Below are positions 1 to 64,000 of a stretch of 64,000 nucleotides of DNA, piece after piece. Source of the DNA: Stegostoma tigrinum (Eukaryota). The notes under the pieces were generated by a model. It ran no database searches. It worked only from the letters and a program-made list of their open reading frames with translations, and had not been told where the DNA came from. The translations under genes and the position numbers were made by a program. The stretch spans positions 35,491,394 through 35,555,393 of the forward strand of contig NC_081365.1 in assembly GCF_030684315.1 (NCBI RefSeq). Direction: 5' to 3'. Within the stretch, counting starts at the first letter, position 1, and the number at the start of each line of letters is the position of its first letter.

Positions 1-264
1 CCGTATGCCATCGTCTCAGTGGTGTTGATGAAATCTCGTGTCACTGGCATCTGTGAGCTGCTGGATTTCCACAGCCTTATCAATCTAACATTTGTTTTTG
101 AGCCTCCTTACCCACTTCTGCACATCAGCTTTGCTTTGGCATAGGCACTTGTTTTGGCCTTGCAGTAATGTTAATCTGCCAGTCACAGAAGGCTGTCCTT
201 TTTCCAGAGATGAGCTGTTCAATTTTACCACCATTCTCATCAAACAGTCCGGATGGTTTCCAGA

Positions 265-551
265 GATAGCAGGAACTGCCAATGCTGGAGAATCTGAGAT
301 AACACGCTGTGAAGCTGGATGAACACAACGGGCCAAGCAGCATCAGAGGAGTAGGAAAGCTTGACGTTTCGGGTCGGGACCCTTCTTCAGAAATGGGGGA
401 GAGGAAGGGGATTCTGGAATAAATAGGGAGACAGGAGGAGGCGGATAGAAGATGGATAAAAGTAGAAGATAGGGTGAGAGGAGACAGACAGGTAAAAGAG
501 GCGGGGTTAGAGCCAGTGAAGGTGAATGTAGGTGGGGAGTTGGGGGGGATA
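265..551 (-). mobile_element. Penelope-like element 3' fragment with hammerhead core
   Basis: Homologous to the 3' end of the PLE at 44290-44648. Minus strand 363-390 reads CTGAAGA-AGGGTCCCGACCC-GAAACGTC. TSD ggatggtttc(c/t)aga at 251-264 and 552-565. Confidence 0.85.
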
Positions 552-1235
552 GGATGGTTTCTAGACTTGTATTGGAGGGCGTTAGAGCAGGTACTGAGAA
601 TGGTTGATTTTAGCAGACTTCAGTATTCTCCTATGTCCTCTGGGTATTCCCAAGATAGAGTTTTAGTAAGTGAGGTCAGTAGATGTCACATAGTAACCAT
701 GTCACCTAGGGTCTTGATGTTGAACCTTGACTGAGTCTGCTTCTTCTGAACCCTCCTCTTTTGGTGTAGTCTGATGGACATTGTAGAACAGATAAGGTGG
801 TGATCAGTCTAGCAGCCATCTGAGCCGATCATAGCTTTGGTGACATTCATGTCCCGAAGGTCCTTGCAGCAAAGAATGACATGCTCAGTAAGGTGCCATT
901 GTTTTGAGTTGGGTACTTCCAAGATGCTTTGAATTTGTTTTTCTGATAGAAGAGTGTGTTTGTGTAGGTGAGGTTGTATTCAGTGCATTTTGTGAGAAAA
1001 AGGACTCCATTGGATTTGAAATTGCCAATACCTTCCTTTCCAATGGTGCCATTCTAATGGTTGTGGCCCCACCAACACTGGCATTGAAGTCTCCCGGAAG
1101 AATTATCTTCTGCTCCTTCGGGGTGCTTGTTGTCAGTATGTTAAGATTGGCATAGAAAATCTTCCTTACTTCCTCTTCTGGGTCAAGGGTTATGGCTTAA
1201 GTACTCACAACTATAGCCATCAGATTAGAACATAC

Positions 1236-1541
1236 GGCATGGTGGCTCAATGGTTAGCGCTGCAGCCTCACAGTGCCAGGGACCTGGGTTCAATCCAGCC
1301 TTGTGCGACTCTGTGTGGAGTTTGCGCATTCTCCCCGTGTCTGCGTGGGTTTCCTCCGGGTGCTCTGGTTTCCTCCCACAGTCCAAAGATGTGCACGCTA
1401 GGTGGATCAGCCATGCCAAATTGCCCGTAGTGTTCAGGGGTGTGTGGGTTATGAGGGGATGGGTCTGGGTAGGATGGTTCAAGGGGTAGTGTGGACTTGT
1501 TGGGCCAAAGGGCCTGTTTCCACACTGTAGGGAACCTAATC
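1236..1541 (+). mobile_element. tRNA-derived V-SINE (HE1-like)
   Basis: A box TGGCTCAATGG, B box GGTTCAATCC, V-SINE core (GTGTGGAGTTTGC..TTCTCCCCGTGTCTGCGTGGGTTTCCTCCGGGTGCTC), CR1/HER1-like tail. 9-bp TSD agaacatac at 1227-1235 and 1542-1550. Confidence 0.9.
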
Positions 1542-1550
1542 AGAACATAC

Positions 1551-1845
1551 AGAACTGTACAGGCTCTTTGGCCCACGCTGTTGTGCTGAACTTTTATCCT
1601 AAACTTAAGGTCTATCTAACCTCCATCCCTATGCCTATCTAATTGCTGCTTAAATGCCCCTAATGAGGCTAACTCCACTACCCTCTCCAGCAATGCATTC
1701 CACACCCCTACCACTCTCTGAGCAAAAAACCCACCTCTGACGTCTCTCCTATATCTACCTCCACTCACTTTAAAACTATGCCCCTGCGTAATAGCTACCT
1801 CCAACCTAGGAAAAAGTCTGGCTGTTCATTCTATCTATACCTCTT
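1551..1845 (-). mobile_element. CR1/HER1 LINE 3' fragment
   Basis: ORF 1616-1804 (TQGHSFKVSGGRYRRDVRGGFFAQRVVGVWNAL) is the CR1 ORF2 C-terminus, followed by the CR1 3' UTR. Confidence 0.85.
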
Positions 1846-3774
1846 GTTGGTGAACATCAGACAGATGGTCAAACAATCCCACAGGAAGTTCAGAGAGGCA
1901 ACTGATGAGCTGGTTCTTAATTGTGAAAGAATTCTGGGCTCATCAGCTGGCTTTCCTTGTCAGAAGAAGGAATAACCACCTTTTACCTTCTTCAGTTGCC
2001 CTTTGTCTGTAAAGGTGGGTTTCAGAAAGACTAGCAAGATTGACCTGGCATTTCTTTAGTTCTCTGGCTATGATTACAGTTCTTCTCTCAGTTCAGTCAT
2101 TGTTAGCTGGGTCCATCAGGGTTCTTACATTCCAGGCTCCAAAGTTTATTATTCTTTACTTCTGACCACATATGGGTGATTCCTCCGGATGTGGTAATTC
2201 AATCATGCGTTTTCAGGCAGACTATTTTTAGGGCATCTTTTCCAGCCCTTTACTGAGGTGAGCACAGCAGATCTTAAACAGGACCTGTTTTGAGGAAGGG
2301 TTACTAGATCTGAAACATTCCAATTTCTCTCCACAGATGCTGCCAGATCTGTGTTTTTCCAGCAATTTCTGCTGCTCAGTCGTGGGCACAGTTGTTGAAA
2401 TGCTCTACCTGCTTCATCCAGAGCAAGACAACTGAATCTGACACCCAAACCTAATGTGTCAGTTTGTGATTAGGGACTTGCAGATTTCACAATCCTGCGC
2501 CCCCCTCCGCTGCTAGCTGATCACCATAGGACTATTGTCTGGGATGTAAATAGAACTGGTGCCTCTTGGGAGGATGCCTGTGGGTGGTATTTTTTTAACA
2601 TGGGGAAGCTGGTGTACAGACAACCACCACATGAACTTTGGCAGATAAGGGTCAAACCCAGTGGCATGGAGACCAAGGTGATTGACAGCCGTTTCTGTTG
2701 TAGCTTACATTTATTTGCCTTCACAACCATTGTGGTGCAGTAATTTAAGTTCAGCTATCAGCCTCTGCCTGATTCACTGCTGAAGTCTTCATGAACCGCG
2801 TTTTGTTGGGAACCTACCCCTTGATCTGACTGTCACGGGTAACCCTTCAGGAGCTACTTTCCAGAAGGTTTAGCTTTCGGGTTCCTAGGCATACACAAGG
2901 CTCTCCACCGTCACCACCCCCCACCCCCCAAAAACAAGGTGTGATCCTTGGAGAGGTTATGTAATAATATTATGTAATAACTACTGTCAAACCATCTATC
3001 CTTCCCTGCAAAAAATAATTTCAGGTTGAGTCATATTCAAGAATATTAATGTTGCAGATTTTTAAACAAAAGTTTAATTTTTTCTGCTTCTGTTTTTCCA
3101 TTAACCCTGTATCTTTGTACAAGAAGCAAAATAATTATTCAAAATGTATTTTATATTCACTAATTTTGTGTCAAATGAAGATTCTTCAACAGATTTGTTG
3201 AATACTCTTTCTTTGATTTCTCTGCTCACAGATGTGCTGAGATCAAGTAGATGTGGAGATTACTAGTAATCTCATTTGCTTTTATCTTGTGCTCTAAGAC
3301 AATTACCTGTACATTGAATACTGTCTGGACTATTGTTGGCTGTGGATATCTGCAATATACACTGTCCCTGAGGATGCTTGCTCCTTATCATTAACAAGGC
3401 TCTTCATCTGTAAACACTATTTACATCCGCACATAGGAAAAGAAAACTACAATTCATAAACTATGCTCATTCTAAGATGGTATCTCTTACTGATGCCACA
3501 GTCATATGTTCAATTGCATCGTGATATACATAAATCTCATCATACCACATCACTGACAAGCCTGCTAGAGGTCCACGGATGTGAAAGGTGCACAGTAAAA
3601 GTTGTTCCTTCACTGCTAACAGCAAAATCCATTTCATGGAATTTCTGAAGCAGAAAATCCTATTCTGTGATCTGCGTCACTGTCAAGCTAATTTATTTGT
3701 GTCAACTAGATGTTTTATAAATTTAGAACCTGCTATTGTAGAGGATGCTGTCACTTTTTGTGGCAATTTGTCAT

Positions 3775-5515
3775 CTTACCATATTATGTATTGACTCATC
3801 TGTGCATGGATGGCATCACCGGTTTCTACTCAGATCCGCTGTCAGTGCATAGACTCATGAGCATCTGTAACCTGTTTGAACTGGCTTTGGGAGCTAAGGT
3901 AAATCAAGGCAAGAATGACACCATTTTCTTTGGGAGCTGGGCCACTGATCCTTTTAGATCCTTCACTGTCAGATCAGATTATCTGAAGATGCTAGGTATA
4001 TGGTTTGGAGGGGCCCAGGGGCATGTGCCAAAACTTGGGAGGAGTGTATTGCCAAGGTGTGATGGAAACTAGAGCAGGTGGGAACACCCATTGAGGGTAA
4101 AAAGCTAGACATCCGGTGTGAGGCACTATTTTTCTTGTTGTATGTGGCACAGGTCTGGACTATTCCCCAAGCCTGTGTCATTGCAGTTACCCAAGTCGTC
4201 TTCCATTTCACCTGGAGATCAAAGATAGACCATGCCCAAAGCTCTGGAAAAACAGGGGAAGAATGTATCCAACTTGATCCCACCTTCATCCTAATGGCCA
4301 CCTTTGTGTGTGGCTGCAGCAAACTGTGTGCAGACCCTCAATTTGTAAACACTGAATTTCACTAAGTACTGAGGTTCTACCTGTTCCCCATGTTGCAAAT
4401 GATAGGTCTGGCCTCATTGCTGTGGAATTCTCCAAGTAATTGGACAACTCTGTTTTACCTGTTCCCCATGGAAAAAATCTGCAAAGGAAACATCTTTGAT
4501 CACAAGTCCATCAGATAGTGTTCATGTAGCATCCCAGACGCTGTGGGAAAAGGAAAGAGCTGATTGATTTGGATAGTTTCTTGAGCAGACAAGTCATTTG
4601 GCAGAATGCCTCCTCATCAGCACTTTCCAACAGCATCTAGATGACGCTTGGCTGGTGGTAATAAGGGACATTCTCCACCACCATACTGCCCTTGAAGCGG
4701 CTGTGGCAATGAGGAGGTACAAAAAAGCAGACAGTCACATCTCCTGGAATGTAGAAAGAGGTGTGAAGCGTGATGCAATGGTTTTTGTCAAGGTTCATTC
4801 TGAGTGATGAGAAATCTGCAACCTCAGGGTGCACAACAAGATCAATTTCAACTTTGCTTGGAAGACCATCAACTGAGTGAAAAATGCTCTTTGTTCTGCC
4901 TGAAACCTGATCTTCCTGTGCAAAGATAACAAAGTGTGAAGCTGGATGAACACAGCAGGCCAAGCAGCATCTCAGGAGCACAAAAGCTGATGTTTCAGGC
5001 CTAGACCCTTCATCAGAGCTCTGATGAAGGGTCTAGGCCCGAAACATCAGCTTTTGTGCTCCTGAGATGCTGCTTGGCCTGCTGTGTTCATCCAGCTCCA
5101 CACTTTGTTATCTTGGATTCTCCAGCATCTGCAGTTCCCATTATCTTTTCCAGTGCAAAGAGTTGAGTTTGACCGATTTGTTGTAGACCGGCACATTCCG
5201 AGGTCCAGGACTATGTGCTGAGGGACGCACTAACGCTTGGACCGTCTGTTGCGAAGGCATGTTGGGAAAAGACCACCCAAGGTCTTTCTGTCAAATTTAA
5301 ATGGGGGTTCATTCAGTTATCAGACCCTCTCATTGCCTTGAACATATGTAAATAGTGTCCTGCATGAATAAGAATACCTTTGACATTTGCAACCGCAGGG
5401 AACATCAGATCCAATGCTTGTTTATCTTAATATGCAAAGACTGTACAAAACTGCTTTAGTACCTGTGTACAAAGACATTTTTTGAAGTGACTAAACATAT
5501 TTTTGCAATAAAAAT
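3775..5515 (+). mobile_element. Decayed Tx1/L1-clade LINE, RT C-terminal part and 3' end
   Basis: LCMDGITGF.SDPLSVHRLMSICNLFELALGAKVN..LKMLGIWFGG resembles the Tx1/L1 RT (YMDD-region derivative). Many stops; ends at AATAAAAA near 5508. Interrupted at 4926-5147. Confidence 0.7.
4926..5147. mobile_element. Palindromic PLE-derived mini-element with two head-to-head hammerhead cores
   Basis: Inverted repeat with 96-bp arms 4923-5018 and 5019-5114 (about 2 mismatches, no spacer), plus a 33-nt tail on the right. TSD ttcc(t/a)gtgcaaag at 4913-4925 and 5148-5160. Confidence 0.9.
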
Positions 5516-5863
5516 CATTACCTGTTGACCTATCATGCGCTATACCTTCAAGCTAAAATATGGTGTGTCAGCACGCATGCTAAAAAGAAAGTAGTTCTCT
5601 TGGTATGTTGTAATTACTTGTCTTTTATTTTTATATGGCTCTTTTGGCATTTCATTCAAAGATGGGAATCTTATTTTGAAGGTTATATTTAATGTAAGGA
5701 GAATAAACCCGTTTTGTTGGGGCATTCTCTGTCTAAGCAAGTTATATTTCTTTTGAAACTCCTAACCTTTCATGACTTACAACAAACTTCTGCCAATGAG
5801 TTTCTGCAACCAGCAGCTGGGAAATATTGGTAATGGTTTGGTGTAACTTTAACCTGGGTGAGT

Positions 5864-6440
5864 GATAATGGGAACTGCAGATGCTGGAGAATCCAAGATA
5901 ATAAAATGTGAGGCTGGATGAACACAGCAGGCCCAGCAGCATCTCAAGAGCACAAAAGCTGACGTTTCGGGCCTAGACCCTTCTTCAGAGAGGGTGAGGG
6001 TTCTGGAATAAATAGGGAGAGTTCGTCCCCTCCCCCCACTGCACCACACAACCAGCCCAGCTCTTCCCCTCCACCCACTGCATCCCAAAACCAGTCCAAC
6101 CCGTCTCTGCCTCCCTAATCTGTTCTTCCTCTCACCCATCCCTTCCTCCCACCCCAAGCCGCACCTCCATCTCCTACTTACTAACCTCGTCCCACCTCCT
6201 TGGCCTGTCCGTCTTCCCTGGACTGGCCTATCCCCTCCCTACCTCCCCACCTGTGCTCTCCTCTCCACCTGTCGTCTTTTCTCTCCATCTTTGGTCCACT
6301 TCCCCCTCTCTCCCTATTTATTCCAGAACCCTCACCCCATCCCCCACTCTGATGAAGGGTCTAGGCCCGAAACATCAGCTTTTGTGCTGCTGAGATGCTG
6401 CTGGGCCTGCTGTGTTCATCCAGCCTCACATTTTATTATC
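5864..6440. mobile_element. Tail-outward inverted PLE 3'-end element
   Basis: 5864-about 6020 is the PLE 3' end in minus orientation (core 5961-5988). About 6021-6440 is the same 3' end in plus orientation (core 6349-6376). 15-bp TSD ttaacctgggtgagt at 5849-5863 and 6441-6455. Confidence 0.9.
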
Positions 6441-8176
6441 TTAACCTGGGTGAGTTTGGGTTTGGCTAAGAGCTTAGATGTTAAAGCTTGAAATGCCAAA
6501 ACACACTGTCTCACTAAAATTTGGGGGCCAACTAGCTGAACACACAGTAGTGGGGTGGGGGTGGGGGGGAATCCAACTCATTTCCAGGCGCTGGATTGCT
6601 ACTTAAACATGCTAATGAGGTTAAAAGCTTCAGGTTTAATTGTGGGGTATGGGTTTCCATACACTGGGAATTCCAGCAAGACATGAAAGCCTCAGAAAGG
6701 CAAGTGCCTCCAGTGTGTACACTGTGCACATGTGCATGGAGAGGGAGAAGGAAGGAGAGAGAGAAAGAGATCAGAACTGTTTTATCTACACAACCCCAAT
6801 ATCTCCAGACAAAATCATACTTTGGGTTGGACTCTTTTGGATCCTCCTGGATCAGATCCTTTCCCTAGTGTCAGAATGAGGCACCTCTGGAATTGCAAGA
6901 CTACTTGGGATCAGGACTTTGACTCTCTGCACGAGTTGATGACTGGATGGCTTAGTCCTGCGGCATCATCCAGGATTTTCACTGCCCAGCAGAAAGCGAG
7001 CCTTTTGATCAATTAATTACTTTCCAGTGGAGAATCTGTTTGGGTCAAATGTTACATCAAATCCAGATTTGGATTTTCTCATGAGCTATTGGACTTCTCC
7101 AGCAAGTAAAAGTTTCCTCCAGTACTTCAGCTTAGAGACTTGACAATGAAAGCTTAGGTCAAATTTGTGTCCTCGCTTTCCAACAATTGTTAGCAGTATA
7201 AAGTTTTAATACGGTTATGATTTTGGACTCTTTAAGGTAAAATGGAAGGAGGAAGAAGTTCGTATGACCTGGTCAGAATGCTGAACAATTCAGTGGCTTG
7301 GGTTGCTGTGGAGATGAAAGGGTCCCTAAGTCAAGAGGTTTGTTGAGGAGGTACTAGATATTCATATCCATTGTAGAAAAGCAAGAGCAGCTGTGCTGAC
7401 TGAGGAGGCTGTTCATCTCCAAGTCTCACATGGCAGTGTTAGGAATATTAGGCCTTAAATGGTTAATTTAAAATCTGTTTAATTTCAAGTTAGAATGCGG
7501 TTGAGGTCTAGAAGATAGCTAATTGTCAATTCGCCCTGCATATGTCTGGCATGATTCAAATTGTCACAGAAATGACTTTGAGAGGGCAAGAGTCCGCAGA
7601 AAGTCATTGTAGGATTGTTCTTAACATAACACATCACTGAACTGCTCAGACCAAAGTCGGTCTGCAAAAAACAGAGTAAGAGGGGATAGCAGGAATATAG
7701 CGTTGGCTATCCTGTACCTGAAGCAGAGAAAAATGATGATTCTCCTGTTCATTATACAATGCAGGTGGGAGCTTTCATTCTGATCGAAAAGAATGCATTC
7801 GTGAGAATTTAAAAGGAGAATGGAAGATTTACTTAGGGGCAGTTAAGAGTCAACCACATTACTGTGGGTCTGGAGTCACATGTAGGCCTAACCAGGTAAG
7901 GACAGCAGATTTCCTTTCTTAAACAAAAAGGACATTGGTGACCCAATACAGTCTTATGACAATTGACAATAGTTATGTGGTCACCGTTGTGCTAGTTGTT
8001 TTGATACTATAGATAGTGAAATTTGAATTTTGTCAATCTATAGTAAGGGATTTGAATCAATGTCTCCAGATCATTAGCCTGGGTTCTGAATTCCCATTTC
8101 CACAATGCCATCACCTCTCCCTTTTACTTAGTCCGTTTAATGCAAAGGCGAAAGTTCTTTAAACAAGTGTTTTTAC

Positions 8177-8397
8177 CTCATGGGCATGTTTAGAGAATGT
8201 CTCTGCACTCGCCATCATAGCTGCAGTTCGGTCCTCCAGTTCACCCAGTCTCTGTCCACGTTCATCCAAAGCAATCCGAGCACGGGCTAGATCTCCAACA
8301 ACCCCAGAGGCTGCACCTTTAACTCCCTCAAGTCCACCAGGTCCAGGGATATGCTGAGCAAGAGTCCGAGATGCCTTGCCTGCTGAAGCTTCACCAA
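8177..8397 (-). CDS. STXBP5L: STXBP5L (tomosyn-2) coding exon, R-SNARE motif (penultimate coding exon)
   Basis: ttaag|TT..GAG|gtaaaa, 221 nt, phase 1 to 0. Encodes (F)GEASAGKASRTLAQHIPGPGGLEGVKGAASGVVGDLARARIALDERGQRLGELEDRTAAMMASAETFSKHAHE, the tomosyn VAMP-like domain. Confidence 0.97.
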
Positions 8398-11300
8398 CTT
8401 AAGAGTAAAAATATTAGGAAAATATATTTACTAGAGGGCTTTCAATATTCCAGAAAATAAATGTCTACATTTATTTTGGCCAGTGGTAAAACTTGCAGCT
8501 GGACTTTAGGTTTTCTTAATTTCTCCTGCAGTGTGTATCGGCATGTCGTGTAGAAAGCCACATCAAAAGGTTTAAGTAATTAAGTGGACACTGCATATGT
8601 TTTTATTGTCTTGATATTTGAAACAGTAGCCAAAGTAAATTTGTAGGTTGATTCTAGTATTTACGATAATGAAGCATTTTTAGCAAGAAATGCCAGATTT
8701 TTAGGGGATGATGTGTAGTGGAAATATCACCAGGGTAGTAACCCAGAGGCCAAGGGAAATGCTCTGGAACACAAATTCCGATCGCAGCACAGCAGCTTAA
8801 ACTCCAGTAATAAATATGGAATAGGGCGATTAGCATCCTATACATCACCATAAACATTCATTCTTTCCATCACAAATCTACAAGGCGTGCAGTATAATGG
8901 ATTACCAGATTCATTGTGGTAACTCATTGAATGTCTTTCCACAACATCTGTAAAACCCATTACCTCCATCACCATGACAGACAACAGCAGCATTCATTTG
9001 GGAATGTCAACTCATGCAATTTCCTCTCCATGCCACAAACACACATACACACATTATTCTGACATTGGAATTATAACTGTCATTGTTACCAAATTAGAAG
9101 CTAAAATTCCTTAACAGCACAAAGGATGTACCCACAATACATTAACTGCTACAAGTCAGGGTGGTGTTTTACTACAATTTAAAAAAAGCAGCAAAAATGT
9201 TATTTTGAGGGCCAGGGAATCTGGACAATGGACAATTAGATCTGTTAAAAATATATATTTTTCAATTAGGTTACAGAATCAAAGCAGTATACAAAGTAAG
9301 ATAATTGACATCTGTCTGAGGAAATCTCAAAGCATTCCACATGGTCATAGAGATGAAGTGAGGAAGAAAAATATTTTAATTTAACTGAGTGTTTGCTCAT
9401 AAAGTAGGAAATTCTAGTTTTTGTATGCTATAGACTGTAGCTCACTGGAACAAGGTGAGCCAAAGGAAACCAATGTTAGTCAGATTTTCATTTCAAGACG
9501 AGAAAATACAGACTTTGTTGCTCACTGTTTAATGTGAGTGAGGTTTGGAATTGGAGGTGAAAAGCAGCTGGAAGATTTGCCATGTTCAGAGCTAGAAGGG
9601 AAAGCTACAGATATTGTCAGAACTTTGTGTTAATTTGCAGAGAGAAAATAACCACTAAGTGTTGGGAACAGTGGGAACAATGGCAGCACAGAAGCTATAG
9701 GAGCATGGGCGTTATTAGGGAATAGCTCTGTTCCTCGTTTTAAAGCACAAAGCAAAAATACAGTTAAATAAAACAAAGAACTGTGAATGCTGGAGATCTG
9801 AAACAAAAATAAGTTGCTGGAGAAACTCAGCAGGTCTGACAGCATCTGTGGTGACAAAACAGTTAATGCTTCAAGTCCAATGATTGTTCATTGGAATACA
9901 ATTAAGCCTAAATTTGAGCTGAAGAGTCCATGTACTGAAGATTTAAAAATAATTTTGAAGATTGCATAGTCAAAAGTTGTTGCAAGGAACCTCATGAAAT
10001 TTTATACCTCCAAATGCTAAGGAGAATCTAAATTAAATTTCAAAGGGTTGTGACATATTTTGAGGGTTTCCCAGAAGAAGGGTAATTAACCTTCATAGCT
10101 TAATTCACAGCTTTTAAAATCATTGCATACAATAGCTTGTTTTAAAACCAAGAAATTACAGCATAATTCAGTTAATTACTGGGCGTTTAGATTTCTCCTT
10201 TTAAATATTAGTGGTCATAACAGGATCACAACACCATCGCCTTCATGAAGGCAATTAAAGATGCTGATCACTTATCTGTGAATGAGTTATAAAAGAAATC
10301 CCTTGTCCCTTGACTAACAATTAAACTACCTCTGAAGCCTGCTAGCACTTGATTTGAACATAAGAAATAGAAGCAGGGGAAGACTGAGTCCTGACCTACT
10401 ATTTAGGTTTTATCTTGGGTTCTAACTCTACTTTCTAGATGGTCGTATAAGGGCCTTGATTTAAGGAGAGGCTATAAATCTACATATTTGACTGGTATAC
10501 ATACAATAATGCTGAGAGAGAGGATTCCAAAGATTTTCAGTCCTTTGAATGAAGAAATTTCTCCTAATTAATTGGTTCTTTGTCCTGAAACTTGGCTAAA
10601 ATGGGTGGCTGTACTGCCAATCCTCACACAATTCTGGGACTAGAAATAGTGCAGGTGGGTGGCTGCTAAGAACCAGGTCTTGTTTTTGATACTCCCTCCC
10701 ACTTTCCCCCACACTGCCCAAAACTCAGAAATGACCCTCCAACAAAGCACTTACCAGAAGCCTTGGTTCTCTTGATCTTGGCTATCCTTCTAGTAGCAGC
10801 CAAAGCCATTTTATCAAGGAAAGTGGCATTGAGCTAGGATCTAATTGAATTATTGAGTAAGCTTATAGGCTAAATGGCCTACTGCTATTCCTATGTTGCT
10901 ATATATCTGTCACTTTGAGCATGTAAGAAAGGAACCTAACAAAAATGAACGATTCACTCAACATCTCAGTATCTATCCTGTCAATCCCATACATAATTTC
11001 GAATGTTTCAATGAAAGCATTTCTTATTCTTCTAAACTCTAGAGAACCTAAACCAAATTTACTCACTTCCTCATCATTGAGCAACATGTATCCTGAGAAC
11101 CAATCTTGTAAACCTTCATAATACTACTTTTGAAGTAGGAATATCTCTTATTAAATATGAAAACCTAGTGTCCCACAGGTGTGGTTTCATACTCTGCACA
11201 ATTGTAGTCAGACGTATGTCATACTTCAACCTCTTTATACAAAAAAACCAGCATAGTATTTGTTTTCGTAATTGCTTGCTGCACCTACACTGCAAATTTT

Positions 11301-11650
11301 GTGTGGTCTTTAGAAATCGAATAGATAGCTATCAGAACATTCATTCACAATATAGCAACATGCATACATTTAAAAAAAACACCTCACTTAAAGAAAGGAA
11401 AAGTAAACATAATTAATTTCAGAAGAGGGGAGAAAGGCAAATTGGTACAAAAAAAGGAATATTACCTTTCCATCATTTTATGAAACAAATTTGAATGTAA
11501 ATTTATTCTAATTTTCTTTATCATTTTTAATATTTTTATGGCATGGAATCTTTTGGTTCCTGACCAAAATCAAGTAGAAAAGGAATGTTTACTTGATAAT
11601 AGTTGGGAAATGTCGTGATGACATCTTACAGCACCTTCTGATCAACTTAC

Positions 11651-11762
11651 ATAATTCTTCTCTGTCAAATGTTTGTCCACTTCCTCCAAACAACCCCTTT
11701 AAGAAGCCTCTATTTTGGGCTTCTGGGGTTTCAATTGGGGTAAACAAATCTCCAAGCATTTC
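11651..11762 (-). CDS. STXBP5L: STXBP5L coding exon
   Basis: ttcag|GAA..TTAT|gtaagt, 112 nt, phase 0 to 1. EMLGDLFTPIETPEAQNRGFLKGLFGGSGQTFDREEL; GGSGQTFD fits tomosyn-2 rather than tomosyn-1 (GGGAQSLD). Confidence 0.97.
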
Positions 11763-11879
11763 CTGAAAAAGTGGAAATTTAGTATCAATAACCTCCAATC
11801 TCATGAATAAAGGCGGCAGCTAAGAGAAATGGTATCAATTAGTGATGCTGACTGCCTCACCTAGAGTCCTCACCTTGCC

Positions 11880-13775
11880 TCATACCCCTACCCAGATGAA
11901 GCTTTGGAAAAATATCAGGACAGTAGGACCAATCTGAAATGAGGAATTCAGAGGGCTAAAAGGGGCCATGAAATATCTTTAGCAAACAGGGTTAAGGAAA
12001 ATCCCAAAGCCTTTTACTCATACATAGGGAGCAAGAGGGTAACTAGAGAAAGGGTTGGTTCACTCAAGGACAAAGGAGGGGAGTTATGCGTGGAGTCAGA
12101 GAAAATGAGTGAGATTCTTAATGAGTACTTTGCATCAGTATTCACTGAGGAGAGGGACATGACGGATGTTGAGGTTAGGGATAGATGTTTTATTACTCTA
12201 GGTCAAGACAGCATAAGGAGGGGTAAGTGTTGGGTATCCTAAAAGGCATTAGAGTGGACAAGTCTCCAGGTCTGGATGGGATCTATCCCAGGTTTCTGAG
12301 GGAAGCGAGAAAGGAAATAGCCGGGGCCTTAACAGATATCTTTGCAGCATCCTTGAACACGGTGAGGTCCCAGAGAATTGGAGAATTGCTAATGTCTCCT
12401 TGTTTAGCCAGGATAATCCAGGTAATTATAGACCGGTGAGCCTGACGTCAGTGGTGGGGAAGCCGTTGGAGAAGATACTGAGGGATAGGATCTATTTACA
12501 TTTGGAAGAAAATGGGCTTATTCGTGATAGACAACGTGATTTTTGGGAAGGTCATGTCTTACCAACTTGACAGAATTCTTTGCGGAAGTGACAAAGTTGA
12601 TAGATAAGGGAAGGGTTGTGAATGTCATATACACGGACTTCAGTAAGGCATTTGATAAGGTTCCTCGTGGCAGGCTGAAGGAGAAAGTGAAGACACGTGG
12701 GGTCCAGGGTGTGCTAGCTAGATGTGTCGAGAACTGGCTGGGCAACAGGAGACAGAGTTGTAGTGGGAGGGAGTTTCTCAAAATGGAGAACTGTGACCAG
12801 TGGTGTTCCACAGGGATCTGTGTTGGGACCACTGTAGTTTGTGATATACATAAATGATCTGGAGGAAGGTACAGATGGTCTGATTAGCAAGTTTGCAGAT
12901 GACACCAAGATCGGTGGAGCAGCAGATAGTAAAGAGGGCTGTTGGAGAATGCAGCAGAATATAGATGAGAGAATTGGGTGGAGAAATGGCAGATGGAGTT
13001 CAATCCAAGTAAATGCGAGGTGATGTATTTTGGAAGATCCAATTCAAGAGCGAACTATATGGTAAATGGAAAAGCCCTGGGGGAATATTCATGCACAGAG
13101 AGATCTGGGTGTTCAGGTCCATTGTACCCTGAGGGTGGCAATGCAGGTGGATAGAATGATCAAGAAGGCATACGGCATGCTTTCATTCATCGAACAGGGT
13201 ATTAAGTACAAGAGTTGGAAGGTCACGTTACAGTTGTATACGACTTTGGTTCAACCACATTTGGAATACTGTGTACAGTTCTGGTCGCCACATTACCAAA
13301 GAATGTTGATGCTTTGGAGAGGGTGCAGAGGAGGTTCACCAGGATGTTGCCTGGTGTGGAGGGCGCTAGCTATGAAGACCGGTTGAGTAGATTAAGATTA
13401 TTTATGTTAGAAAGATGGAGGTTGAGGGGGGGACCTGATTGAGGTCTGCAAAATCATGAGAGGTATAGACAGGGTGGATAGCAAAAAGCTTTTTCCAAGA
13501 GTGGGGGACGCAATGACTAGGGGTCATGATTTCAAGTGAGAGGGATAAGTTTACGGGAGATATGCGTGGAAAGTTCTTTATGCAGAGGGTGGTAGGTGCC
13601 TGAAACGTGTTGCCAGTAGAGGTGGTAGAGGCAGCACGACAGCGACATTTAAGAATAGGCAGGGAGCAGATGGATACAGATCCTTGGAGAATAGGCAACA
13701 GCTTAGATAGAGGACCTGGATCATTGCAGGCTTGGAGGGCTGAAGGGCCTGTTCCTGTGCTGTAATTTTCTTTGT
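11880..13775 (+). mobile_element. CR1/HER1 LINE, 5'-truncated, frameshifted RT
   Basis: ORF fragments KSPGLDGIYPR, GRSCLTNLTEFF, DFSKAFDKVP, KFADDTK, PHLEYCVQFWSP, followed by the CR1 3' tail GGGCCTGTTCCTGTGCTGT. Confidence 0.93.
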
Positions 13776-13779
13776 TCTT

Positions 13780-13935
13780 TGTTTTCACCCATCTAACCTG
13801 AACACTCAGAGGAAACACATGCAAACATGGGGACAATATGTAAACTTCACACAGATAGTTGTCTGAGGGTGGAATTGAACCCAATTCCCTGGCAATGTCA
13901 GGCAATAGTGCTAACCACTGAGCCATCTGGCCACC
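13780..13935 (-). mobile_element. V-SINE (HE1-like) fragment
   Basis: Minus strand carries the tRNA head TGGCTCAGTGGTTAGCAC..GGGTTCAATTCC and a partial V core. Confidence 0.75.
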
Positions 13936-14470
13936 TAAGGGCACAGGGAAATCAAAAGCAAAAGATGTCCAGGAAAAGGCATTAGATGTAATTTGTTCTG
14001 AAATAATATTTATTAACTTTAATATTACTTTGAATATTATCTTATGGCACAAAGTACAAACTCCTTATGTGGCATCCTCTTACAGTTCTGTGAGGTAGGT
14101 TGACTGATATTTAAATATCTTTCTAGTCAGGTGAAAGTTATTTTATGGCTGTTTATTTGAATGTGATGTAAGACTGAATCATCAGGTATCAGCATTTTGC
14201 ACTAAATCATTGAGCTTCAGTTAATAAAATTCTTACCAACTGTTAAACAACATATACTACACTATCTATAGTGTTTTGGAAATATTCAATATTCTGGTAA
14301 TATTCAGTACAATATTCATGCGAATTAATGAATGTATTCCACCAAGTGGTGGTGTATTTTTTCCCAAAAATTCACCAAACTCCTTTAGTTCGCTCACTTT
14401 ATGAATTATGAAATACTAATTAGAATTCACAATTTCTGGTGAGAATTCCCAAATGGAACAGCAGCCGTAC

Positions 14471-14636
14471 CTGAAGGTTTTCACACATCTCTTGGCTGTA
14501 AGTAATTCGCTGGATTTCAGTGGGGGAACTTAGATACAGAGCTTGTCCACCATTTGTAAAACAGAAAGTTCGTGCTATTCTCATATCAGTTAAAGGCAAG
14601 TAGTTTACATCCAACAATGGACGAAGACTTGGCAAG
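14471..14636 (-). CDS. STXBP5L: STXBP5L coding exon
   Basis: catag|C..CAG|gtacgg, 166 nt, phase 2 to 0. (S)LPSLRPLLDVNYLPLTDMRIARTFCFTNGGQALYLSSPTEIQRITYSQEMCENLQ. Confidence 0.97.
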
Positions 14637-14725
14637 CTATGGTTTAAACATAAAAATGCTGAGCATATTTCCCGTAGCTTAGAACACCTCTATTTTATAA
14701 GCACCAACAAACATTAAAGAATTAG

Positions 14726-14829
14726 GAACATAAATAGAAGTTGCTGGAAATGCTCAGCAGGTCTGGCAGCATCTGTGAAGAAAAAAAATCAGAGTTAACA
14801 TTTCAGGTCTGGTCACCTTTCCTCAGAAC
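14726..14829 (-). mobile_element. Mini-PLE (second family) beginning at a hammerhead core
   Basis: Minus strand AGTT-CTGAGGA-AAGGTGACCAGACCT-GAAATGTT, then CACAGATGCTGCCAGACCTGCTGAG. 11-bp TSD taaagaattag at 14715-14725 and 14830-14840. Confidence 0.75.
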
Positions 14830-15757
14830 TAAAGAATTAGTTTGTTTTTAGTTTGGTCCAATGACCTCAATATAATTTAAGGTAAACTAAAGATAATCTC
14901 ACAGATGCTTCATTCATAATATTTTCAGTGAAATTTTATAATGGCCACTCACCAACTACATTTATTTTGCTGCTCATAAATGGAGAGGAGGAAAACATGG
15001 AAACCAATGGTAGTATGAAAGGAGGGGAAAAGTATGCAATAAGGAAGATAAAGCACTTAGAAAGAAATGGCAGTAGAAATGTTTCATAACAGGAGAAGCT
15101 AGTGATGAAAGAATTAAATGAATACCATTTACACATGAGGTTTCAGTGAATAATGTATTAAAAGACTAAATCAAAGGCAAAGTAATTTTCATATAAATAT
15201 TGTACAACTTGTCAGATTTAATGAGGATTTGTAACTGAGAAAAATAATAATTCATGATAAATAATGACATTAAATTGTTGGTAGCATAATGATTTAAAAA
15301 TTATCTTGTGATGTTTGATTGTAGCTCCAATTTGCGGCAGCTTGGAGTAGTGGTCCACTGGGTCATGTGAGTTCCTCATACTGTTGAATTCATGATGTAA
15401 ATTATGCTGCGGGGACAAGTTAAACAGAGATCAGGAGTTGCCAGAACCAGAGGTAGGCAAAGATTGTGTAAAAGATTTAAGGAAGGAATTGAAAGAGTAT
15501 GAACGGCAAAATCACTATTGCCATTAGAGAGAGAACTGAGAAAAAAAAAGATGTCTTGACCCATTGTCCCTGATTTCCTACACATCTGATTTGTAATGTC
15601 AGGAGATTTAAACGGAATGAGAAAAATGGGAACAATTACCTGAAAATATAGAATACAGGCGTATATCTTACATTTAACTTTTTACAATATCAAGTGGAAG
15701 AAATTAGAAAATTACAGCAGCGAATCAAGTGCACTACTTACAATACATGGAAGTTAC

Positions 15758-16118
15758 CTTAGGGTCATAATGTGTCCATTAGCACAGAAGCAGGCCAGGC
15801 AGATGCTGTTGCACATAGTTACAACATCAGCTCGTAATACAAAAGAAGTCTCTGTAATATTGTGTATGTAAAGACAGCTTTGAGAAGGGAGAGAATAGAC
15901 TTTAGCCTGTTTCTCTGAGCAGAGCACTACATACTGGTGATCCCCTATGTCCTGAGAGGAAGATGGTGAAAATATTACGAGTTTTCTTTTCCGTCCTTTA
16001 TCATCTTTATCTTCATTGTTTGGATCTTTCCACACTTCATATGGAGGGTGTATTAAACCACCCAGAGAGTCCAAGAATGAAAATGTTAGCAGGGCTCCTT
16101 TCAACATTAACACTGTTC
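15758..16118 (-). CDS. STXBP5L: STXBP5L coding exon
   Basis: tttcag|GA..AG|gtaact, 361 nt, phase 1 to 2. (G)TVLMLKGALLTFSFLD..QDIGDHQYVVLCSEKQAKVYSLPSQ..CLACFCANGHIMTL. Confidence 0.97.
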
Positions 16119-16761
16119 CTGAAAAAGAAATAAAATAAACCTATATGTATTACTTAGGAGCACAATTATCTCTAGTGTTTCGACAATATGAACATATTAA
16201 CTTTCAAATCCAATAACACTTTGATAAGCTAATTTCAAACAAATGTTCTATTGTTACATGTATATCAAATGGAATATGGACAATGCTGTAGATTGTCTAA
16301 ATTTTAACTGTGCTTGTGTAAAAGACTCAGGTTTATCCTTCACAAAGATGTTGCCAAATTCAGTTCCTCACATACGTACATACATACATATATTCCTGAT
16401 CAAAAGCTATTTGCAGTTACAGACTTTTTTCTTTTCTTGAAAACTGTGTGTATGTAACTGAGTGATAAATATACACTGAAATAATAAATATGGTTCTTCA
16501 GTAAATCTTGCACTGCAGTAAGCTTCTGAGACACTTTTTCTGCATGGACTATTCTTTACAGATTGGCACAATTCCACCAAGAGACTGCTTTCTCTATTTT
16601 AATATTTAAGGGCTTGGATAAGAAATCACTCAGTCTACTATGACAATTTTAACAATACTACATGCAAGTTATTTTTTGTTGTTGTGTAGTAGGATATTGT
16701 CAAACTTGCCCAAAATGCATTTTACCATAATGAGACATTGGCAGTACAAAGAAAATCTTAC

Positions 16762-16998
16762 CACTGGGAGAGACCATAAGTGGTTCTGAATATCTTTGTT
16801 CCTCTGGAGGTAGGTTCAAGTTGATGACTAACACTGTACCCAAACTGGTACCAACCCAAAGGCTCGGTGAGAGGGTAGAATCCATCTTTCGGCTGTAGGA
16901 CTCCATAAAGTACAGAGCAGTTATAGCCTCCTTTGATTCTTTGTCAATGCTAGAGACACTGGAACTTCGGGACCGGTTAAAAGAATTTTCTTTACTTT
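16762..16998 (-). CDS. STXBP5L: STXBP5L coding exon
   Basis: ttgcag|AA..AGTG|gtaaga, 237 nt, phase 1 to 1. (E)SKENSFNRSRSSSVSSIDKESKEAITALYFMES..SPSLWVGTSLG..EPLMVSPS. Confidence 0.97.
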
Positions 16999-18974
16999 CT
17001 GCAATAAAATCAATGAACAATAAAATCACTTGAGATAAAGGAATAATTGAAAAGGTGGCTTACACGGTACTTCTACATATTAATATTAATAACTAATGTA
17101 AGGTTTGATGAGCATAAACCTCCAGAATGTGTAATGCATCGTAACTCAGATTCCTGAATTGTTTGTTAGTTACATTCATTGCCATTAGACAATAAGAACA
17201 TAAGAAATGAGCAGGAGTCGGTCCCCTCTAGCCTGATCCACCATTCAATAAGATAATAGATGATCTGGGTGTAGGATATACTTCTCAGACACATTTGGAT
17301 TTCGACACATTTGGATTTCAACACACTCACAAGCAAATTTTCAATGAGCTGTGCAGCCTAAATTATTTTATCAATGTTCAGCTGACCACTAAGTAGAGAC
17401 TCCATAAATACCCATGAAGTGTTCAGAATTTGCTTTATCCTGCCATGTGTGCACCAGAACTAATTGTGATAGCATTATGAAGAAATCAATGACGTACACT
17501 CTCTTTTCACCTTCCAACTAAAACTGCTACATGGGGATACAACACGAGCAAAAGTAAGGGAAAGTAGATAGAAAAATAAATTTAATGCCCACAAGACTCA
17601 TTTTGTGGTTTTTGGTTTAAAAAGACTATCTAATGGGTTTCTTGTTAAAACGCAATGCTTGAAAAAGAATCCTAAAATGTCCTTTTGTCTTGTTATAGTA
17701 GCATTGTGTCTTGGCTTTCAAATTAACACAGTGAATTAATCAAACAATGGTTGAAAACATCATTAATGCAACACTGCATTGTGAATTAAGGCTGACAGAA
17801 TTAAAAATGTTAAGTAGTTTGAATTTAGGCATTATTTATCTGTTCACAGAGACCCGAGTTTGCTCTCAATTGAGCATTTTCATTTAGAGTCTGGTTTGCC
17901 ATCAAGAAAATCCCAACTTTGCATTAAGGTTCAGCGGCTACTTTCAGTCAAAGACTCCTATTATATTGGGGAACTCCAAGGCATTCCTGTCCCCACACTG
18001 CTTTTCCATGCTTCTACGGGACAAAGCAATGGCCCGTTGCTCACGTAACAAATTATGGGGCAATACTTCATATCCTGTTATCTGGCAAACAGTGACTTAA
18101 ACATAAATTTTCAAAAGAATTAAAATTTGAAGCTGAGAAGATACTGAGGGGAAAAATAGCCCTAGTTATCTGGAGAAGGAATAAGCTAATGTTTTGCAGC
18201 ATCTGAACTGATACAAGTCTCAGCACTTCTCTGGTTTAGAGTCTAGATGGGTTAGAAAGTTTTGGGATGTTTCAATCTCTGACAATCTTATTGATTTCTC
18301 TTACCATAATGGTGACATTAGTGGCAATCATTGGTGTGGAGGCATAAATGCTATAATAACTTAAAGGACCATATCCAGTTTAAACATCAGCATTAAAGGG
18401 TTCTGCCTAAGCTACACTGTTCTGCTGTTACAAAGAGCAAAATGCTGGTTTTGTCACTCATATTCATTGAATGCTATAAAGTTGTTATATTTGCAGGTAC
18501 AAACTAAATTTACTCCAGAAAGTGAAACCTTATTACAGGTATAAGGACATAATAATTAAATTACTGCTAATCAATCTCTCTGGCACAGTAAAACATATGT
18601 GGATCTCATTTAAGTATTAATTGGAAATTGGAAAAATTACATTTTACTATGATAAAGGCACTATATAAATGCAAGTTATTATTAGGGAGATGCAGTTAAT
18701 TTCTGTCAGTTCAGTTTCAGATTCCTTTTTGCTTCCACTATGACATTATCGGAATCTGAACCCAGGAAAATGCAGTGCAAAAATATTAAAAGCTTAAATA
18801 TTCGTGAACAAGTCTAATTACTAGCATATGCCATTAGAAGCTCTGCTACAACAACAGCTGGAACTTCTACAATGTGTTTGGAAAATGCTGTGGTTAAATG
18901 ATTATATTGTGCATTTAACTTTTAATTCCAGGATAACAGGCCTATTAACAAATCTTGGATATGGCTGAAAAAAG

Positions 18975-19240
18975 ACCCTTGTAAAAGTTTTTTGTCTTGC
19001 ATTCATCAGGACAACCCTTGAGATTTAAAGTAAAAGAAAACAAAATTTTATATTGTATGAGAAAAGTGTGCTGATCAGTGACAAGTGGATTCTGATTTGT
19101 AGAGGTATTGTCTTGGAGAAAGCATTAGTAAACAAGGACTGCCAGTTAACTGTCGAGCTTGTTTTAAATTTTAAACCAGGAAAATTGATTCTAATTGGTC
19201 AAGACATTGCCCTGAGAAATGGACTAGAATGGCTGTCATC
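18975..19240 (-). mobile_element. Probable third PLE-terminus family with decayed hammerhead and promoter-like boxes
   Basis: Minus strand TTGTC-CTGATGA-ATGCAAGAC-AAAA-AACTTTT-ACAAG, preceded by TATA-like and CCAAT-like words. A related diverged copy lies on + at about 22150-22400. Confidence 0.5.
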
Positions 19241-19749
19241 TATTGAATTGAAACAGGTGCAGTGTGTTTAAGTTAACTCTGTTGCCAAAGAATTGCAGGG
19301 GTTGTCTGGGACAGCGGTAGTGACCCCTCCCTTCAAAACACGAGATCAGAAAACATCTGCAAAAAATAGGGTCATGTGGAGTAATATACATAGCTTCCAG
19401 TATTGCAAGTATGTCCTGAGCTTTGCCAGTGTTGGCTGCATGAGTACAGTCAGTACCTTACTTATAAGCAACTGAAGGTATCTGTTCTTTAATATAATTT
19501 GCCAATTTTTGGGACATATGACCCAGGACCTGTATATCTAGCATCATATCAGCACTGAAATTCATATACCATGATATCTATTTCTGTGATAGGTAAAATA
19601 TCTCTTTGGTTTGAATGAGATATTCTGTTTGTGGTGAATATCACTCATGTTGCCATTGTATAGCAACAGTGAGAAACAGTTAGTTTCATCTGTTGCTCAA
19701 ATTTTTGGGATACTTTTAACTTTCCAGGATAACATCTTTTGTCCCTACT

Positions 19750-20185
19750 TCCAAAATGGCGACAGAGTCGGAAGGAGGCAATAGCTGGTGGTCTGGAGTA
19801 GGGTCTTTGGCTGTCACCCAGTGTGCCTGGGCAGAACTCTGGCAGTTGACAGTGGATTCTTCGAGGTCTGGATTGTGGAAGCAGCTGGGGGCTCGGAACT
19901 GTACCAGGACAAGACTCTAGCAGTCTGCAGCCAGGCAGCTGGTGAGCCTGGATGGCAGTTGTCAGCAAGGGAGGGGGAAAGAGATTGATCCCTTGTTGGG
20001 AAAGCCCACTGTTGACCATGGCTAAAGAAGCACCATAATTTTGAAACTTCTAACTTTATTTATTTATTTTTCTACTTTGTACCTAAGATGGCACTGCAAA
20101 TGGCAACATTACAAATCTTTCACTGTACTCCTGTATCCTTGTACTCCAATACACATGACAAAGAAATAAGCTAATTCTAATCTCA
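19750..20185 (+). mobile_element. SINE-like repeat with LINE-type tail (unclassified)
   Basis: GC-richer body starting CCAAAATGGCG. The 3' end TTTTCACTGTACTC..CACATGACAA..AATAA..ATTCTAATCT resembles L2/Rex1-type tails. Confidence 0.4.
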
Positions 20186-20539
20186 TGTATATACTGGGCA
20201 CTTTATCACCAAAAGCGATGACCTTAGAAACGTTTGTGAATTTGCTCAATATACAAAAATAAATGATCAAATCATGGTAGCCCCATTATCCTAAAGGATG
20301 GTTTTAACATTTAGCTTGCACTGTGAACAATGGCTTAACCTGTATTTATGAAGTCACCAGTCTTCTAGTTCGTAGAACTATAGGGATTCCAATGTGTATT
20401 TTGGCCAGTGAATGTTGTTTTGCAGGAGACAGCAGTAGCAAACCACCTGGCCAATTTCTCAATTACACTAGGAGAGGAAGCACATTTGATTGCACCATTT
20501 CAAAGGTAAATTCGAGTGCAGAATGGGGCTCATTAAGAC

Positions 20540-20878
20540 ATAGAATCATTAAATCCCTAGAGTGTGCAAGCAGGCTATTTGGCCCATTAAGTTCACACTG
20601 ACTGTCTGAACAGCATCCCATCCTAACTCTGTAACCTGTATTTTGCAAGGTTAATCTGCCTAGCCTGCACATCCCTGGAACTATGGGCAATTTAGCATGG
20701 CCAATTCACTTAACCTGCATATCTTTGAACTGTGAGAGAAACTGCAGCACCTGGAAGAATACCACACAGTCACGGGGAGAATGTGCAAACTCCACGTAGA
20801 TAGTTGCCCGAGGGTGGAATCAAACCTAGGTCCCTGGGTCTGTGAGGCAGCATGCTAACCATTGAGCCATCATGCCAC
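20540..20878 (-). mobile_element. V-SINE (HE1-like)
   Basis: Reverse-complement homolog of 1236-1541, with tRNA head at about 20810-20878, V core and tail. Confidence 0.85.
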
Positions 20879-22606
20879 ATGCAGGGAAATTCTTGCATGT
20901 AGTTGCAGATTCAAATATAGTAAATGTATCATTTATATACTTTAAATATGGAAGGGGTAGAAGATCAGGTGTCATTCCATTGAATACACATGATGAAAAT
21001 ACATAAATGTTTTGGGATTATGCAGTTAGGTTGGGGAAAAAAGGAAGATATTAAATTTCAAACACTTTCTGCACTAAAATTGATCTATTGCTATTAATTG
21101 CTGGGAACTGTTCTTTGGAAGAGACTATAGGGCCTCTTTTCTGATGGTTACCTAACAACCCCCACTGGATTTAACACCTGCTTCAAACATTGTGGAGAAT
21201 TGGGAAAAAAAATGAGAAGTAGCAACAGGAAACAGTAAGGCTGCCAGAATTGCATGCATTTCCCCCTGTTTGAAGTTATTGGGTACCTGATAAAGTTTAC
21301 TCATCACAGTATTTTGTCTACCTAGTAGACTCTTAGAAGCTGATCTGTGGCCACTTTATTACGACTTGGAAACAGCTTCATTTCCAACCAAACTGAAGCT
21401 TTCTTGGAAAATTTCCCATTGGTACATGACTGATAGTACTTAGATTTTGTCAAAAAGAAGCTTGGTGGACTGTAAGAATTCATCAACCCTTTTCTTCTCT
21501 GAAGAGAGCATCCCAACCTGAAACGTCAATTTTCCTGCTCCTCTGATGGTGCCTGGTCTGCTGTGTTCCTCCCAGTTCTATAAATATGTTATCAACCTAT
21601 TATCTTTAGTTCACAGATACTGATTAGTGAGGGTCTCTTTACTTTTGTTCTCTTTTTAAAATATCGTCTGTTCAGAGCTGTTGTTGTCCTGTTTGTTTGT
21701 TTTGGATTAAAAGGGGATATAGTTTTAATTTTGGACTAAGATAATGAACCAGTTTTTCTATTTGTTTAAGAATACGTTTAGTGTTAAAATAAACTGATTA
21801 TTTTGAATTTACTTAAGTTTCTTATTCTGAAAAGCAGTTTCAAAGGGAAACAATTGACCATTTTGGTGATAGAATTTACACATTTAGGCTGATAGGCTTA
21901 ATTATCAACCAATTCCTCCCATCATGTTTCTAATGGGACCCAACAAAGAGATTTGCAAGAGTTGGGCTGAGCGGGGATCCCATGGTAACTCCATCCATTG
22001 GGGCATACACAGTCTTTAAACTGAACTCAACTGTGTGAGTTGTTGAGTTCATAAGTTTAATGAATACTAATTCATACAATAGGTAATGTCTCTAGATCAT
22101 CACTAAAAGAACATACACGCATATTCTATATCCATGCAACAAAATGTGACAGCTGTTCTCTGGTTCATTTTTCTTAGGGTTATTCTTTGACTAATCAGAG
22201 TCAGCTTGCTTCATATAAATTTAAACAAAGCTTGACAGTTGATCGTCAATGTCATTAACTTGTGCATCCTCAAAAGGCAATGCTTCTGTCAGTCAATTTG
22301 CCAACCAATCAGCATTCTCATATAATGTAAACACTACCTTCCCTTTTACTTTGGTAGTTTTTATGAATTGCCCTTATTGAGAAATGTCATTTTTCAGCAT
22401 CACTGGAATTCTGTACTATCAAACAACTGCATTTTTGGATATTGTGTGGTGTGATTTATTAGTTCTAATGCACTGGATTGCACCATCAATATGTTATCAA
22501 AATTTCCAAATTTCAAAGTTCCAATCTGAAAAATTTAATGTTTATCCCTTAAGTTCATTAATCACAGGTCAATCATTCATCACTTACTGATGAAACTTAG
22601 TCTTAC

Positions 22607-22705
22607 CTTTTTCGCTCCATGAAAATGAGGAAGCATGATGCTCATCGTGAGAGAAAATACTGATGCCATGCAATTGCTGAAGCATTGCCCGTCTGGAAGT
22701 GTGGC
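22607..22705 (-). CDS. STXBP5L: Candidate STXBP5L cassette exon (99 nt, or 102 nt using the upstream NAGNAG acceptor)
   Basis: gggacag/tag|GC..AAAG|gtaaga, phase 1 to 1, matching both flanking exons. Open frame GHTSRRAMLQQLHGISIFSHDEHHASSFSWSEK. Five UGCAUG motifs lie in or upstream of it. Confidence 0.65.
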
Positions 22706-24597
22706 CTACTGTCCCAAAAGGCATGCAAAAGGGACATTCATTATACAGCAATCAGTCAAAGCAAACTGCCTACAAATAAATTTGCTGGCATGCAAATTCC
22801 ATCACAATCAAGAAATACACTCAGGCATTGGATGGAAATGTAAACTGTTTTAAGCTTGACTGATGAAAATGTGACATTGGTGCTTCCAGAGCATGCAGAA
22901 CAAATTGTCTTGCAGCAACCCCTGTCACATTTTAATAATCAGACTAACTTAGCCTGATCTCTGCTTACCATTGCTTAGAATAATGTGCAGACATGCACAA
23001 TTAATATGTTTACTTTAGAAGCAAGTAACTGATATCATCAGTATGGATACTAATGCTGAGTAAGTAACTTCATTTTTCTTAAGAGTGCAATTTTGGCTCT
23101 TTTTTATTAACTTTGACAAACATAATTGCACGTAATATCTTAATGTAGTAGTTTCAATGATTTTTCATAGTAAAGATTTTATTTGGATATTTTAATTTGA
23201 GTAAATTTTAATAAGTTCCATCTTGTTTTTGGCAACAATGTGATGAGGTAGCTTTATCGTTATGTTACTAGTCTAGAAGTTCAGAGGGCTCAAGTGCTAT
23301 AAAGGCATGCATTAAAATACCACCACAGCAGTTTTGAAAATTAAATTCAATGAATGGAAATAAATTTGGAATGCAAAGCTAGCATCAATAATGCTGTCTA
23401 TGGAATTACTAGTCCTTCAGAGGAAGAAAATCTATGCTCCTTATCTAGTCTCTTACATGTGACGCCTGACGTACAGCCATATAGTTGACTCTTAAATTTT
23501 CCTCTGAAATGAAACAAAGGACCATAGGAAACAAGAGCAGGTTGAGACTGTTTCACCCAACGTGCCTACTGTGCCGTTTTATGATGGCTGAGTCATCTAC
23601 CATTAAGCCAATTTCTTCCATTCCCATAATCGTCAGTGTTTAGTGTCCACAAACCTGTTGATTTCTTTTATAAAGATATTCAATGATACAGTTTCTATTG
23701 GCCCTATCCTCTAAGTGAAAACATTCCTTCACTTTGCACCCTCTTCACTGCTTCTCTATCCATTTTGATATGGAGAGAAGAACTTAGGACAGTATACCAA
23801 CTGTGCTTTAGCTAAGATTCAATGCAAGATTAAATAAACCTGTTCCAGTTAGGCGGGGAGAGGTTTTGGTGTTTGCAGGGCATAAAGTATTGGGAAAGGA
23901 CACCTGAATTAGCATCTTGACCTCTTCAAGCCCTCATCTGGCTAGCCCCATAATGGACTCAGGTTCCAGTAGGGAGTCCCTTTTGGTCTGGTGGGAAACC
24001 AATCCAGGTGATTTGGGGCAATTAAAAGTTTTTAAAAGAATTTAAAACAATTAAATCTGAACCATTCTTTCTCAACATGTTATCCATACCTTATATCATG
24101 TTGTGACCTCAAGAAGGACAGTGAAGGGGGCAGATGTACAGAAGAACTTCATCGGTGGAGCTGAAAAGGCTTCAACTGCAAAGCGTTCATCAGTTACACC
24201 AAAAGTCTTCAGTCATGCACTGAGAGATTGTTGTACAGACCGTGTTTCTTTTTTCTGTTTTTGTAAGTGCTTTTACTACTTCATAAGTGATTGCCAACCT
24301 CTTGGTAGGTAGTTTAACTGGTGAGCACGTTTATTCAGGAGCACTTTCCTGCTGCCAGTGTTTGCCTTGCCTGGAAACAGTTTATGCAGCTCTAACTTCC
24401 TCTTTGACTGAGGGCCAAAAACAGAAGCCACTCCATCATTAACAGCTACAGCAGCTGGATCAGCAGCAGTCTCAGCCGCCTTTTCAATTGCATGCCCGTC
24501 CATAGTCTAGAAAGAATGGTCATTGAGATCCAGCTGGAAGGAGATAAGATTCACAACGCTGGCAAAGGAGCAGCTCTCTGTTTGTCTGAGCCCATTG

Positions 24598-25135
24598 TTC
24601 CAAGTCAGGGAGGTATGTGACTTGGAAGGAAATTTGCAGGTGATGGCAATTCCATGCACCTGCTGATTTTGTCCCATCTGGTAGAGTTTGTAGGTTTGGA
24701 AGGCGTTGTTGAAGGAACCTTGGAGAGTTATTACAGTGCATCCTTTGTATGGTACATTCTGCTACCAATGTTGCTTTTTGGAGGAGGGAGTGAATATTTG
24801 CAGAGGTGGGTGAGATGCCAATCCAATGGACTGCTTTGTTCTGAATGTTGTTGACTTGCTTGTGTGTTGGAGCTGCTCTCATCCAGGTAAGAGGTATATT
24901 CCATTATAGTCCTGACTTGTACCTTTGTAGATGGTGGTCAGGCAGTGGGGAGTCAGGAGATGGGTAACTCCCTGCAGAATTTCTAGGCTTCTGTAGCCAC
25001 AATGTTTATGTGGCTGATAGTGGTCAGTTTCTTGTCAATGGTAACCCTTTAAAATGTTGATAATGGAGGATTCAGTGATGGAAGTGTCATTGAACTTTGA
25101 GGGGAGAGGTGGCCAGATTTTCACTTGTTGGAAAA
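24598..25135 (-). mobile_element. Decayed CR1-like LINE 3' region
   Basis: Minus translation RAAPTHKQVNNIQNKAVHWIG..NIHSL..VAECTIQRMHCNNSPRFLQQRLPN resembles a CR1-type ORF2 C-terminus. Related copies at about 56810-57080 (+) and 63060-63660 (-). Confidence 0.6.
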
Positions 25136-27254
25136 GGTCAAGCGATTGTTGCATAAAGCACAAAACAGGAAGTCTGATACAGACTTTCTTAAACCTATCA
25201 CAAGTAAATAAGGAAGATCTATCTCAAGTAAATAAGGAAAACTAATCCTCAGTTGAAAGGCCAGTCAGCAGAAAAGATGAATGAAAGTCATTGCCTATGT
25301 TCGTAGTGTTGCAGTCTGGTTGATGATGGTAGAGCAATAATTATGAATGAGTACCCTGATGTACCATAGGAAGTGAAAAGCTATAGATTCATATTCATTT
25401 ACCTTCAAAGCAAAGGTAGTTGTTATTCAATTCAGTTGGCTATGTGACCTTTGCATCACAATTAATAAAAATAACTTCATTAGAATGCTATTTTTCTAAT
25501 CTCCAATACCACAGACCTTTCCTGAATTTAACTTTGAATCATTCTGACTTTGGCTCCTTTTATATCTTTCTTCCTTCCAATGTCACTCTAGGTAATCATC
25601 ACTTCAGTCCCTTTGCTCTAGAATTCCTTTGTTAAACTTATATCTTCACCATCTCCTTTAACACTCTGCACAAAATCCACTCTTTTAATGGTTTCTCCAA
25701 ATTTTTGAATTTTGTTTTGGTTCATTATTCATTTAATACCTGTCTTTCTCTCGGTTATTTTTTACGTTAAAGATGCTATATATGTACAATGTTTTGTGAC
25801 AAAAGCGTGTGTCTGATCACTCAGATTTGTTTTTTGAAAATACAGTTAAATCGGCACAATTCATTTACATAGAGTTCAGGATCAGTCGTCCTGGAGACTT
25901 CAGAACACAAAAGGAAGTGTTTTAATTTCTACTCCTATCACAATAGCCATTTACGGACAAACCTAATAAATGTTTCTCCTAACAATACATACTAAGTAGT
26001 AGATTAATCATCTACTGGGGCTTTAAGAGTACCTAAGTGTTTTATGGGGAGACATAAAACAAAGAACAAGTCAACAGTTCAGATATGTTCTAATTAACCT
26101 GTTCAGAGATGATGTTATTACACAATTGGAAGAGGTGGTACTTGAATTGTGACCTTTGGCTCAGAGGTAGGCACATTACCATTGCACCAAAAGAGACCTA
26201 AACTAACAGTTTAAGGATCTACATTGTATAGGGTTTGGCCTGCTATATCTTTTGCTCAGAAAGTGGCTTTTATTGGTTAATTGGATTACTTGTCAATTGG
26301 CATGACAACTAACTATTCTGCTATGTACTTGTATTTTTAACATATATTGACTGGGATCAATTTGGGTTTTGAGTCCCTGTAACAAAATTGAGTTTGAAAA
26401 CAATGATCAGTTGAAGACTTCATGGCTTAAATAACAGCTGGTGCCACAATCAAAAGCATCAGTATTAATAGTATCTATAAAATCTGATATCCATCAAACA
26501 ATAGGAAAATAAGCAAAGACATTACCACATGCTAGAATTGCTCACTCATTTATGTTTTGTTTATGACTGATGAAATGGAGTAAAATCCAAACACTGACAG
26601 TGTTCAACATGGGCAAAAACATCAACAATGGGCAATGCTTCAATAACAGAGGTTTGAAGGGATACGCAAATGACGTGCAGATTCAAGAAAGGCTGTTTAA
26701 AGAGACAGAACCTCATCTCGCCCTGAGTTTGATTAGCATGCTACAATTCACATTGACTTGGAATCATTGGGCTAAATCTTACTTTTTTTGGCTAAGTCTG
26801 AGTTGCATCAGATTTTTATGAAAGACTTGTCAATGCAAGACTGAACAAGTTCTTGCCCATCTTCCAAACTCACCTCATTGATTGTCAACCATGACCATAG
26901 TGTGTTTCTCATGCCCAGTTTCCACCCCATCTTACCACTTGCCATTCTCCGAACTACTCGTCACACAATGGATATCTGATGAAAGACGGAATCCATCATG
27001 TCCACGCTATCTTTGAAAACTCATGGTGCTCATGGGCAAGCACTATCTGTTCAGAACTAGCTTGAGTGGTTGCTCATATTTGCCTTGGACAGGGCAAATA
27101 GGATATTTATGTTCTTCTTTGCGGAGGGATGCAGTGGAGTTCACAGCATCAGGCCATGCCATCTGAAGAAGGTTCCCAACCCAAAATGTCAACTTTCCTG
27201 CTCCTCTGATGTTGCCTGGCCTGCTGCATTCCTCCAGCTCCACACCTTGTTATC

Positions 27255-27730
27255 AGACCCTGCCATGCCTGGTTCAAGGTTCCCAGCTGGGTTAGAACCA
27301 TCTTAGCTGTCTAGAGAAATGCATAGAACATTAGGATCAAGGTCAATATTTTTCTGCATTCCAGCAGGGTAAGTGCCACCACCTTCTCCCTGATACCTCA
27401 CTTACTCAATCACTGTTCCTGTACGCACCTCTCACCAAGGCCCATGATCAACCACTCTGTCAGATGCAACATCTTCCTTCACTTGCTATCACACCCCCAA
27501 CCCCAATACCATTCGCCCTGCATACCCTCTGGACTGCCTACTTACTTTGTCAGGACATCCCCTTAACTGTACCAAGAGTGATTGATGGGCTACCCATTTT
27601 CATTTCCTATAATATCTGCCACCCTTTCATTCCAGGAATAAGACAGCTCACAATGGGCAGAATGAATCAAGACAGGTGGTATGCTGATCAACATTTGGCT
27701 CCTTACCTTTTTATGAGGGTAGGATGCAGA
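27255..27730 (+). pseudogene. Decayed Harbinger Myb/SANT-like gene remnant (two exons)
   Basis: RIKVNIFLHSSR|gtaagtgcca at about 27335-27378, then ttcattccag|..KTAHNGQ..IKTGGML..LLTF.E at about 27635-27720. Parallel to the 52.2-52.8 kb remnant. Confidence 0.55.
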
Positions 27731-28061
27731 CTCTGACTGCACCAATCAGGCTTTGACCTGGTAATAGAGGCTGCCCTTAACTTACTTTGCTGGGAACCCA
27801 TGAGCAAAGGGCTAACTTGACTGAAACCTGCTGACAACAAGCTTCCTGACTTATGTCTGCACAGAATGGCAAAGCAAGACAGTAGCAGTATGAGCCTAGT
27901 ATCTCTGACTGAGGAGGCAAAGCATGAAAAGGGAAGATGAGGCAGGGATGTAATTAGCATTTAGGTCAGAGGCAGTGTTGTGCTATGGCAAATGAGTGAA
28001 GTGCCCAGCAATCTGGCCTAGTCCAGTCCAATGCAAAGTGTCCTTGCTGCAGTATTACAGC

Positions 28062-30325
28062 ATTTCAACTTTCCAAACTGGGAACACTATAGTTCGAGTA
28101 CTATAGATGGATCAGTTTTTGTCCAGTGTGTGCAGGAGGGCTTCCTGACACAGTATGTAGATAGGCCAACAAGGGGCGAAGCCACATTAGATTTGGTACT
28201 GGGTAATGAGCCTGGCCAGGTGTTAGATTTGGAAGTAGGTGAGCACTTTGGTGATAGCGATCACAATACTGTTATGTTTACTTTAGTGACGGAAAGGGAT
28301 AGGTGTATACCACTGGGCAAGAGTTATAGCTGGGGGAAAGGCAATTACGATGGGATTAGTCAAGATTTAGGGACCATAGGATGGAGAATGAAACTGCAGG
28401 GGATGGGCACATTAGAAATGTGGAGCCTATTCAAGGAAAAGCTCCTGTGTGTCCAAGATAAGTATGTACCTGTCAGGCAGGGAGGAAGCTGTAGAGCGTG
28501 GGAGCCGTGGTTTACGAAGGAAGTGGAATCTCTGGTCAAGAGGAAGAAGGCGGTTTATGTTAGGATGAGATGTGAAAGCTCAGTTAGGGCGCTTGAGGGC
28601 TATGAGGTAGCCAGGAAAGACCTAAAGAGAGGAGATAGGGGAAGCACTAAATGAATATTTTTCGACAGTATGTACTCTAGAAAATGACAATGTTGTCGAG
28701 GAGAATACCGAGATACAGACTACTAGACGAGGTGGGATTGAGGTTCACAAGGAAGAGGTATTAGAAATCCTACAGAGGGTGATGATAGATTAGTCTCCTG
28801 GGCCGGATGGGATTTATCCTAGGATCCTCTGGGAAGTCAGGGAGGAGATTGCTGAGCCTTTGGCATTGATCTTTAACTCGTCACTGTCTACAGGAATAGT
28901 GCCAGATGACTGGAGGATAGCAAATGTGGTTCCCCTGTTCAAGAAGGGGAGTAGAGACAACCCTGGTAACTATAGGCCAGTGAGCCTTACCTCAGTTGCT
29001 GGTAAAGTGTTGGAAAAGGTTATAAGGGATAGGATTTATAATCATCTAGAAAAGAATAAATTGATTAGGGATAGTCAGCACGGTTTTGTGAAGGGTAGGT
29101 CGTGCCTCACAAACCTTATTGAGTTCTTTGAGAAGGTGACCAAACAGGTAGATGAGAGTAATGTGGTGTATATGGATTTCAGCAAGGCGTTCGATAAGGT
29201 TCCCCACAGTAGGCTATTGTACAAAATGGGGAGGAATGGGATTGTGGGAGATATAGCAGTTTGGATCGGAAATTGGGTTGCTGAAAGAAGACAGAGGGTG
29301 GTAGTTGATGGGAAATGTTCATCCTGGAGACCAGTTACTAATGGTGTACCGCAAGGGTCAGTGTTGGGTCCACTGCTGTTTGTCATTTTTATAAATGACC
29401 TGGATAAGGGCGTAGAAGGATGGGTTAATAAATTTGCAGACGACACTAAGGTCGGTGGAGTTGTGGATAGTGACGAAGGATGCTGTAGGTTGCAGACAGT
29501 CATAGATAAGCTGCAGAGCTGGGCTGAGAGGTGGCAAATGGAGTTTAATGCACACAAGTGTGAAGTGATGCTCTTTGGTAGGAGTAACCGGAAGGCAAAG
29601 TACTGGGCTAATGGTAAGATTCTTGGTAGTGTAGATGAGCAGAGAGATCTCGGTGTCCATGTACACAGATCCTTGAAAGTTGCCACCCAGGTTGACAGGG
29701 CTGTTAAGAAGGCATACAGTGTTTTAGCTTTTATTAATAGAGGGATCGAGTTCCAGAACCAAGAGGTTATGCTGCAGCTGTACAAAACTCTGGTGCGGCC
29801 GCACTTGGAGTATTGTGTACAGTTCTGGTCACTGCATTATAAGAAGGATGTGGAAGCTTTGGAAAGGGTGCAGAGGAAATTTACTAGGATGTTGCCTGGT
29901 ATGGAGGGGAGGTCTTACGAGGAAAGGCTGAGGGTCTTGAGGCTGTTTTTATTAGAGAGAAGGTTGAGAGGTGACTTAATTGAGACATAGAAAATAATCA
30001 GAGGGTTAGATAGGGTGGATAGGGAGAGCCTTTTTCCTAGGATGGTGATGGCGAGCACGAGGGGGCATAGCTTTAAATTGAGGTTGTGAAAGATATAGGA
30101 CAGATGTCAGAGGTAGTTTCTTTACTCAGAGAGTAGTAAGGGTATGGAATGCTTTGCCTGCGACGGTAGTAGATTCGCCAACTTTAGGTACATTTAAGTC
30201 ATCATTGGACAAGCATATGGACATACATGGAATAGTGTAGGTTAAATGGGCTTCAGATCGGTATGACAGGTTGGCACAACATGGAGGGCCGAAGGGCCTG
30301 TACTGTGCTGTAATGTTCTATATGT
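28062..30325 (+). mobile_element. CR1/HER1 LINE, 5'-truncated, with long open RT
   Basis: ORF 28031-28654 (EN C-terminus: LDLVLGNE..FGDSDHN) and ORF 28860-29990 (376 aa RT: NYRPVSLTS, DFSKAFDKV, GVPQGSVLGP, FADD). 3' tail GGGCCTGTACTGTGCTGTAATGTTCTAT. Confidence 0.96.
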
Positions 30326-30494
30326 GCTATATACACACAGCAATTACAGTTGTTGGTACAGCCTAAGGTGCAGCACTGATTTGCAGAGATGTCCTGAAAG
30401 CTCTTAAAAGCTGACACAGAGTGTTTGTCATTGTCAGTGGATGTGGGGTGTGCGTAGTCGGCGCCCACAAAACATGCCCTGAAATGTTGCTAAA

Positions 30495-31917
30495 TAAAAA
30501 CCAAAAGAACTGCGGATGCTGTGAATTAGGACCAAAAACAGAAGTTACTGCAACAACAGTTCTGAGGAAAGGTCATTGCACCTGAAACGTTAACACTGTC
30601 TTTTCCTTCGCAGATGCAGCCAGATCTGCTGAGCTTTTCCAGCAACTTTATTTTTGTTCCTGATTTACAACATGCGCAGTTCTTTTTTCAGTTTTAACAG
30701 AAGTTGCTGGACGAGCTCAGCAGGTCTGGCAGCATGTGTGAAGAAAAAATCAAAGTCAATGTTTCATTTCCAGTGGCCCTTCCTCAGAACTGATGTTGTC
30801 TGGGAAAACCTTGGTTTAATATGCAGAAATAGGGAGGGGGATGGGGTACAGCCTCCAAAATGTCCACCTTCTTCCTCAACTGAGGATTCCCAGTACCATT
30901 GTCAACAGGGTCTTCAACCAGATCTGACCCATTGCCTGCAATTCTGTTCTCACCCCTTCTCTTCCTGCCCACAACAGCAATAGGGTTCGCCTTGTCCTTA
31001 CCTACCATCCTACCAGCGTCCACATCCAGAAGATCATCAGACCCCATTTCCACGAGCGAGGTGCCACTACCAGACACACGTTCTCCTCCCCTCTCCTGTC
31101 TGCCATTCGCAGGGACTGTTCCCTATAGGAGACCTAGGTCCCCTCTTCCTTCACCCCCAGTACAGCGCCACAGCTCTATGGCACCTTCTGCTGTAACCAG
31201 TGAAGGTGTAACACCTGCCCATTTACTTTCTCCCTCCTCACTATCCAAGGGTCCAAATATATCTTCCAGGTGAAGCAGTACTTTACCTTTACTTCCCAGA
31301 ATCAAGTCTACTGCATTTGCTGCTCACAATATTGTCTCCTCTACATTAGGAAAATGAACCATAGGTTGTCTGATTGCTTTGCAGAACATCTGCTTGTTCT
31401 CCTTGCAAAAAAGACCCTGAGGGACCTGTTGCCTGCTGCTTTAACACACCACCCTGTTCCCTGGCCAATATCATTGTCTCTGGCTTGCTGCAGTGTTTCA
31501 GTGAAGCCCAAGACAAGTTGGAAGAACAACACCTCATCTTCTGCTTGGGGACCCTGCAACTCTCTTAACTCAATATCGAGTACAATAATTTTTGGGCCTA
31601 ACTCTCGCTTGTCCTAGCCCCTACTCCACATAGCCTGCCATTACACTCTACCTATTGTTAGTCACTATTAACAACTATTACCCAGATTGTTATCAACTCC
31701 TTTGTCTATCCAACTGCTCTTCTCTCTCTTCTGGCTCAATCCTATCATTTACTCCTTACCCCATCCCCTTCCCTGTTTTCTGCATAGAAATTGATGTTTT
31801 CCCAGCTGCCATCAGTTCTGAGGAAGAGTAACAGGTACATTAACTTTGATTTTTTTTTTCTTCACAGATGTTGCCAGACCTGCTCAGCTTTTCCAGCAAC
31901 TTCTGTTTTTGTTCCTA
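30495..31917. mobile_element. Cluster of second-family PLE pieces, including decayed RT-thumb/GIY-YIG with inverted ends
   Basis: The plus strand from about 30852 encodes a broken PLE C-terminus (KMSTFFLN*GFP..LVLTYHPTS; FTFTSQNQVYCICCSQYCLLYI..RLSDCFAEHL). CTGAGGA..GAAACGTT core near 30562. A minus-orientation 3' end lies at about 30697-30850. Confidence 0.8.
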
Positions 31918-32062
31918 AAAACTTGCTGGCTGTTTTCCAACATGGTTGTTCAGAGTAAGTGGTGAGCTGAAATCACCAGGTACTCGCTCTGGTGTTGTTG
32001 TTAAGTTCTCCTGATGTTGAGCTTGTTTGGTAAGATGGGAAACTGAATGTTAATAAGGTGAG

Positions 32063-32656
32063 ATAACAAGGTGTAGAGCTGGATGAACACAACAGCATCA
32101 GAGGAGCAGGAAAGCTGACGTTTTGGTTTGAGACCCTTTTTCAGAAATGGGGCAGGGGAAGGGGATTCTGAAATAAATAGGCAGAGAGGGGGAGACGGAT
32201 AGAAGATGGATAAAAGGAGAAGATAGGGTGAGAGGAGACAGACAGGTCAAAGAGTCAAGGTTGGAGCCAGTAAAGGTGAATAAAAGTAGGGAGTTAGGGA
32301 GGGGATAGGTTGATCCAGGGAGGATGGACAGGTCAAGGAGGCAGGATGAGTTTAGTAAGTGGGAGATGGGGTCCGGCTCCCTAACTCCCCACCTACACTC
32401 ACCTTTACTGGCTCCACCCCCACTTCTTTGACCTGTCTCCCCTCCACCTATCTTCTTTATCTGTCTTCTATCCACCTATCTCTCTCTCCCTATTTATTTC
32501 AGAATTCCCTTCCCCTCCCCCATTTCTGAAGAAGGATCTCGATCTGAAACGTCAGCCTTCCGGCTCCTCTGATGCTGCTTGGCCCGCTGTGTTCATCCAG
32601 CTCTACAGTTTGTTATCTCAGATTCGCCAGCATTGGCTATTCCTACTCTCTCTGTA
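32063..32656. mobile_element. Tail-outward inverted PLE 3'-end element
   Basis: Left part is minus, right part is plus orientation of the same 3' end; core CTGAAGA..GAAACGTC at about 32526-32553. 13-bp TSD ttaataaggtgag at 32050-32062 and 32657-32669. Confidence 0.85.
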
Positions 32657-33544
32657 TTAATAAGGTGAGTTGGGCTATCAACAGGATGTTTAACAAGCAG
32701 TAACCAGTCCCAATTTGCAGCTTTCTGCTGCTAGCATTAATCTAGCCACATTGCTTATCAAAATCACTAAAGATGGTGTTAGTGGCTCCCATTGTATCGA
32801 GATGGGCCTTGTCACATTTGTTGTCCAATTCTGTCACATACCTTGCCATAGCCCATATTGCTCAGACCCTTGAGATTCTGCCCAATGTCTTGTCACTCAA
32901 AGTTAAATAATTTTGGGATATATGAATGTGAGTCTGAAAATTTTCAGCAATTAATGGATTCTTCAATGTTTGAGTTACAATGAAAATTGTTAATAGTTGG
33001 CTGGCTCATTGTATAAACAATCTGGAAATTGAGGAATAGCAAAGAAGGAAAATAATCATGTTGGATTAAAATGGTGAAGCAAAGATCCAGAAACCACAAT
33101 TAAATCTATCCTTGTTTAAGATTAGAATATAAAATTCTGCTGAAAACTGTTGTAGACATTCTTTCCCTCCAAAAATAGTTTCAGAAAAACTGTTACTGAT
33201 AACTATCAATATCCTCTAAATGTGACTCCAATAATGTTTTGTGACTTGTACCCCTCAAAAATAGAAATACTTCGCAGAAAAGACCACTCCAGCCTTCTCT
33301 AAAATGCACATGGAGAAAACAAAATACACTTTAAACTTATTTGATTTTTTTTAGCAGAACCAGCATCTTTTAATAAACCTGTTGCTACCTTTACATCAGG
33401 GAAGCAGATACATTAAGGCTAAGTTTCAAAAGGGTGTGGAGAATATTTCTACACATATTGTTCAAATAGGGTCTATAGTTCTTGTAACTAAAATTTGCAA
33501 TGATCATATTGTCGTACATCAGTCCTTTTGGCATACATGTTCAG

Positions 33545-33922
33545 AATGGGAGGCAATTTCATTGAATCATATAGGATTCTTAACAGGCTTGACAGGCTAA
33601 ATACTGAGGGGATATACCACTTCATGTGGGAGTCTAGGACCAGAGCACATAATCTCAGAATAGAGTGGTGCCAATTTATGACTGGGACGGAATTTCTCTC
33701 AGAAGGTTGAGAGTCTTTGGAACTTCTTAGCTTCAGAGCTGTGGGGGCAGAATCTTGTACATATTTAAAGCTGAGATAGATTCTTGACTAGAAGGGAATC
33801 GAGGGCTACAGAGAAAAAGCAGAAAAACGGACATGAAGGATATCGGATCAGCCATGATCCTTGTGAATAGAGGAACAGGTTTGAGGGGCCGAATAGCCTA
33901 CTCCTATTCCTATTTCTTATGG
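33545..33922 (+). mobile_element. CR1 LINE 3' fragment (older)
   Basis: GGNFIESYRILNRLDRL..WESRTRAHNLRI, plus tail GGGCCGAATAGCCTACTCCTATTCCTAT. Confidence 0.75.
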
Positions 33923-34821
33923 TCTTTTGGTTATTCAATAAACAGGCAGCACGAAAATTGTAGGTCCCTGCCCACCTCTCTCCATTAAAATATGCATTTA
34001 TAGTCTGGGTCAATCCAGTGTCATCCAATCAGTTTTCAGAAAATGTGTCGCAAGCCTCATATCTCTGGCTTATTATTGAATTGCATTGCAAGAAAGTTCA
34101 TCAAAGAAGCTTAATTTAACTTAAACACAAATAATTTGGCATTATGTATCAATATTTGTCATGTTTGGTGGTGTCATTACTGAGATGGGATCTCTTGCTT
34201 TGTTCTTGAGATTATGTTGTGATCCTAGATGAGGTGATAAAAGTCACTAAATGATTGGTAGGAGGATCAGGACTTGAATCTTCTACTATAAGGGCTATTG
34301 AAATGGATGATGTACACTTTGTGTAGTATTACCAGTGTAGAATGATTAGGCCTTGACTAACCTAACACTGTCCTAATACAAGATTTCATTTCTGCTGTTA
34401 ATTAACACCATAAAGCAGTATAGTAGTTACTTAGATAAAAATAGCCATTATAACGTTATGCTGTGTTCTTTGTTCTTAAAGTGACATTTTACGCATGTCC
34501 AAGTGTTCAAAATTGTTCATTATTATTTTAAAAACTAGCTATACAACCTTGCTTATTTTAGTCTAATTTTCTTTTAGTGTTAGTCATTGTGTGGCCATAT
34601 TCTTATACTTTTCTTAATACTTTGATTAAGTGTATACGACTAATCTTTGTTCATTAAAATGTCATCTTCTGAAATGGCTAGAGTACATTTAAATTAACTA
34701 ATTACTAGAAATAATGTTTAGAATTATACACTAGGTAGATCAATTAGGATACTGTCTCTTTAAAAATACACCAACAAATTGACTTCATTATCACACAATT
34801 CTGATAACATAATTACATAGA

Positions 34822-35169
34822 AACATTCGAGGTATACAAGATAATGAGAGGCATAGATAGAGTTGATAGCCAGAGACTATTTCCCAGGGCAGAAATGGCT
34901 AGCACGAGGGGTCATAGTTTTAAGCTGGTTGGTGGAAAGTATAGAGGGGATGTCAGAGGCAGGTTCTTTACGCAGACAGTTGTGAGAGCATGGAATGCGT
35001 TGCCAGCAGCAGTTGTGGAAGCAAGGTCATTGGGGTCATTTAAGAGACTGCTGGACATGTATATGGTCACAGAAATTTGAGGGTGCATACATGAGGATCA
35101 ATGGTCGGCACAACATTGTGGGCTGAAGGGCCTGTTCTGTGCTGTACTGTTCTATGTTCTATGTTCTAT
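34822..35169 (+). mobile_element. CR1/HER1 LINE 3' fragment
   Basis: ORF 34844-35080 MRGIDRVDSQRLFPR..TRGHSFKL..FFTQ..VVRAWNALP; (TTCTATG)n tail. Confidence 0.9.
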
Positions 35170-35576
35170 TTCATATTTTCAAGAATGCACAAAACATTGG
35201 ACTAACAATAACAGAGATGATTTTAACACAGAGACCACCAGAATGCTTGAAAAATACTCACTTGATTGGCTGGATTGCTTCAATTGTGATGAAAAGTATT
35301 GAACTTGTATATAATATTTTTGGGATTTGGATTTTGAAATAGAGGCAGATGGATGTGGATCAGTTCTGTGAAGTTTTTTTTAAGAATAAAAAATGATCAA
35401 AGAATAGACAGTAACCTAATATCATTTGTAAGAAGGCATGTGACTTAGGCCAACTGCCTAGCAAGTTGATGATAATGATTGAAATATTTATGCTATTGAG
35501 TTTATCGCAGGCAGAGTAAACAGAGCAAAGAAGAAGAATCATCAAGTCAGTTCAAGAGAACAAGTCACCTCAGAGG

Positions 35577-35697
35577 TTTATTCCAGTTCCCTCTCCCCAT
35601 CCCCCTCTCTGATGAAGGGTCTAGGCCCGAAACGTCAGCTTTTGTGCTCCTGAGATGCTGCTTGGCCTGCTGTGTTCATCCAGCCTCACATTTTATT
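35577..35697 (+). mobile_element. Mini-PLE with intact hammerhead core
   Basis: CTGATGA-AGGGTCTAGGCCC-GAAACGTC at 35609-35636. 10-bp TSD acctcagagg at 35567-35576 and 35698-35707. Confidence 0.88.
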
Positions 35698-36949
35698 ACC
35701 TCAGAGGAAGTAGTTTCTTGTTTGTGAAGTTTCCAACCAAATGTGGTTTAAAAGTCTTCCAAGTGGTTAGAACTAAGAAAAATTAAGCCATCAGAATTGT
35801 GAAAGATTCATGTCGGCTTACTCAAAAGGAATCATAAACAGAAAAATGTTCTTAGCAGTCCAAGGGGAAAAAAAAACTGGGAAGCATCAGTTCTGTCAAG
35901 ATTGGAAAAATTGAGCTGTTAATGGTATTCCTCTGGGACTGATTCCCTGAAATGTTTCTGGATTGTTATGGGAAACAGATTGAAACTTTTTGATGAGAAC
36001 CTCATGGTAAATGTAACAAAGACCAGACTTCCTTTCCATGTACAGGGGAAAAGGCAATAGATTTTGATTTTTAAAATGCCTTCACAATAGGCATAGGCAA
36101 TAATTTTAGACTGTTGTAGATGAATGCCAAAAATATTAGACATATATTTTCTTTTACATGGTCTTGCTTCTGATGTAATAGTTCTCTTTCCGTGTAATTA
36201 TCCAAAGCTCTTACTTGTTAAAGGACATTTGGGAGCATTGGGTTTATTACTGTCCCTCAGGAGTAAATATTTTTGGCAGAATTGTGTAGAACTTACAATT
36301 TTATGATCTTTCAACTCAGCCTCCCATGTAAGGTTTATTAATTGGGATAGTGAATGAGTTGTGAAGTTGAACATATTTGGTGCTTGACACTTTGCTGAAC
36401 AGAAACCCTCTATAAAGCAAGCTGGCCAATTTAAATTTCTTTTTATTCAAATTAGATATTCTGTCACGAACAGGGATCCTATAGCCATCCTAAAAAAGGA
36501 GACAACAAAATGATTTCCCTCTTGGGTAATGACTATATATTCTGTGGCTGAGCATAAATTGGCATCACAATTCTTAAACTGCACATATTGCAGTTTTCTT
36601 TTGTGTTATTGTTAATTCACAATTGACAGAATAGTTTTCAAGGGGATAACAGACAACAAAATATAATTAACAGAAGGAAGAATAAGAGAAGAAATTCATT
36701 TCACAGCTAACTGTTTCTCCTGTGTAAAATTGGCATAAAATCTCTTAATATTGCAGCATAGTCTTGTGCCCGATTATACGCACAGTCACATTGACTCATA
36801 ACTCTATCCTATTTAAGACATCCCTTTAAAACATATGATAATCTTCATAAATATGCAAATAAGGGACCTGCATCAACAATTTAAGGAATCGGAATGTGAA
36901 ATTAAAATGTAAATAGTCTGGATATGCTCTGTCTGGATGCACCAGGCAT

Positions 36950-37810
36950 TATAGAGTTATTCAGCAAGGAAACAGATCCTTTAGTCCACTTATCCATGCC
37001 AACCAAGTTTCCCAAACTAAATCTAATTTCTGTTACCTACATTTGGTCTATATCCCTCTAAAACTTTACCTATTCATGCACCTATCCAAATGTTTTTTTA
37101 AATGTGCCTGCATCTATTACTTTCTCTGGAAATTCATTCCACATCTTAAAAATATGTTCCCTAGTTTTAAACTCACTCACCCTAGGGAAAATACCTTTGC
37201 TATTCACCTTATCTATGCCCCTCATGATTTTATAAATGCTCCTATGCTCCAGTGAAAAAATCCCAAGTCTATCCAGCCTATCTTTCTAACTTGAACCCTC
37301 CAGCTCTGGCAACATCCTGTTGAAATTTCTCTGAACCCTCTTCAATTTAATAATATCCTTGCTGTAACAGAGTGACTAGGGCGATAGACAGTACTCCAAA
37401 AGGGGCCTTACCAACTTCCGGTACAACCTCAACATGATGTCTCAACTCCTATACTCAATGGTTTGAGTAAAGAGGGCAAGCGTGCTGTCTTTTTAACTAT
37501 CCTGTCTACATGTGACGCAACTTTCAAAGAACAATGTACTTGAACCTCCAGGTCTCTCTGTTCGACAACATTACCAAGGCCCTACCATTAAATGTATAAA
37601 TCCTGCTCTTGTTTGTTTTACCAAAATGCAATACCTCTCATTTATCCAATTAAACTCCATCTGCCACTCCTCAGTCCATTAGAGCAATTGATCAAGATCC
37701 TTTAGTAATCTTAGATACCTTCTTCACTGTTGACTAACCATCAATTTCAGTGTCATCTGCAAACTTACTAACCATGCTTCCTATATTCCCAGCCAAATTG
37801 TTTATATAAT
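36950..37810 (-). mobile_element. Decayed CR1 LINE (RT C-terminus to tail)
   Basis: The plus strand shows the reverse complement of KFADDT (GTGTCATCTGCAAACTT near 37750) and CR1 3' features. Confidence 0.75.
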
Positions 37811-39574
37811 TGTTTTTATTGTTTGCTTTTCTTTAATACCAACTAATGGAAATATTGTCTTGAACCAAAGCTGTTTGTCGTAAAAAAAACAAAACTGGAT
37901 CTACTCGTTAAATCAGGCAGTATCAGTGGAGACAGAAACAGTTTATGATCTTGTCAATGATATTTTGCAAAAACTAATGAAAGTTTATTGACTGAAACAC
38001 TAACTCTTTCTGGCATACATATTATTTTGTTCGTATTGATATGTTTGTAGGCACCCTGTTTTTGACTGTAATTTAAGTTACGGTGTTCCTCTTCCAGATT
38101 GTACTTTTAATGAGTGATCAAGAATTTCTGTACTCTTGACTATCAGACTAAGAACATGAAGTTTCAAGGGACAGCACGTAAACTAACATAGCATTCGTTC
38201 ACCAGCAACATTACTTACATCATCCATTTGCTTTGAAATGTTGCCTATGTTTATGCCATGAAATCTATACTTCATTGTATATTTATATGGAATAGGGCGT
38301 AAAAGTTCAAGATATTTACACTGAGCACTTTGAAATGCCCCTAGATATTTGCACAAACTTGCAGCTAAATCATTATTAATCTGCACTTGAGTAGAAATAA
38401 CCTGCCGGTAAGGTATATTAGTAATGACATGACAGCTTGAATTCATGCACAATAATGTCTAAATTCCATGCATCAGACTGGAATTTGCTCTATGCTATTG
38501 TCATTCATTGAACTTTGTTTGAATATGTACAAAATTGAATGCAGCAGCTCTAGGTCAGGTGAGAGGAAAATGCATGTTATCGAATTCAGATCTTGAGTTG
38601 ACTGTTAATGAACAGTTTTGTTTTGGGCAGGACACACAAGGGCCGCGAACATTGTGCTGACAACTTTTTTTTAAAGGCTTATCAGAATGAATTCAGAATG
38701 AATTGTTCAGCAGGCAGACAGGTTTTTGTTACATTTGCTTATTGGAATCCTACAGTGATATTTTCTGGAACTTGACTGCACTGTCCAAAAAAAGTAGAAA
38801 AAATAGTAATTGACCAGGATTTGGGTGCTGCAATGATAGCAAAGACCATTTCTATTCACTATTATTCTACAAAAATAATAGCTTCTAGCATCTGTGCATG
38901 CACAGTAAAGCAGCAGATGTTGAAATTATGTCAATGAAACACTTCTTTCACAGGATATGCTGTTGTAGTCATTGCCACACAACCTGCAGACAACCACTGA
39001 CCTGGCATGAACTTTCCACCCACTATTTTAGCTATCATAATCCATGAAAATATTAAACCTCATTTAATCATGAGCAACTAAGTTTTTTTTAATGATATTA
39101 TAAATCAAAATTGCTATTGTATGACTTCTTTGATCCTGAACAATTTATTTTACATATATTACTAGTTTCACCAAGAAAACTTAAATATTATTAAAATGAA
39201 AGCAATTAATTTTTATTTAAAATGTATGATTTTACATCTCACTTTGTCCCATGTCAGTGCCACAATCTTTTTTTAATGTTCTGTACAGTGATTAAGAATG
39301 TGCGAAAAGTTGGAGATTGTATAAGCTTCTGTGAAATCGCGGTGGGTGACTTTTTTTAGTGTTAATAGCCAATACAGTCGCTTCACTGCCGACCACAACA
39401 TCCTATAAAGTGGATGGTTGAAGGTGATAGTATAAAACCTCGAAGGCTACGCAAGCAATTAAACATTGCCAAAAAGAGAGACGAAATTGAAGCTAGCCAA
39501 AATTCCATACTGCCCACGGGTCCAACCAAGCAGCATCTTTTTCCCTTGTGTCTTGAATTGATATCCCCCTTCCA

Positions 39575-40132
39575 TGTTTCTCTGCGTGGGTTTGCTCCCA
39601 CAGTCCAAAGATGTGCAGGCTAAGTGGCTAGGCTATGCCAAATTGCCCATAGTGTTTGGGAATGTGTAGATGAGGAGGGTTGTAGGTGGACGGGTCTGGG
39701 TGGGATACTCCGAGGGCTGGTGTGGACTTGTTGGGCCGAAAGGCCTGTTTTCACACTGTAGGGATTCTATAAATTACAAACAAAAATGGAACCAGCTCCA
39801 ATCCCTATGGAATACAGCTGGTCACAGATGTCCAGTCTGAGAAACAACTCTCCACCACCACCCTCTGCCTTCTACCATCCAGTCAATTTTGTAAACAATT
39901 GGCAAGCTCTTCCTGAACCTTATGTGTTTTAAATTTATTAATTAGTTTCCATGCAGAACCTTCTCAAGGCTTTATTAAAGTCTGTGTGGACAACATTTAC
40001 CTCTGTGCCCTCATCAATCTTTTTGGTTACGTCCTCAAAACACTCAACCAAGTTTATGAGACATGATTTCCTATGCATAAAACCGTGATAACTATCTCTA
40101 ACCAGTCCTTGCCTCTCCAAATGCATGTAAAT
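39575..40132. mobile_element. V-SINE 3' half (+, to about 39770) abutting a CR1 RT fragment (-)
   Basis: SINE core and tail as at 1236-1541. Minus translation LVRDSYHGFMHRKSCLINLVECFEDVTKKIDEG..TDFNKA is CR1 RT. Confidence 0.75.
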
Positions 40133-41876
40133 CAATAAACCTCCAAAGAACTGCTGGAGACTGGATAAAAGAAGGTCCAGAAAGTTTTCAGGTTTTATGT
40201 TGGTGGGCCTTCTGGATGAGTTTAAAAAAAAAATTCCAGGCCTATTATTGATACTCATTTTAACATGACGACTTGCATTCAGGCAGATTTGGAAGGGCAT
40301 AAGGAAGTATTATTTTGCCAATGGTACAGCCTGTTTTGGATGCAAGTCAAATTTCTAGGCACCAAAAATTGTTTAGCAGCTTAAGAAATTCTGTTCCTGC
40401 TTCTTGGTGCCAAGGGCTGTTTGGGATTTATGACTATTTTGTCAAGTATAATAATTCAGTTTTTTTAGTTTGGATGTTCAGCGGTGGCTGGGGGAATACC
40501 ACATAAATACATTGTATTCAAACTGTGCCAAATTTCTTTCACTTGAATTATTAATTCCTGTAGGCCAAACAAAGAAGAAAACCGTGGAAGTATTTCTGTC
40601 TGGATCATCTTCTGGCACTTGTCCATGCCAGGAGTATAGAAAACAAAGTAAGTTACAACTGTAGCTATTCAAACAGCAAGTACTAATCATAACTGTTTTC
40701 CTTGTTTCCCTTTCCCTGGTATTGCCACAAAGTCAACCTTTAATATCTTAACCTTTTATATGAAACTCTTGGTAAAGCATGTGAGTAAGCTGGTCAACCA
40801 CACCATAGTTAAACCCAATCATCTCAGTCAACAACTATAAAAATGGATGTCTAGAAATTGATCTGGAATGGAACATTAGCTGAAACTTCTCTCCCTAGCA
40901 CATGGCTGCTCTAGTCATTTGTAGAACTTTTGGTGATATATCGTTGGGATTAAGGAAATAACTAGACTGAAAAGTAAACTGTGGATCTTTCTAGTCCAGA
41001 TGCTTAAACAACTTAATTTGTTAAGTCACAGGGGAGCTAAGAAGTGGTATTTAAATTAGAAGAGATAAAACTGAAGCAAATAGCTAGTGGCAACAGTTCT
41101 CTGTTTCCAAAACTACTATTAAGGAATGGGGAAAGAAAACGGAAGTCATCCATTCAAGACATTAATATATTGAAGACAATTAGAAAGGAAAATTCTTAAA
41201 CACAAACTTTCAATGACCTATCCATTTAGTTGCAGAAAATAAACTAGTCGTAAAATGTAGTAATGACCATTTTAAGCTTAAAATTCAAATGTAAATACAT
41301 GATATAGCTTTGCAAGGCCTCAAGCCTTTTGAATCTTTCATCGCATTAACCATAGGTAGAAGAATTTAACTTTCTTCATTTGGTATTTAGTATAAATGAA
41401 AGCCTGGATTGTGAAACATTTTCTGACTCTTTTGTCAAGATCAGCATGGAGAGGGATGATAGCTACAATGTCTCAAACAAATGTAAAGCTGACCAAAAAG
41501 TGGACAAAAAGTGTTTTTGTGTTATCTATGCTTTAAATGCTACTCAAAATTTCACACGTTTCAAAACCAATTTAACAACATTAGACACTCTTTATTGGCT
41601 AAAATAGCTACTGAAGAGTGCTGTAAGTCCAAAAGGGCTAGTTGATGTGCAGGTGAACCTCTGCTTAATGTGGAATGTCATCTTGGGGCCTGCGATAGGG
41701 GTGATGGAGGAGGTGTGGGGGCAAGTGTAGCATTTCCTGCGGTTTCAGGGGAAGGTGCCGGGTGTGGTGGGGTTGGAGGGCAGTGTGGAGCGAACAAGGG
41801 AGTCACGGAGAGAGTGGTCTCTCCGGAAAGCATACAGGGGTGGGGATGGAAAAATGTCTTGGGTGGTGGGGTCGGA

Positions 41877-43814
41877 TTATAGATGGCGGAAGTGTTGGAG
41901 GATGATGCGTTGTATCCGGAGGTTGGTAGGGTGGTTTGTGAGAACGAGGGGGATCCTCTTAGGGCGGTTGTGGCGGGGGCGGGGTGTGAGGGATGTGTTG
42001 CGGGAAATACGGGAGACGCGGTCAAGGGCGTTCTCGATCACTGTGGGGGGAAAGTTGCGGTCCTTAAAGAACTTGGACATCTGGGATGTGCGGGAGTGGA
42101 ATGTCTTATCGTGGGAGCAGATGCGGCGGAGGCGGAGGAATTGGGAATAGGGAATGGAATTTTTGCAGTAGGGTGGGTGGGAGGAGGTGTATTCTAGGTA
42201 GCTGTGGGAGTCGGTGGGCTTGAAATGGACATCAGTTACAAGCTGGTTGCCTGAGATGGAGACTGAGAGGTCCAGGAAGGTGAGGGATGTGCTGGAGATG
42301 GCCCAGGTGAACTGAAGGTTGGGGTGGAAGGTGTTGGTGAAGTGGATGAACTGTTTGAGCTCCTCTGGGGAGCAAGAGGCGGCGCCGATACAGTCATCAA
42401 TGTACCGGAGGAAGAGGTGGGGTTTGGGGCCTGTGTAGGTGCGGAAGAGGGACTGTTCCACGTAACCTACAAAGAGGCAGGCATAGCTGGGGCCCATGCG
42501 GGTGCCCATGGCCACCCCCTTAGTCTGTAGGAAGTGGGAGGAATTGAAAGAGAAGTTGTTGAGGGTGAGGACGAGTTCAGCTAGGCGGATGAGAGTGTCG
42601 GTGGAGGGGGACTGGTCGGGCCTGCGGGACAGGAAGAAGCGGAGGGCCTTGAGGCCATCTGCATGCGGAATGCAGGTGTATAGGGACTGGACGTCCATGG
42701 TGAATATGAGGTGTTGGGGGCCAGGGAATTGGAAGTCCTGGAGGAGGTGGAGGGCGTGGGTGGTGTCACGGACGTAGGTGGGGAGTTCCTGGACCAAAGG
42801 GGAGAAAATGGAGTCCAGATAGGTGGAGATGAGTTCGGTGGGGCAGGAGCAGGCTGAGACGATGGGTTGACCAGGGCAGGCAGGTTTGTGGATTTTGGGA
42901 AGGAGATAGAAACGGGCCGTGTGGGGTTGGGGAACAATGAGGTTGGAGGCTGTGGGTGGGAGGTCCCCTGACGTGATGAGGTCGTGAATGGTGTTGGAGA
43001 TGATGGTTTGGTGCTCCGGTGTGGGGTCATGATCGAGGGGGCGGTAGGAGGTGGTGTCGGAGAGTTGGCGTCTGGCCTCGGCGATGTAGAGGTCAGTGCG
43101 CCATACTACCACTGCGCCACCCTTGTCTGCGGGTTTGATGGTGAGGTTGGGGTTGGAGCGGAGGGAGCGGAGGGCTGCCCGTTCTGCGGGGGAGAGGTTG
43201 GAGTGGGTGAGAGGGGTGGAGAGGTTGAGGCGGTTAATGTCTCGACGGCAGTTGGAGATGAAGAGGTCGATGGAGGGTAGGAGGCCTGGGGGTGGTGTCC
43301 AGGAGGAGGACTTGTGTTGGAAGCGGGTGAAGGGGTCAGTGGAAGGACGGTTAGGTTCCCCGTTGAAGAAGTAGGCGTGGAGGCGAAGACGGCGGAAAAA
43401 CTGCTCTATGTCCAACCGTGACAGGTATTCGTTGATGTGTGGTTGTAGGGGGACAAAGGTGAGCCCCTTACTAAGGACTGACCGTTCGTCCTCAGTCAGT
43501 GGGAGGTCTGGGGGGATGGTGAAGATGCGGCAGGGTTCAGTGTGGCTGTCTTCTCTGGGGTTGCTGGCTGTGGAGGTTGTGGGCGGAGCGATGAAGTCGT
43601 CGGCCGTGGGCGGGGTTCCGTCGGCCGTGGGCGGTGTTCCGCCGGCGGTTGGAGTATCGGGGTGGGCGGCAGCAGCTGCGGTGAGGGTGGTGTGTGAGGT
43701 GTTGTACCTGGAAGTGGAGGTGGTGACTGCAGCAGCGGTTCCGGAAGTTCTGTGGCCGGCGGAGGCGGATGTGACGTCATCCGTGGGGTCTCGGGCCGTG
43801 TCCTCATGGTCCAT
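41877..43814 (-). CDS. PLE reverse transcriptase ORF (645 aa, ended by a premature stop)
   Basis: PLE RT motifs: LSKGLTFVP, IKPADKGGAVVV, FYLLPKIHK, MDVQSLYT, QTKGVAMGT..P, RYIDD, LTFLD, KPTDSHSYL. The frame continues past TAA 41877 and TGA 41745 to FTCTS at about 41644. Confidence 0.93.
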   Translation of the reverse strand: MDHEDTARDPTDDVTSASAGHRTSGTAAAVTTSTSRYNTSHTTLTAAAAAHPDTPTAGGTPPTADGTPPTADDFIAPPTTSTASNPREDSHTEPCRIFTIPPDLPLTEDERSVLSKGLTFVPLQPHINEYLSRLDIEQFFRRLRLHAYFFNGEPNRPSTDPFTRFQHKSSSWTPPPGLLPSIDLFISNCRRDINRLNLSTPLTHSNLSPAERAALRSLRSNPNLTIKPADKGGAVVVWRTDLYIAEARRQLSDTTSYRPLDHDPTPEHQTIISNTIHDLITSGDLPPTASNLIVPQPHTARFYLLPKIHKPACPGQPIVSACSCPTELISTYLDSIFSPLVQELPTYVRDTTHALHLLQDFQFPGPQHLIFTMDVQSLYTCIPHADGLKALRFFLSRRPDQSPSTDTLIRLAELVLTLNNFSFNSSHFLQTKGVAMGTRMGPSYACLFVGYVEQSLFRTYTGPKPHLFLRYIDDCIGAASCSPEELKQFIHFTNTFHPNLQFTWAISSTSLTFLDLSVSISGNQLVTDVHFKPTDSHSYLEYTSSHPPYCKNSIPYSQFLRLRRICSHDKTFHSRTSQMSKFFKDRNFPPTVIENALDRVSRISRNTSLTPRPRHNRPKRIPLVLTNHPTNLRIQRIILQHFRHL

Positions 43815-43860
43815 GGTGGCGGGTGCATGGTGGGGGAGGGGCAGGGACAGAGTTGGGATT

Positions 43861-44297
43861 CATCTGCCAATGTGGTATACTGCATCCACTGTACCCGGTG
43901 TGGCTTCCTCCACATTGGGGAAACCAAGCGGAGGCTTGGAGACCGCTTTGCAGAACACCTCCGCTCAGTTCGCAACAAACAACTGCACCTCCCAGTCGCA
44001 AACCATTTCCACTCCCCCTCCCATTCTCTAGATGACATGTCCATCATGGGCCTCCTGCAGTGCCACAATGATGCCACCCAAAGGTTGCAGGAACAGCAAC
44101 TCATATTCCGCCTGGGAACCCTGCAGCCTAATGGTATCAATGTGGACTTCACCAGTTTCAAAATCTCCCCTTCCCCCACTGCATCCCTAAACCAGCCCAG
44201 TTCGTCCCCTCCCCCCACTGCACCACACAACCAGCCCAGCTCTTCCCCCCCACCCACTGCATCCCAATACCAGTCCAACCTGTCTCTGCCTCCCTAA
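43861..44297 (+). CDS. PLE GIY-YIG endonuclease domain (inverted relative to RT)
   Basis: SANVVYCIHCTRCGFLHIGETKRRLGDRFAEH..PVANHF..EQQLIFRLGTLQPNGIN, a PLE GIY-YIG with the CCHH motif. Confidence 0.9.
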
Positions 44298-44521
44298 CCG
44301 GTTCTTCCTCTCACCCATCCCTTCCTCCCACCCCAAGCCGCACCCCCATCTACCTACTAACCTCATCCCACCTCCTTGACCTGTCCGTCTTCCCTGGACT
44401 GACCTATCCCCTCCCTACCTCCCCACCTATACTCTCTCCACCTATCTTCTTTACTCTCCATCTTCGGTCCGCCTCCCCCTCTCTCCCTATTTATTCCAGT
44501 TCCCTCTCCCCATCCCCCTCT

Positions 44522-44549
44522 CTGATGAAGGGTCTAGGCCCGAAACGTC
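44522..44549 (+). ncRNA. Minimal type I hammerhead ribozyme core in the PLE 3' terminus
   Basis: CUGAUGA-A-GGGUC(UA)GGCCC-GAAAC-GUC. Stem II hairpin and minimal palindromic stem III (ACGU) as described for PLE hammerheads. Stem I pairing is weak in this copy. Confidence 0.75.
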
Positions 44550-47500
44550 GGCTTTTGTGCTCCTGGGATGCTGCTTGGCCTGCTGTGTTCATCCAGCCTC
44601 ACATTTTGTTATCTTGGAATTCTCCAGCATCTGCAGTTCCCATTATCCCCAAAAGGGCTAGTACTGTGATGTATCATAAGCACCATCTGCATAGTACTGT
44701 TGTATGAGTTTGTGGGCAAAACAGTTTAGGATCACAAAGGAATGAGAGCTAAAATCTAGACTTTCTCAAATTTTCTGTAACTATGTCAAACATATCGATG
44801 TAACTTGTAACTACATGCTAACGTATGATAAACTGTATTTTGGCAACAGTAAGAGACTCTTCTGGTTAGACCAGGCAGTAGTTTTCCTTTGCCAAATTAG
44901 ATCAAACAGGGACTGTAGTTTTCTACAGTTAAAAGAAGATGGTGGCAGCAACTTTATTCATGAACAGCAGCTCATGCAATGTAATGAGCTGACATCCCAC
45001 ACAACAAAGTTACTTGACTACGAGAAGTATCTTTGGCTAGTATTCTTAGATACCACCTGTAATAAATTAGGATTCAAACAATTAAACAAAGGTTTGTTCT
45101 ATTTTATATTCTGGAGTTTAAGTCTCCTGTAAAATATTATCACATTACAAAATATTTTTGTATTGTACTTACATTTGATATCCAGTGGGATATGGTAAAT
45201 TTTTTCAAGCAAATATGGTGCACATCTTGACAACGCATTTTAGTGAAAATATCCTTTTAGAAGTATTTATAAATCCTAAAATTTGATATAAGTGCTTCTT
45301 GATTATAGAAATTAGGATGCAAACTACCTATCGAATGAAATAGCAAATACTGAAACAGAAAATTTCTTTTGGTTAATGGTTGCAAAATCTACCTACAATA
45401 CTACAAAAATAATAATGCATCTCAGAAGACACCAGTCACATTCATACTCTGTATGTATGATAAAAGAGTAAAATGTAGAATAATAAATAGGGGCTAAGCT
45501 ACCAGTAAAGCTTCTGGAGTAACAATATATCTGATTCAATTATTAAGAATAATCACCCTTTGAGAGGACAGCACTGTCTCACATCTCTAAGAATGGAGCA
45601 GAGAAAGATAAAGCAGAGATTACAGTTTGTTAGGAGTATTTTTGTATGTTTTTCAGAATTTGTATTTTTCCTTGCAAAGGTGTAAAAGAAAGCAAAAATA
45701 CATAGTGGCATTTATTACTTACCTTTTTGAATTCAGAGAATTCATCTTAGTTAGTAACACTTTAATGGAATCATCACCATAGTCCCCTGATACAACTTAT
45801 TCACATTGTGATTATTTTCAAATGTAATTCAGTGACATCTTGTGAATATGAAAAGAACTATTGTATACAAGTGCAAGCTCTTGCCTCAACATCCCTGCAG
45901 ATATATTTTAATTTTGGTCAAATTAACATTTCAATTGGTATTACATGATGAGTGAATCCGAGATGGAACTATCAATTACAAATGTAATTGGAATACAGAA
46001 TTAGCCTGCAAATTATTGAATTTTGCAATATTTATGGTCTTTGGAATTCATGAATATTAGTACATTAATTTTTCACAAGGTATCTTTTTGACCGCAATAT
46101 TTGACATTATTTTACCATCATTTTTCTCTAAAATTAAATTTTGTGCAAGGAAAAGTCACTTAAATCTCAAAGTACAACATATGAATTTTTCACTGTTAGT
46201 TTTAATAGAACTTTCACAAAAAATGATATTCCTCTGGGGCAATCTAATGAAATGAATTGTTAACCAATTACTTAATTTTACTTCCATTGTCCTCTATTAA
46301 AATAATATTGAAATTTTGACCTATTAATCAACTGATGTTTGCAGTTAAACAGAATTCAGGTCCTGCAGAAATACAACATGACATCTCATGGAGCTGAATT
46401 TTATGCTGGTGACAGAGTATCTACCCCTGCCATTTAACTGTGGTGACCATGATTGGGTTTACAGATGGAATCTCAGGCAAATGAGCTGACATTAGAACTG
46501 TGTGAATGCAAGTTTGGGATCTTGTCTGTGGGGTAGCCCCAGTGAGGGGTGTAGGAGGTAATGATGGGCAGTAAGAAAGAGGTAATACAGGGATGTGAGG
46601 AGTGAAACATCAATGTGCAGAGGGAGCCTGAAAAAGCAGCAATATCCATGCTCTTCCAAGTTTACCTGATAAGCTGGGCACTTGGTCCCTGTCTCCTCTA
46701 TACACTCAATGGCGCTGGGAGCCCCTTGATGAGCCAATTATTGGGAATAGCAATGCTGAAATGTTACATAATTTTATGACATCCCTGACTGCTATTCTAA
46801 TTCAGGAGGACAGTAAAATTCTGTTCATGAAATTTGGTTTTAACATAATAATGACTACACTGTTTAAGAGTTATATTATCAGTCTCACTGGTAGTTTAAG
46901 TATTTGATCAATCATACTTATCTATGCTATTAAGTAATACCAATCATTACTTCCATTTAAAATACTCTGGTGCATCATAGAGTACTTGGAATTTATACCT
47001 TTATTTTTAAATTGATTAACACAACTAAGGATTTCATCTGATTTTTCTCAGCAAGAATGACTTTTCCCAAGATGATAAATTTTCAGCTTAAAGCACAGAT
47101 CCAAATAACTGGGAAAGAAAAAGTCTCACAAAGAAAACCATGGTAGAGAATTATATTGATGAGCAAAGTTCTGAAAAGTACTATTTTGTATATAGGGATG
47201 AGTTTCATTGGCAGAATTCCATTTGACACATCATTTGGTGGCAGCAGAAAAAATTGACTTAAAACCGTTGTTAGACTATTGATTTGGATTTTGATTGGAG
47301 TTATTTTATTTGAATAAGGCGAAGAAAGAATTTTCACTGGTATTATAACCTCCATATTCTGCATTAACTGCACAAACTAAGCAGGATCACATATCGGGCA
47401 TGCAATACCTGATGGCCAGATCATCTGTGCTGTAACTAGATGGCTAAATCATCTGTGTTAGGAGTCATATTGTTTCCAGTTGGTGGTTCCTATTTGATAG

Positions 47501-47573
47501 CAACATATTTCTTGTTCCTGGATCTCGTGTCATTGAAGTCAATGGGAAAAATGAAGATGCATACGTGCGCGCG

Positions 47574-47580
<7 letters not shown>

Positions 47581-47616
<36 letters not shown>
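47581..47616. repeat. (AC)18 microsatellite, i.e. (UG)18 in the pre-mRNA, starting at the 5' splice site
   Basis: Direct reading. Preceded by alternating purine-pyrimidine GTGCGCGCGTGCGCGC. Confidence 0.97.
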
Positions 47617-47618
<2 letters not shown>

Positions 47619-47790
47619 TCTGTATGGGTGACAGGCAATGAGATTTCCATGCAGGCTGCTGATTGTGCTTTTCGAAATGGCGGTCGGCCTGGTCCTCGAC
47701 GATTCAGCTTTGAAGTATCAGCGATGGAAAGACGCTTCCCAGTGTTGCAGGGTTGGGAAATAGGACTTGTGCAAACTCCATTGACATGAT
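47617..47790 (-). CDS. STXBP5L: STXBP5L coding exon, hypervariable region
   Basis: tttcag|AT..GAAG|gtgtgt, 174 nt, phase 1 to 1. (D)HVNGVCTSPISQPCNTGKRLSIADTSKLNRRGPGRPPFRKAQSAACMEISLPVTHTE, matching the tomosyn-2-specific segment. Confidence 0.95.
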
Positions 47791-49844
47791 CTGAAACAAG
47801 TGTAACAAATAGTATATTTCACAATTAACCAATTGCAATGTAAATAGGTAAATTCCTTGAGAAACTAGTGCTGTACCTGGAGCAGTTATAGTTCCCTACT
47901 GTATGTTTATGGTAAGGTGCAGGGAAAGTAAGTATTAAAATTTAAATTATAGAGTCAAGTGCTAGAATGTCAGTGGTCCTTCCTGTGGACTGAATGTTAT
48001 CTTATTGCTACCAATTTTCAATATTTTTATTGAGCATTGAGTAAAAAGAATTGTGACAGGAAACATGGCAAACTGGTTAAAGACTCAAGTGCCAAATTAC
48101 CTGTTCTAGCATCTACTTATTACGTTCCTATTAATGCTCATAATGCTAGCAATGTTTGCGTGTGGAATGAACTTCCCGAGGAAGTGGTGGATGCAGGCAT
48201 AGTTATAACATTTAAAAGACACTTGGATAAGTCCACAAATAGGAAGTGTTTTGGGGGATATGGGCCAAGAGCAGAGAGTTAGTAGTGGTTTAGTTTGGGA
48301 TTATGTTCAGCATAGGCTGGTTGGGCTGAAAGGTTTGTTTCCAGGCTGTTTGACTCTACAACTGTCTTTAGTAAAACAAATTCAATTTTCCCCGAGCAGT
48401 GATTTTAGTCAAGGCTTCCAACTAAATGCAGTTTATAGAAAAAAAAGAGGAAATCTAGACTGGGAACCAAAATTGACAAGTAGGTCAACTTGTCTGAAGT
48501 AAGAAAACTTATTTTTATTTCTTTTGGATACCTTAAAACTTAAACTGCAGAGTAGCCATTCTACAAAGGCAAAATACTGCAGATGCTGGAAATCTGGAGA
48601 AAAGCAGAAAATACTGGAAATACTCAGGTTGAGCAGCATCTGTGGATCAAGATAGAAATGGAATTAATATTTCAGTTCAATGGCCTATCATGATATAACT
48701 TTCGAGAGAGCTGAAGAGTCTATAATGGCATAAATTGTTTTGTATACTTCTTAATAGATATTTTCAGCAGTTTAAAATCAGATTACTCGAATGGTAGATT
48801 ATGATTAGAAATGCTTGCTTTTGTGAAATAACATTTTATCAACTGTGTCAATCAAACATTGCAAAGTTACCCCACTAATGCCTATTGAGCAATGTTTTTA
48901 AAGGAAATTAGAACGACATCTTTAAAATATTGCTTGATTTAATCTGGTTCAACGGTGATTTCATATTTTGCAATATGCAAATAAGTATGAGTGGAAATTC
49001 TGTAGGAAAAATCATTGTAATTTGTGATGGAATTGCCAATTCCCCCATTATGTTTTTGAGGCATTTCAATTATTTTTAATGATTTTGGACGTGAATTTGA
49101 AAATTAATGTCTCCAGCCATTAGTGAGGATGGTTCCCTATCATTTCTCAATCCTATTGGAAACCAAGCTGATTGAAAGCAGGAATATCAGTGTTAATGGC
49201 AGCTATTCATGTGGCAAAAAGCGTGAAGTGGCGTTCAACAGGTATTGGCACTAGGAACACTTGATCCCAATTTATATCAGTGAATTGGACTCAGAAATCC
49301 TTAAAATGCAGAACTGCAGAAGTACACAGGAAATATTTGATGAAGTACAAGAAAACATGAAAAAAATCTGCAGAATAGATGTGTAATTAAAATCAAATTT
49401 CAATAAATATGTGTAAGGGATATCTGTTCCTTGGAAGAATAAGGAGGCAACATGCTGCTTTGCTGATGAGTCTAAATGGAGTTAATGGGCAAAGAAATCT
49501 AGTAATACTGAAAAGGTAATCGTAAAGACTGCAGAAATATTTAAGGCAAAGCAAAATAAGTGTTTTGGGTTTATTCCTAGAATTTATTTGTATAAGTAAC
49601 AAAATGAGTAGATAAGGTGTTTTGTTCACCTAGTCAGTGCAAATTTAGAGCACTGTGACAACTTTGGTAATGATACTATAGACGGATGTAGAGTATATGT
49701 AAGTCACTTACTCTATAACTTCCTCCTTTCATTTTGTGCAATTCAAAGGACCCGACAATGTAGATGTGCCATGATAATGACATAAGTTTCCAGGAAACTG
49801 ATTCAACATTGCCATTGCCATCCTTAGTCCCAAGACAGCAAGAA

Positions 49845-49945
49845 GAAGCTTTTCTGATGAAGGGTCTAGGCCCGAAACGTCAGCTTTTGTGCTCCTAAGA
49901 TGCTGCTTGGCCTGCTGTGTTCATCCAGCTCCACACTTTGTTATC
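49845..49945 (+). mobile_element. About 100-bp mini-PLE with intact hammerhead core
   Basis: CTGATGA-AGGGTCTAGGCCC-GAAACGTC at 49854-49881; ends TTGTTATC. 10-bp TSD acagcaagaa at 49835-49844 and 49946-49955. Confidence 0.88.
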
Positions 49946-52199
49946 ACAGCAAGAATATTCTTTTTAAATTGTACATGGAACAGTTCTGTCAAAAGTTGAG
50001 AAATTCTTTTCTGTCTAAGCTCCATCGCTGACAAAAAAATTAACAGAATTTTGAAAAGTACACTGAGAAGAAAAAAATATGACTAACTGAATTGTGTTTG
50101 TAATGAAGCACCATCTTTAGTGTGATGGCCAAGGTTTCACAACTTCAGATATTCCTTTCAATATCTGCCTGTCACTGCTTAGGTATTGAAGTTCATCAAT
50201 TTGTACTCAATAGTGCACAGAAATGATTTGTGAGCATCCCATCCTTGAAGAAATGTGGGAAAGGGAATTATATGCAGTTTTTTAAAATCATGTTTCACCT
50301 GGACAATACTCAGAAACATAGAAATACTAGCTGTGGGCCATTTGAGTCCTTATCAAATCAATCATGGCTGTTTCCATGCCAACTCCATTTAGTTGTCTTT
50401 GTTGACTGTCACTTATTGAAGAAAAATCAACCTATAGCAGTTTTCAAGTTCCAACTGCCTCAGCATCCACAACGCTGCAAGCAGAATTTCATTACTCAAG
50501 TTTATCTTCATCTTTGAAAGATAACATAAAAGGTAACAGTGTGTAATAAATTACACAGAACAAGTTAACCAGTCAGACAATAACATGTATGCATTTGCTA
50601 GTTCATTCTAAATGATATTTCTGCTTAATGATGTTCAGATCTAATTCCTCTGCAAATGCCAACATTAATCGAAAACTTTCTAATATTTAACAACTTTGTG
50701 ATTTTTAACTTCAAATCCTTTGTCAAGCTAATTAAAATATAGTACAATATCAAGGTTCAGACAATTATTTTAACAAACATTGCTAGTCTGTACAGTAACT
50801 TTTTGGATTGCCATCATTGTATCTTGTATGCAAGTATCTATCACATAATTATCACAAGTTTACATCTTAATTTTTCTCACGATATAATTTTTAAAATCTT
50901 TCAAAGATTTTCACATCTTTGGAATTGTTGAAAATTGGACTGGCAAACTGCTTAAAAATGCATGGCCACCTTCCTAGAATTCACCTAGGCCACCTAGGAA
51001 TTCACTTAACAAATGCAAAGTATGGGGTATTGATACAATGGCTGGCACAGACAAACCTCTCCATGAACATCTCGGGACCTGTATTCAAATGGAGATTTCT
51101 GGATCATTTTGCCAGACAATTGGTGAGAAGCTGCTATCTTCTTTTCATCTCTGCAAAGAAGTTAGCACCTGGTTCCCTCAGAACCAGGTACAGACAAAGA
51201 TTATTAAGCAAGTGAAAATCTTCAGTAGGTGCACGTGTTCGCTATGACTGACTGACTGCATTCAAGAAACCAACTAATTAACATTGGCTCAGAGATAGTC
51301 CTCAGGTTAAAACCTTAGGCTTCAAAGATAACAAAATAGCTCAAAACCGTAACATGTTATTGTCCTTTGTATTAGGCACCCTTCCCTTTTACCCTTGGGG
51401 TGTGTGTATGTGGGCCAGCATGAAGTCTGTATGCTTGACATCACTTTTTTGTTGTTTTCCTCTGATTTCCAGTTAACAAATTTGCTCGCTCTTTTGCTCA
51501 AGAATACCCTTGACTTGTTATTGTTCACAGAAAATAGTTAACTACATTTTTACAGGGGGAGAGGTATAAATATTTCCTTGTAAAAAAAACTTTAAAATCT
51601 TTGTGTCTAACCAGAGTCGGGGAGGGGGGCGCTGGGGGTGAGGGTGTTTGGTGGTGAGCTGAAGAGAGAAGTCAATTCATCCCTTCTCACCTGGTCTTAT
51701 CATTGCAACATTAGAACAAGTTCAGCCTGCTCTGCTGTTCAATGTGATCATGACTGTTCTTCAATTTCATTGCCTTTTACCCACATTATTCCTGACTTCA
51801 TATGCTACATATTTTATACCACACCATTTGGAATTCTCCATACAGGAAAATTTCATGGAAGTACATGTGAAAACCCAATCTGTAACAAATGGTTGAACAG
51901 TACAACCCAAATCATAAAAATTATTGGGCTGAATGATCCTTTATTTTTTGGCTAAGTGTTATTCTTATGGAGTTTCTTTAGTTTCCTGCTATGGCACAAA
52001 GTGACATTTCTCATGCAATGTAGTGCCTTTTTCACACAATGTTCTGCTGCTCACCTAATTAATTTTGCCATCGAGCTCTGTGACGTACTTCTAATTGTAA
52101 TCACAAGATAGCAGAGGCAGAGGCTTACCACTGCTGGTACCTAACAGCGTTCAGGCCACTAGTGCATTATTTAAACCTCAGCTCTGCACCACTTCAATC

Positions 52200-52840
52200 T
52201 GCAAGCGAGGACTGCCTCTCATAGGCTCCAACAGCTTTGTCCCAGAAAGGGAAACTTGCAGCCCGCTTTGCAGAAAGGATGCTGGTGAATGGTACAGTGG
52301 AGGGGACAGCTGTCATCCTTTCTGCTAAGAAGTAAGGAAGGCCACAATACCAGACAAGCCAGAGCCCCAGAGAGTGACCCAAATGCCACAAGAAAGTTCA
52401 TGATCTTCTGTGCAATGCAATGGTAAGTGCCATGATATTCTCTGATACCCCACATTCACTCTCACTCTAATTGTGCTTCTGCACCAAGGCTAACAGTCTA
52501 TAACTCTCTTGCTGTTGCATGTAGCATTTCTACATAAGGCTTTCACGTATACTGTTAACCATTCCTGTCCTCTGTACTTGCTACTCATTCACTTGGGACA
52601 CCTCACTACCTCTCTTGCACCACCAACAGTTCCACCAGCCACATACATCTCTCATTCCCTCCTTCTGTTTCATTACAAGAGAAGACATCACCGAGCTAGG
52701 CAAAGCGGCTAAGATAGGTGGCAGGATGGATGACATTCATGTACTCACCCACTATGAGAAGACCATCCTTAAGATGGCTGAAGAGGACCGTGACCACTCA
52801 TGGTGATGCTGAGATGTCTATGTCCATTGCAACAAAGTAA
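52200..52840 (+). pseudogene. Decayed Harbinger Myb/SANT-like gene (exon-intron remnant)
   Basis: KGKLAARFAER..LVNG..QCHKKVHDLLCNAM|gtaagt, then AKIGGRMDDIHVLTHYEKTILKMAEEDRD..|gtaagc. Resembles the NAIF1-like Myb partner (TGGG-type motif) of Harbinger elements. Confidence 0.6.
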
Positions 52841-55499
52841 GCTTTGTGTGCTGCTCTCCCATTACCACCACTGTGTGTGTATTTCTAAGATGCTCAAGTT
52901 TCTACCCTGCTGTGCACAGCTAATTGTCTCTCTTCTCTTATGCTAGCAGCAATGGCACCCACAAAACCTCCTCTGAAAGATGCCAGCCTCTAGCCCATCA
53001 GTTCCTCTTCTACCTTTGAGGATGAAGCCACAGATCCTTTAGGATGTACTGGCAAGACTTTTTGCTGCATTCTCCACCACCGCAGAGATTTCAGTCACAG
53101 TGATTTTTCTTTCTAAATTAGTCTCAGGAACACACCTGGAACATGTAGTAGCGCATCTCTATAACTGACGGAGAGAGGAAAGCACTCTAGTCTTTGGCAC
53201 TCGGAGGACTGCAAGAAATCAGGCATCTGCACAGCCCCAGGCACAAGATGACTCCATAGTTTTGTCCATTAATAATTTTGTCCAAGTGCATAGATAGTCA
53301 TAGGAACAGCAGGAAAGTTTGTCAGAGACACTCAGTGAAGAAGACTGAAGATTGGAAGAGCCCAGCAACTTTATCAGTACCAATTCTGAAGAAGGATCAC
53401 TGGACCTGAAATGTTAACTCTAAGTTCATCCCACAGATGTTGTCAGACCTGTTGAGTTTTTCCAGCAATTTCTGTTTGTGTTTATTATCAGTACTGTGCT
53501 GGCTCTGTCTGGCTGTCTTTATGGATAATTTGGCAGCTGCTGTGGAAAGCTGAAACCATTGGAATGCACAGAGGCTGCCAGAATTGCATGTAAACCAGTG
53601 ATCTGTTGTTTCAGTCATTGGTGCTTGGCATCAATAGAGTGGGTGGGTGGGTGGTGGTGTTGTGGTAACAAGGAACCTCCACCTCACTCTAGTTGCTGAT
53701 TCTTTTCAAAGAGACCTTCTCCCTGCACATGGAGCTGAGGTAGTTAAGTTTGTAGCAGGGAAGAACAACCTCTCAGCAAGTCTCCGCTTTCTAGTCACAA
53801 ATGCCCAGGGCTACCTACTCAAATCTTCAAAGTCAACAGGCTCCTTCCACCTAGCTTTGGACACCTAGACTATACCTAGACACTGGGAGTGCAAGGAAAA
53901 CAAAATCACTCTGAAGCACATGTAAAGCACAGTGAACACTTCACTTGTACAGACCCTTTCACATCTGCAAATAAATATGCACATAAAGTGTTGAAAAGTC
54001 TAGACTCTCATTTTAACAGTAGGTCCTATTTAAGTGGCTACCATGGTCAAAGTTTATGAAGCTTCTTCGTATCTCAAGGATGACAGAATTTTTTTTATTC
54101 TCTTGTGGGATGTGGGTATTGCTGGCTGTCCAGCATTTATTGCCTATCCCTAGGTGCCCTGGATAGCAGATTTCCTTCCCTGAAAAAGCATCTGTGAACC
54201 AGCTGGCAGTATAATTTGTATGATAATGGTCATGTGGGCCATATACCATCAGGCTAGTTTTTAAGTCCACATTTTATTGAATTAAAATTTCACTACTGGC
54301 CATGGAGGAATTCAAACCCAGAACATTAACTTCCAGTTTTGGATTACTTGTCAAGTAACATGATCTTATGGAACTGCCTGCCATAGGAGAATTTTTGCTG
54401 ACTGTGACTCACTTTGCAGAAGTAGAAACTCAGGTCATATTCAGTACATGGTGGTACAATGTAAACAAAAGGGGTGGACAATAAATACTGGCCTGCCAGT
54501 GATGGCCTCATCCTGTGAATGAATTAGAAAAAAGGACTTTAATCAATATTTCATTCATACCGATGGAAAAGACTGTCTAGAATAATCAGTGTTAATTTGG
54601 TAGAGGAGAAAGCCTCCTCCTGTGTCTGCTACTAAACTATAAAATTTCAGCTTATTTGCAACATCTCCAGATTAATGCTAAATGTGCAGGTGATTTATAG
54701 TACGCACTACATTTCAAGTAGATATAATGCGACAACAACGTTGGGCCATGGAGAACAAGTAATGATGGGTAGAAACCAATTCCATTGAAGAAGCATTGCT
54801 CATCATTGAGAAGTAGAGGAGAACAATGAGGCCAAAGGTAAAGTGAATGCCTTTTAACAGGGCTTCACTTGCACATGTTCCACAATTGTGACCACATTGC
54901 GCATGTGACTGTGTTCACTCCTAATTGCACATTTCTTGAGGGGCAAGGGTCATTGTGTCTTAGAAGGGAATATGCACACATTCATAGAAGTATGACATCC
55001 AATATTCCCTTGACATCCAATTCTGCTTCTTAGTGTATGTTCTGGTGGGAAAAGAGGCGTATAGATTTTGAAGTGAAGCATACTTACATGGTCGAATGAG
55101 TGTGTAATGTGTATGCAAAATTGCAGATGCTGAAGGCTCAATGGAAAGATCTGTCTCAGGATGTCTCTGAAAATGATAACAGTTACAGGAAAACTTACCA
55201 TGAAGCTCTCAGATACAGGATCATGAATGAAGCCTCAGAAGTTAACATTACTTAGTGCCATACATCTTTCAGTTCTGTCTGAAAGACTGCTATTCTTTGT
55301 CTGACACTCATTAGAACATAGAGTCCTCATTCTTAAATATGGGAGTGACACCATATTATGAAGCATTCAGATGGTTGTTAACAGCACTTAGTCACAATTG
55401 AAAAGGCAAAGAGACCGGAAAGAAAAAGCTGCATTTGCTTCTGACACTAATCTGGGTCTGCGTGGCTTTTCAAAAATATAACTAAACTGAAGAATGTCT

Positions 55500-56480
55500 T
55501 CACCCAAATCATGCATCTTGGAAGCAGATATCAGTTAAATTATATTCGGCTTTTTGTGCCTAATGATGTATTGTTCTATCATGCTCAAAGTGATGTTCCA
55601 TCCAGTCAATATCCTCATCTTTATCTTCAGAAGACTGCTGCCACTCTCCCGGCTCCTCAGTGTTCATCACAACCCATCTTTGCCTGCTCCAGTTGTGAAA
55701 AGCAAGGTACACCAGGATTATATAGCACACTCCATCTGGAATGTAGTGCAAGGCAACCCCAGTGTGAGCCATGCACATGAACCTCACCTTGAGGAGCCTT
55801 ACAATCTGTTCCATGACAGCCCTGGTGCATTGTATCTGATCTACCTCATTTGGTTAGTTCTGTAACGGAGTAGTTTATCACAATTGCAGATGGTAGTACT
55901 TGTTTCTCACCAGTGATCCATATTTGGCATTGACTCTTGAAATAAGCAGTGAGTTATCAAAAGCTTCGTGGCAGTTATCAGGATACTTGGCACAAACCTG
56001 TAGGATGTGGTAACAATATCACAGATGTGTTGGACACTGAGCAAGTGGAACCCTTTCCTGTTTAATCTATAGCACACTTCACCTGGGGAAGCTAGCAATA
56101 TTGGAACATTCTACTGCTGGGGCTGTAGCACTGAACTTGTAACAAGCAAAAAAGCTGATGTGTTACCTTGCACAAATTACAGTTGTAACATCCTTGATAT
56201 TTTCATGGGCTGAGGATTAGAAGTTTTCAGACAGTCTCCAGCGGATTCTTTGAATGAGCTAGAAGCTTAAAAATTAAGTGCAGCTATCACCTTGATGGCC
56301 ACCCACTCCTTCAAAATGCAAATGGTACTTCAGCAGATGACAATTCCATATGCTGTCCTGGGGATATCCTCAGTCTGCACCTACGTGTGACTTCATTCAT
56401 CTCTACAGGAAATAACAGCAAGGATGGCAGATTCCATCTTTGCTCAACCTCTTCCGCATCCTGACGAGACCCTTTAATGC
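55500..56480 (-). pseudogene. Decayed PIF/Harbinger (HARBI1-like) DDE transposase
   Basis: Minus-strand fragments AIKVIAALNF*ASSSFKESAGD, NRKGFHLLSVQHICD, ILQVCAKYPDNCHEAF and MEQIVRLLKVRFMC..GVALHY.P..FHN occur in HARBI1 motif order, with frameshifts. Confidence 0.8.
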
Positions 56481-57104
56481 AACTACTCCCTTAGAAGTTT
56501 TGGGGTGGGGGGGGTGGTGTGGTGGTGCTGCTTGACTTTTCTAACTCCTGGATGTGTAGGTTTGCATCAGCAACATTAGAACCTGCCATTGCTAGATTCA
56601 TTCAGCATAGGTGCACTGATCCTATGTGGGAAATATTAGGCAGAGAACAGTTTCTCTGTGATGTGAATCCTGAGCAGTCATCCTAAATGAAAGTGTGGCT
56701 TTATCATAGGTGACAATACACCATGGCATGAAAGGCTCCTAAAAGAAAGGAATGCCAAGCTTTTGCACAAATGTCTAACTAATTCTGTATCAACATGGCT
56801 TCTTACACAACACCTTCCAGACCTTCAACCATTTCCATCTAGAAGGACAAAAGCAGTGGATACATTGGAACACCATCACCTGCAAGTCCTCCTCCAGGCC
56901 ATAGAGCATCCTGACTTGGAATAATATTGTTGATCCTTCACTGATCGTTGGGCAAAATCCGGAATTCCTTTGCTAAGGGCATTATGGGCCAACCCACACA
57001 CATGGGCAGCAGTAGGTCAAGGCGGCAGGTTGCCACCTTCTTCTCAAGGACAACTAAGGACAGGCAATAAATGAGTGAATTTAAAAGAAAAATTCATGTT
57101 TAGA

Positions 57105-57487
57105 ATTTAGAATGTTATGGGCGAACTGATAAAAGTATTCAAAATATTAACAGGAAAAGATAGGGTAGATAAAGTTAAATTACTTCCACAAGTTGGGCAT
57201 TCTAGAGCTAAGGTGTATAGTCTGAGACTTGGGGCCAAGCCTTCAGGAGAGAGGTTAGGATGTACTTCTACACACAATGGGTGTAGGTGTTTAGAACTCT
57301 CTTCCCCAAATGGCAATGGACGCTGGATCAGTTAATTCTTAATCTGAGATCGATACCTTTTTGTTAGACAAAGGTATTAAGATACATGGGCCAAAGGCAG
57401 GTAGAGAGTTAGGCCACAGATAAGCCATGACTTAATTTAATGGTAGAACAGGCTTGAAGGGCTGAATGGCCTGATCCTGTTCCTATG
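57105..57487 (+). mobile_element. CR1 LINE 3' fragment
   Basis: GELIKVFKILTGKDRVDKVKLLP..SRAKVYSL; tail GGGCTGAATGGCCTGATCCTGTTCCTAT. Confidence 0.8.
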
Positions 57488-58452
57488 TGGATGTAAGTAG
57501 TACAAACCTTATTGCAAAACATCATAGAGATATAATTGTGGCAGGATTATTCTTTCATTGTCCAGTTGTTAGAGCACCTAAGAAGTACAACATTGAATAT
57601 AAGAGCCCATATTCTTGCACATTTGCAGTTTAATGCGAGAGTATAGCACCTCCTAGATTTGAGCAGCAATGACACGTTTAAGTGTCTTTGCGATTCGGTC
57701 ACTGGCCATGATTAATAGAATGGTTGTGATTACTTGTTGGTCAATGCATGAGCTGCACATAGAGTAATGTAATGGCAAATTTGTTGTCATTGAATCTATA
57801 GATGATGACTTAATGTAATTGCCCTTTGAAGACCTCACATAACAAACATGTCCACCTCACTACCACCACACCAAACAAAACACAGTTACTACTGTGAATA
57901 TGCTGACAGCTATCTTTCATCCTTATTATGCTGTTGAGGTTCGATCAAAGATGGCAGTTTATCCAGTTCACTGATGGTCAGAATTATCAATCTTCACCCA
58001 TCCTGTTCCATTTTATGTTGTCTTCCTGTCAACCCCATCTGTTTTTGGGCTCCTCCTGTTCAACCCTTTTATTTGGCAGTAAATACTCTTACGTTCTGCT
58101 TCAGTTGCTGGGCCACTGTATTACCATGCCCACTATATTACAATTCACTTTCACCCAGATGAAGCTTAAATGATAGTGACCTGTGAAAACCTGACTGCAA
58201 TTTTTTATGCCCTCTCCTATACTGTATCAGATCTCAACTTTTACATTACCTTCACTGTCATTGTCCCTCAGTGTAATAGAATAACTCAGCTTAGCCCCAG
58301 AGCTGAGTTCCCCATTATTCACTGCACTGCATATGTTGACCACTGAATAGCCCCTTGATGTTTTCTGCCCAAACTCCTAGGACTGACGTGGGCGATCATC
58401 CAATCTGATTTGAGGACTGACTGATCGCTTTAGAGTTCACAGAGTGGCTTAC

Positions 58453-58524
58453 CTGTAATTGCCAGATTGTTTAGACTTGGCCTGCGGGACTGATCCCCTG
58501 GCCATGATTGCACCAAGTGTCTGA
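58453..58524 (-). CDS. Candidate STXBP5L cassette exon (72 nt)
   Basis: ccatag|TC..ACAG|gtaagc, strong donor, phase 1 to 1, open frame (V)RHLVQSWPGDQSRRPSLNNLAIT. The polypyrimidine tract is weak. Confidence 0.4.
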
Positions 58525-59020
58525 CTATGGCCGAGTCCCTGGATTGAGTATGGCAGAATCACCCAACTGACGATTGTCCCCCTTCACACAACTAACAACT
58601 GACGCTGTAAGACTTTCAGACATGGCCATTCGATTTTAGCACTTGTATGGTGTTTGCTGTGCTGGGTCAAAATCCTGGAATTCCGTCCTTAATGGCATTG
58701 TGGATCAAACTGCAGCTGGTGGACTGCAGCTGTACAAGAAGGCAGCTCACTGTCACCTTCTCAAGGGCAACTAGGGATGGGCAAGAAATGCTGGCCAGCC
58801 AGCAACGCCCTTATTCCACAAATGAACAAAAAAAAAGTTGCTGGTATAACACTGTAGATCTGACATTGATGTATTATGCTGCTGCACAGCAACATGTCCA
58901 TCCGTTTGACTGCTCAGTGCCAGTGACCTTGACAAGTTGCCTGGGTTTCTGATGAAGTTTTAATTTTTTATATTTTTTGTTTTTAATTTTAAAATTTTTA
59001 AAAAAATTTTAAAGTTTTTT

Positions 59021-59113
59021 TCTGATGAAGGGTCTAGGCCTGCAATGTCACTTTTCCTGCTCCTAAGATGCTGCTTGGCCTGTTGTGTTCATACAGCTCC
59101 ACATTTTGTTATC
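59021..59113 (+). mobile_element. Mini-PLE with mutated hammerhead core
   Basis: CTGATGAAGGGTCTAGGCCT-GCAATGTC (GAAAC decayed), the standard downstream block, ending TTGTTATC. Preceded by a low-complexity AT run. Confidence 0.8.
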
Positions 59114-62100
59114 CTGAAGTCCATGATGAGTTAGGGATCAGTAATGTTGATATGGTGAGGCTGGTGTTCCGTTCTTGCTAACTTCTGTGGATGAAACAAG
59201 GAGGCATTCGCTGACCTTGGAACATTCAATAAGATGTTTGTGAATGGAACTTAAAGTGACATCCAGAGAATGAGCAGTGAGGTGCATCTACCAGGTAACC
59301 ACTGTGACTTTCAATTTGGGAATAGCACTAGCTAGTCTATCACCAATATTAAAGGGGAATCTCAAACTGCATAGATATAAAGCAAGATTAGCTAATTATG
59401 AGATGCAATTGCATGGAAGTAGGTTGGTTGCTATTTCGAAGCAAGATTCTCAGTCAACCTTTTTAAATTAAAAGGAAAATCGAGAGAAAAATTCCAATGT
59501 TGAAAATCACTTTTTTCACTCTTGCTATAATTTTCCCAAATTTTTCATCATTGCCTACACTGTTCAAATGCTGGGAAAACTCCACCCCATGTTCCAGATG
59601 CACGTTAAAACAATTTCTAAAGATTACACTCTGTGGAAAATTCAACAGCATTTTGACAGGGAGCAGGGAATCACTGACATTAACTTCTTGATTTCTGTTT
59701 CACAACATTTGTTTACCAGCTGTAGTGATGGCAATCCTGACAGTTTTGCTTTCTTTTCATAATTTAATTTGAGATTTTTAAATACCTAGCACAAACGTTC
59801 CATTTGACTTGTCCCCTAATTGTTATAATTTCCTGAGGAGATTTGAACTATCCTGATTTAATTTGAACAGTTGGAAATTTCTTCATAATTCTGTTCAACT
59901 GCCATCACTTTGGCAGAAACCTTCTGTACGTGCAGAATTCCTTCAATAAATATTATTTCTGCTCTGACATACTGATTGAATGCACTGGAATTTACAGGTA
60001 ACAGTCTATTTTTTTAAAAAGAGTTGTGAAACAACTTCATATTATTAAAACATTTAAAGTTAAACAAAGGATCACTGTGGCCCTAATATTTACAGAGGTG
60101 TGGAAGTTCTACAAAGTGGGACATTCAGACATCATGAATCACGTAGATGATGTGAATGAGCCCCATTTTTTATTTTTAATTAAATCCTCCAGGCTTTTTT
60201 CACTTATTGTGGGGTGTTGAGAATAGTTGGGATGGGGTTAAGTGGAAGGGATATCGATGACTATGGATACAAATTCACTTTACAGTATATTTCTACTAAT
60301 TGTTAAGTTGTCCATTGTTACCAAGTTTACGCATAAAAGAAACTGAGTTATTTCATATTTCTATAGATGTATTTGAGGGAAACTTCAAAGCTGGAATTAA
60401 TTTTTACTATATAGGAATAATAATATATAGGAAAATATAGGAACTATATCTAGTTTAGATCACCCATGAAAACCATTTTCATGCAAAGATTTAGTTGTTT
60501 CCATGCTTTGAAAGTATTTTCTCTTCTGTTGTAAGTTGGAAAAATTGTCCTCGCCCTCACCTTGCATCTTTCTTGTGATCTTTTCCTTTCTCCCAGCATA
60601 CTCTGAGTTAATTTTGTCTAAGATGCACTTCTTGTCATGCTGATCCTATTGCCATCAAAATGCTAATTAACTTCCTTTCTAGGTATTCTTTCTGGCTGAT
60701 GTTGCTCATGGTTGCCTTACCTGAGGTATTCCTCGTCACTACTTCAAATCCATAGTCATCACTTTTCTCTTTTGCAAAAACTACTCCTATAACTGCTCGT
60801 CATTCCAACACTACCCTCATATCTAATAATACTTTTCCCTCTGAAGTCCTTAGAGACATTGCAAAGTCTGTAGCCAAATTCCAAATCTGATTCACTGCAA
60901 TCATATTTCTGCTCTTGTCACAGTACTGTGGTACAGGAGCTACAATTGTACAGAATCTTGGTGGGTCTACACCTGGAGTATTGTGTACAGTTTTGGTCTC
61001 CTTATCTAAGGAAGGATGTTAACAATTAGATACAGTTCTTGGGGCTAAGGGGATCAAAGGTCACGGGGGGAGAGAAGGAATGGGGTTGAATGGCCAACCA
61101 TGATCATATTGAATTGTCGAGTAGGCTCAAATGGCCTTCACTTGCTCCTATTTTCTGTTTACTGTTCAATCTGCTCGCAGTCTTTCACATAGGTGACCTC
61201 CTCAATTCTCCTGCAATGTCTACCTTCTGTTGTCCAACTGGGAAGGATTGTTTCCCAGTTACACTTGATTTTTACAACTACAGCCAAGAGAATTAATCAA
61301 ATTCAGATTCCACCGTCACCTAAATTAGGATTTGAGCTGATTTCCCCAGAGCATTTGGGGTGGCTCTGCTCAGAACGTTGCTTCCACTCAGACAGCTGGA
61401 TATCAGCTCTATCAGTGACAGATTTGATTTGAAGGCAGAGTGTGGGGTGGGGACAAGTAAAATCCAGTGGATGATCAAACTGCAGGTGATGCCTATTTCA
61501 CGTCATGGCTGGCAACATTTCCCTATCTAATCTAATGCAGGGAAAGGGCATATCACTCCTTAATGTGACATCTAGGCCAAGGAAAGAATCGATCCATGTT
61601 ATAACAATACCAGGTTTCCCTCCCTACATCCCACTGGCCCCTCAAACATCTATTCCAATACCCTTTGTGGAGCTGCCAACTTAGCACATGATGAGATCCC
61701 AAGCATTGAATCTGAGTTAGAATGTGTTGCCTGTAGGTTACACAGGACTGGGGAGTTTCTTGACATGCCACTAAGTCTCCTACCCTTGTGATGCAGGATA
61801 AGAAGATCTTGAATTCTAGGGACAGGGCCAAGACCAGAAAAGTGGATGATCTCAAAGTACTGGTGCCTTTGAAGAGGAGTCCCTGAAGACAATAGGTGGG
61901 CCAAGCACTTGTCCATTTGAAAGTGGGGAGACTGGATTAGCCAGCCAGGAGAATAAGGGTGCCTTCAATCTGGTGTTAAGGCATCAGATTATTAGATGCA
62001 TGCATGAATTTTTGGTTTCCTGATTAGACTGAGCTTCTCCTTAATGTCTATTTTGTTGTTCTATACTGCAGGTTATTCACATAGGTGAAGTTGACAATTC

Positions 62101-63059
62101 CATCTACGATGAAGACCAAATACAGCCAGAGGATGCACTGTCATCTGCCTCTCCTTTGTCACACTCTTACACTCATGCATGTTTCAGAGATTTCATGTAT
62201 CAAATCAAAGCACATGGTGGTGCTCACTTTATGAACACATCCTAGTAGCTGGGGTTGTAGTGTTTGTTGAAGTCCCTGATTGGGAAAGGTGTTGGCAGTA
62301 AGGTCCATGCTGAACTCCAGATAAATGATGGGTCTCTAACATCAGCCACAATAAATCTACTTAAGATACAGGCACAAGAATGAGCAAATCTTGGAGTTTC
62401 CAGAAACTATGCAGAACCTTACATGGATGGCAGAGAAGTTCAACAAATCCTCAACTTCTGTCAAGGCTCTGGCATGTGAGTGCTGGTGTGCCATCGCAGA
62501 GAGATCAGCAACCACTATTGAAAGCTACATGGATGATGGTGAACATTTGTGAGGATTTCCATTCTGACATTCGGGATATGGGCTCAGTAGAGTAGTGGCT
62601 AAGTAAGAGGGATTGAGGCAAAAGGAATGCCCTCCAAACACAATATTCCTCCTCAGGATACAGGAAGACGCCATTGTGCACCAAGCAGGAAGAGCAGAGC
62701 TAGCCAGATATACTGAGCCTTCCTCTCTGGGTGATGTTAGAGCCTCCAGTAGGAGAAGCCAAGGAGACTGCCCCAGTTGCTGTGCAGGAGATCTTCAGTA
62801 GGCAAGGGCCTTCAAGGTCTCTGGCTACCAGAAGACATGAACCAAAGGCATAGCAAGCAATGAAGCATTACTCTTAACAGCCTGCCCTATGAACAGGCGA
62901 TGTCAGCATTGCACCAAAGCATAATGTTGTAAGGAAAAAAATTAAGACCTTTTGAAGGTCGTAAGTCATAGCTAGCCTAATATCACTTTAAGGCACAATG
63001 ATGTCATGTGTGTTGAGCCATTGAGAAGTTATGCATTTGTGCATATATTTCACTTAAAA

Positions 63060-63660
63060 TTTATTTCATGGCATCTGGGTGTCGCTGGCTGGGCCAGCAT
63101 TTATTGCCCATCACAGTTAAGCAGGAGAAGATGTTGGTGAGCTTTCTTGAATTGCTACAATCGATTTGATGAAGGTACACAACAAGGCTATAAGGAAGGG
63201 AATTCCAGGATTTTGAACCAGTTACACTATATTTCAAAGTCAGGATAGTGAGTTGCTTAGAGAGTAATTTGCAGTAGGTGGTGTTCTCATATTAGTGTGT
63301 GGAATGAACTACAGAGGAATTGGTTAATGCAGTGCAATTACAATGTTTAAAAAACATTTAGATAAGTACATGGAAAGGAAAGATTTGGAAGGAGATGGAC
63401 CAAACACAGGCAGGTGAGACTAGTTTGGTTTGGGAGCACAGTTGGCTTGCACTAGTTGGACAGAAGGGTCTGTTTCCATGCTGTATGACTCTATGTATCT
63501 GTTGCTCTTGTCCTTCTACATGGCAGTGGCCACATGTTTCGAAGGTGCTATCCGAGGAGCCTTGAGTTATTACAGTGCATCTTGTAGATGGTACACATTG
63601 TAGATGTTATCCATATGGTGGTGAGAATGATTGTTAGTGGATGTGGTGCCAATCAAGCAG
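63060..63660. mobile_element. CR1-like 3' fragment (-) with a nested CR1 tail fragment (+, about 63295-63495)
   Basis: Similar to 24598-24840 and to the CR1 tail at 48155-48360. Confidence 0.6.
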
Positions 63661-64000
63661 GCTAAAGGTCCATTAGTGGAGAAAACAAATAATGTTGCAA
63701 CTGCGAGCAACACCTTAAACGGTTAGCTTCACCTGTTACTCAAATGGTATGGAACATCTTACCCTTCCAGAGTAACTTTGGGTACAATGGGCACTTTTTA
63801 GAACCAAATGGCATTGGAACCATTCATGATTTTTCTCATCTATATAGTGAGCAATGACCTGATTACAGTTGTCACTATCCTGCATGATTCAGTTCCCTGA
63901 CCCAGCTCTGCCATTCAGTAAAATCATAGCTTAGCTGTTTGTTTTGAATTTTACATTCATTCTATTCCCCATAATCAACTTCTCACTGTAAAGAAAATGA

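What the first reader, a model, noticed from the sequence alone, without database searches (positions are those of the whole stretch)
265..59113. Window-wide system of hammerhead-ribozyme-bearing Penelope-derived elements (at least 2-3 families) inside a synaptic gene
Seen: a minimal hammerhead core CUGANGA-(A)-hairpin-GAAAC-GUH recurs at least 15 times. Intact cores: 363-390 (-), 5961-5988 (-), 35609 (+), 44522 (+), 49854 (+). Variant or decayed cores: about 2290, 4989/5021, 6349, 14800, 19003, 21499, 27163, 30562, 32526, 53386, 59022. Stem II differs between families but keeps pairing (GGGUC/GGCCC, GGGUC/GACCC, AGGU/ACCU). One core sits in the 3' end of an RT+GIY-YIG element, tying the short copies to an autonomous partner. 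Established: PLE terminal repeats carry minimal type I hammerheads that often need dimerisation. Inference: this genome has SINE-like, TSD-flanked hammerhead mini-elements mobilised by a Neptune-like PLE. Minus-strand copies are transcribed in sense within the STXBP5L pre-mRNA and could cleave it.
Basis: partly seen in the sequence, partly recalled or inferred. Interest (0 to 1): 0.8.

Follow-up and report, generated by a model that had tools for sequence, protein, structure and literature searches.

The report
Shark Penelope retroelement stumps with hammerheads
These scattered ribozyme motifs are the broken-off ends of a known kind of jumping gene, not a control system for the brain gene they sit in, but where the stumps stop may record where the element's RNA starts and where the ribozyme cuts it.

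Summary
The window (a shark; STXBP5L introns) holds 21-23 copies of a minimal type I hammerhead plus tail in three families; five cores are intact. The genome holds 119,390 intact-core matches. They are ends of Neptune-clade Penelope-like elements (PLEs), a known arrangement (PMC4209133) that this scan has already reported in other shark genomes. A separate SINE and a role in STXBP5L are unsupported: 111 sense vs 123 antisense copies in two genes, and intact same-strand cores lie at least 4.3 kb apart.

What I did not find in print is the end pattern. 5' ends pile up at the ribozyme's 5' edge (69 of 149), about 30 nt behind a TATA-like box. In family A they are often preceded by an extra G (83 of 100; 24 of 41 after confounds), as expected from copying a capped RNA start. 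A smaller pile sits at the predicted cut site (palindromes centred there 42, on an equal 4-mer 5 nt upstream 2). Head-to-head pairs carry the long tail on exactly one arm (38 of 43; never both). Best reading: the minis are run-off cDNAs from internal initiation. In vivo cleavage is suggested, not shown; no RNA data were available.

The parts
41643..44648 (.). Family A Neptune-clade PLE, a single dead insertion with a 5' inversion. RT part and linker on the minus strand (41643-43858, in-frame stops); GIY-YIG, 3' UTR, hammerhead and long tail on the plus strand (43859-44648). 14-bp TSD at 41629-41642 and 44649-44662.
   Evidence: (RVT_1 E 1e-6, just under the Pfam cut-off)
44488..44495 (+). TATA-like box of the pLTR, 30 nt before the inferred RNA start
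   Evidence: at -34 from C3 in 20 of 29 long family A copies; function inferred
44518..44549 (+). Inferred RNA start (44518, -4) and intact minimal hammerhead core (44522-44549); predicted cut after 44549
44550..44648 (+). Downstream segment that is the 5' UTR of the next unit in tandem copies, with the two 3' end points (short near 44614, long 'tail' end 44648)
264..548 (-). Family B 3' fragment with intact core 363-390 and long tail
2287..2375 (+). Family C copy, decayed core
4923..5146 (.). Family A head-to-head palindrome, both arms starting at -2; short-ended arm on minus, long-ended arm on plus; 14-bp TSD with one mismatch; both cores carry the same G16.2-to-A change
5861..6442 (.). Family A head-to-head insertion: intact core 5961-5988(-) with long tail, core 6349(+) with short end; 15-bp TSD
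9774..9894 (-). Family C copy, decayed
14720..14830 (-). Family C mini copy starting at about -4
21498..21590 (+). Family B mini copy starting at the ribozyme edge, variant core
27162..27255 (+). Family B mini copy starting at the ribozyme edge, decayed core
30557..30690 (+). Family C mini copy
30695..31917 (.). Family C insertion: inverted arm (core 30787, minus), then linker/GIY-YIG remnant, 3' UTR and decayed core at 31818 on plus
32059..32652 (.). Family B head-to-head insertion (cores 32144 minus, 32526 plus); 12-bp TSD
35577..35701 (+). Family A copy truncated at -32, intact core 35609-35636, short end, TSD
48573..48694 (-). Family C copy, heavily decayed
49849..49945 (+). Family A/B mini copy starting at the ribozyme edge, intact core 49854-49881, short end, 9-bp TSD
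53385..53488 (+). Family C mini copy
59021..59116 (+). Family A/B mini copy, core broken in GAAA
18960..19015 (-).
   Evidence: inconclusive
1..64000 (-). Host gene STXBP5L: coding exons near 8174-8398, 11652-11768, 14471-14668, 15760-16134, 16745-16999, 22608-22709 and 47549-47803 (tblastn limits, approximate); last coding exon 2.2 kb left of the window; all copies are intronic

Best explanation
The copies are truncated insertions of at least three Neptune-clade PLE families; positions are given relative to hammerhead C3 = 0. SHOWN in sequence: the full unit is hammerhead - tail - 5' UTR - ORF (ATG at +166; RT, CX4CX2C linker, GIY-YIG) - 3' UTR, and a partial tandem repeats the hammerhead and tail at both ends. 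Copies end at +91..95 or +125..133, and two-armed insertions carry the long end on one arm only. INFERRED (about 0.65): the pLTR holds a TATA/initiator promoter whose transcript starts at about -4, the first bases of helix I. The RT starts inside the RNA at the two tail sites, one for each cut target end. When it starts in the 5' copy it runs off the capped end after about 95-130 nt, often adding a base opposite the cap, which gives the promoterless mini copies and the palindromes. INFERRED (about 0.45): some templates had already been cut by the ribozyme and give copies starting at +28. INFERRED (about 0.4): long copies and short tandem arrays come from templates without that end (circles or read-through multimers). 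The intronic copies are neutral relics with no role in STXBP5L control (about 0.85).
For: Unit structure in 4 near-full-length loci; linker. 3' end clusters. Head-to-head pairs 38 long+short, 5 short+short, 0 long+long of 43, P about 1e-4. The partner arm is among the closest 10% of copies in 17 of 32 pairs. 5' ends within -9..+9: 69 of 149 A/B copies, 4.1% per base against 0.16-0.38% in the other bins outside +23..+32; 27 of 54 family C copies. 6,146 exact edge palindromes, with arms stopping within about 6 nt of C3. TATA-like box at -34 (A), -32..-35 (B, 8 of 12) and -32..-34 (C, 5 of 7). Base before -4 is G in 83 of 100 and in 24 of 41 after removing mirror-prone triplets and 4 microhomology-suspect junctions, P 2e-5 against base composition; control at +28 is 8 of 25. 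One clean case shows TSD, extra G, then the element from -4. An extra 5' G is read as cap copying for L1 (PMC9341517, passages). Cut site: 14 ends at +23..+32, 3-fold over neighbouring bins, P 0.003; palindromes centred on the 4-mer that begins at +28 number 42, against 2 for the equal 4-mer at +23, of 55 loci. Internal initiation at two sites was shown in vitro for an anole PLE (PMC11167929). No orientation bias.
Against: No RNA data. The extra G is not significant in family C (25 of 84, P 0.29) and was not tested in family B; against the +28 control the family A contrast is only P 0.045. Long copies that reach the 5' pLTR stop at the edge in only 2 of 14 cases, so -4 cannot be the end of all templates. 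The folded monomer has a 6-bp hairpin spanning 0..+29 in A, which could cause RT pausing at +28 without cleavage. PMC11167929 found no RNA-seq reads ending at the cut site and no need for cleavage in vitro. The one mapped PLE promoter (D. virilis) is internal and TATA-less (PMC2377424). The two arms of a pair are not independent (43 of the 69 edge ends are in pairs; solo copies 26 of 65). The downstream tail is about as conserved between families as the core, so 'core more conserved than flanks' holds only for the upstream flank.
Confidence: 0.68

Rival explanations
1. Ordinary 5' truncation with structural or microhomology hot spots: the RT stalls at the folded or protein-bound hammerhead region and the cDNA ends join through short palindromes. 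Neither the RNA start nor ribozyme cleavage is recorded.
For: Predicted hairpin 0..+29 (72); palindromic 4-mer at +28; some junctions use microhomology (1 clear and 3 doubtful of 20); no G excess in family C.
Against: The same sequence is passed without stopping in 12 of 14 long copies and many times within arrays. It does not explain the extra G in family A, the TATA-like box at canonical distance in three families with different upstream sequence, or the 42:2 preference between two equal 4-mers.
Confidence: 0.2
2. One reading: self-propagating SINE-like mini-elements (master copies) mobilised in trans by the PLE.
For: About half of all copies are 95-135 nt units with similar 5' ends; some have TSDs. 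Internally deleted tandem units of 166-362 nt exist elsewhere in the genome and may be true non-autonomous, retrozyme-like templates.
Against: 5' ends vary base by base and junction letters differ between loci. The minis lack the upstream TATA-like box. No shared extra 5' sequence was found among edge copies. Lengths form a continuum up to full length.
Confidence: 0.1
3. Sense-oriented intronic hammerheads cut STXBP5L pre-mRNA and affect or regulate its expression.
For: Two intact cores (363-390, 5961-5988) are in the sense orientation; conserved intronic canonical hammerheads exist in amniotes (PMC6155905, passages).
Against: 111 sense vs 123 antisense copies, intact cores 14 vs 13, over about 0.7 Mb of STXBP5L and STXBP5; no loop in helix III; nearest intact same-strand partner at least 4.3 kb away; density in the window matches the genome average of about one intact core per 27 kb. 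The test is weak for small biases (95% interval 0.41-0.54), and intron cleavage need not be harmful (own knowledge).
Confidence: 0.04

Closest known systems
Minimal hammerheads (min-HHR) in pLTRs of metazoan PLEs (Cervera and De la Pena 2014, PMC4209133; read parts 1-2 of 4, results and discussion)
   Same: Type I, no helix III loop, palindromic 15.2-16.2, extra base between 9 and 10.1, G10.1-C11.1, mostly single truncated copies, opposite-strand pairs 100-700 bp apart, reported in fish Neptune elements.
   Different: Stem II is 4-5 bp and stem I 2-4 bp. Copy number is 119,390 in 3.2 Gb against about 4,000 in coelacanth and 9,000 in Xenopus. Sharks are not mentioned in the parts read. The paper did not map 5' ends.
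PAc, Poseidon of Anolis carolinensis (Frangieh et al. 2024, PMC11167929; read parts 1-2 of 4)
   Same: Two internal RT start sites downstream of the hammerhead give the tail; both target strands are cut and extended; predicted protein dimer.
   Different: Neptune clade here; the tail is non-coding 5' UTR (ATG at +166), not ORF. Genomic ends here point to a capped start and possibly to cleavage, whereas that paper saw no RNA reads at the cut site.
Inverted pLTR and tail insertions of EN+ PLEs (Arkhipova et al. 2013, PMC3846280; Craig et al. 2021, PMC8557442; passages only)
   Same: Head-to-head palindromes, tail on one end, TSDs, TATA and Inr-like motifs noted in a rotifer pLTR.
   Different: They proposed self-priming on an antisense template or EN-mediated resolution. 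Here either arm can be the longer one and exactly one carries the tail, which fits two priming events better.
Animal non-LTR retrozymes (Cervera and De la Pena 2020, PMC7229834, passages; Li et al. 2026, 10.64898/2026.07.22.740005, part 1 of 5 and passages)
   Same: Short tandem units with type I hammerheads derived from PLE pLTRs; found in one chondrichthyan. The 166-362 nt arrays in this genome look like this.
   Different: The copies in this window are monomers or inverted pairs, not tandem arrays.

Membership tests
Minimal type I hammerhead of PLEs | Core C3-A9, G12-A15.1, U16.1, H17 with stem II | tested here: met
   5 strict cores in the window; 0 in 100 simulations; 119,390 genome-wide, reversed-pattern control 0 (52)
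Minimal type I hammerhead of PLEs | Extra base after A9, G10.1-C11.1, palindromic 15.2-16.2 without loop | tested here: met
Minimal type I hammerhead of PLEs | Helix I with covariation between families | tested here: met
   2 bp in A, 2-3 in B, 4 in C with different letters; short, so weak on its own
Minimal type I hammerhead of PLEs | Self-cleavage as a dimer or with protein help | not testable with these tools
   Only indirect: excess of 5' ends at +28
EN+ PLE, Neptune clade | Single ORF with RT then GIY-YIG | tested here: met
   RVT_1 E 1e-6 (20); GIY-YIG read by eye from the translation, no Pfam hit
EN+ PLE, Neptune clade | CX2-5CxxC linker between RT and EN (PMC8557442) | tested here: met
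   CX4CX2C in most natural copies; broken by a stop in the window copy
EN+ PLE, Neptune clade | RT phylogeny within Neptune | not tested
   No reference PLE proteins were fetched
EN+ PLE, Neptune clade | pLTR by partial tandem, inverted copy, 30-40 nt tail on one end | tested here: met
SINE | Defined 5' end from a master with its own internal promoter | tested here: not met
   Variable 5' ends and junctions; the promoter-like box lies upstream of the minis; no Pol III A/B box seen by eye (consensus recalled)
Non-LTR retrozyme | Two or more tandem units, each with a hammerhead | tested here: not met
   None in the window; met by other loci of family A, e.g. L145, L157-L161 (54)
Non-LTR retrozyme | Circular RNA intermediate | not testable with these tools
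   No RNA run listed

The most novel reading that the evidence does not exclude
The roughly 100,000 shark copies are a fossil record of PLE RNA ends. One RNA is read by a paired RT from two internal start sites. Capped RNA that begins at the first bases of the hammerhead gives strong-stop-like minis with a cap-derived G. RNA already cut by the hammerhead gives copies that start exactly at the cut site, which would be genomic evidence that minimal PLE hammerheads cleave in the germ line. Cut-and-ligated circles give the more-than-unit copies that regenerate the promoter and the retrozyme-like arrays.
Probability: 0.35. Interest if true: 0.72.

Novelty: new member of a known kind. Interest (0 to 1): 0.42.

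Why it matters
The element type is known. What the hammerhead does in PLEs, and how the tail and inverted ends arise, is described as open in the papers read (PMC8557442, PMC11167929). With over 10^5 copies, this genome allows end-by-end statistics that point to a transcription start at the ribozyme's first bases and to a possible in vivo cut, and it names exact positions to test. At about one intact core per 27 kb the density is high: the axolotl reaches a similar count of canonical motifs (section title in PMC7229834) in a genome given as 28 Gb by Li et al. It also shows that intronic minimal hammerheads are tolerated in either orientation.

Tried and rejected
Rfam: no hammerhead family matched. 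RNA evidence: no RNA holder listed, so expression is untested. Laying four contig sets on 34500-41000 (84) showed no empty allele among the listed joints (549 not shown); it is uninformative on polymorphism. Its best-supported joints land at 35605-35615 and 35637, in line with the -4 and +28 ends, but they pool all genomic copies. A first 5' end count was spoiled by palindromic references and redone. The tail as ORF start is rejected: the frame stops before the real ATG. A 3' splice site at the edge is not supported: no common upstream exon was found. Back-splicing for array junctions is not supported: they show short microhomologies, not a consistent AG acceptor. All templates ending at -4 is rejected (2 of 14). 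Simple fold-back from the long arm is rejected: the short-ended arm is often the longer one (45). A jump onto a ribozyme-cut 3' end: L194 proved to be an insertion with a TSD into an older copy; L181 remains a single compatible case. Extra G from microhomology was tested on 20 of the 28 non-mirror G junctions and explains at most 4 (76). Literature searches listed no paper that maps PLE 5' ends to a capped start or cut site, but the library lacks most subscription papers. Lunse et al. (PMC5785218) was seen only as a reference in PMC6765202. Supplements and Dfam/Repbase were not examined and may already list these families.
Full report
Setting. The window is G000:C14:35491394-35555393 of a 3.2-Gb genome. 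An exon peptide is 100% identical to STXBP5L records named Stegostoma tigrinum and 95-97% identical to whale and bamboo shark records. Seven coding exons lie on the minus strand in the window. The first coding exon is at C14:36.00 Mb and the last lies 2.2 kb left of the window, so every copy is intronic. Positions below are relative to hammerhead C3 = 0; the predicted cut is between +27 and +28.

Observation. A plain pattern search and profile searches confirm the motif. Two profiles find 21 copies in the window at E<=0.01, and two weaker ones appear. A looser test gives 7 against 0 in each of 100 simulated windows. Rfam does not detect them. Genome-wide, one 28-mer occurs 95,889 times, a family-spanning intact-core pattern 119,390 times and a 35-mer of the tail 141,501 times; reversed-pattern controls are 0. 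The window is therefore typical of the genome.

Families and ribozyme anatomy. Families A and B are close; C is older (mean identity to the best reference 0.96, 0.89 and 0.84). All have CUGANGA, an extra A, a 4-5 bp stem II opened by G-C, GAAA, and a palindromic ACGU with no loop. Stem I is 2-4 bp with different letters in each family. This matches the published min-HHR description (PMC4209133), in which monomers were inactive and dimers weak. That is expected if it carries the RT start signals (inference).

Autonomous partner. 41643-44648 is one family A insertion with a 5' inversion and a 14-bp TSD; it has in-frame stops. RVT_1 matches weakly and the GIY-YIG part has no Pfam hit. Natural copies show a CX4CX2C linker before the GIY-YIG motif, the Neptune-type feature named in PMC8557442; no tree was built. 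Four of 19 other loci examined (L078, L080, L095, L096) run 3' UTR - hammerhead - tail - 5' UTR - ORF, with the ATG at +166, so hammerhead and tail mark the pLTR junction. 1,583 exact tail/5' UTR junctions exist.

3' ends. In 722 kb covering STXBP5L and STXBP5 I found 235 copies (reversed control 0). A/B copies end at +91..95 or +125..133, matching the two RT start sites shown in vitro for an anole PLE (PMC11167929). Of 43 head-to-head pairs, 38 have one long and one short end, 5 have two short ends and none has two long ends (P about 1e-4). Either arm may extend further 5'. 23 of 43 pairs have TSDs of 12 bp or more (control 2 of 500), and the partner arm ranks among the closest 10% of copies in 17 of 32 pairs. 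I infer one donor RNA primed from both target ends at two different sites.

5' ends. Of 149 A/B copies scored (152 found), 69 begin within -9..+9. That is 4.1% per base, against 0.16-0.38% in the other bins outside +23..+32. In family C it is 27 of 54 scored (83 found; 29 dropped for weak alignment). Among solo copies alone it is 26 of 65. 6,146 exact palindromes have both arms stopping near C3, with varied junction letters. A TATA-like box starts at -34 in 20 of 29 long A copies and at -32..-35 in 8 of 12 B and 5 of 7 C copies. The bases around -4 fit the TCT initiator in A and the classical initiator in B and C (consensus motifs and spacing recalled, not from a call).

Extra G. If -4 is a capped start, the RT should often leave an extra G, as described for L1 (PMC9341517). 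Among the first 100 of 8,050 family A junctions at -4 the preceding base is G in 83. Dropping 55 triplets that a mirror arm could supply leaves 28 of 45. I fetched 20 of these 28: one is explained by microhomology and three are doubtful. That leaves 24 of 41, P 2e-5 against composition, compared with 8 of 25 at +28 (Fisher P 0.045). L194/L197 shows a TSD, one extra G, then the element from -4. Family C shows no excess (25 of 84 after dropping 16 mirror-prone triplets); family B was not tested.

Cut site. 14 ends fall at +23..+32, three times the neighbouring rate. 3,158 junctions begin at +28. Among 55 listed loci, 42 are palindromes centred on the self-complementary 4-mer that starts at +28, 2 are centred on the equally long 4-mer at +23, and 11 are of other kinds. 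Cleaved templates would give this; so might pausing at a predicted 0..+29 hairpin. PMC11167929 saw no RNA reads ending at the cut site.

Long copies and arrays. Only 2 of 14 long copies that reach the 5' hammerhead stop at its edge (P 0.004 against 69 of 124), so they come from templates without that end. Among 50 fetched loci with the tail/5' UTR junction (30 first matches, 20 chosen by me, some overlapping), many are internally deleted units. Several are tandem arrays of 166-362 nt with TSDs, one junction per locus, repeated in the inverted arm where present. Junctions cluster near -85/+242 but differ between loci; single cases join -4, 0 or +28 to downstream sequence. Rolling-circle copying of circles, proposed in PMC4209133, fits; so does copying of read-through transcripts from existing arrays. 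These resemble animal retrozymes, which a 2026 preprint derives from PLEs.

Host gene. Sense vs antisense within the two genes: all 111:123, solo 52:64, intact 14:13. Intact same-strand cores are at least 4.3 kb apart. Nothing points to selection against, or use of, sense copies. Penelope enrichment in whale shark introns is already reported (10.1101/443036, passages). No RNA run was available.

Earlier notes of this scan describe the same kind of element in other shark genomes, including palindromic minis. A word search for the start-site and cap reading and a sequence search returned nothing.

Verdict. Real, and a new member of a known kind. The added value is the end statistics: a probable transcription start at the ribozyme's first bases, strict one-tail pairing, and suggestive but unproven traces of cleavage in vivo.

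Noticed in passing
G000:C1 loci L145, L154, L157-L162, L166: Tandem arrays of 166-362 nt family A units, each unit with a hammerhead, several flanked by TSDs and with the same junction in the inverted arm; candidate retrozymes arising from the PLE.
   Followed up: partly
L194/L197 (G000:C1:1472090-1472332): A family A mini inserted inside a family C hammerhead, with the TSD ending at that core's cut site; chance or target preference.
   Followed up: partly
L181/L198 (G000:C1:12029600-12029840): A core ending at +26 followed by three letters and a second unit from -4; fits a jump onto a ribozyme-cut 3' end; single case.
   Followed up: partly
window 18930-19200 (-): A different repeat with a CUGAUGA motif and possible longer helix I; a few diverged relatives in the sample; perhaps a fourth, older family.
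   Followed up: partly
window 6349, 32526, 44522 (+): Copies that keep the TATA-like box point antisense to STXBP5L and could drive antisense transcripts.
   Followed up: no
window 4923-5146, 5861-6442, 32059-32652: Head-to-head insertions would form long hairpins in the pre-mRNA, possible editing substrates.
   Followed up: no
window 28022-30330, 13227-13770, 34829-35170, 60939-61019: Fragments of another RT-bearing LINE (RVT_1 E 1e-37 at 28794-29987); CR1-type by recall. In one search its 3' end is often joined to PLE 5' ends elsewhere in the genome.
   Followed up: no
window 1367-1557, 39589-39788, 13809-13904, 20754-20849: Short repeats that look like the shark HE1-type SINE (label recalled).
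   Followed up: no
window 3710-4900: Degenerate coding-like stretch into which the 4923-5146 palindrome inserted; probably another old retroelement.
   Followed up: no

Follow-up and report, generated by a model that had tools for sequence, protein, structure and literature searches.

A 192 bp palindrome in the window (the whole 64,000 nt stretch of DNA analysed here) is very probably a single, extremely 5′-truncated insertion of an endonuclease-positive (EN+) Penelope-like retrotransposon, or PLE. Its two arms, each 96 nt long, are 98% complementary, have 0 nt between them and mismatch at two sites only (4997/5040 and 4939/5098). A preliminary description of this DNA had reported 96 bp arms with two mismatches and no spacer, a centre at 5018/5019 and two hammerheads in head-to-head orientation, all of which we confirmed. 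The sequence CUGAUGA is found on each strand 2 nt from the centre, at 5021 (+) and 5016 (−), leaving the two cores 4 nt apart. The palindromic unit contains no ORF, and both arms are cut back to the same base, which yields the 192 bp palindrome.

The right arm alone is followed by a tail of ~31 nt, which makes the inserted unit asymmetric: an inverted tail-less copy is joined to a forward copy with a tail. This tail was overlooked when the unit was initially taken to be symmetric, and only the palindrome within it stands as symmetric. A target-site duplication (TSD) surrounds the whole unit, as had been proposed, with a measured length of 14 bp including one mismatch (13 matches) instead of 13 bp; as many as 13 matches were reached in 0 of 1000 random position pairs put through the same search. 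The 2-4 nt common to the left TSD and the end of the left arm are a possible candidate for a priming microhomology. Furthermore, the two 3′ termini of the PLE family, at the arm end (5108-5113) and the tail end (5141-5146), are separated by 33 nt and carry an identical short motif, TTATC(T). Coordinates of all features are collected in Table 1.

Table 1. Features of the palindromic insertion and of related sequences in the window
Feature	Position	Strand	Remarks
Left target-site duplication	4913-4926	+	14 bp; last 2-4 nt overlap the left-arm end
Inverted tail-less PLE end copy (left arm)	4923-5018, true end 4924-4926	−	From −2 to ~+92 relative to C of CUGAUGA
Minimal type I hammerhead core, left arm	4989-5016	−	Sense copy on host-gene strand; G10.1-U11.1 and C15.2/A16.2 defects
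Junction	5015-5020	+	Blunt join, both arms ending at −2; 5′ strand of a paper-only 6 bp helix I with 5049-5054
Forward PLE end copy (right arm)	5019-5114	+	Matches the 3′ end of the RT+GIY-YIG element (44520-44647) at 94.5%
Minimal type I hammerhead core, right arm	5021-5048	+	AUC triplet; helix III palindrome broken
One-sided PLE tail	5115-5145	+	~31-33 nt between two termini, both ending TTATC; public contigs have loose ends at 5113 and at 5146
Right target-site duplication	5148-5161	+	Alignment to LINE homologue P0018 resumes here
Decayed LINE ORF remnant (insertion target)	4180-5277, leftward to about 3700	+	Homologues with RVT_1, zf-RVT or Exo_endo_phos; tblastn on both flanks
Asymmetric head-to-head pair, same family	5849-6455		Arms −41 (with tail) and −323 (without tail); 15 bp TSD
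Tomosyn-family (STXBP5/STXBP5L) R-SNARE exon	8177-8397	−	Ends in GT donor at 8176; sets host strand
Long parent PLE copy	41629-44662	RT − (41880-43859), GIY-YIG + (43860-44174)	3′ pyrimidine tract, hammerhead at 44522, tail, perfect 14 bp TSD

A single insertion into a decayed LINE

The target of the insertion is the remnant of a LINE. Its left-flank frame has 31 relatives by phmmer, and RVT_1, zf-RVT or Exo_endo_phos domains are present in 9 of the 12 that were scanned. One homologue, P0018, aligns through residues 1-276 to positions 4180-4926 and through residues 265-312 to 5127-5270, and the overlap between the two segments covers the TSD. Because this alignment continues across the site and overlaps on the TSD, the target must once have been continuous and the palindrome must have arrived as one event. 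The earlier view that the palindrome was inserted as one unit is therefore upheld by the TSD and by P0018, and its retro-derived origin holds as well. No second copy of the flanking LINE was found within the 64 kb window.

Public contigs were compared with the window for runs X1 and X4 (two samples of one study, organism A), X5 (organism B) and X12 (organism C) at likeness 88, with 176,112 contigs of X1 aligned. Contigs covering 4500-4948 (X1 and X4) and 5123-5219 (X1) show 0 differences to the window, and 0.99 of 147 words sampled from the window are present in X1 and X2; no RNA run is among the listed matches. The left-flank contigs reach 26 letters into the arm and the right-flank contig carries 23 letters of the tail, against a bridging threshold of 31 letters. 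For organism C the left flank is covered from 4526 to 4888 with 29 differences in 367, and no X12 contig extends across the insertion site. Contigs of organism B (X5) leave the left flank uncovered.

An assembly fold-back artefact, which the preliminary description had named as fatal to its reading, has next to no probability. In its favour, none of the listed public contigs joins the palindrome centre to unique flank, and the best-matching public run may itself be the source of the window. Against it stand the two differences between the arms, the one-sided tail, the 14 bp TSD and the LINE homologue that is continuous across the site, along with the zero-difference contigs running from flank into arm in X1/X4 and the nearly complete recovery of sampled words.

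The parent element and other copies in the window

Beyond the two arms, the arm sequence has 11 further matches in the window. The parent copy at 41.6-44.7 kb is, as judged by its domains, an EN+ Penelope-like element, with RVT_1 at E 1e-6 and GIY-YIG at E 0.008, the latter a weak match below the Pfam cut-off; the scan took in 300 of the 589 stop-to-stop frames of at least 45 aa. The protein clusters nearest to its RT in the Atlas are eukaryotic RT proteins (score 0.98), in clusters that bear no PLE name. Furthermore, a Cys motif located in the segment linking RT to EN, read against the clade description in the consulted part of PMC8557442, suggests membership of the Neptune clade.

The RT part of this copy is inverted and its GIY-YIG part is forward, and the two pieces meet with a 3-4 nt overlap. 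We interpret this arrangement as a 5′ inversion of twin-priming type (a term taken from L1), in which internal priming would have occurred from the second target strand. A literature search for titles on inverted or twin-primed Penelope yielded none on PLE structure. Elsewhere in the window, a 398 aa open frame at 28794-29987 (+) matches RVT_1 at E 1e-37 and represents a LINE fragment, and another RT remnant lies at 12253-12567.

Two further pairs of the family, at 5864-6442 and 32061-32654, consist of head-to-head arms with different stops, such that the apparent spacer is the surplus length of the longer arm. In both asymmetric pairs the tail sits on the shorter arm. The palindrome can be viewed as the symmetric limit of the series that these pairs form. 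Among the five tail-less solo copies, four start within ~10 nt of the hammerhead core.

The length of the TSD differs between the two kinds of copy. All five tail-bearing insertions (251-565, 4913-5161, 5849-6455, 32048-32669 and 41629-44662) have TSDs of 14-15 bp, and all five tail-less solos (21480-21597, 27153-27269, 35565-35707, 49835-49957 and 58953-59120) have TSDs of 6-12 bp. The Mann-Whitney p value for this split is about 0.01, where one mismatch was allowed, the ends were picked by hand and the 6 bp case is weak. This difference suggests that cleavage has a different stagger for the two start sites. Two of the solo copies have additional sequence at their beginning. Ahead of the copy at 58945-59120 come ~60 nt of T-rich filler together with another, partial CTGATGAAG. 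A 9 nt non-parental prefix at 49845-49853 is similar to the bases that directly follow the hammerhead cut site, which could reflect chance or a template jump.

A second, older family of minimal hammerheads is present at 30500-30800, 14760-14830, 31810-31910 and 53380-53480. Its members have a CUGAGGA or CUGAAGA core, a GUU triplet and a helix I of 2-4 bp, and at 30.5 kb three arms occur in inverted and tail-to-tail arrangement.

Ends and centres of the family in public contigs

The numbers given here come from 15 of 1247 joints and 24 of 1689 loose ends, and are not exhaustive counts. In X1 the listed loose ends fall at 5113 (1527 contigs), 5146 (980), 4924 (737), 5112 (620), 5020 (399) and 5110 (382), and the numbers for X4 are nearly identical. 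Those at 5113, 5112 and 5110, the mirror position 4924, and 5146 are 3′ ends, and 5020 is a 5′ end. The family thus has two 3′ ends, one tail-less and one tailed, and a cluster of 5′ ends located 1-5 nt before CUGAUGA. The hammerhead cut site (5049) coincides with no loose end among the 24 listed, and on this basis it was provisionally rejected as the template's 5′ end.

Head-to-head centres at different coordinates account for 12 of the 15 joints listed. In four asymmetric joints among these, a shorter left arm meets a right arm that begins at −3 to −5, and the intervening letters are parental upstream sequence. A centre that differs from the present one by a single letter (A at 5019) occurs in 73, 65, 0 and 32 contigs of X1, X4, X5 and X12, corresponding to 12%, 12% and 31% of the depth at that base in X1, X4 and X12. 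Junction positions are thus neither random nor fixed: a 5′-end cluster precedes the core, and each insertion has its own centre. What speaks against this reading is that the depth left at 5019 may be due in large part to the exact AG|CT centre. The preliminary description had asked whether the same centre recurs and had set random junctions against its own reading; a one-letter variant is present in three of the four runs, the centres among the listed joints are heterogeneous, and randomness was not borne out.

Three other joints are located elsewhere in the genome. Joint 4990>5047, with CG between its arms on the GACGTC palindrome of helix III, is a symmetric centre found in 2 contigs, whose depths of 498 and 886 compare with ~9-22 for single-copy flank. 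Tail-to-tail inversions (joint 5112>5145) occur in 35-36 contigs, and a joint of head-to-tail tandem type (5146>5019) occurs in 40 and 44 contigs.

A variant shared by both arms

At the site GAAAC(G/A)TC, both arms carry A. The G at 5046 represents 72%, 72%, 91% and 66% of the depth in X1, X4, X5 and X12, and the A variant, a product of CpG decay, reaches up to ~28% of family depth in organism A. A third arm, 1.3 kb away, has it as well (at 6349), and overall it occurs in three of the seven young arms. The chance that both arms decayed independently is at most ~0.08 (organism A), a low value that makes a shared template likelier. The arms of the 5864 pair also share a private base. One template or conversion between the arms had been offered as explanations for the shared variant. 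A single template lineage suffices, and we rejected gene conversion as unneeded, since the CpG-decay variant is widespread and the neighbouring pair shares a private variant of its own.

Hammerhead cores and helix I

Rfam at gathering scores returned 0 matches in the 64 kb window, and the hammerheads described here were recognized by motif pattern. At the junction helix I could comprise 6 bp, as compared with 2 bp in the long copies. When the symmetric junction is moved through positions −15 to 0, 6 bp are obtained at only 1 of the 16 positions (−2), which coincides with the 5′-end cluster. Two of the six pairs are parental, and the next two follow from the self-complementarity of the four bases after the cut site. 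Of 15 cores examined, five reach 6 bp with a junction at −2, every one of them from the young AGCU subfamily; the remaining 10 reach 0-2 bp (one of these being off register by 1 nt).

Several features argue against ribozyme activity of these cores. Specifically, the hammerhead fold is predicted to cost 53.6 (+) and 56.3 (−) kcal/mol relative to the hairpin. Minimal PLE hammerheads need dimerization and conserve the 15.2-16.2 palindrome and the G10.1-C11.1 pair, according to the available text of Cervera and de la Pena (2014; PMC4209133). Both arms here have A at 16.2, which breaks the 15.2-16.2 palindrome (ACGU for the helix III of the dimer), and in the left arm, which is the host-strand arm, a C>T change at position 11.1 of helix II places U in the RNA and breaks G10.1-C11.1. 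In addition, with the cores on opposite strands, every transcript contains a single core together with its antisense. On these structural predictions, both ribozyme motifs are almost certainly inactive here, and the hammerheads can be considered passengers. The 6 bp stem I that the preliminary description found missing from the parental copy thus exists as a pairing on paper, and a functional meaning for it is not supported, given sequestration in the hairpin, restriction to one subfamily and the broken helix III.

Head-to-head hammerheads outside the family

The exact core of the family was found in 0 metagenome contigs, and a looser core in 0 viral contigs. The looser core did identify 119 loci in metagenome contigs, 0 of which have a blastn match to the palindrome arm. 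Among the 103 of these loci with at least 150 nt upstream, 28 have a head-to-head inverted arm (23 distinct by centre), compared with 0 in a shuffled control; the cores are no more than 45 nt apart in 20 and 4 nt apart in none. Loci L007, L013, L046, L076, L082, L099 and others contain minimal-hammerhead families unrelated to the PLE arm, head to head with cores 16-42 nt apart. Among these motif-defined metagenome loci, minimal hammerheads in close head-to-head arrangement are thus common, and the exact 4 nt spacing is absent.

Host gene and double-stranded RNA

The exon that sets the host strand matches Pfam Synaptobrevin (E 2e-5) and PDB 1urq_A (E 3e-25), and comparison with the Atlas does not separate STXBP5 from STXBP5L. 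The last tomosyn coding exon was not found in 1-8175 with peptide motifs or with a loose rule. Because a further coding exon is expected and none was found in 1-8175, the palindrome is likely to reside in the last intron. The original assignment to an intron of STXBP5L thus agrees with a tomosyn-family exon on the minus strand, with the paralogue left at STXBP5/STXBP5L and the intronic position deduced from the exon search.

RNA corresponding to 4905-5165 is predicted to fold as a hairpin of −192.4 kcal/mol (z −22), with 0 of 200 shuffles equally good, which supports the earlier proposal of a long double-stranded RNA if the region is transcribed. Heavy editing affects palindromic repeats in frogs and Penelope in lizards, as described in the consulted part of PMC5625713. 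By analogy, use of the hairpin by ADAR or Dicer is plausible, and it would be a generic property common to other inverted pairs nearby. In host pre-mRNA, the unit would be an inert or edited hairpin of 96 bp.

Origin of the palindrome

We consider it likely that the palindrome was made by reverse transcription from both target strands, with two primers, followed by joining of the cDNA ends. As the TSD indicates, the PLE protein would have made a cut with a ~14 nt stagger in the decayed LINE. One target 3′ end would then prime reverse transcription at the outer start site, at the end of the tail, and the other would prime at the inner start site ~33 nt upstream, as suggested by the one-sided tail and by in vitro work on Anolis Poseidon. 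Both cDNAs would be copied from the same template lineage, to which the shared variants point, and both would stop at the preferred 5′ boundary of the family 1-5 nt before CUGAUGA, which could be an RNA 5′ end or a stop of the RT. Blunt joining of two cDNA ends that stopped at the same base would produce a palindrome lacking a spacer. Since the same RNA segment is copied in both arms, the two-primer model needs two RNAs or re-copying of one.

The same PLE insertion might instead have gained its inverted arm by self-priming, through fold-back of the antisense RNA or the first cDNA at the junction. Palindromes at head-to-head junctions of rotifer Penelope elements are read in this manner in the available text of PMC3846280, a symmetric centre recurs on the GACGTC micro-palindrome (joint 4990>5047), and the arms share variants. 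We nevertheless regard self-priming as unlikely, because the junction is blunt relative to the parental upstream sequence, without loop or microhomology. Moreover, in the pairs at 5864 and 32 kb it is the shorter arm that carries the tail, a pattern that rules out fold-back from the first cDNA and remains compatible with the antisense-RNA version. Longer pairs in the window and the many skips across the centre in public contigs also bring to mind a longer asymmetric inverted pair, like 5864-6442, that later lost its centre by deletion. Deletions usually remove palindromes instead of perfecting them, and here the two arms stop at one and the same base, within the 5′-end cluster of the family that solo copies use too, making this history highly improbable.

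Selection for the junction itself would be a different kind of explanation, in which the inverted arm completes a 6 bp helix I and the palindrome is a selected, re-mobilized MITE-like unit. The strongest argument for this proposal is the single 6 bp position, which coincides with the 5′-end cluster. It has only a very slender chance given the energetic cost of the hammerhead fold, the confinement of the 6 bp to the young subfamily with conserved features broken, the variant centre with A at 5019 that destroys the helix, and unit ends that are not terminal inverted repeats. Also very doubtful is a scheme in which, in this subfamily, the inverted pLTR supplies the missing half of helix I, a transcript started inside the junction is a stronger ribozyme than the 2 bp parental form, and AG|CT palindromes are enriched and re-mobilized as a non-autonomous retro-palindrome family, of which the copy here would be a decayed member. 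We thus favour two-primer insertion.

Taken as a locus, this is a dead PLE stump of an ordinary sort, and it exemplifies in very short form a known kind of insertion. Its value comes from the genome being rich in this PLE family, of whose very numerous frozen insertion products it is one. According to the consulted part of PMC8557442, the way in which PLEs form inverted structures has yet to be defined, and countable signatures of the family could separate the two-primer route from self-priming: two 3′ termini, 5′ ends clustered at helix I instead of the cut site, a tail on the shorter arm, and a longer TSD with the tail. PLE stumps may in addition be mistaken for MITEs during annotation, and they readily supply intronic dsRNA.

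Comparison with known systems

We found no description, mostly in open-access main texts, of spacer-less head-to-head PLE hammerhead palindromes or of the present PLE family in sharks. The insertion resembles known PLE products. In the parts of the texts consulted, PLE insertions are reported to have an inverted 5′-truncated copy adjoining the 5′ end and a 30-40 bp tail, in many cases restricted to one end (Craig et al., 2021; PMC8557442), and rotifer PLEs have an inverted pLTR, a 31 bp tail, TSDs of 8-10 bp and junction palindromes for which self-priming was proposed (Arkhipova et al., 2013; PMC3846280). We find a parent with RT and GIY-YIG (the latter weak), an inverted 5′-truncated copy, a tail at one end, a TSD and a minimal hammerhead. 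Shared with the EN+ insertions of both texts are the head-to-head copies, the ~31 nt tail on one arm, the TSD around the unit, the hammerhead in the pLTR and a parent with RT and C-terminal GIY-YIG. In contrast to those insertions, the palindrome has no ORF, its arms extend to the same base and its TSD is 14 bp versus 8-10 bp in the rotifer examples.

In Anolis carolinensis, the PLE Poseidon (PAc) cleaves both target strands and extends them, and its reverse transcription starts at two internal sites bounding the tail, with hammerhead cleavage not needed (Frangieh et al., 2024; PMC11167929, in the part available). Two 3′ termini bounding a tail, use of both target strands and listed ends that avoid the cut site are common to PAc and the family described here. 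The parent of the palindrome differs in its Cys motif, which points to Neptune, and head-to-head products are not described in the available PAc text.

The cores share CUGAUGA, an unpaired base before helix II, a short helix I and the lack of a helix III loop with the minimal type I hammerheads of PLEs, which in Schistosoma include pairs on opposite strands at distances of 100-700 bp (Cervera and de la Pena, 2014; PMC4209133, in the part available). The pair studied here is 4 nt apart, however, the 15.2-16.2 palindrome is lost in both members, and their opposite strands prevent a same-strand dimer. Non-LTR retrozymes (bioRxiv 10.64898/2026.07.22.740005, in the part available) are likewise short non-coding PLE-derived sequences with type I hammerheads in a vertebrate; they are head-to-tail tandems with at least two complete hammerheads, whereas the unit at 4913-5161 is head to head.

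The likeness to a MITE noted in the preliminary description does not hold, in view of the one-sided tail, the 14 bp TSD like that of other tailed RT insertions and the heterogeneous centres. We rejected this class because on one side the unit ends in the tail and not in the palindrome, and because different centres make up 12 of the 15 joints listed. The only coding relative found is a retroelement. A palindromic Harbinger MITE of Xenopus (PMC5625713, in the part consulted) does share a size of ~200 bp, a tight hairpin and a likely role as ADAR substrate if transcribed. Unlike MITEs, the palindrome is retro-derived, has ends without terminal inverted repeats and a long TSD, and belongs to a series of copies in which the centre varies from one to the next.

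Follow-up and report, generated by a model that had tools for sequence, protein, structure and literature searches.

The tomosyn-2 gene (STXBP5L) of Stegostoma tigrinum almost certainly contains a further exon of 99 or 102 nt in its variable linker region, and this exon is very probably alternatively spliced. As judged from sequence comparison, it is ancestral to jawed vertebrates rather than specific to sharks. By analogy with known exons, we consider it reasonably likely that this ancient, frame-keeping optional exon is repressed by RBFOX via upstream and exonic UGCAUG motifs. The exon is already contained in NCBI predicted proteins, yet it is uncharacterised: the STXBP5L isoform models hold the same exon at the same place, but they are automatic and come without an account of its regulation, motif or history.

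Position, splice sites and splicing of the exon

The window, i.e. the whole stretch of 64,000 nucleotides analysed, was subjected to tblastn with a shark STXBP5L protein, which recovered seven exons in order on the minus strand, the cassette exon among them at 100%. All features described here lie on this strand and are numbered by their position in the window. In its 99-nt form, produced with the TAG acceptor, the exon spans 22607..22705 and encodes GHTSRRAMLQQLHGISIFSHDEHHASSFSWSEK, whereas the 102-nt form, produced with the CAG acceptor, spans 22607..22708 and encodes (V)GHTSRRAMLQQLHGISIFSHDEHHASSFSWSEK, with an extra Val. The tandem CAG-TAG acceptor (22706..22711; minus-strand letters ...GGGACAGTAG) has two AGs 3 nt apart, as in NAGNAG acceptors, and is backed by the sequence, by protein models with and without Val and, probably, by the contig ends discussed below. 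The 5' splice site GTAAGA (22601..22606) directly follows AAG, and reading across the exon gives ...tcccttttgcatgccttttgggacagtag GCCACACTT...GAAAAAG gtaaga. The exon is of phase 1-1, and the frame is kept with 99 as well as with 102 nt. Candidate branch points, near -48 and -44, were identified by consensus match only at 22751..22759, in TTGAC (at -51) and CTGAT (at -47); AG is absent from -59 up to the CAG acceptor, and the pyrimidine tract is modest (13/20).

The open exon with its phase, donor and tandem acceptor had been proposed in the initial annotation, and each of these elements was re-read in the sequence. Its location between the THTE and ESKENS exons also stood, while the measures were slightly corrected: the upstream exon (174 nt) spans 47617..47790, and the introns flanking the cassette exon measure 24.9 kb upstream and 5,608 nt downstream. 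This upstream exon is the orthologue of the 171-nt mouse exon regulated by SLM2 and Sam68, and the downstream exon (ESKENS..., 237 nt) lies at 16762..16998. The surrounding DNA is non-repetitive, as had been claimed: the exon with its upstream DNA has one match in the genome, and no tandem repeat was detected over 22607-22997; only short two-copy chance repeats occur. A second copy of the exon peptide was not found in the genome (best other match E=5), and therefore no paralogous tomosyn-1 exon was seen. Elsewhere in the window, long frames and a skewed composition at 41880-44300, 28400-30300 and 12000-14060 are typical of intronic retroelement and microsatellite remnants.

Contigs from four public runs, presumed to be RNA and derived from relatives of S. 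tigrinum, were aligned to 15700-23400; in the run search, no run was RNA by its record, and 14 of 18 rows were guessed to be RNA. The junction 22607-16998, which had been put forward earlier as one of those to look for, was present in contigs from three of the four runs, originating from three studies and two organisms. It crosses 5,608 nt with exact GT..AG ends (CT..AC in the order 16998-22607) and connects the additional tomosyn-2 exon to the next exon, and the same spliced contigs run on across the next intron. All three spliced contigs include the exon; the stretch aligned stops short of the upstream exon, so that a skip junction lies outside the view. Run X4 had no joint at the exon, and its uncovered part there is no evidence. 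In run X1 an unspliced contig begins at 22681, whereas the spliced one reaches 22710, and the overlap of 30 nt would fit branching after an AG shared with the upstream exon, i.e. use of CAG. The contig of run X7, which stems from a different organism, aligns to 22712 and continues for eight further letters, as would be expected if an exon ending in ACAGAAG were joined at TAG. High-copy repeats at 20580-20860 and about 21565 attracted very many contigs (from all four runs or from two).

That the exon is an artefact of annotation, or an open stretch that has splice-like ends by chance, has a negligible probability: the NCBI records are predicted models and the runs only presumed RNA, but this reading is refuted by the exact GT..AG joint in three of four runs, continuous with the next spliced joint, and by a peptide conserved from sharks to platypus.

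The four named mouse isoforms are combinations of a 72-nt and a 171-nt exon. According to the available text of PMC3188574, PMC3636136 and PMC5397175, the hypervariable exons of mouse tomosyn-2 comprise the 72-nt and 171-nt exons (xb, b, m and s isoforms) and a 93-nt exon upstream, and in the available parts of PMC5397175 and PMC3636136 the 171-nt exon is described as repressed by SLM2/T-STAR and Sam68. The shark exon resembles these frame-keeping cassettes of the same linker in the same gene, but it differs in its position, which is downstream of the 171-nt exon, in its length and sequence, and in being enriched in UGCAUG rather than UWAA. It is neither the 171-nt exon, which is its upstream neighbour, nor the 72-nt exon, the sequence of which differs (PMC3636136 supplement), nor the 93-nt exon, which is described as upstream in the available text of PMC5397175. 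The mouse 72-nt exon itself has a GCAUG just before its acceptor, an exonic UGCAUG and a GCAUG downstream (PMC3636136 supplement), a layout resembling that of the shark cassette exon. No description of the exon was found in the open-access literature, in which the peptide core as query was also without match, and it is undescribed in the available portions of PMC5199341, PMC7409371, PMC3636136, PMC5397175, PMC3188574, PMC13232099, PMC2777236, PMC7349279, PMC13343711, PMC10984984, PMC10066595 and PMC4494069.

Several further features were observed around the neighbouring exons. UG tracts are of the type bound by TDP-43 or CELF, and the donor of the 174-nt exon runs directly into 18 GT repeats (47581-47616, minus strand); the same exon holds a UGCAUG at 47648 that is common to the mouse exon. 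Shark models (P0002, P0009, P0013) contain further optional linker segments of about 17 and about 30 residues, a Gly-Lys addition and an ETLCMRG-type segment. These do not map inside the window, which places the intron before the 174-nt exon at more than 16 kb. Turkey records (P0106, P0114, P0115) carry a further insert of 37 residues between the 171-nt exon and the cassette exon, which had no tblastn match in the 64-kb window and may be a gene-model artefact.

Occurrence and conservation in jawed vertebrates

When the open frame of the exon was used as query, all five candidate proteins were shark STXBP5L models. The peptide of the window is identical to S. tigrinum XP_059506261.1, which has the Val, and among the models of Scyliorhinus canicula XP_038657863.1 is without Val and XP_038657864.1 skips the exon; echidna XP_038613515.1 includes it. 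A search with the linker region yielded 976 proteins, and the exon was present in all of the best 120 of these 976. The carriers among these 120 are sharks, bichir, sturgeons, gar, bowfin, many teleosts and lungfish and, among tetrapods, frogs, a salamander, a caecilian, turtles, birds and echidna, and a platypus record with the exon was found among the cluster members. Therians, squamates and crocodilians do not occur among the 120 of 976 matches listed. The initial annotation had called the isoform possibly lineage-restricted or ancestral; because the exon is carried by models from sharks through platypus, the ancestral alternative is supported, and restriction to sharks is contradicted by models that span every major group of jawed vertebrates encountered other than therians, squamates and crocodilians. 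Sharks and bony fish split about 450 million years ago.

Among 260 STXBP5L records fetched, the exon is present in 200 and skipped in 58, and two are without the region; since the query favoured records with the exon, the ratio is no inclusion level. Models that include and models that skip the exon exist together in 15 of the 26 tabulated species, two catsharks among them (annotation only), which bears out the cassette claim. Use of both AGs of the tandem acceptor may likewise be reflected in annotation, as forms with and without Val exist together in 10 of the 26 species, none of them a shark; both acceptor forms are modelled in lungfish, teleosts, turtles, birds and platypus. The exon is contained in 16 of 19 shark records (seven with Val), and none of the seven carpet-shark records skips it. 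One lamprey model and one gecko model are without the exon, and single models prove little.

At conserved NAGNAG acceptors, the choice between two AGs spaced by three bases decides whether one residue is added. The shark exon is alike in that one residue (Val) is added or omitted, whereas frogs differ by an extra pair: their records (P0040, P0069 and others; Xenopus) start with Ala-Val-Gly or Val-Gly, which suggests a putative third acceptor 3 nt further upstream. Among the cyprinid records seen only the short form occurs, and salmonids have Gly-Gly.

The core of the exon peptide, SRRAMLQQLHG, was exact in 183 of the 200 exon-bearing records, and its 11 residues were 100% identical in all 15 exon-bearing aligned relatives. 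In the same alignment the mean identity was 77%, 74% and 75% for three neighbouring exons and 51% for the tail of the exon. Eleven of the 200 records read Phe-His-Gly, and an exonic UGCAUG is therefore impossible there at that place.

Low divergence of an exon together with its flanking intron is the pattern of a regulated exon. In run X1, two constitutive exons differed at 44 of 598 letters but the cassette exon at only 2 of 104 (P=0.015). One contig of run X1, compared with synonymous sites, delimits a conserved upstream intron block (22709..23081) with four UGCAUG sites inside. Over 22681-23081 this contig has 26 other letters and 3 gaps, so that at most 26 of the 373 letters of the block (at most 7%) are changed versus a pS of at least 0.21 at synonymous sites, a bound computed from 38 of the 44 listed differences. 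Synonymous sites changed roughly three times as often as letters of the intron block, a comparison that concerns one organism and the block rather than the motifs, with an end chosen by the aligner that favours high identity. A bird-type genomic frame (P0291) has Asn-Ala-Cys just upstream of the acceptor, which may be compatible with a UGCAUG near -14 and is a hint only. A Pfam family for the exon frame and an Rfam match at E 0.1 were not found, and RNA folding gave z=-1.91, a value matched by 2 of 100 shuffled sequences, from which no structured RNA is claimed.

For mammals, loss of the exon in therians is marginally favoured. Loss in placental mammals is suggested by the squirrel and tarsier models (both of the two named placentals), which join the flanking exons directly, in line with the direct join that the initial annotation had given for human STXBP5L. 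The design of a mouse brain RT-PCR spanning the region fits this as well: in the available part of the PMC3636136 supplement, its primers sit in the exon that precedes the 171-nt exon and in the downstream exon, and only 165 and 336 nt are expected as products; as far as the accessible text of PMC3636136 goes, that screen dropped assays with <75% of product at the expected sizes. Counting against loss, squamates and crocodilians are also absent among the 120 of 976 matches listed, 90% clusters conceal isoforms behind one representative, and the available texts contain an extra '+93' agarose band (PMC5397175) and 'mutually exclusive e23/e24' (PMC10066595), both unmapped. Skipping in mammal brain would also be what RBFOX repression gives. 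A mouse retina table (PMC4991804) holds, in its available part, at least two Stxbp5l events of 141 and 72 nt, which is weak evidence. A search with the echidna exon for therian relatives retrieved only the echidna itself among three candidates, and this search was insensitive, as it missed known bird and turtle carriers.

UGCAUG motifs and candidate control by RBFOX

The five UGCAUG motifs reported in the initial annotation at 22667, 22722, 22789, 22892 and 22992 were all found, and a sixth at 23306 was added. With offsets counted from the CAG acceptor, the exonic motif lies at +37..+42 of the 102-nt exon (22667..22672), where it overlaps the Leu-His-Gly codons. Upstream, one motif is situated within the pyrimidine tract at -19..-14 (22722..22727), followed by motifs at -86..-81 (22789..22794), -189..-184 (22892..22897) and -289..-284 (22992..22997) and, beyond the span first described, at -603..-598 (23306..23311). 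The transcribed strand of the whole window contains 30 UGCAUG, and five within 326 nt correspond to a scan P=4e-4 (20,000 uniform placements of 30 sites). Four motifs were counted in the 300 nt upstream of the exon versus 0.14 expected, none was detected in the 300 nt downstream, and no hexamer in the region is more strongly enriched than TGCATG. With four motifs upstream, one in the exon and none downstream, the layout expected of an RBFOX-repressed exon is present.

According to the available text of PMC2777236, RBFOX represses through upstream and exonic UGCAUG, as in F1-gamma exon 9, calcitonin exon 4 and CaV1.2 exon 9*; in calcitonin exon 4 a site at -34 blocks SF1 at the branch point and one at +45 blocks U2AF65. 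The shark exon is similar to these three in having UGCAUG near the branch point and pyrimidine tract together with one exonic copy, several copies upstream and none just downstream, but their repression was proven by minigene and binding assays, while the likeness of the shark exon is one of layout and its statistics. In the proposed mechanism, RBFOX bound at -19, a site flanked by the candidate branch point and the acceptor, would hinder loading of SF1 and U2AF65, and RBFOX at the exonic +37 site would block a second step, as described for calcitonin exon 4 (-34/+45). The sites at -86, -189 and -289 (three or four further sites) may add avidity and strength, and the strong donor would oppose repression. 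RBFOX-rich cells would then skip the exon more and other cells include it more, with a repression that is presumably incomplete in sharks. In transcripts that include the exon, scanning would reach CAG first and add Val, with TAG competing.

Counting against RBFOX repression, the exon is included in 16 of 19 shark records and in each of the three spliced contigs, and the 11 of 200 records with Phe-His-Gly have no room for the exonic site. RBFOX is abundant in brain and STXBP5L is brain-expressed in mouse; as the shark models and contigs nevertheless include the exon, strong neuronal silencing in sharks is doubtful. The data from zebrafish Rbfox heart mutants (PMC9534849), without a stxbp5l row across nine supplement files, were uninformative.

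The strongest competing explanation, which we regard as rather unlikely, takes the exon as real and alternative and lets other factors dominate, or lets the exon be near-constitutive in sharks, so that UGCAUG would fine-tune its use; in variants of it, UGCAUG would act with other proteins or shift the choice between CAG and TAG. Both the inclusion in 16 of 19 shark records and the absence of skipping from the seven carpet-shark records speak for it, and the exonic UGCAUG may be a by-product of the Leu-His-Gly codons, being impossible in 11 records. The neighbouring mouse exon, moreover, is under SLM2/Sam68 rather than RBFOX in the published text available. However, TGCATG ranks first among the hexamers of the region, whereas neither MBNL-type YGCY upstream (7 vs 3.4, P=0.06) nor UWAA downstream (8 vs 4.4, P=0.08) is clearly enriched, and two catsharks have skip models.

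It is improbable that the cluster serves as a distal RBFOX enhancer of the upstream 174-nt exon via RNA looping, with its adjacency to the cassette exon being incidental. Sites downstream of the 174-nt exon would be on the activating side for RBFOX, as far as the available text of PMC2777236 goes, and the mouse counterpart of that exon is alternative (PMC5397175, in the part available), but the distance is about 24.6 kb, one UGCAUG falls within the pyrimidine tract and another within the cassette exon itself, and the 174-nt exon has nearer sites of its own at 47648 and 47399.

Possible consequences for tomosyn-2

Tomosyn-2 acts as a brake on vesicle release in neurons, motor endplates and islets. 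Its variable linker is the known site of isoform control, on which work has been done with mouse isoforms. The exon adds 33 or 34 residues to this linker. In a predicted quail structure, a model that is weak overall (mean pLDDT 55.6, pTM 0.44), residues 689-813 have pLDDT <50 and are flanked by confident strands, and the exon corresponds to residues 759-791; the insert would thus sit in a loop without confident structure. No solved structure covering the linker was found. An amphipathic helix in the exon was not established, as the peak of the hydrophobic moment was modest (0.48) and the model contains no helix. Ser-x-Arg is a PKC-type site. An invariant stretch within a predicted unstructured loop suggests a short binding or phosphorylation motif, and the core, Ser-Arg-Arg followed by a hydrophobic-patterned stretch, may be such a motif. 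It would tune tomosyn-2 and not its syntaxin-binding end; all four mouse tomosyn-2 isoforms bind syntaxin (PMC3188574, in the text available).

The surprise is limited, as each part belongs to a familiar kind and automatic annotation already contains the exon. The exon matters for zebrafish, Xenopus or chick as models, and the invariance of a motif in an exon that is optional suggests a partner or modification that mouse work would miss, if the exon is gone or rare there. If RBFOX acts on the exon, two splicing systems, SLM2/Sam68 and RBFOX, would operate on adjacent exons of one linker. Only tentatively do we propose the full scenario, in which an RBFOX-operated switch with an invariant 11-residue motif and a tandem acceptor was kept for about 450 million years and therians dropped the exon after the monotreme split. 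If this is true, fish, frog and bird synapses would have a tomosyn-2 interaction or phospho-switch that is missing from mouse and human.

Follow-up and report, generated by a model that had tools for sequence, protein, structure and literature searches.

Abutting inverted and sense arms of a Penelope-like element within one target-site duplication: probable twin priming outside L1

Introduction

The 5' inversion of L1 elements by twin priming was reportedly described by Ostertag and Kazazian in 2001. In L1, twin priming yields the flank followed by an inverted upstream part and a downstream part in sense orientation (PMC2912911; PMC4245944; like the other papers below, these are cited for the sections available). 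The two parts are separated by gaps or overlaps with medians of 14.5 and 22 bp, respectively, and the second copy may also switch to RNA that has not yet been copied (10.1101/2024.08.27.596794). Microhomology is often, but not always, found at the inner junction in L1. 5' inversions have been obtained nearly only with human L1 in human cells (PMC4245944).

Penelope-like elements are known to leave target-site duplications (TSDs) and to carry inverted arms (PMC3846280; PMC8557442). The classic insertion of an EN+ element consists of an inverted 5'-truncated copy or a pseudo-LTR, plus a tail of 30-40 bp (PMC3846280; PMC8557442). The origin of the head-to-head insertions is stated to be open in PMC8557442 and is ascribed to self-priming in PMC3846280. 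The Poseidon protein of Anolis carolinensis, which is predicted to form a dimer, cuts both target strands, extends them and initiates within the RNA, at a site that needed no homology to the target in vitro (PMC11167929). A literature search, whose scope lay outside the older key reviews, recovered no paper that applies twin priming to Penelope-like elements, and papers that contain both terms do not link them in the sections available. Here, we describe an inverted Penelope-like insertion in a window of 64,000 nucleotides, the window being the whole stretch of DNA that was analysed.

Results

Structure and identity of the insertion

The window contains a 5'-truncated Penelope-like element of 3.0 kb with a reverse transcriptase (RT), a linker cysteine motif and a GIY-YIG endonuclease, located between two copies of a 14-bp target duplication (Table 1). 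Between the duplications, a single T is followed by the antisense arm and then by the sense arm (43861-44648). A previous sequence-only reading of this locus had proposed a perfect 14-bp TSD, a left flank that joins the element in antisense at FTCTS and runs through the RT, a sense strand that resumes at SANVVYC with a 4-nt CATC overlap and continues to the 3' tail, and only two stops. This layout was recovered with two small corrections at the outer ends, as described below. The antisense arm is a single frame of 739 codons that ends with ..KQRFTCTS and contains two stops and zero frameshifts, while the sense arm opens with CATCTGCC at 43861, translated as SANVVYC...

Table 1. Features of the insertion, head-to-head pairs elsewhere in the window, and metagenome loci with abutting arms. 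Positions are those of the window, except for L072 and L057, where the ranges refer to these loci.
Feature	Position	Strand	Remarks
Left 14-bp target-site duplication	41629-41642	+	exact twin at 44649-44662; single copy at the empty site (X13 record 9)
Outer junction TGATGT	41643-41648	+	one non-element base, then five that fit the element
Inverted arm, 2,217 nt	41644-43860	-	low-complexity N-terminal part, RT, thumb, linker cysteine motif, end FTCTS
In-frame stop, codon 705	41745-41747	-	falls on the first cysteine position of the linker motif
In-frame stop, codon 661	41877-41879	-	frame reading
Middle (head-to-head) junction	43860-43864	.	CATC at 43861-43864 also present, reversed, at 41644-41647
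GIY-YIG endonuclease and ORF end, 144 codons, open	43863-44297	+	PF01541, E 0.018; likeness to protein P0104
Pyrimidine-rich 3' untranslated region	44298-44519	+	92% identity with the copy at 6020-6442
Minimal hammerhead-like motif of the pseudo-LTR (CTGATGA, short stem, GAAA, palindromic ACGT)	44522-44549	+	by eye
Tail of about 33 nt between the two 3' ends of the family	44615-44647	+	loose ends of contigs; ends of window copies
Right target-site duplication	44649-44662	+	X1 record 8 and X2 record 23 span 44626-45700 with zero differences
Right flank ACTG-TGATGT	44663-44672	+	duplication would be 24 bp if the left copy lost ACTG
Head-to-head pair	4923-5145		exact flanking repeat of 9 nt; perfect palindromic centre at 5018/5019
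Head-to-head pair	5864-6442		exact flanking repeat of 15 nt
Head-to-head pair	about 32061-32656		exact flanking repeat of 13 nt
L022, 6-nt gap between arms			6 references; non-element DNA outside the arm
L052, 22-nt overlap			7 of 8 references within 19-22; non-element DNA outside the arm
L072, 6-nt overlap	418-2406		further inverted 3' pieces outside the arm
L057, 2-nt overlap	181-1687		further inverted 3' pieces outside the arm

Pfam searches identified RVT_1 (PF00078) in the inverted arm with an E-value of 9.8e-7 and 29.1 bits, just below the cut-off of 29.6, and GIY-YIG (PF01541) in the sense arm, also below its cut-off. Both domains were found in several contiguous homologs. The inverted arm is 77% identical to a Chiloscyllium protein and the sense arm is 93% identical to the Rhincodon protein P0104 over the first 100 residues, with Chiloscyllium, Stegostoma, Rhincodon and Mobula providing the nearest named proteins among the matches listed. 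These matches point to a carpet shark as the most probable host.

The organization is that of EN+ Penelope-like elements, with one ORF that encodes an RT followed by a C-terminal GIY-YIG. The CCHH zinc finger by which this group is defined (PMC8557442), with two cysteines between GIY and YIG, was recognized in VVY-CIHCTRC-GFL-HIG, followed by two histidines, and C361, C364 and H383 are near-invariant in alignment A1. The linker between RT and endonuclease contains the additional Zn-finger-like cysteine motif of Neptune (or Nematis), which is present in 87 of 120 homologs and of which the first cysteine is a stop in the window copy. By this motif, the element would be of Neptune type, the motif being common to Neptune and Nematis and thus not separating the two. 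Also as in EN+ elements, there is a pseudo-LTR with a minimal hammerhead-like motif, which resembles the hammerheads of Penelope-like elements (PMC4209133), and a tail in the range of 30-40 bp; the core motifs were identified by eye and the tail from the two 3' ends of the family. Rfam searches at the gathering score gave no matches across the 64-kb window, and none of four folded 3'-end pieces was better than its shuffles (z from -0.20 to 1.13). Three degenerate 39-nt repeats are located at the ORF end (44166-44294).

The two arms are contiguous parts of one element

Two queries, taken from the end of the antisense arm (110 residues) and from the beginning of the sense arm (100 residues), were searched separately against the 120 homologs listed, 91 of which were matched by both. 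The offset between the halves was zero in 89 of these, and the remaining two were off by -1 and -54. The halves are thus contiguous in the family, without which the sequence-only reading of an inversion would fail.

Short-read contigs from organism A, represented by X1 and X2, which are two sample codes of one study and one of which may be the source of the window, were in agreement. Contigs of colinear copies have the joints 41644>43865 and 41648>43861, on opposite strands, with four letters that fit both sides (8 + 9 contigs in X1 and 9 + 5 in X2). Since these contigs join the halves on opposite strands with four shared letters, the halves are colinear in other copies, with CATC as the overlap. 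In the listed rows of all four runs, the loose ends preceding 43861 give a consensus that matches the arm's outer end in reverse complement. The middle junction itself was not among the contig pieces listed. Six other antisense-to-sense joints in X1/X2 (41817>44144, 41878>44069, 41991>43941, 42152>43860, 42158>44457 and 42461>44462) were seen in one contig per run each, with 24-43 letters on the short side, and were not counted; they may represent inner junctions of other inverted shark copies.

No microhomology was found between the two inner ends, with GATT versus TGCA on one side and, on the other side, X9 record 30, for which the match ends at 43860 with 85 letters left over. Moreover, the N-terminal 165 residues of six full-length homologs gave no match in the window. 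Because the X9 contig match ends at 43860 and the conserved N-terminal part has no counterpart in the window, this position corresponds to the 5' truncation, which the sequence-only reading had placed at about the same point.

Target duplication, outer junctions and empty site

The 64 kb contain exactly two occurrences of CCAAAAGGGCTAGT, at the two ends of the insertion, and none on the other strand; the chance of such an exact pair abutting both ends is about 4e-7. The T at 41643 is an extra base between the left duplication and the antisense arm. Other window copies end with ..CCCATTATC (= 44647), one base before the 3.0-kb copy, and base 44648 is therefore also extra.

The motif TGATGT that follows the left duplication (41643-41648) reappears 4 nt past the right duplication (44667-44672), for which the chance is 0.2-0.5%, as estimated post hoc. 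There is no microhomology directly at the end of the 14-bp duplication, and 5 nt if TGATGT is derived from the target. In the latter case, five bases would pair with the RNA at the breakpoint, accounting for both the 4-nt overlap and the additional T. The duplication would then have measured either 24 bp, 4 nt of which were lost, or 14 bp followed by a templated addition. We slightly favour the reading that TGATGT is target-derived and a candidate priming microhomology.

These junctions bear on the possibility that the insertion formed without annealing, by an RNA break or an RT template switch after which the second target end or host end-joining captured the upstream piece in reversed orientation. 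Such a process would fit the extra single bases at both outer junctions, the lack of microhomology at the 14-bp boundary and the middle junction, and the homology-free starts of the Poseidon protein in vitro (PMC11167929). However, the 4-nt overlap (about 1 in 256 for 4 nt) and the TGATGT match in the flank would then be due to chance, whereas annealing explains both. Fold-back self-priming (PMC3846280) alone cannot give the layout of the window copy because it yields overlapping palindromes rather than abutting arms, and the broken-RNA version would still amount to priming from both target strands. We consider an insertion without annealing unlikely.

Contigs of X1 and X2 span 40600-41672 and 44626-45700 with zero differences, that is 30 and 23 letters into the element, which falls under the bridging rule of 31 letters for contigs. 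The flank is joined directly to the antisense element in both samples of organism A. In organism E, a related species, a 4,480-nt contig (X13 record 9) covers 40600-41625 and 44649-45700 with one copy of the target and no element. This empty site, which the sequence-only reading had called for, is represented by one contig of one run, in which 7 letters are found left of the target where 3 are expected (41626-41628), and the flanks differ from the window at 60 + 71 positions (131 in about 2,080 letters). As expected for a product of twin priming, the insertion is a single event at a formerly empty target; it arose after the split from organism E and is present in both samples of organism A.

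A later, unrelated inversion in an ordinary 5'-truncated copy, or an assembly error, would be compatible with the middle junction not being seen in the contig pieces listed and with the high abundance of the family, which accounts for more than 400,000 contigs per run of organism A. Yet one breakpoint would have to hit the 5' edge of the insertion exactly, the antisense left junction was recovered in two short-read runs with zero differences, and the same geometry is seen at other loci (L022, L052, L072 and L057, in metagenome contigs; see below), making such an origin highly improbable.

Age and coding state of the window copy

The RT part has an observed/expected CpG ratio of 0.69, whereas the flanks have 0.12-0.18 and a CR1-like copy of the window has 0.36, in line with the high CpG content noted from the sequence alone. 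The suggestion of a recently active family holds loosely: the insertion postdates the split from organism E, but at 17 of the 40 positions listed the window copy differs from more than 90% of the family depth in X1, corresponding to at least 17 private changes. These include one stop and the change of YIG to HIG in the nuclease motif. The window copy is a dead copy of moderate age. Given these changes and the missing conserved N-terminal domain, the suggestion that the protein can be largely reconstructed is supported only in part.

No Pfam matches were obtained for 61 stop-to-stop frames (of 90 listed) outside the element in the region 33000-54000, a set assembled without the frames that overlap the element and three pseudo-LTR frames, and no host gene was found near the element. 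The region 28022-29990 (+) contains two long open frames (210 and 398 codons), which we take to be a fragment of a CR1-like LINE, and an older and more diverged Penelope-like fragment with thumb, linker and nuclease is located at 30886-31592 (+), with about 45% identity to P0104.

The usual head-to-head form of the family

The pseudo-LTR end is also matched at nine other loci of the window, and three of these are head-to-head pairs (Table 1). In all three pairs, one arm runs into the tail and the other stops about 33 nt earlier, and in those at 4923-5145 and 5864-6442 each arm is closest to its partner (92/94 and 90/94). In each of these three classic inverted copies, 2-4 nt are common to the target and the start of the short arm. 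In organism A, loose ends behind 44614, which is the internal 3' end, were seen in about 1,000 contigs of each run, and the ends of the window copies fall at the equivalents of 44613-44616 or 44647. The three pairs are the inverted pseudo-LTR plus tail described previously (PMC3846280; PMC8557442), since their arms overlap and start at the fixed internal 3' end of the family. The sequence-only reading had taken priming on both strands to explain these inverted mini-elements; second-strand priming can do so, but other models can as well.

In the copies at 5019, 27162, 49853 and 59021, the match starts 1-2 nt ahead of the CTGATGA hammerhead core rather than at the presumed cut site, which may point to a fixed 5' end of the RNA there. 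In addition, 43 contigs in X1 and 40 in X2 join the internal 3' end to the reversed tail end (44611/44647) in a tail-to-tail manner, suggesting tandem inverted units or insertion into the end of the element itself.

Abutting arms recur in metagenome contigs

A scan of metagenome contigs with alignment A1, with seeds located in the RT, gave 266 confirmed stretches, the best 80 of which were kept. Protein matches on both strands were found in 18 of the best 80 of 266 loci, and the arms abut within 22 nt in four of the same 80 (Table 1). The offsets of the arms were measured against colinear loci as DNA references, ignoring rows in which the reference is itself rearranged (L022, L057, L072). The contigs of L022, L052 and L057 end before the 3' end of the ORF, and that of L072 just after. 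Under a rough null, a count of four out of seven loci within 25 nt has a probability of 6e-6, the seven being the analyst's choice.

In L057 and L072, the inverted arms are composite: they begin at the 3' end of the element and then jump exactly to the start of the sense arm, and the duplicated parts in L072 are 96.8% identical. This fits a second copy that started at the 3' end and switched to uncopied RNA, as for L1, and also fits a later deletion in a long inverted repeat. Overlapping arms were observed in L017, L044, L045, L046, L059, L061 and L070.

The other two-strand loci were ambiguous or dropped from the count of abutting arms. The arms of L067 (744-2906) match two different loci (L038, L021) at more than 99% each with a gap of about 125 nt, which could reflect either a single event with two templates or a chimeric contig; metagenome assemblies may be chimeric and L067 is a possible case. 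The inverted piece of L074 is 28% identical and belongs to another element, L065 has a 178-nt overlap at 84%, L068 a large gap, L016 and L025 an arm cut by the contig end, and L075 another geometry.

Overlapping arms are the common form, being present in three of the nine other pseudo-LTR loci in the window and, among the 18 metagenome loci with matches on both strands, in at least 7. This could be taken to mean that the window copy also began as a classic head-to-head insertion, with the second arm made from the 3' end of the element on a second RNA or by self-priming, and that the left arm then lost the duplicated part, so that only the unique loop was left. Long inverted repeats are unstable, and L057 and L072 resemble partial versions of such a process. 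On the other hand, no trace of the 3' end is present at the outer junction in the window copy, L022 or L052, and the loss would have had to affect one arm only, with its limits precisely at the target duplication and at the top of the stem. We find this origin improbable.

Discussion

Twin priming as the probable origin of the window copy

The insertion consists of an inverted 5' segment and a non-inverted 3' segment with abutting arms in one TSD, which is the signature described for L1 twin priming. The geometry thus fits what the sequence-only reading had proposed, and for the mechanism, which we infer, the best explanation is probably L1-like twin priming on one RNA in one retrotransposition event. 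That both cDNAs came from the same RNA molecule is deduced from the abutting arms only.

By such a mechanism, the nuclease would cut both target strands with a stagger. The first 3' end would prime at the tail end of the RNA and copy 788 nt, and the second 3' end would prime inside the same RNA where the first copy had reached, perhaps via 5 nt of pairing with the target-derived GATGT, and extend 2.2 kb further upstream, after which the two inner ends would be joined bluntly. Second priming of this kind would give the classic inverted pseudo-LTR when it begins at the family's fixed internal start, and the window copy when it begins at a chance internal site.

Twin priming is favoured by the zero offset of the halves in 89 of 91 homologs, taken together with the 4-nt DNA overlap, the empty site and the joint of flank and antisense element; by the recurrence of abutting arms in L022, L052, L072 and L057; by the 2-4 nt shared by target and short-arm start in all three classic window copies; and by the activity of the Poseidon protein on both strands and the gaps and overlaps of like size in L1. 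Several observations argue against it. The contigs listed leave the middle junction unspanned and reach 30 and 23 letters past the outer ones; neither the middle junction nor the end of the 14-bp duplication has microhomology, and the TGATGT reading needs a 4-nt loss or a templated addition; the inverted arm is 2.8 times as long as the sense arm, whereas in L1 the average is the other way round; the Poseidon protein started without target homology in vitro; and the empty site has 7 rather than 3 letters left of the target. Furthermore, the inverted 3' pieces in L057 and L072 could come from a later deletion in a long inverted repeat, metagenome contigs can be chimeric, and the four abutting loci end near or before the 3' end of the ORF.

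We tentatively suggest, at somewhat less than even probability for the proposal as a whole, that twin priming is the general source of inverted Penelope-like insertions across animals, with the second target end priming on the sense RNA. The start would usually be the fixed internal one, giving the classic inverted pseudo-LTR with a tail on one side only; it would sometimes be where the first copy had reached, as in the window copy, L022 and L052, and sometimes there would be a switch, as in L057 and L072. If this is true, antisense self-priming would be replaced as the explanation and twin priming would occur outside L1, in the sister group of telomerase, and if general it would be no peculiarity of L1. 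The footprint in the window hints at how Penelope-like elements make inverted insertions: abutting, non-overlapping arms in one target duplication separate the models, and any long-read assembly would allow such arms to be counted.

Comparison with known systems

The window copy shares with L1 twin-priming products the order of flank, inverted upstream part, sense downstream part and 3' end, a TSD of 10-20 bp, a small overlap at the inversion point and a 5' truncation. Unlike L1, the element is Penelope-like with a C-terminal GIY-YIG and no poly(A), its inverted arm is longer than the sense arm, and the inner junction is without microhomology. Like classic EN+ insertions, it is head-to-head, has a TSD, a tail at one end and a hammerhead-like pseudo-LTR; whereas the classic inverted arm repeats the 3' end, the arm in the window starts within the ORF, with no more than 4 nt in common with the sense arm.

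The closest precedent is the Pen3 pair in Adineta (PMC3846280), in which the N- and C-terminal halves of one Penelope-like ORF are opposed as in the window and which the authors argued to be real. That pair differs in that it is on detached contigs, has overlapping halves and is interpreted by self-priming, with no TSD or empty site in the section concerned. Poseidon resembles the window family in that its two RT start sites define the tail (PMC11167929), but belongs to the Penelope/Poseidon clade, and the available sections of that paper do not report inverted products or twin priming on one RNA. The staggered cuts and priming by both strands inferred in the sequence-only reading agree with the TSDs and with cutting and extension of both strands, and this part is not new because TSDs, inverted arms and both-strand cutting and extension in vitro were already in print; what is new is the type with abutting, non-overlapping arms.
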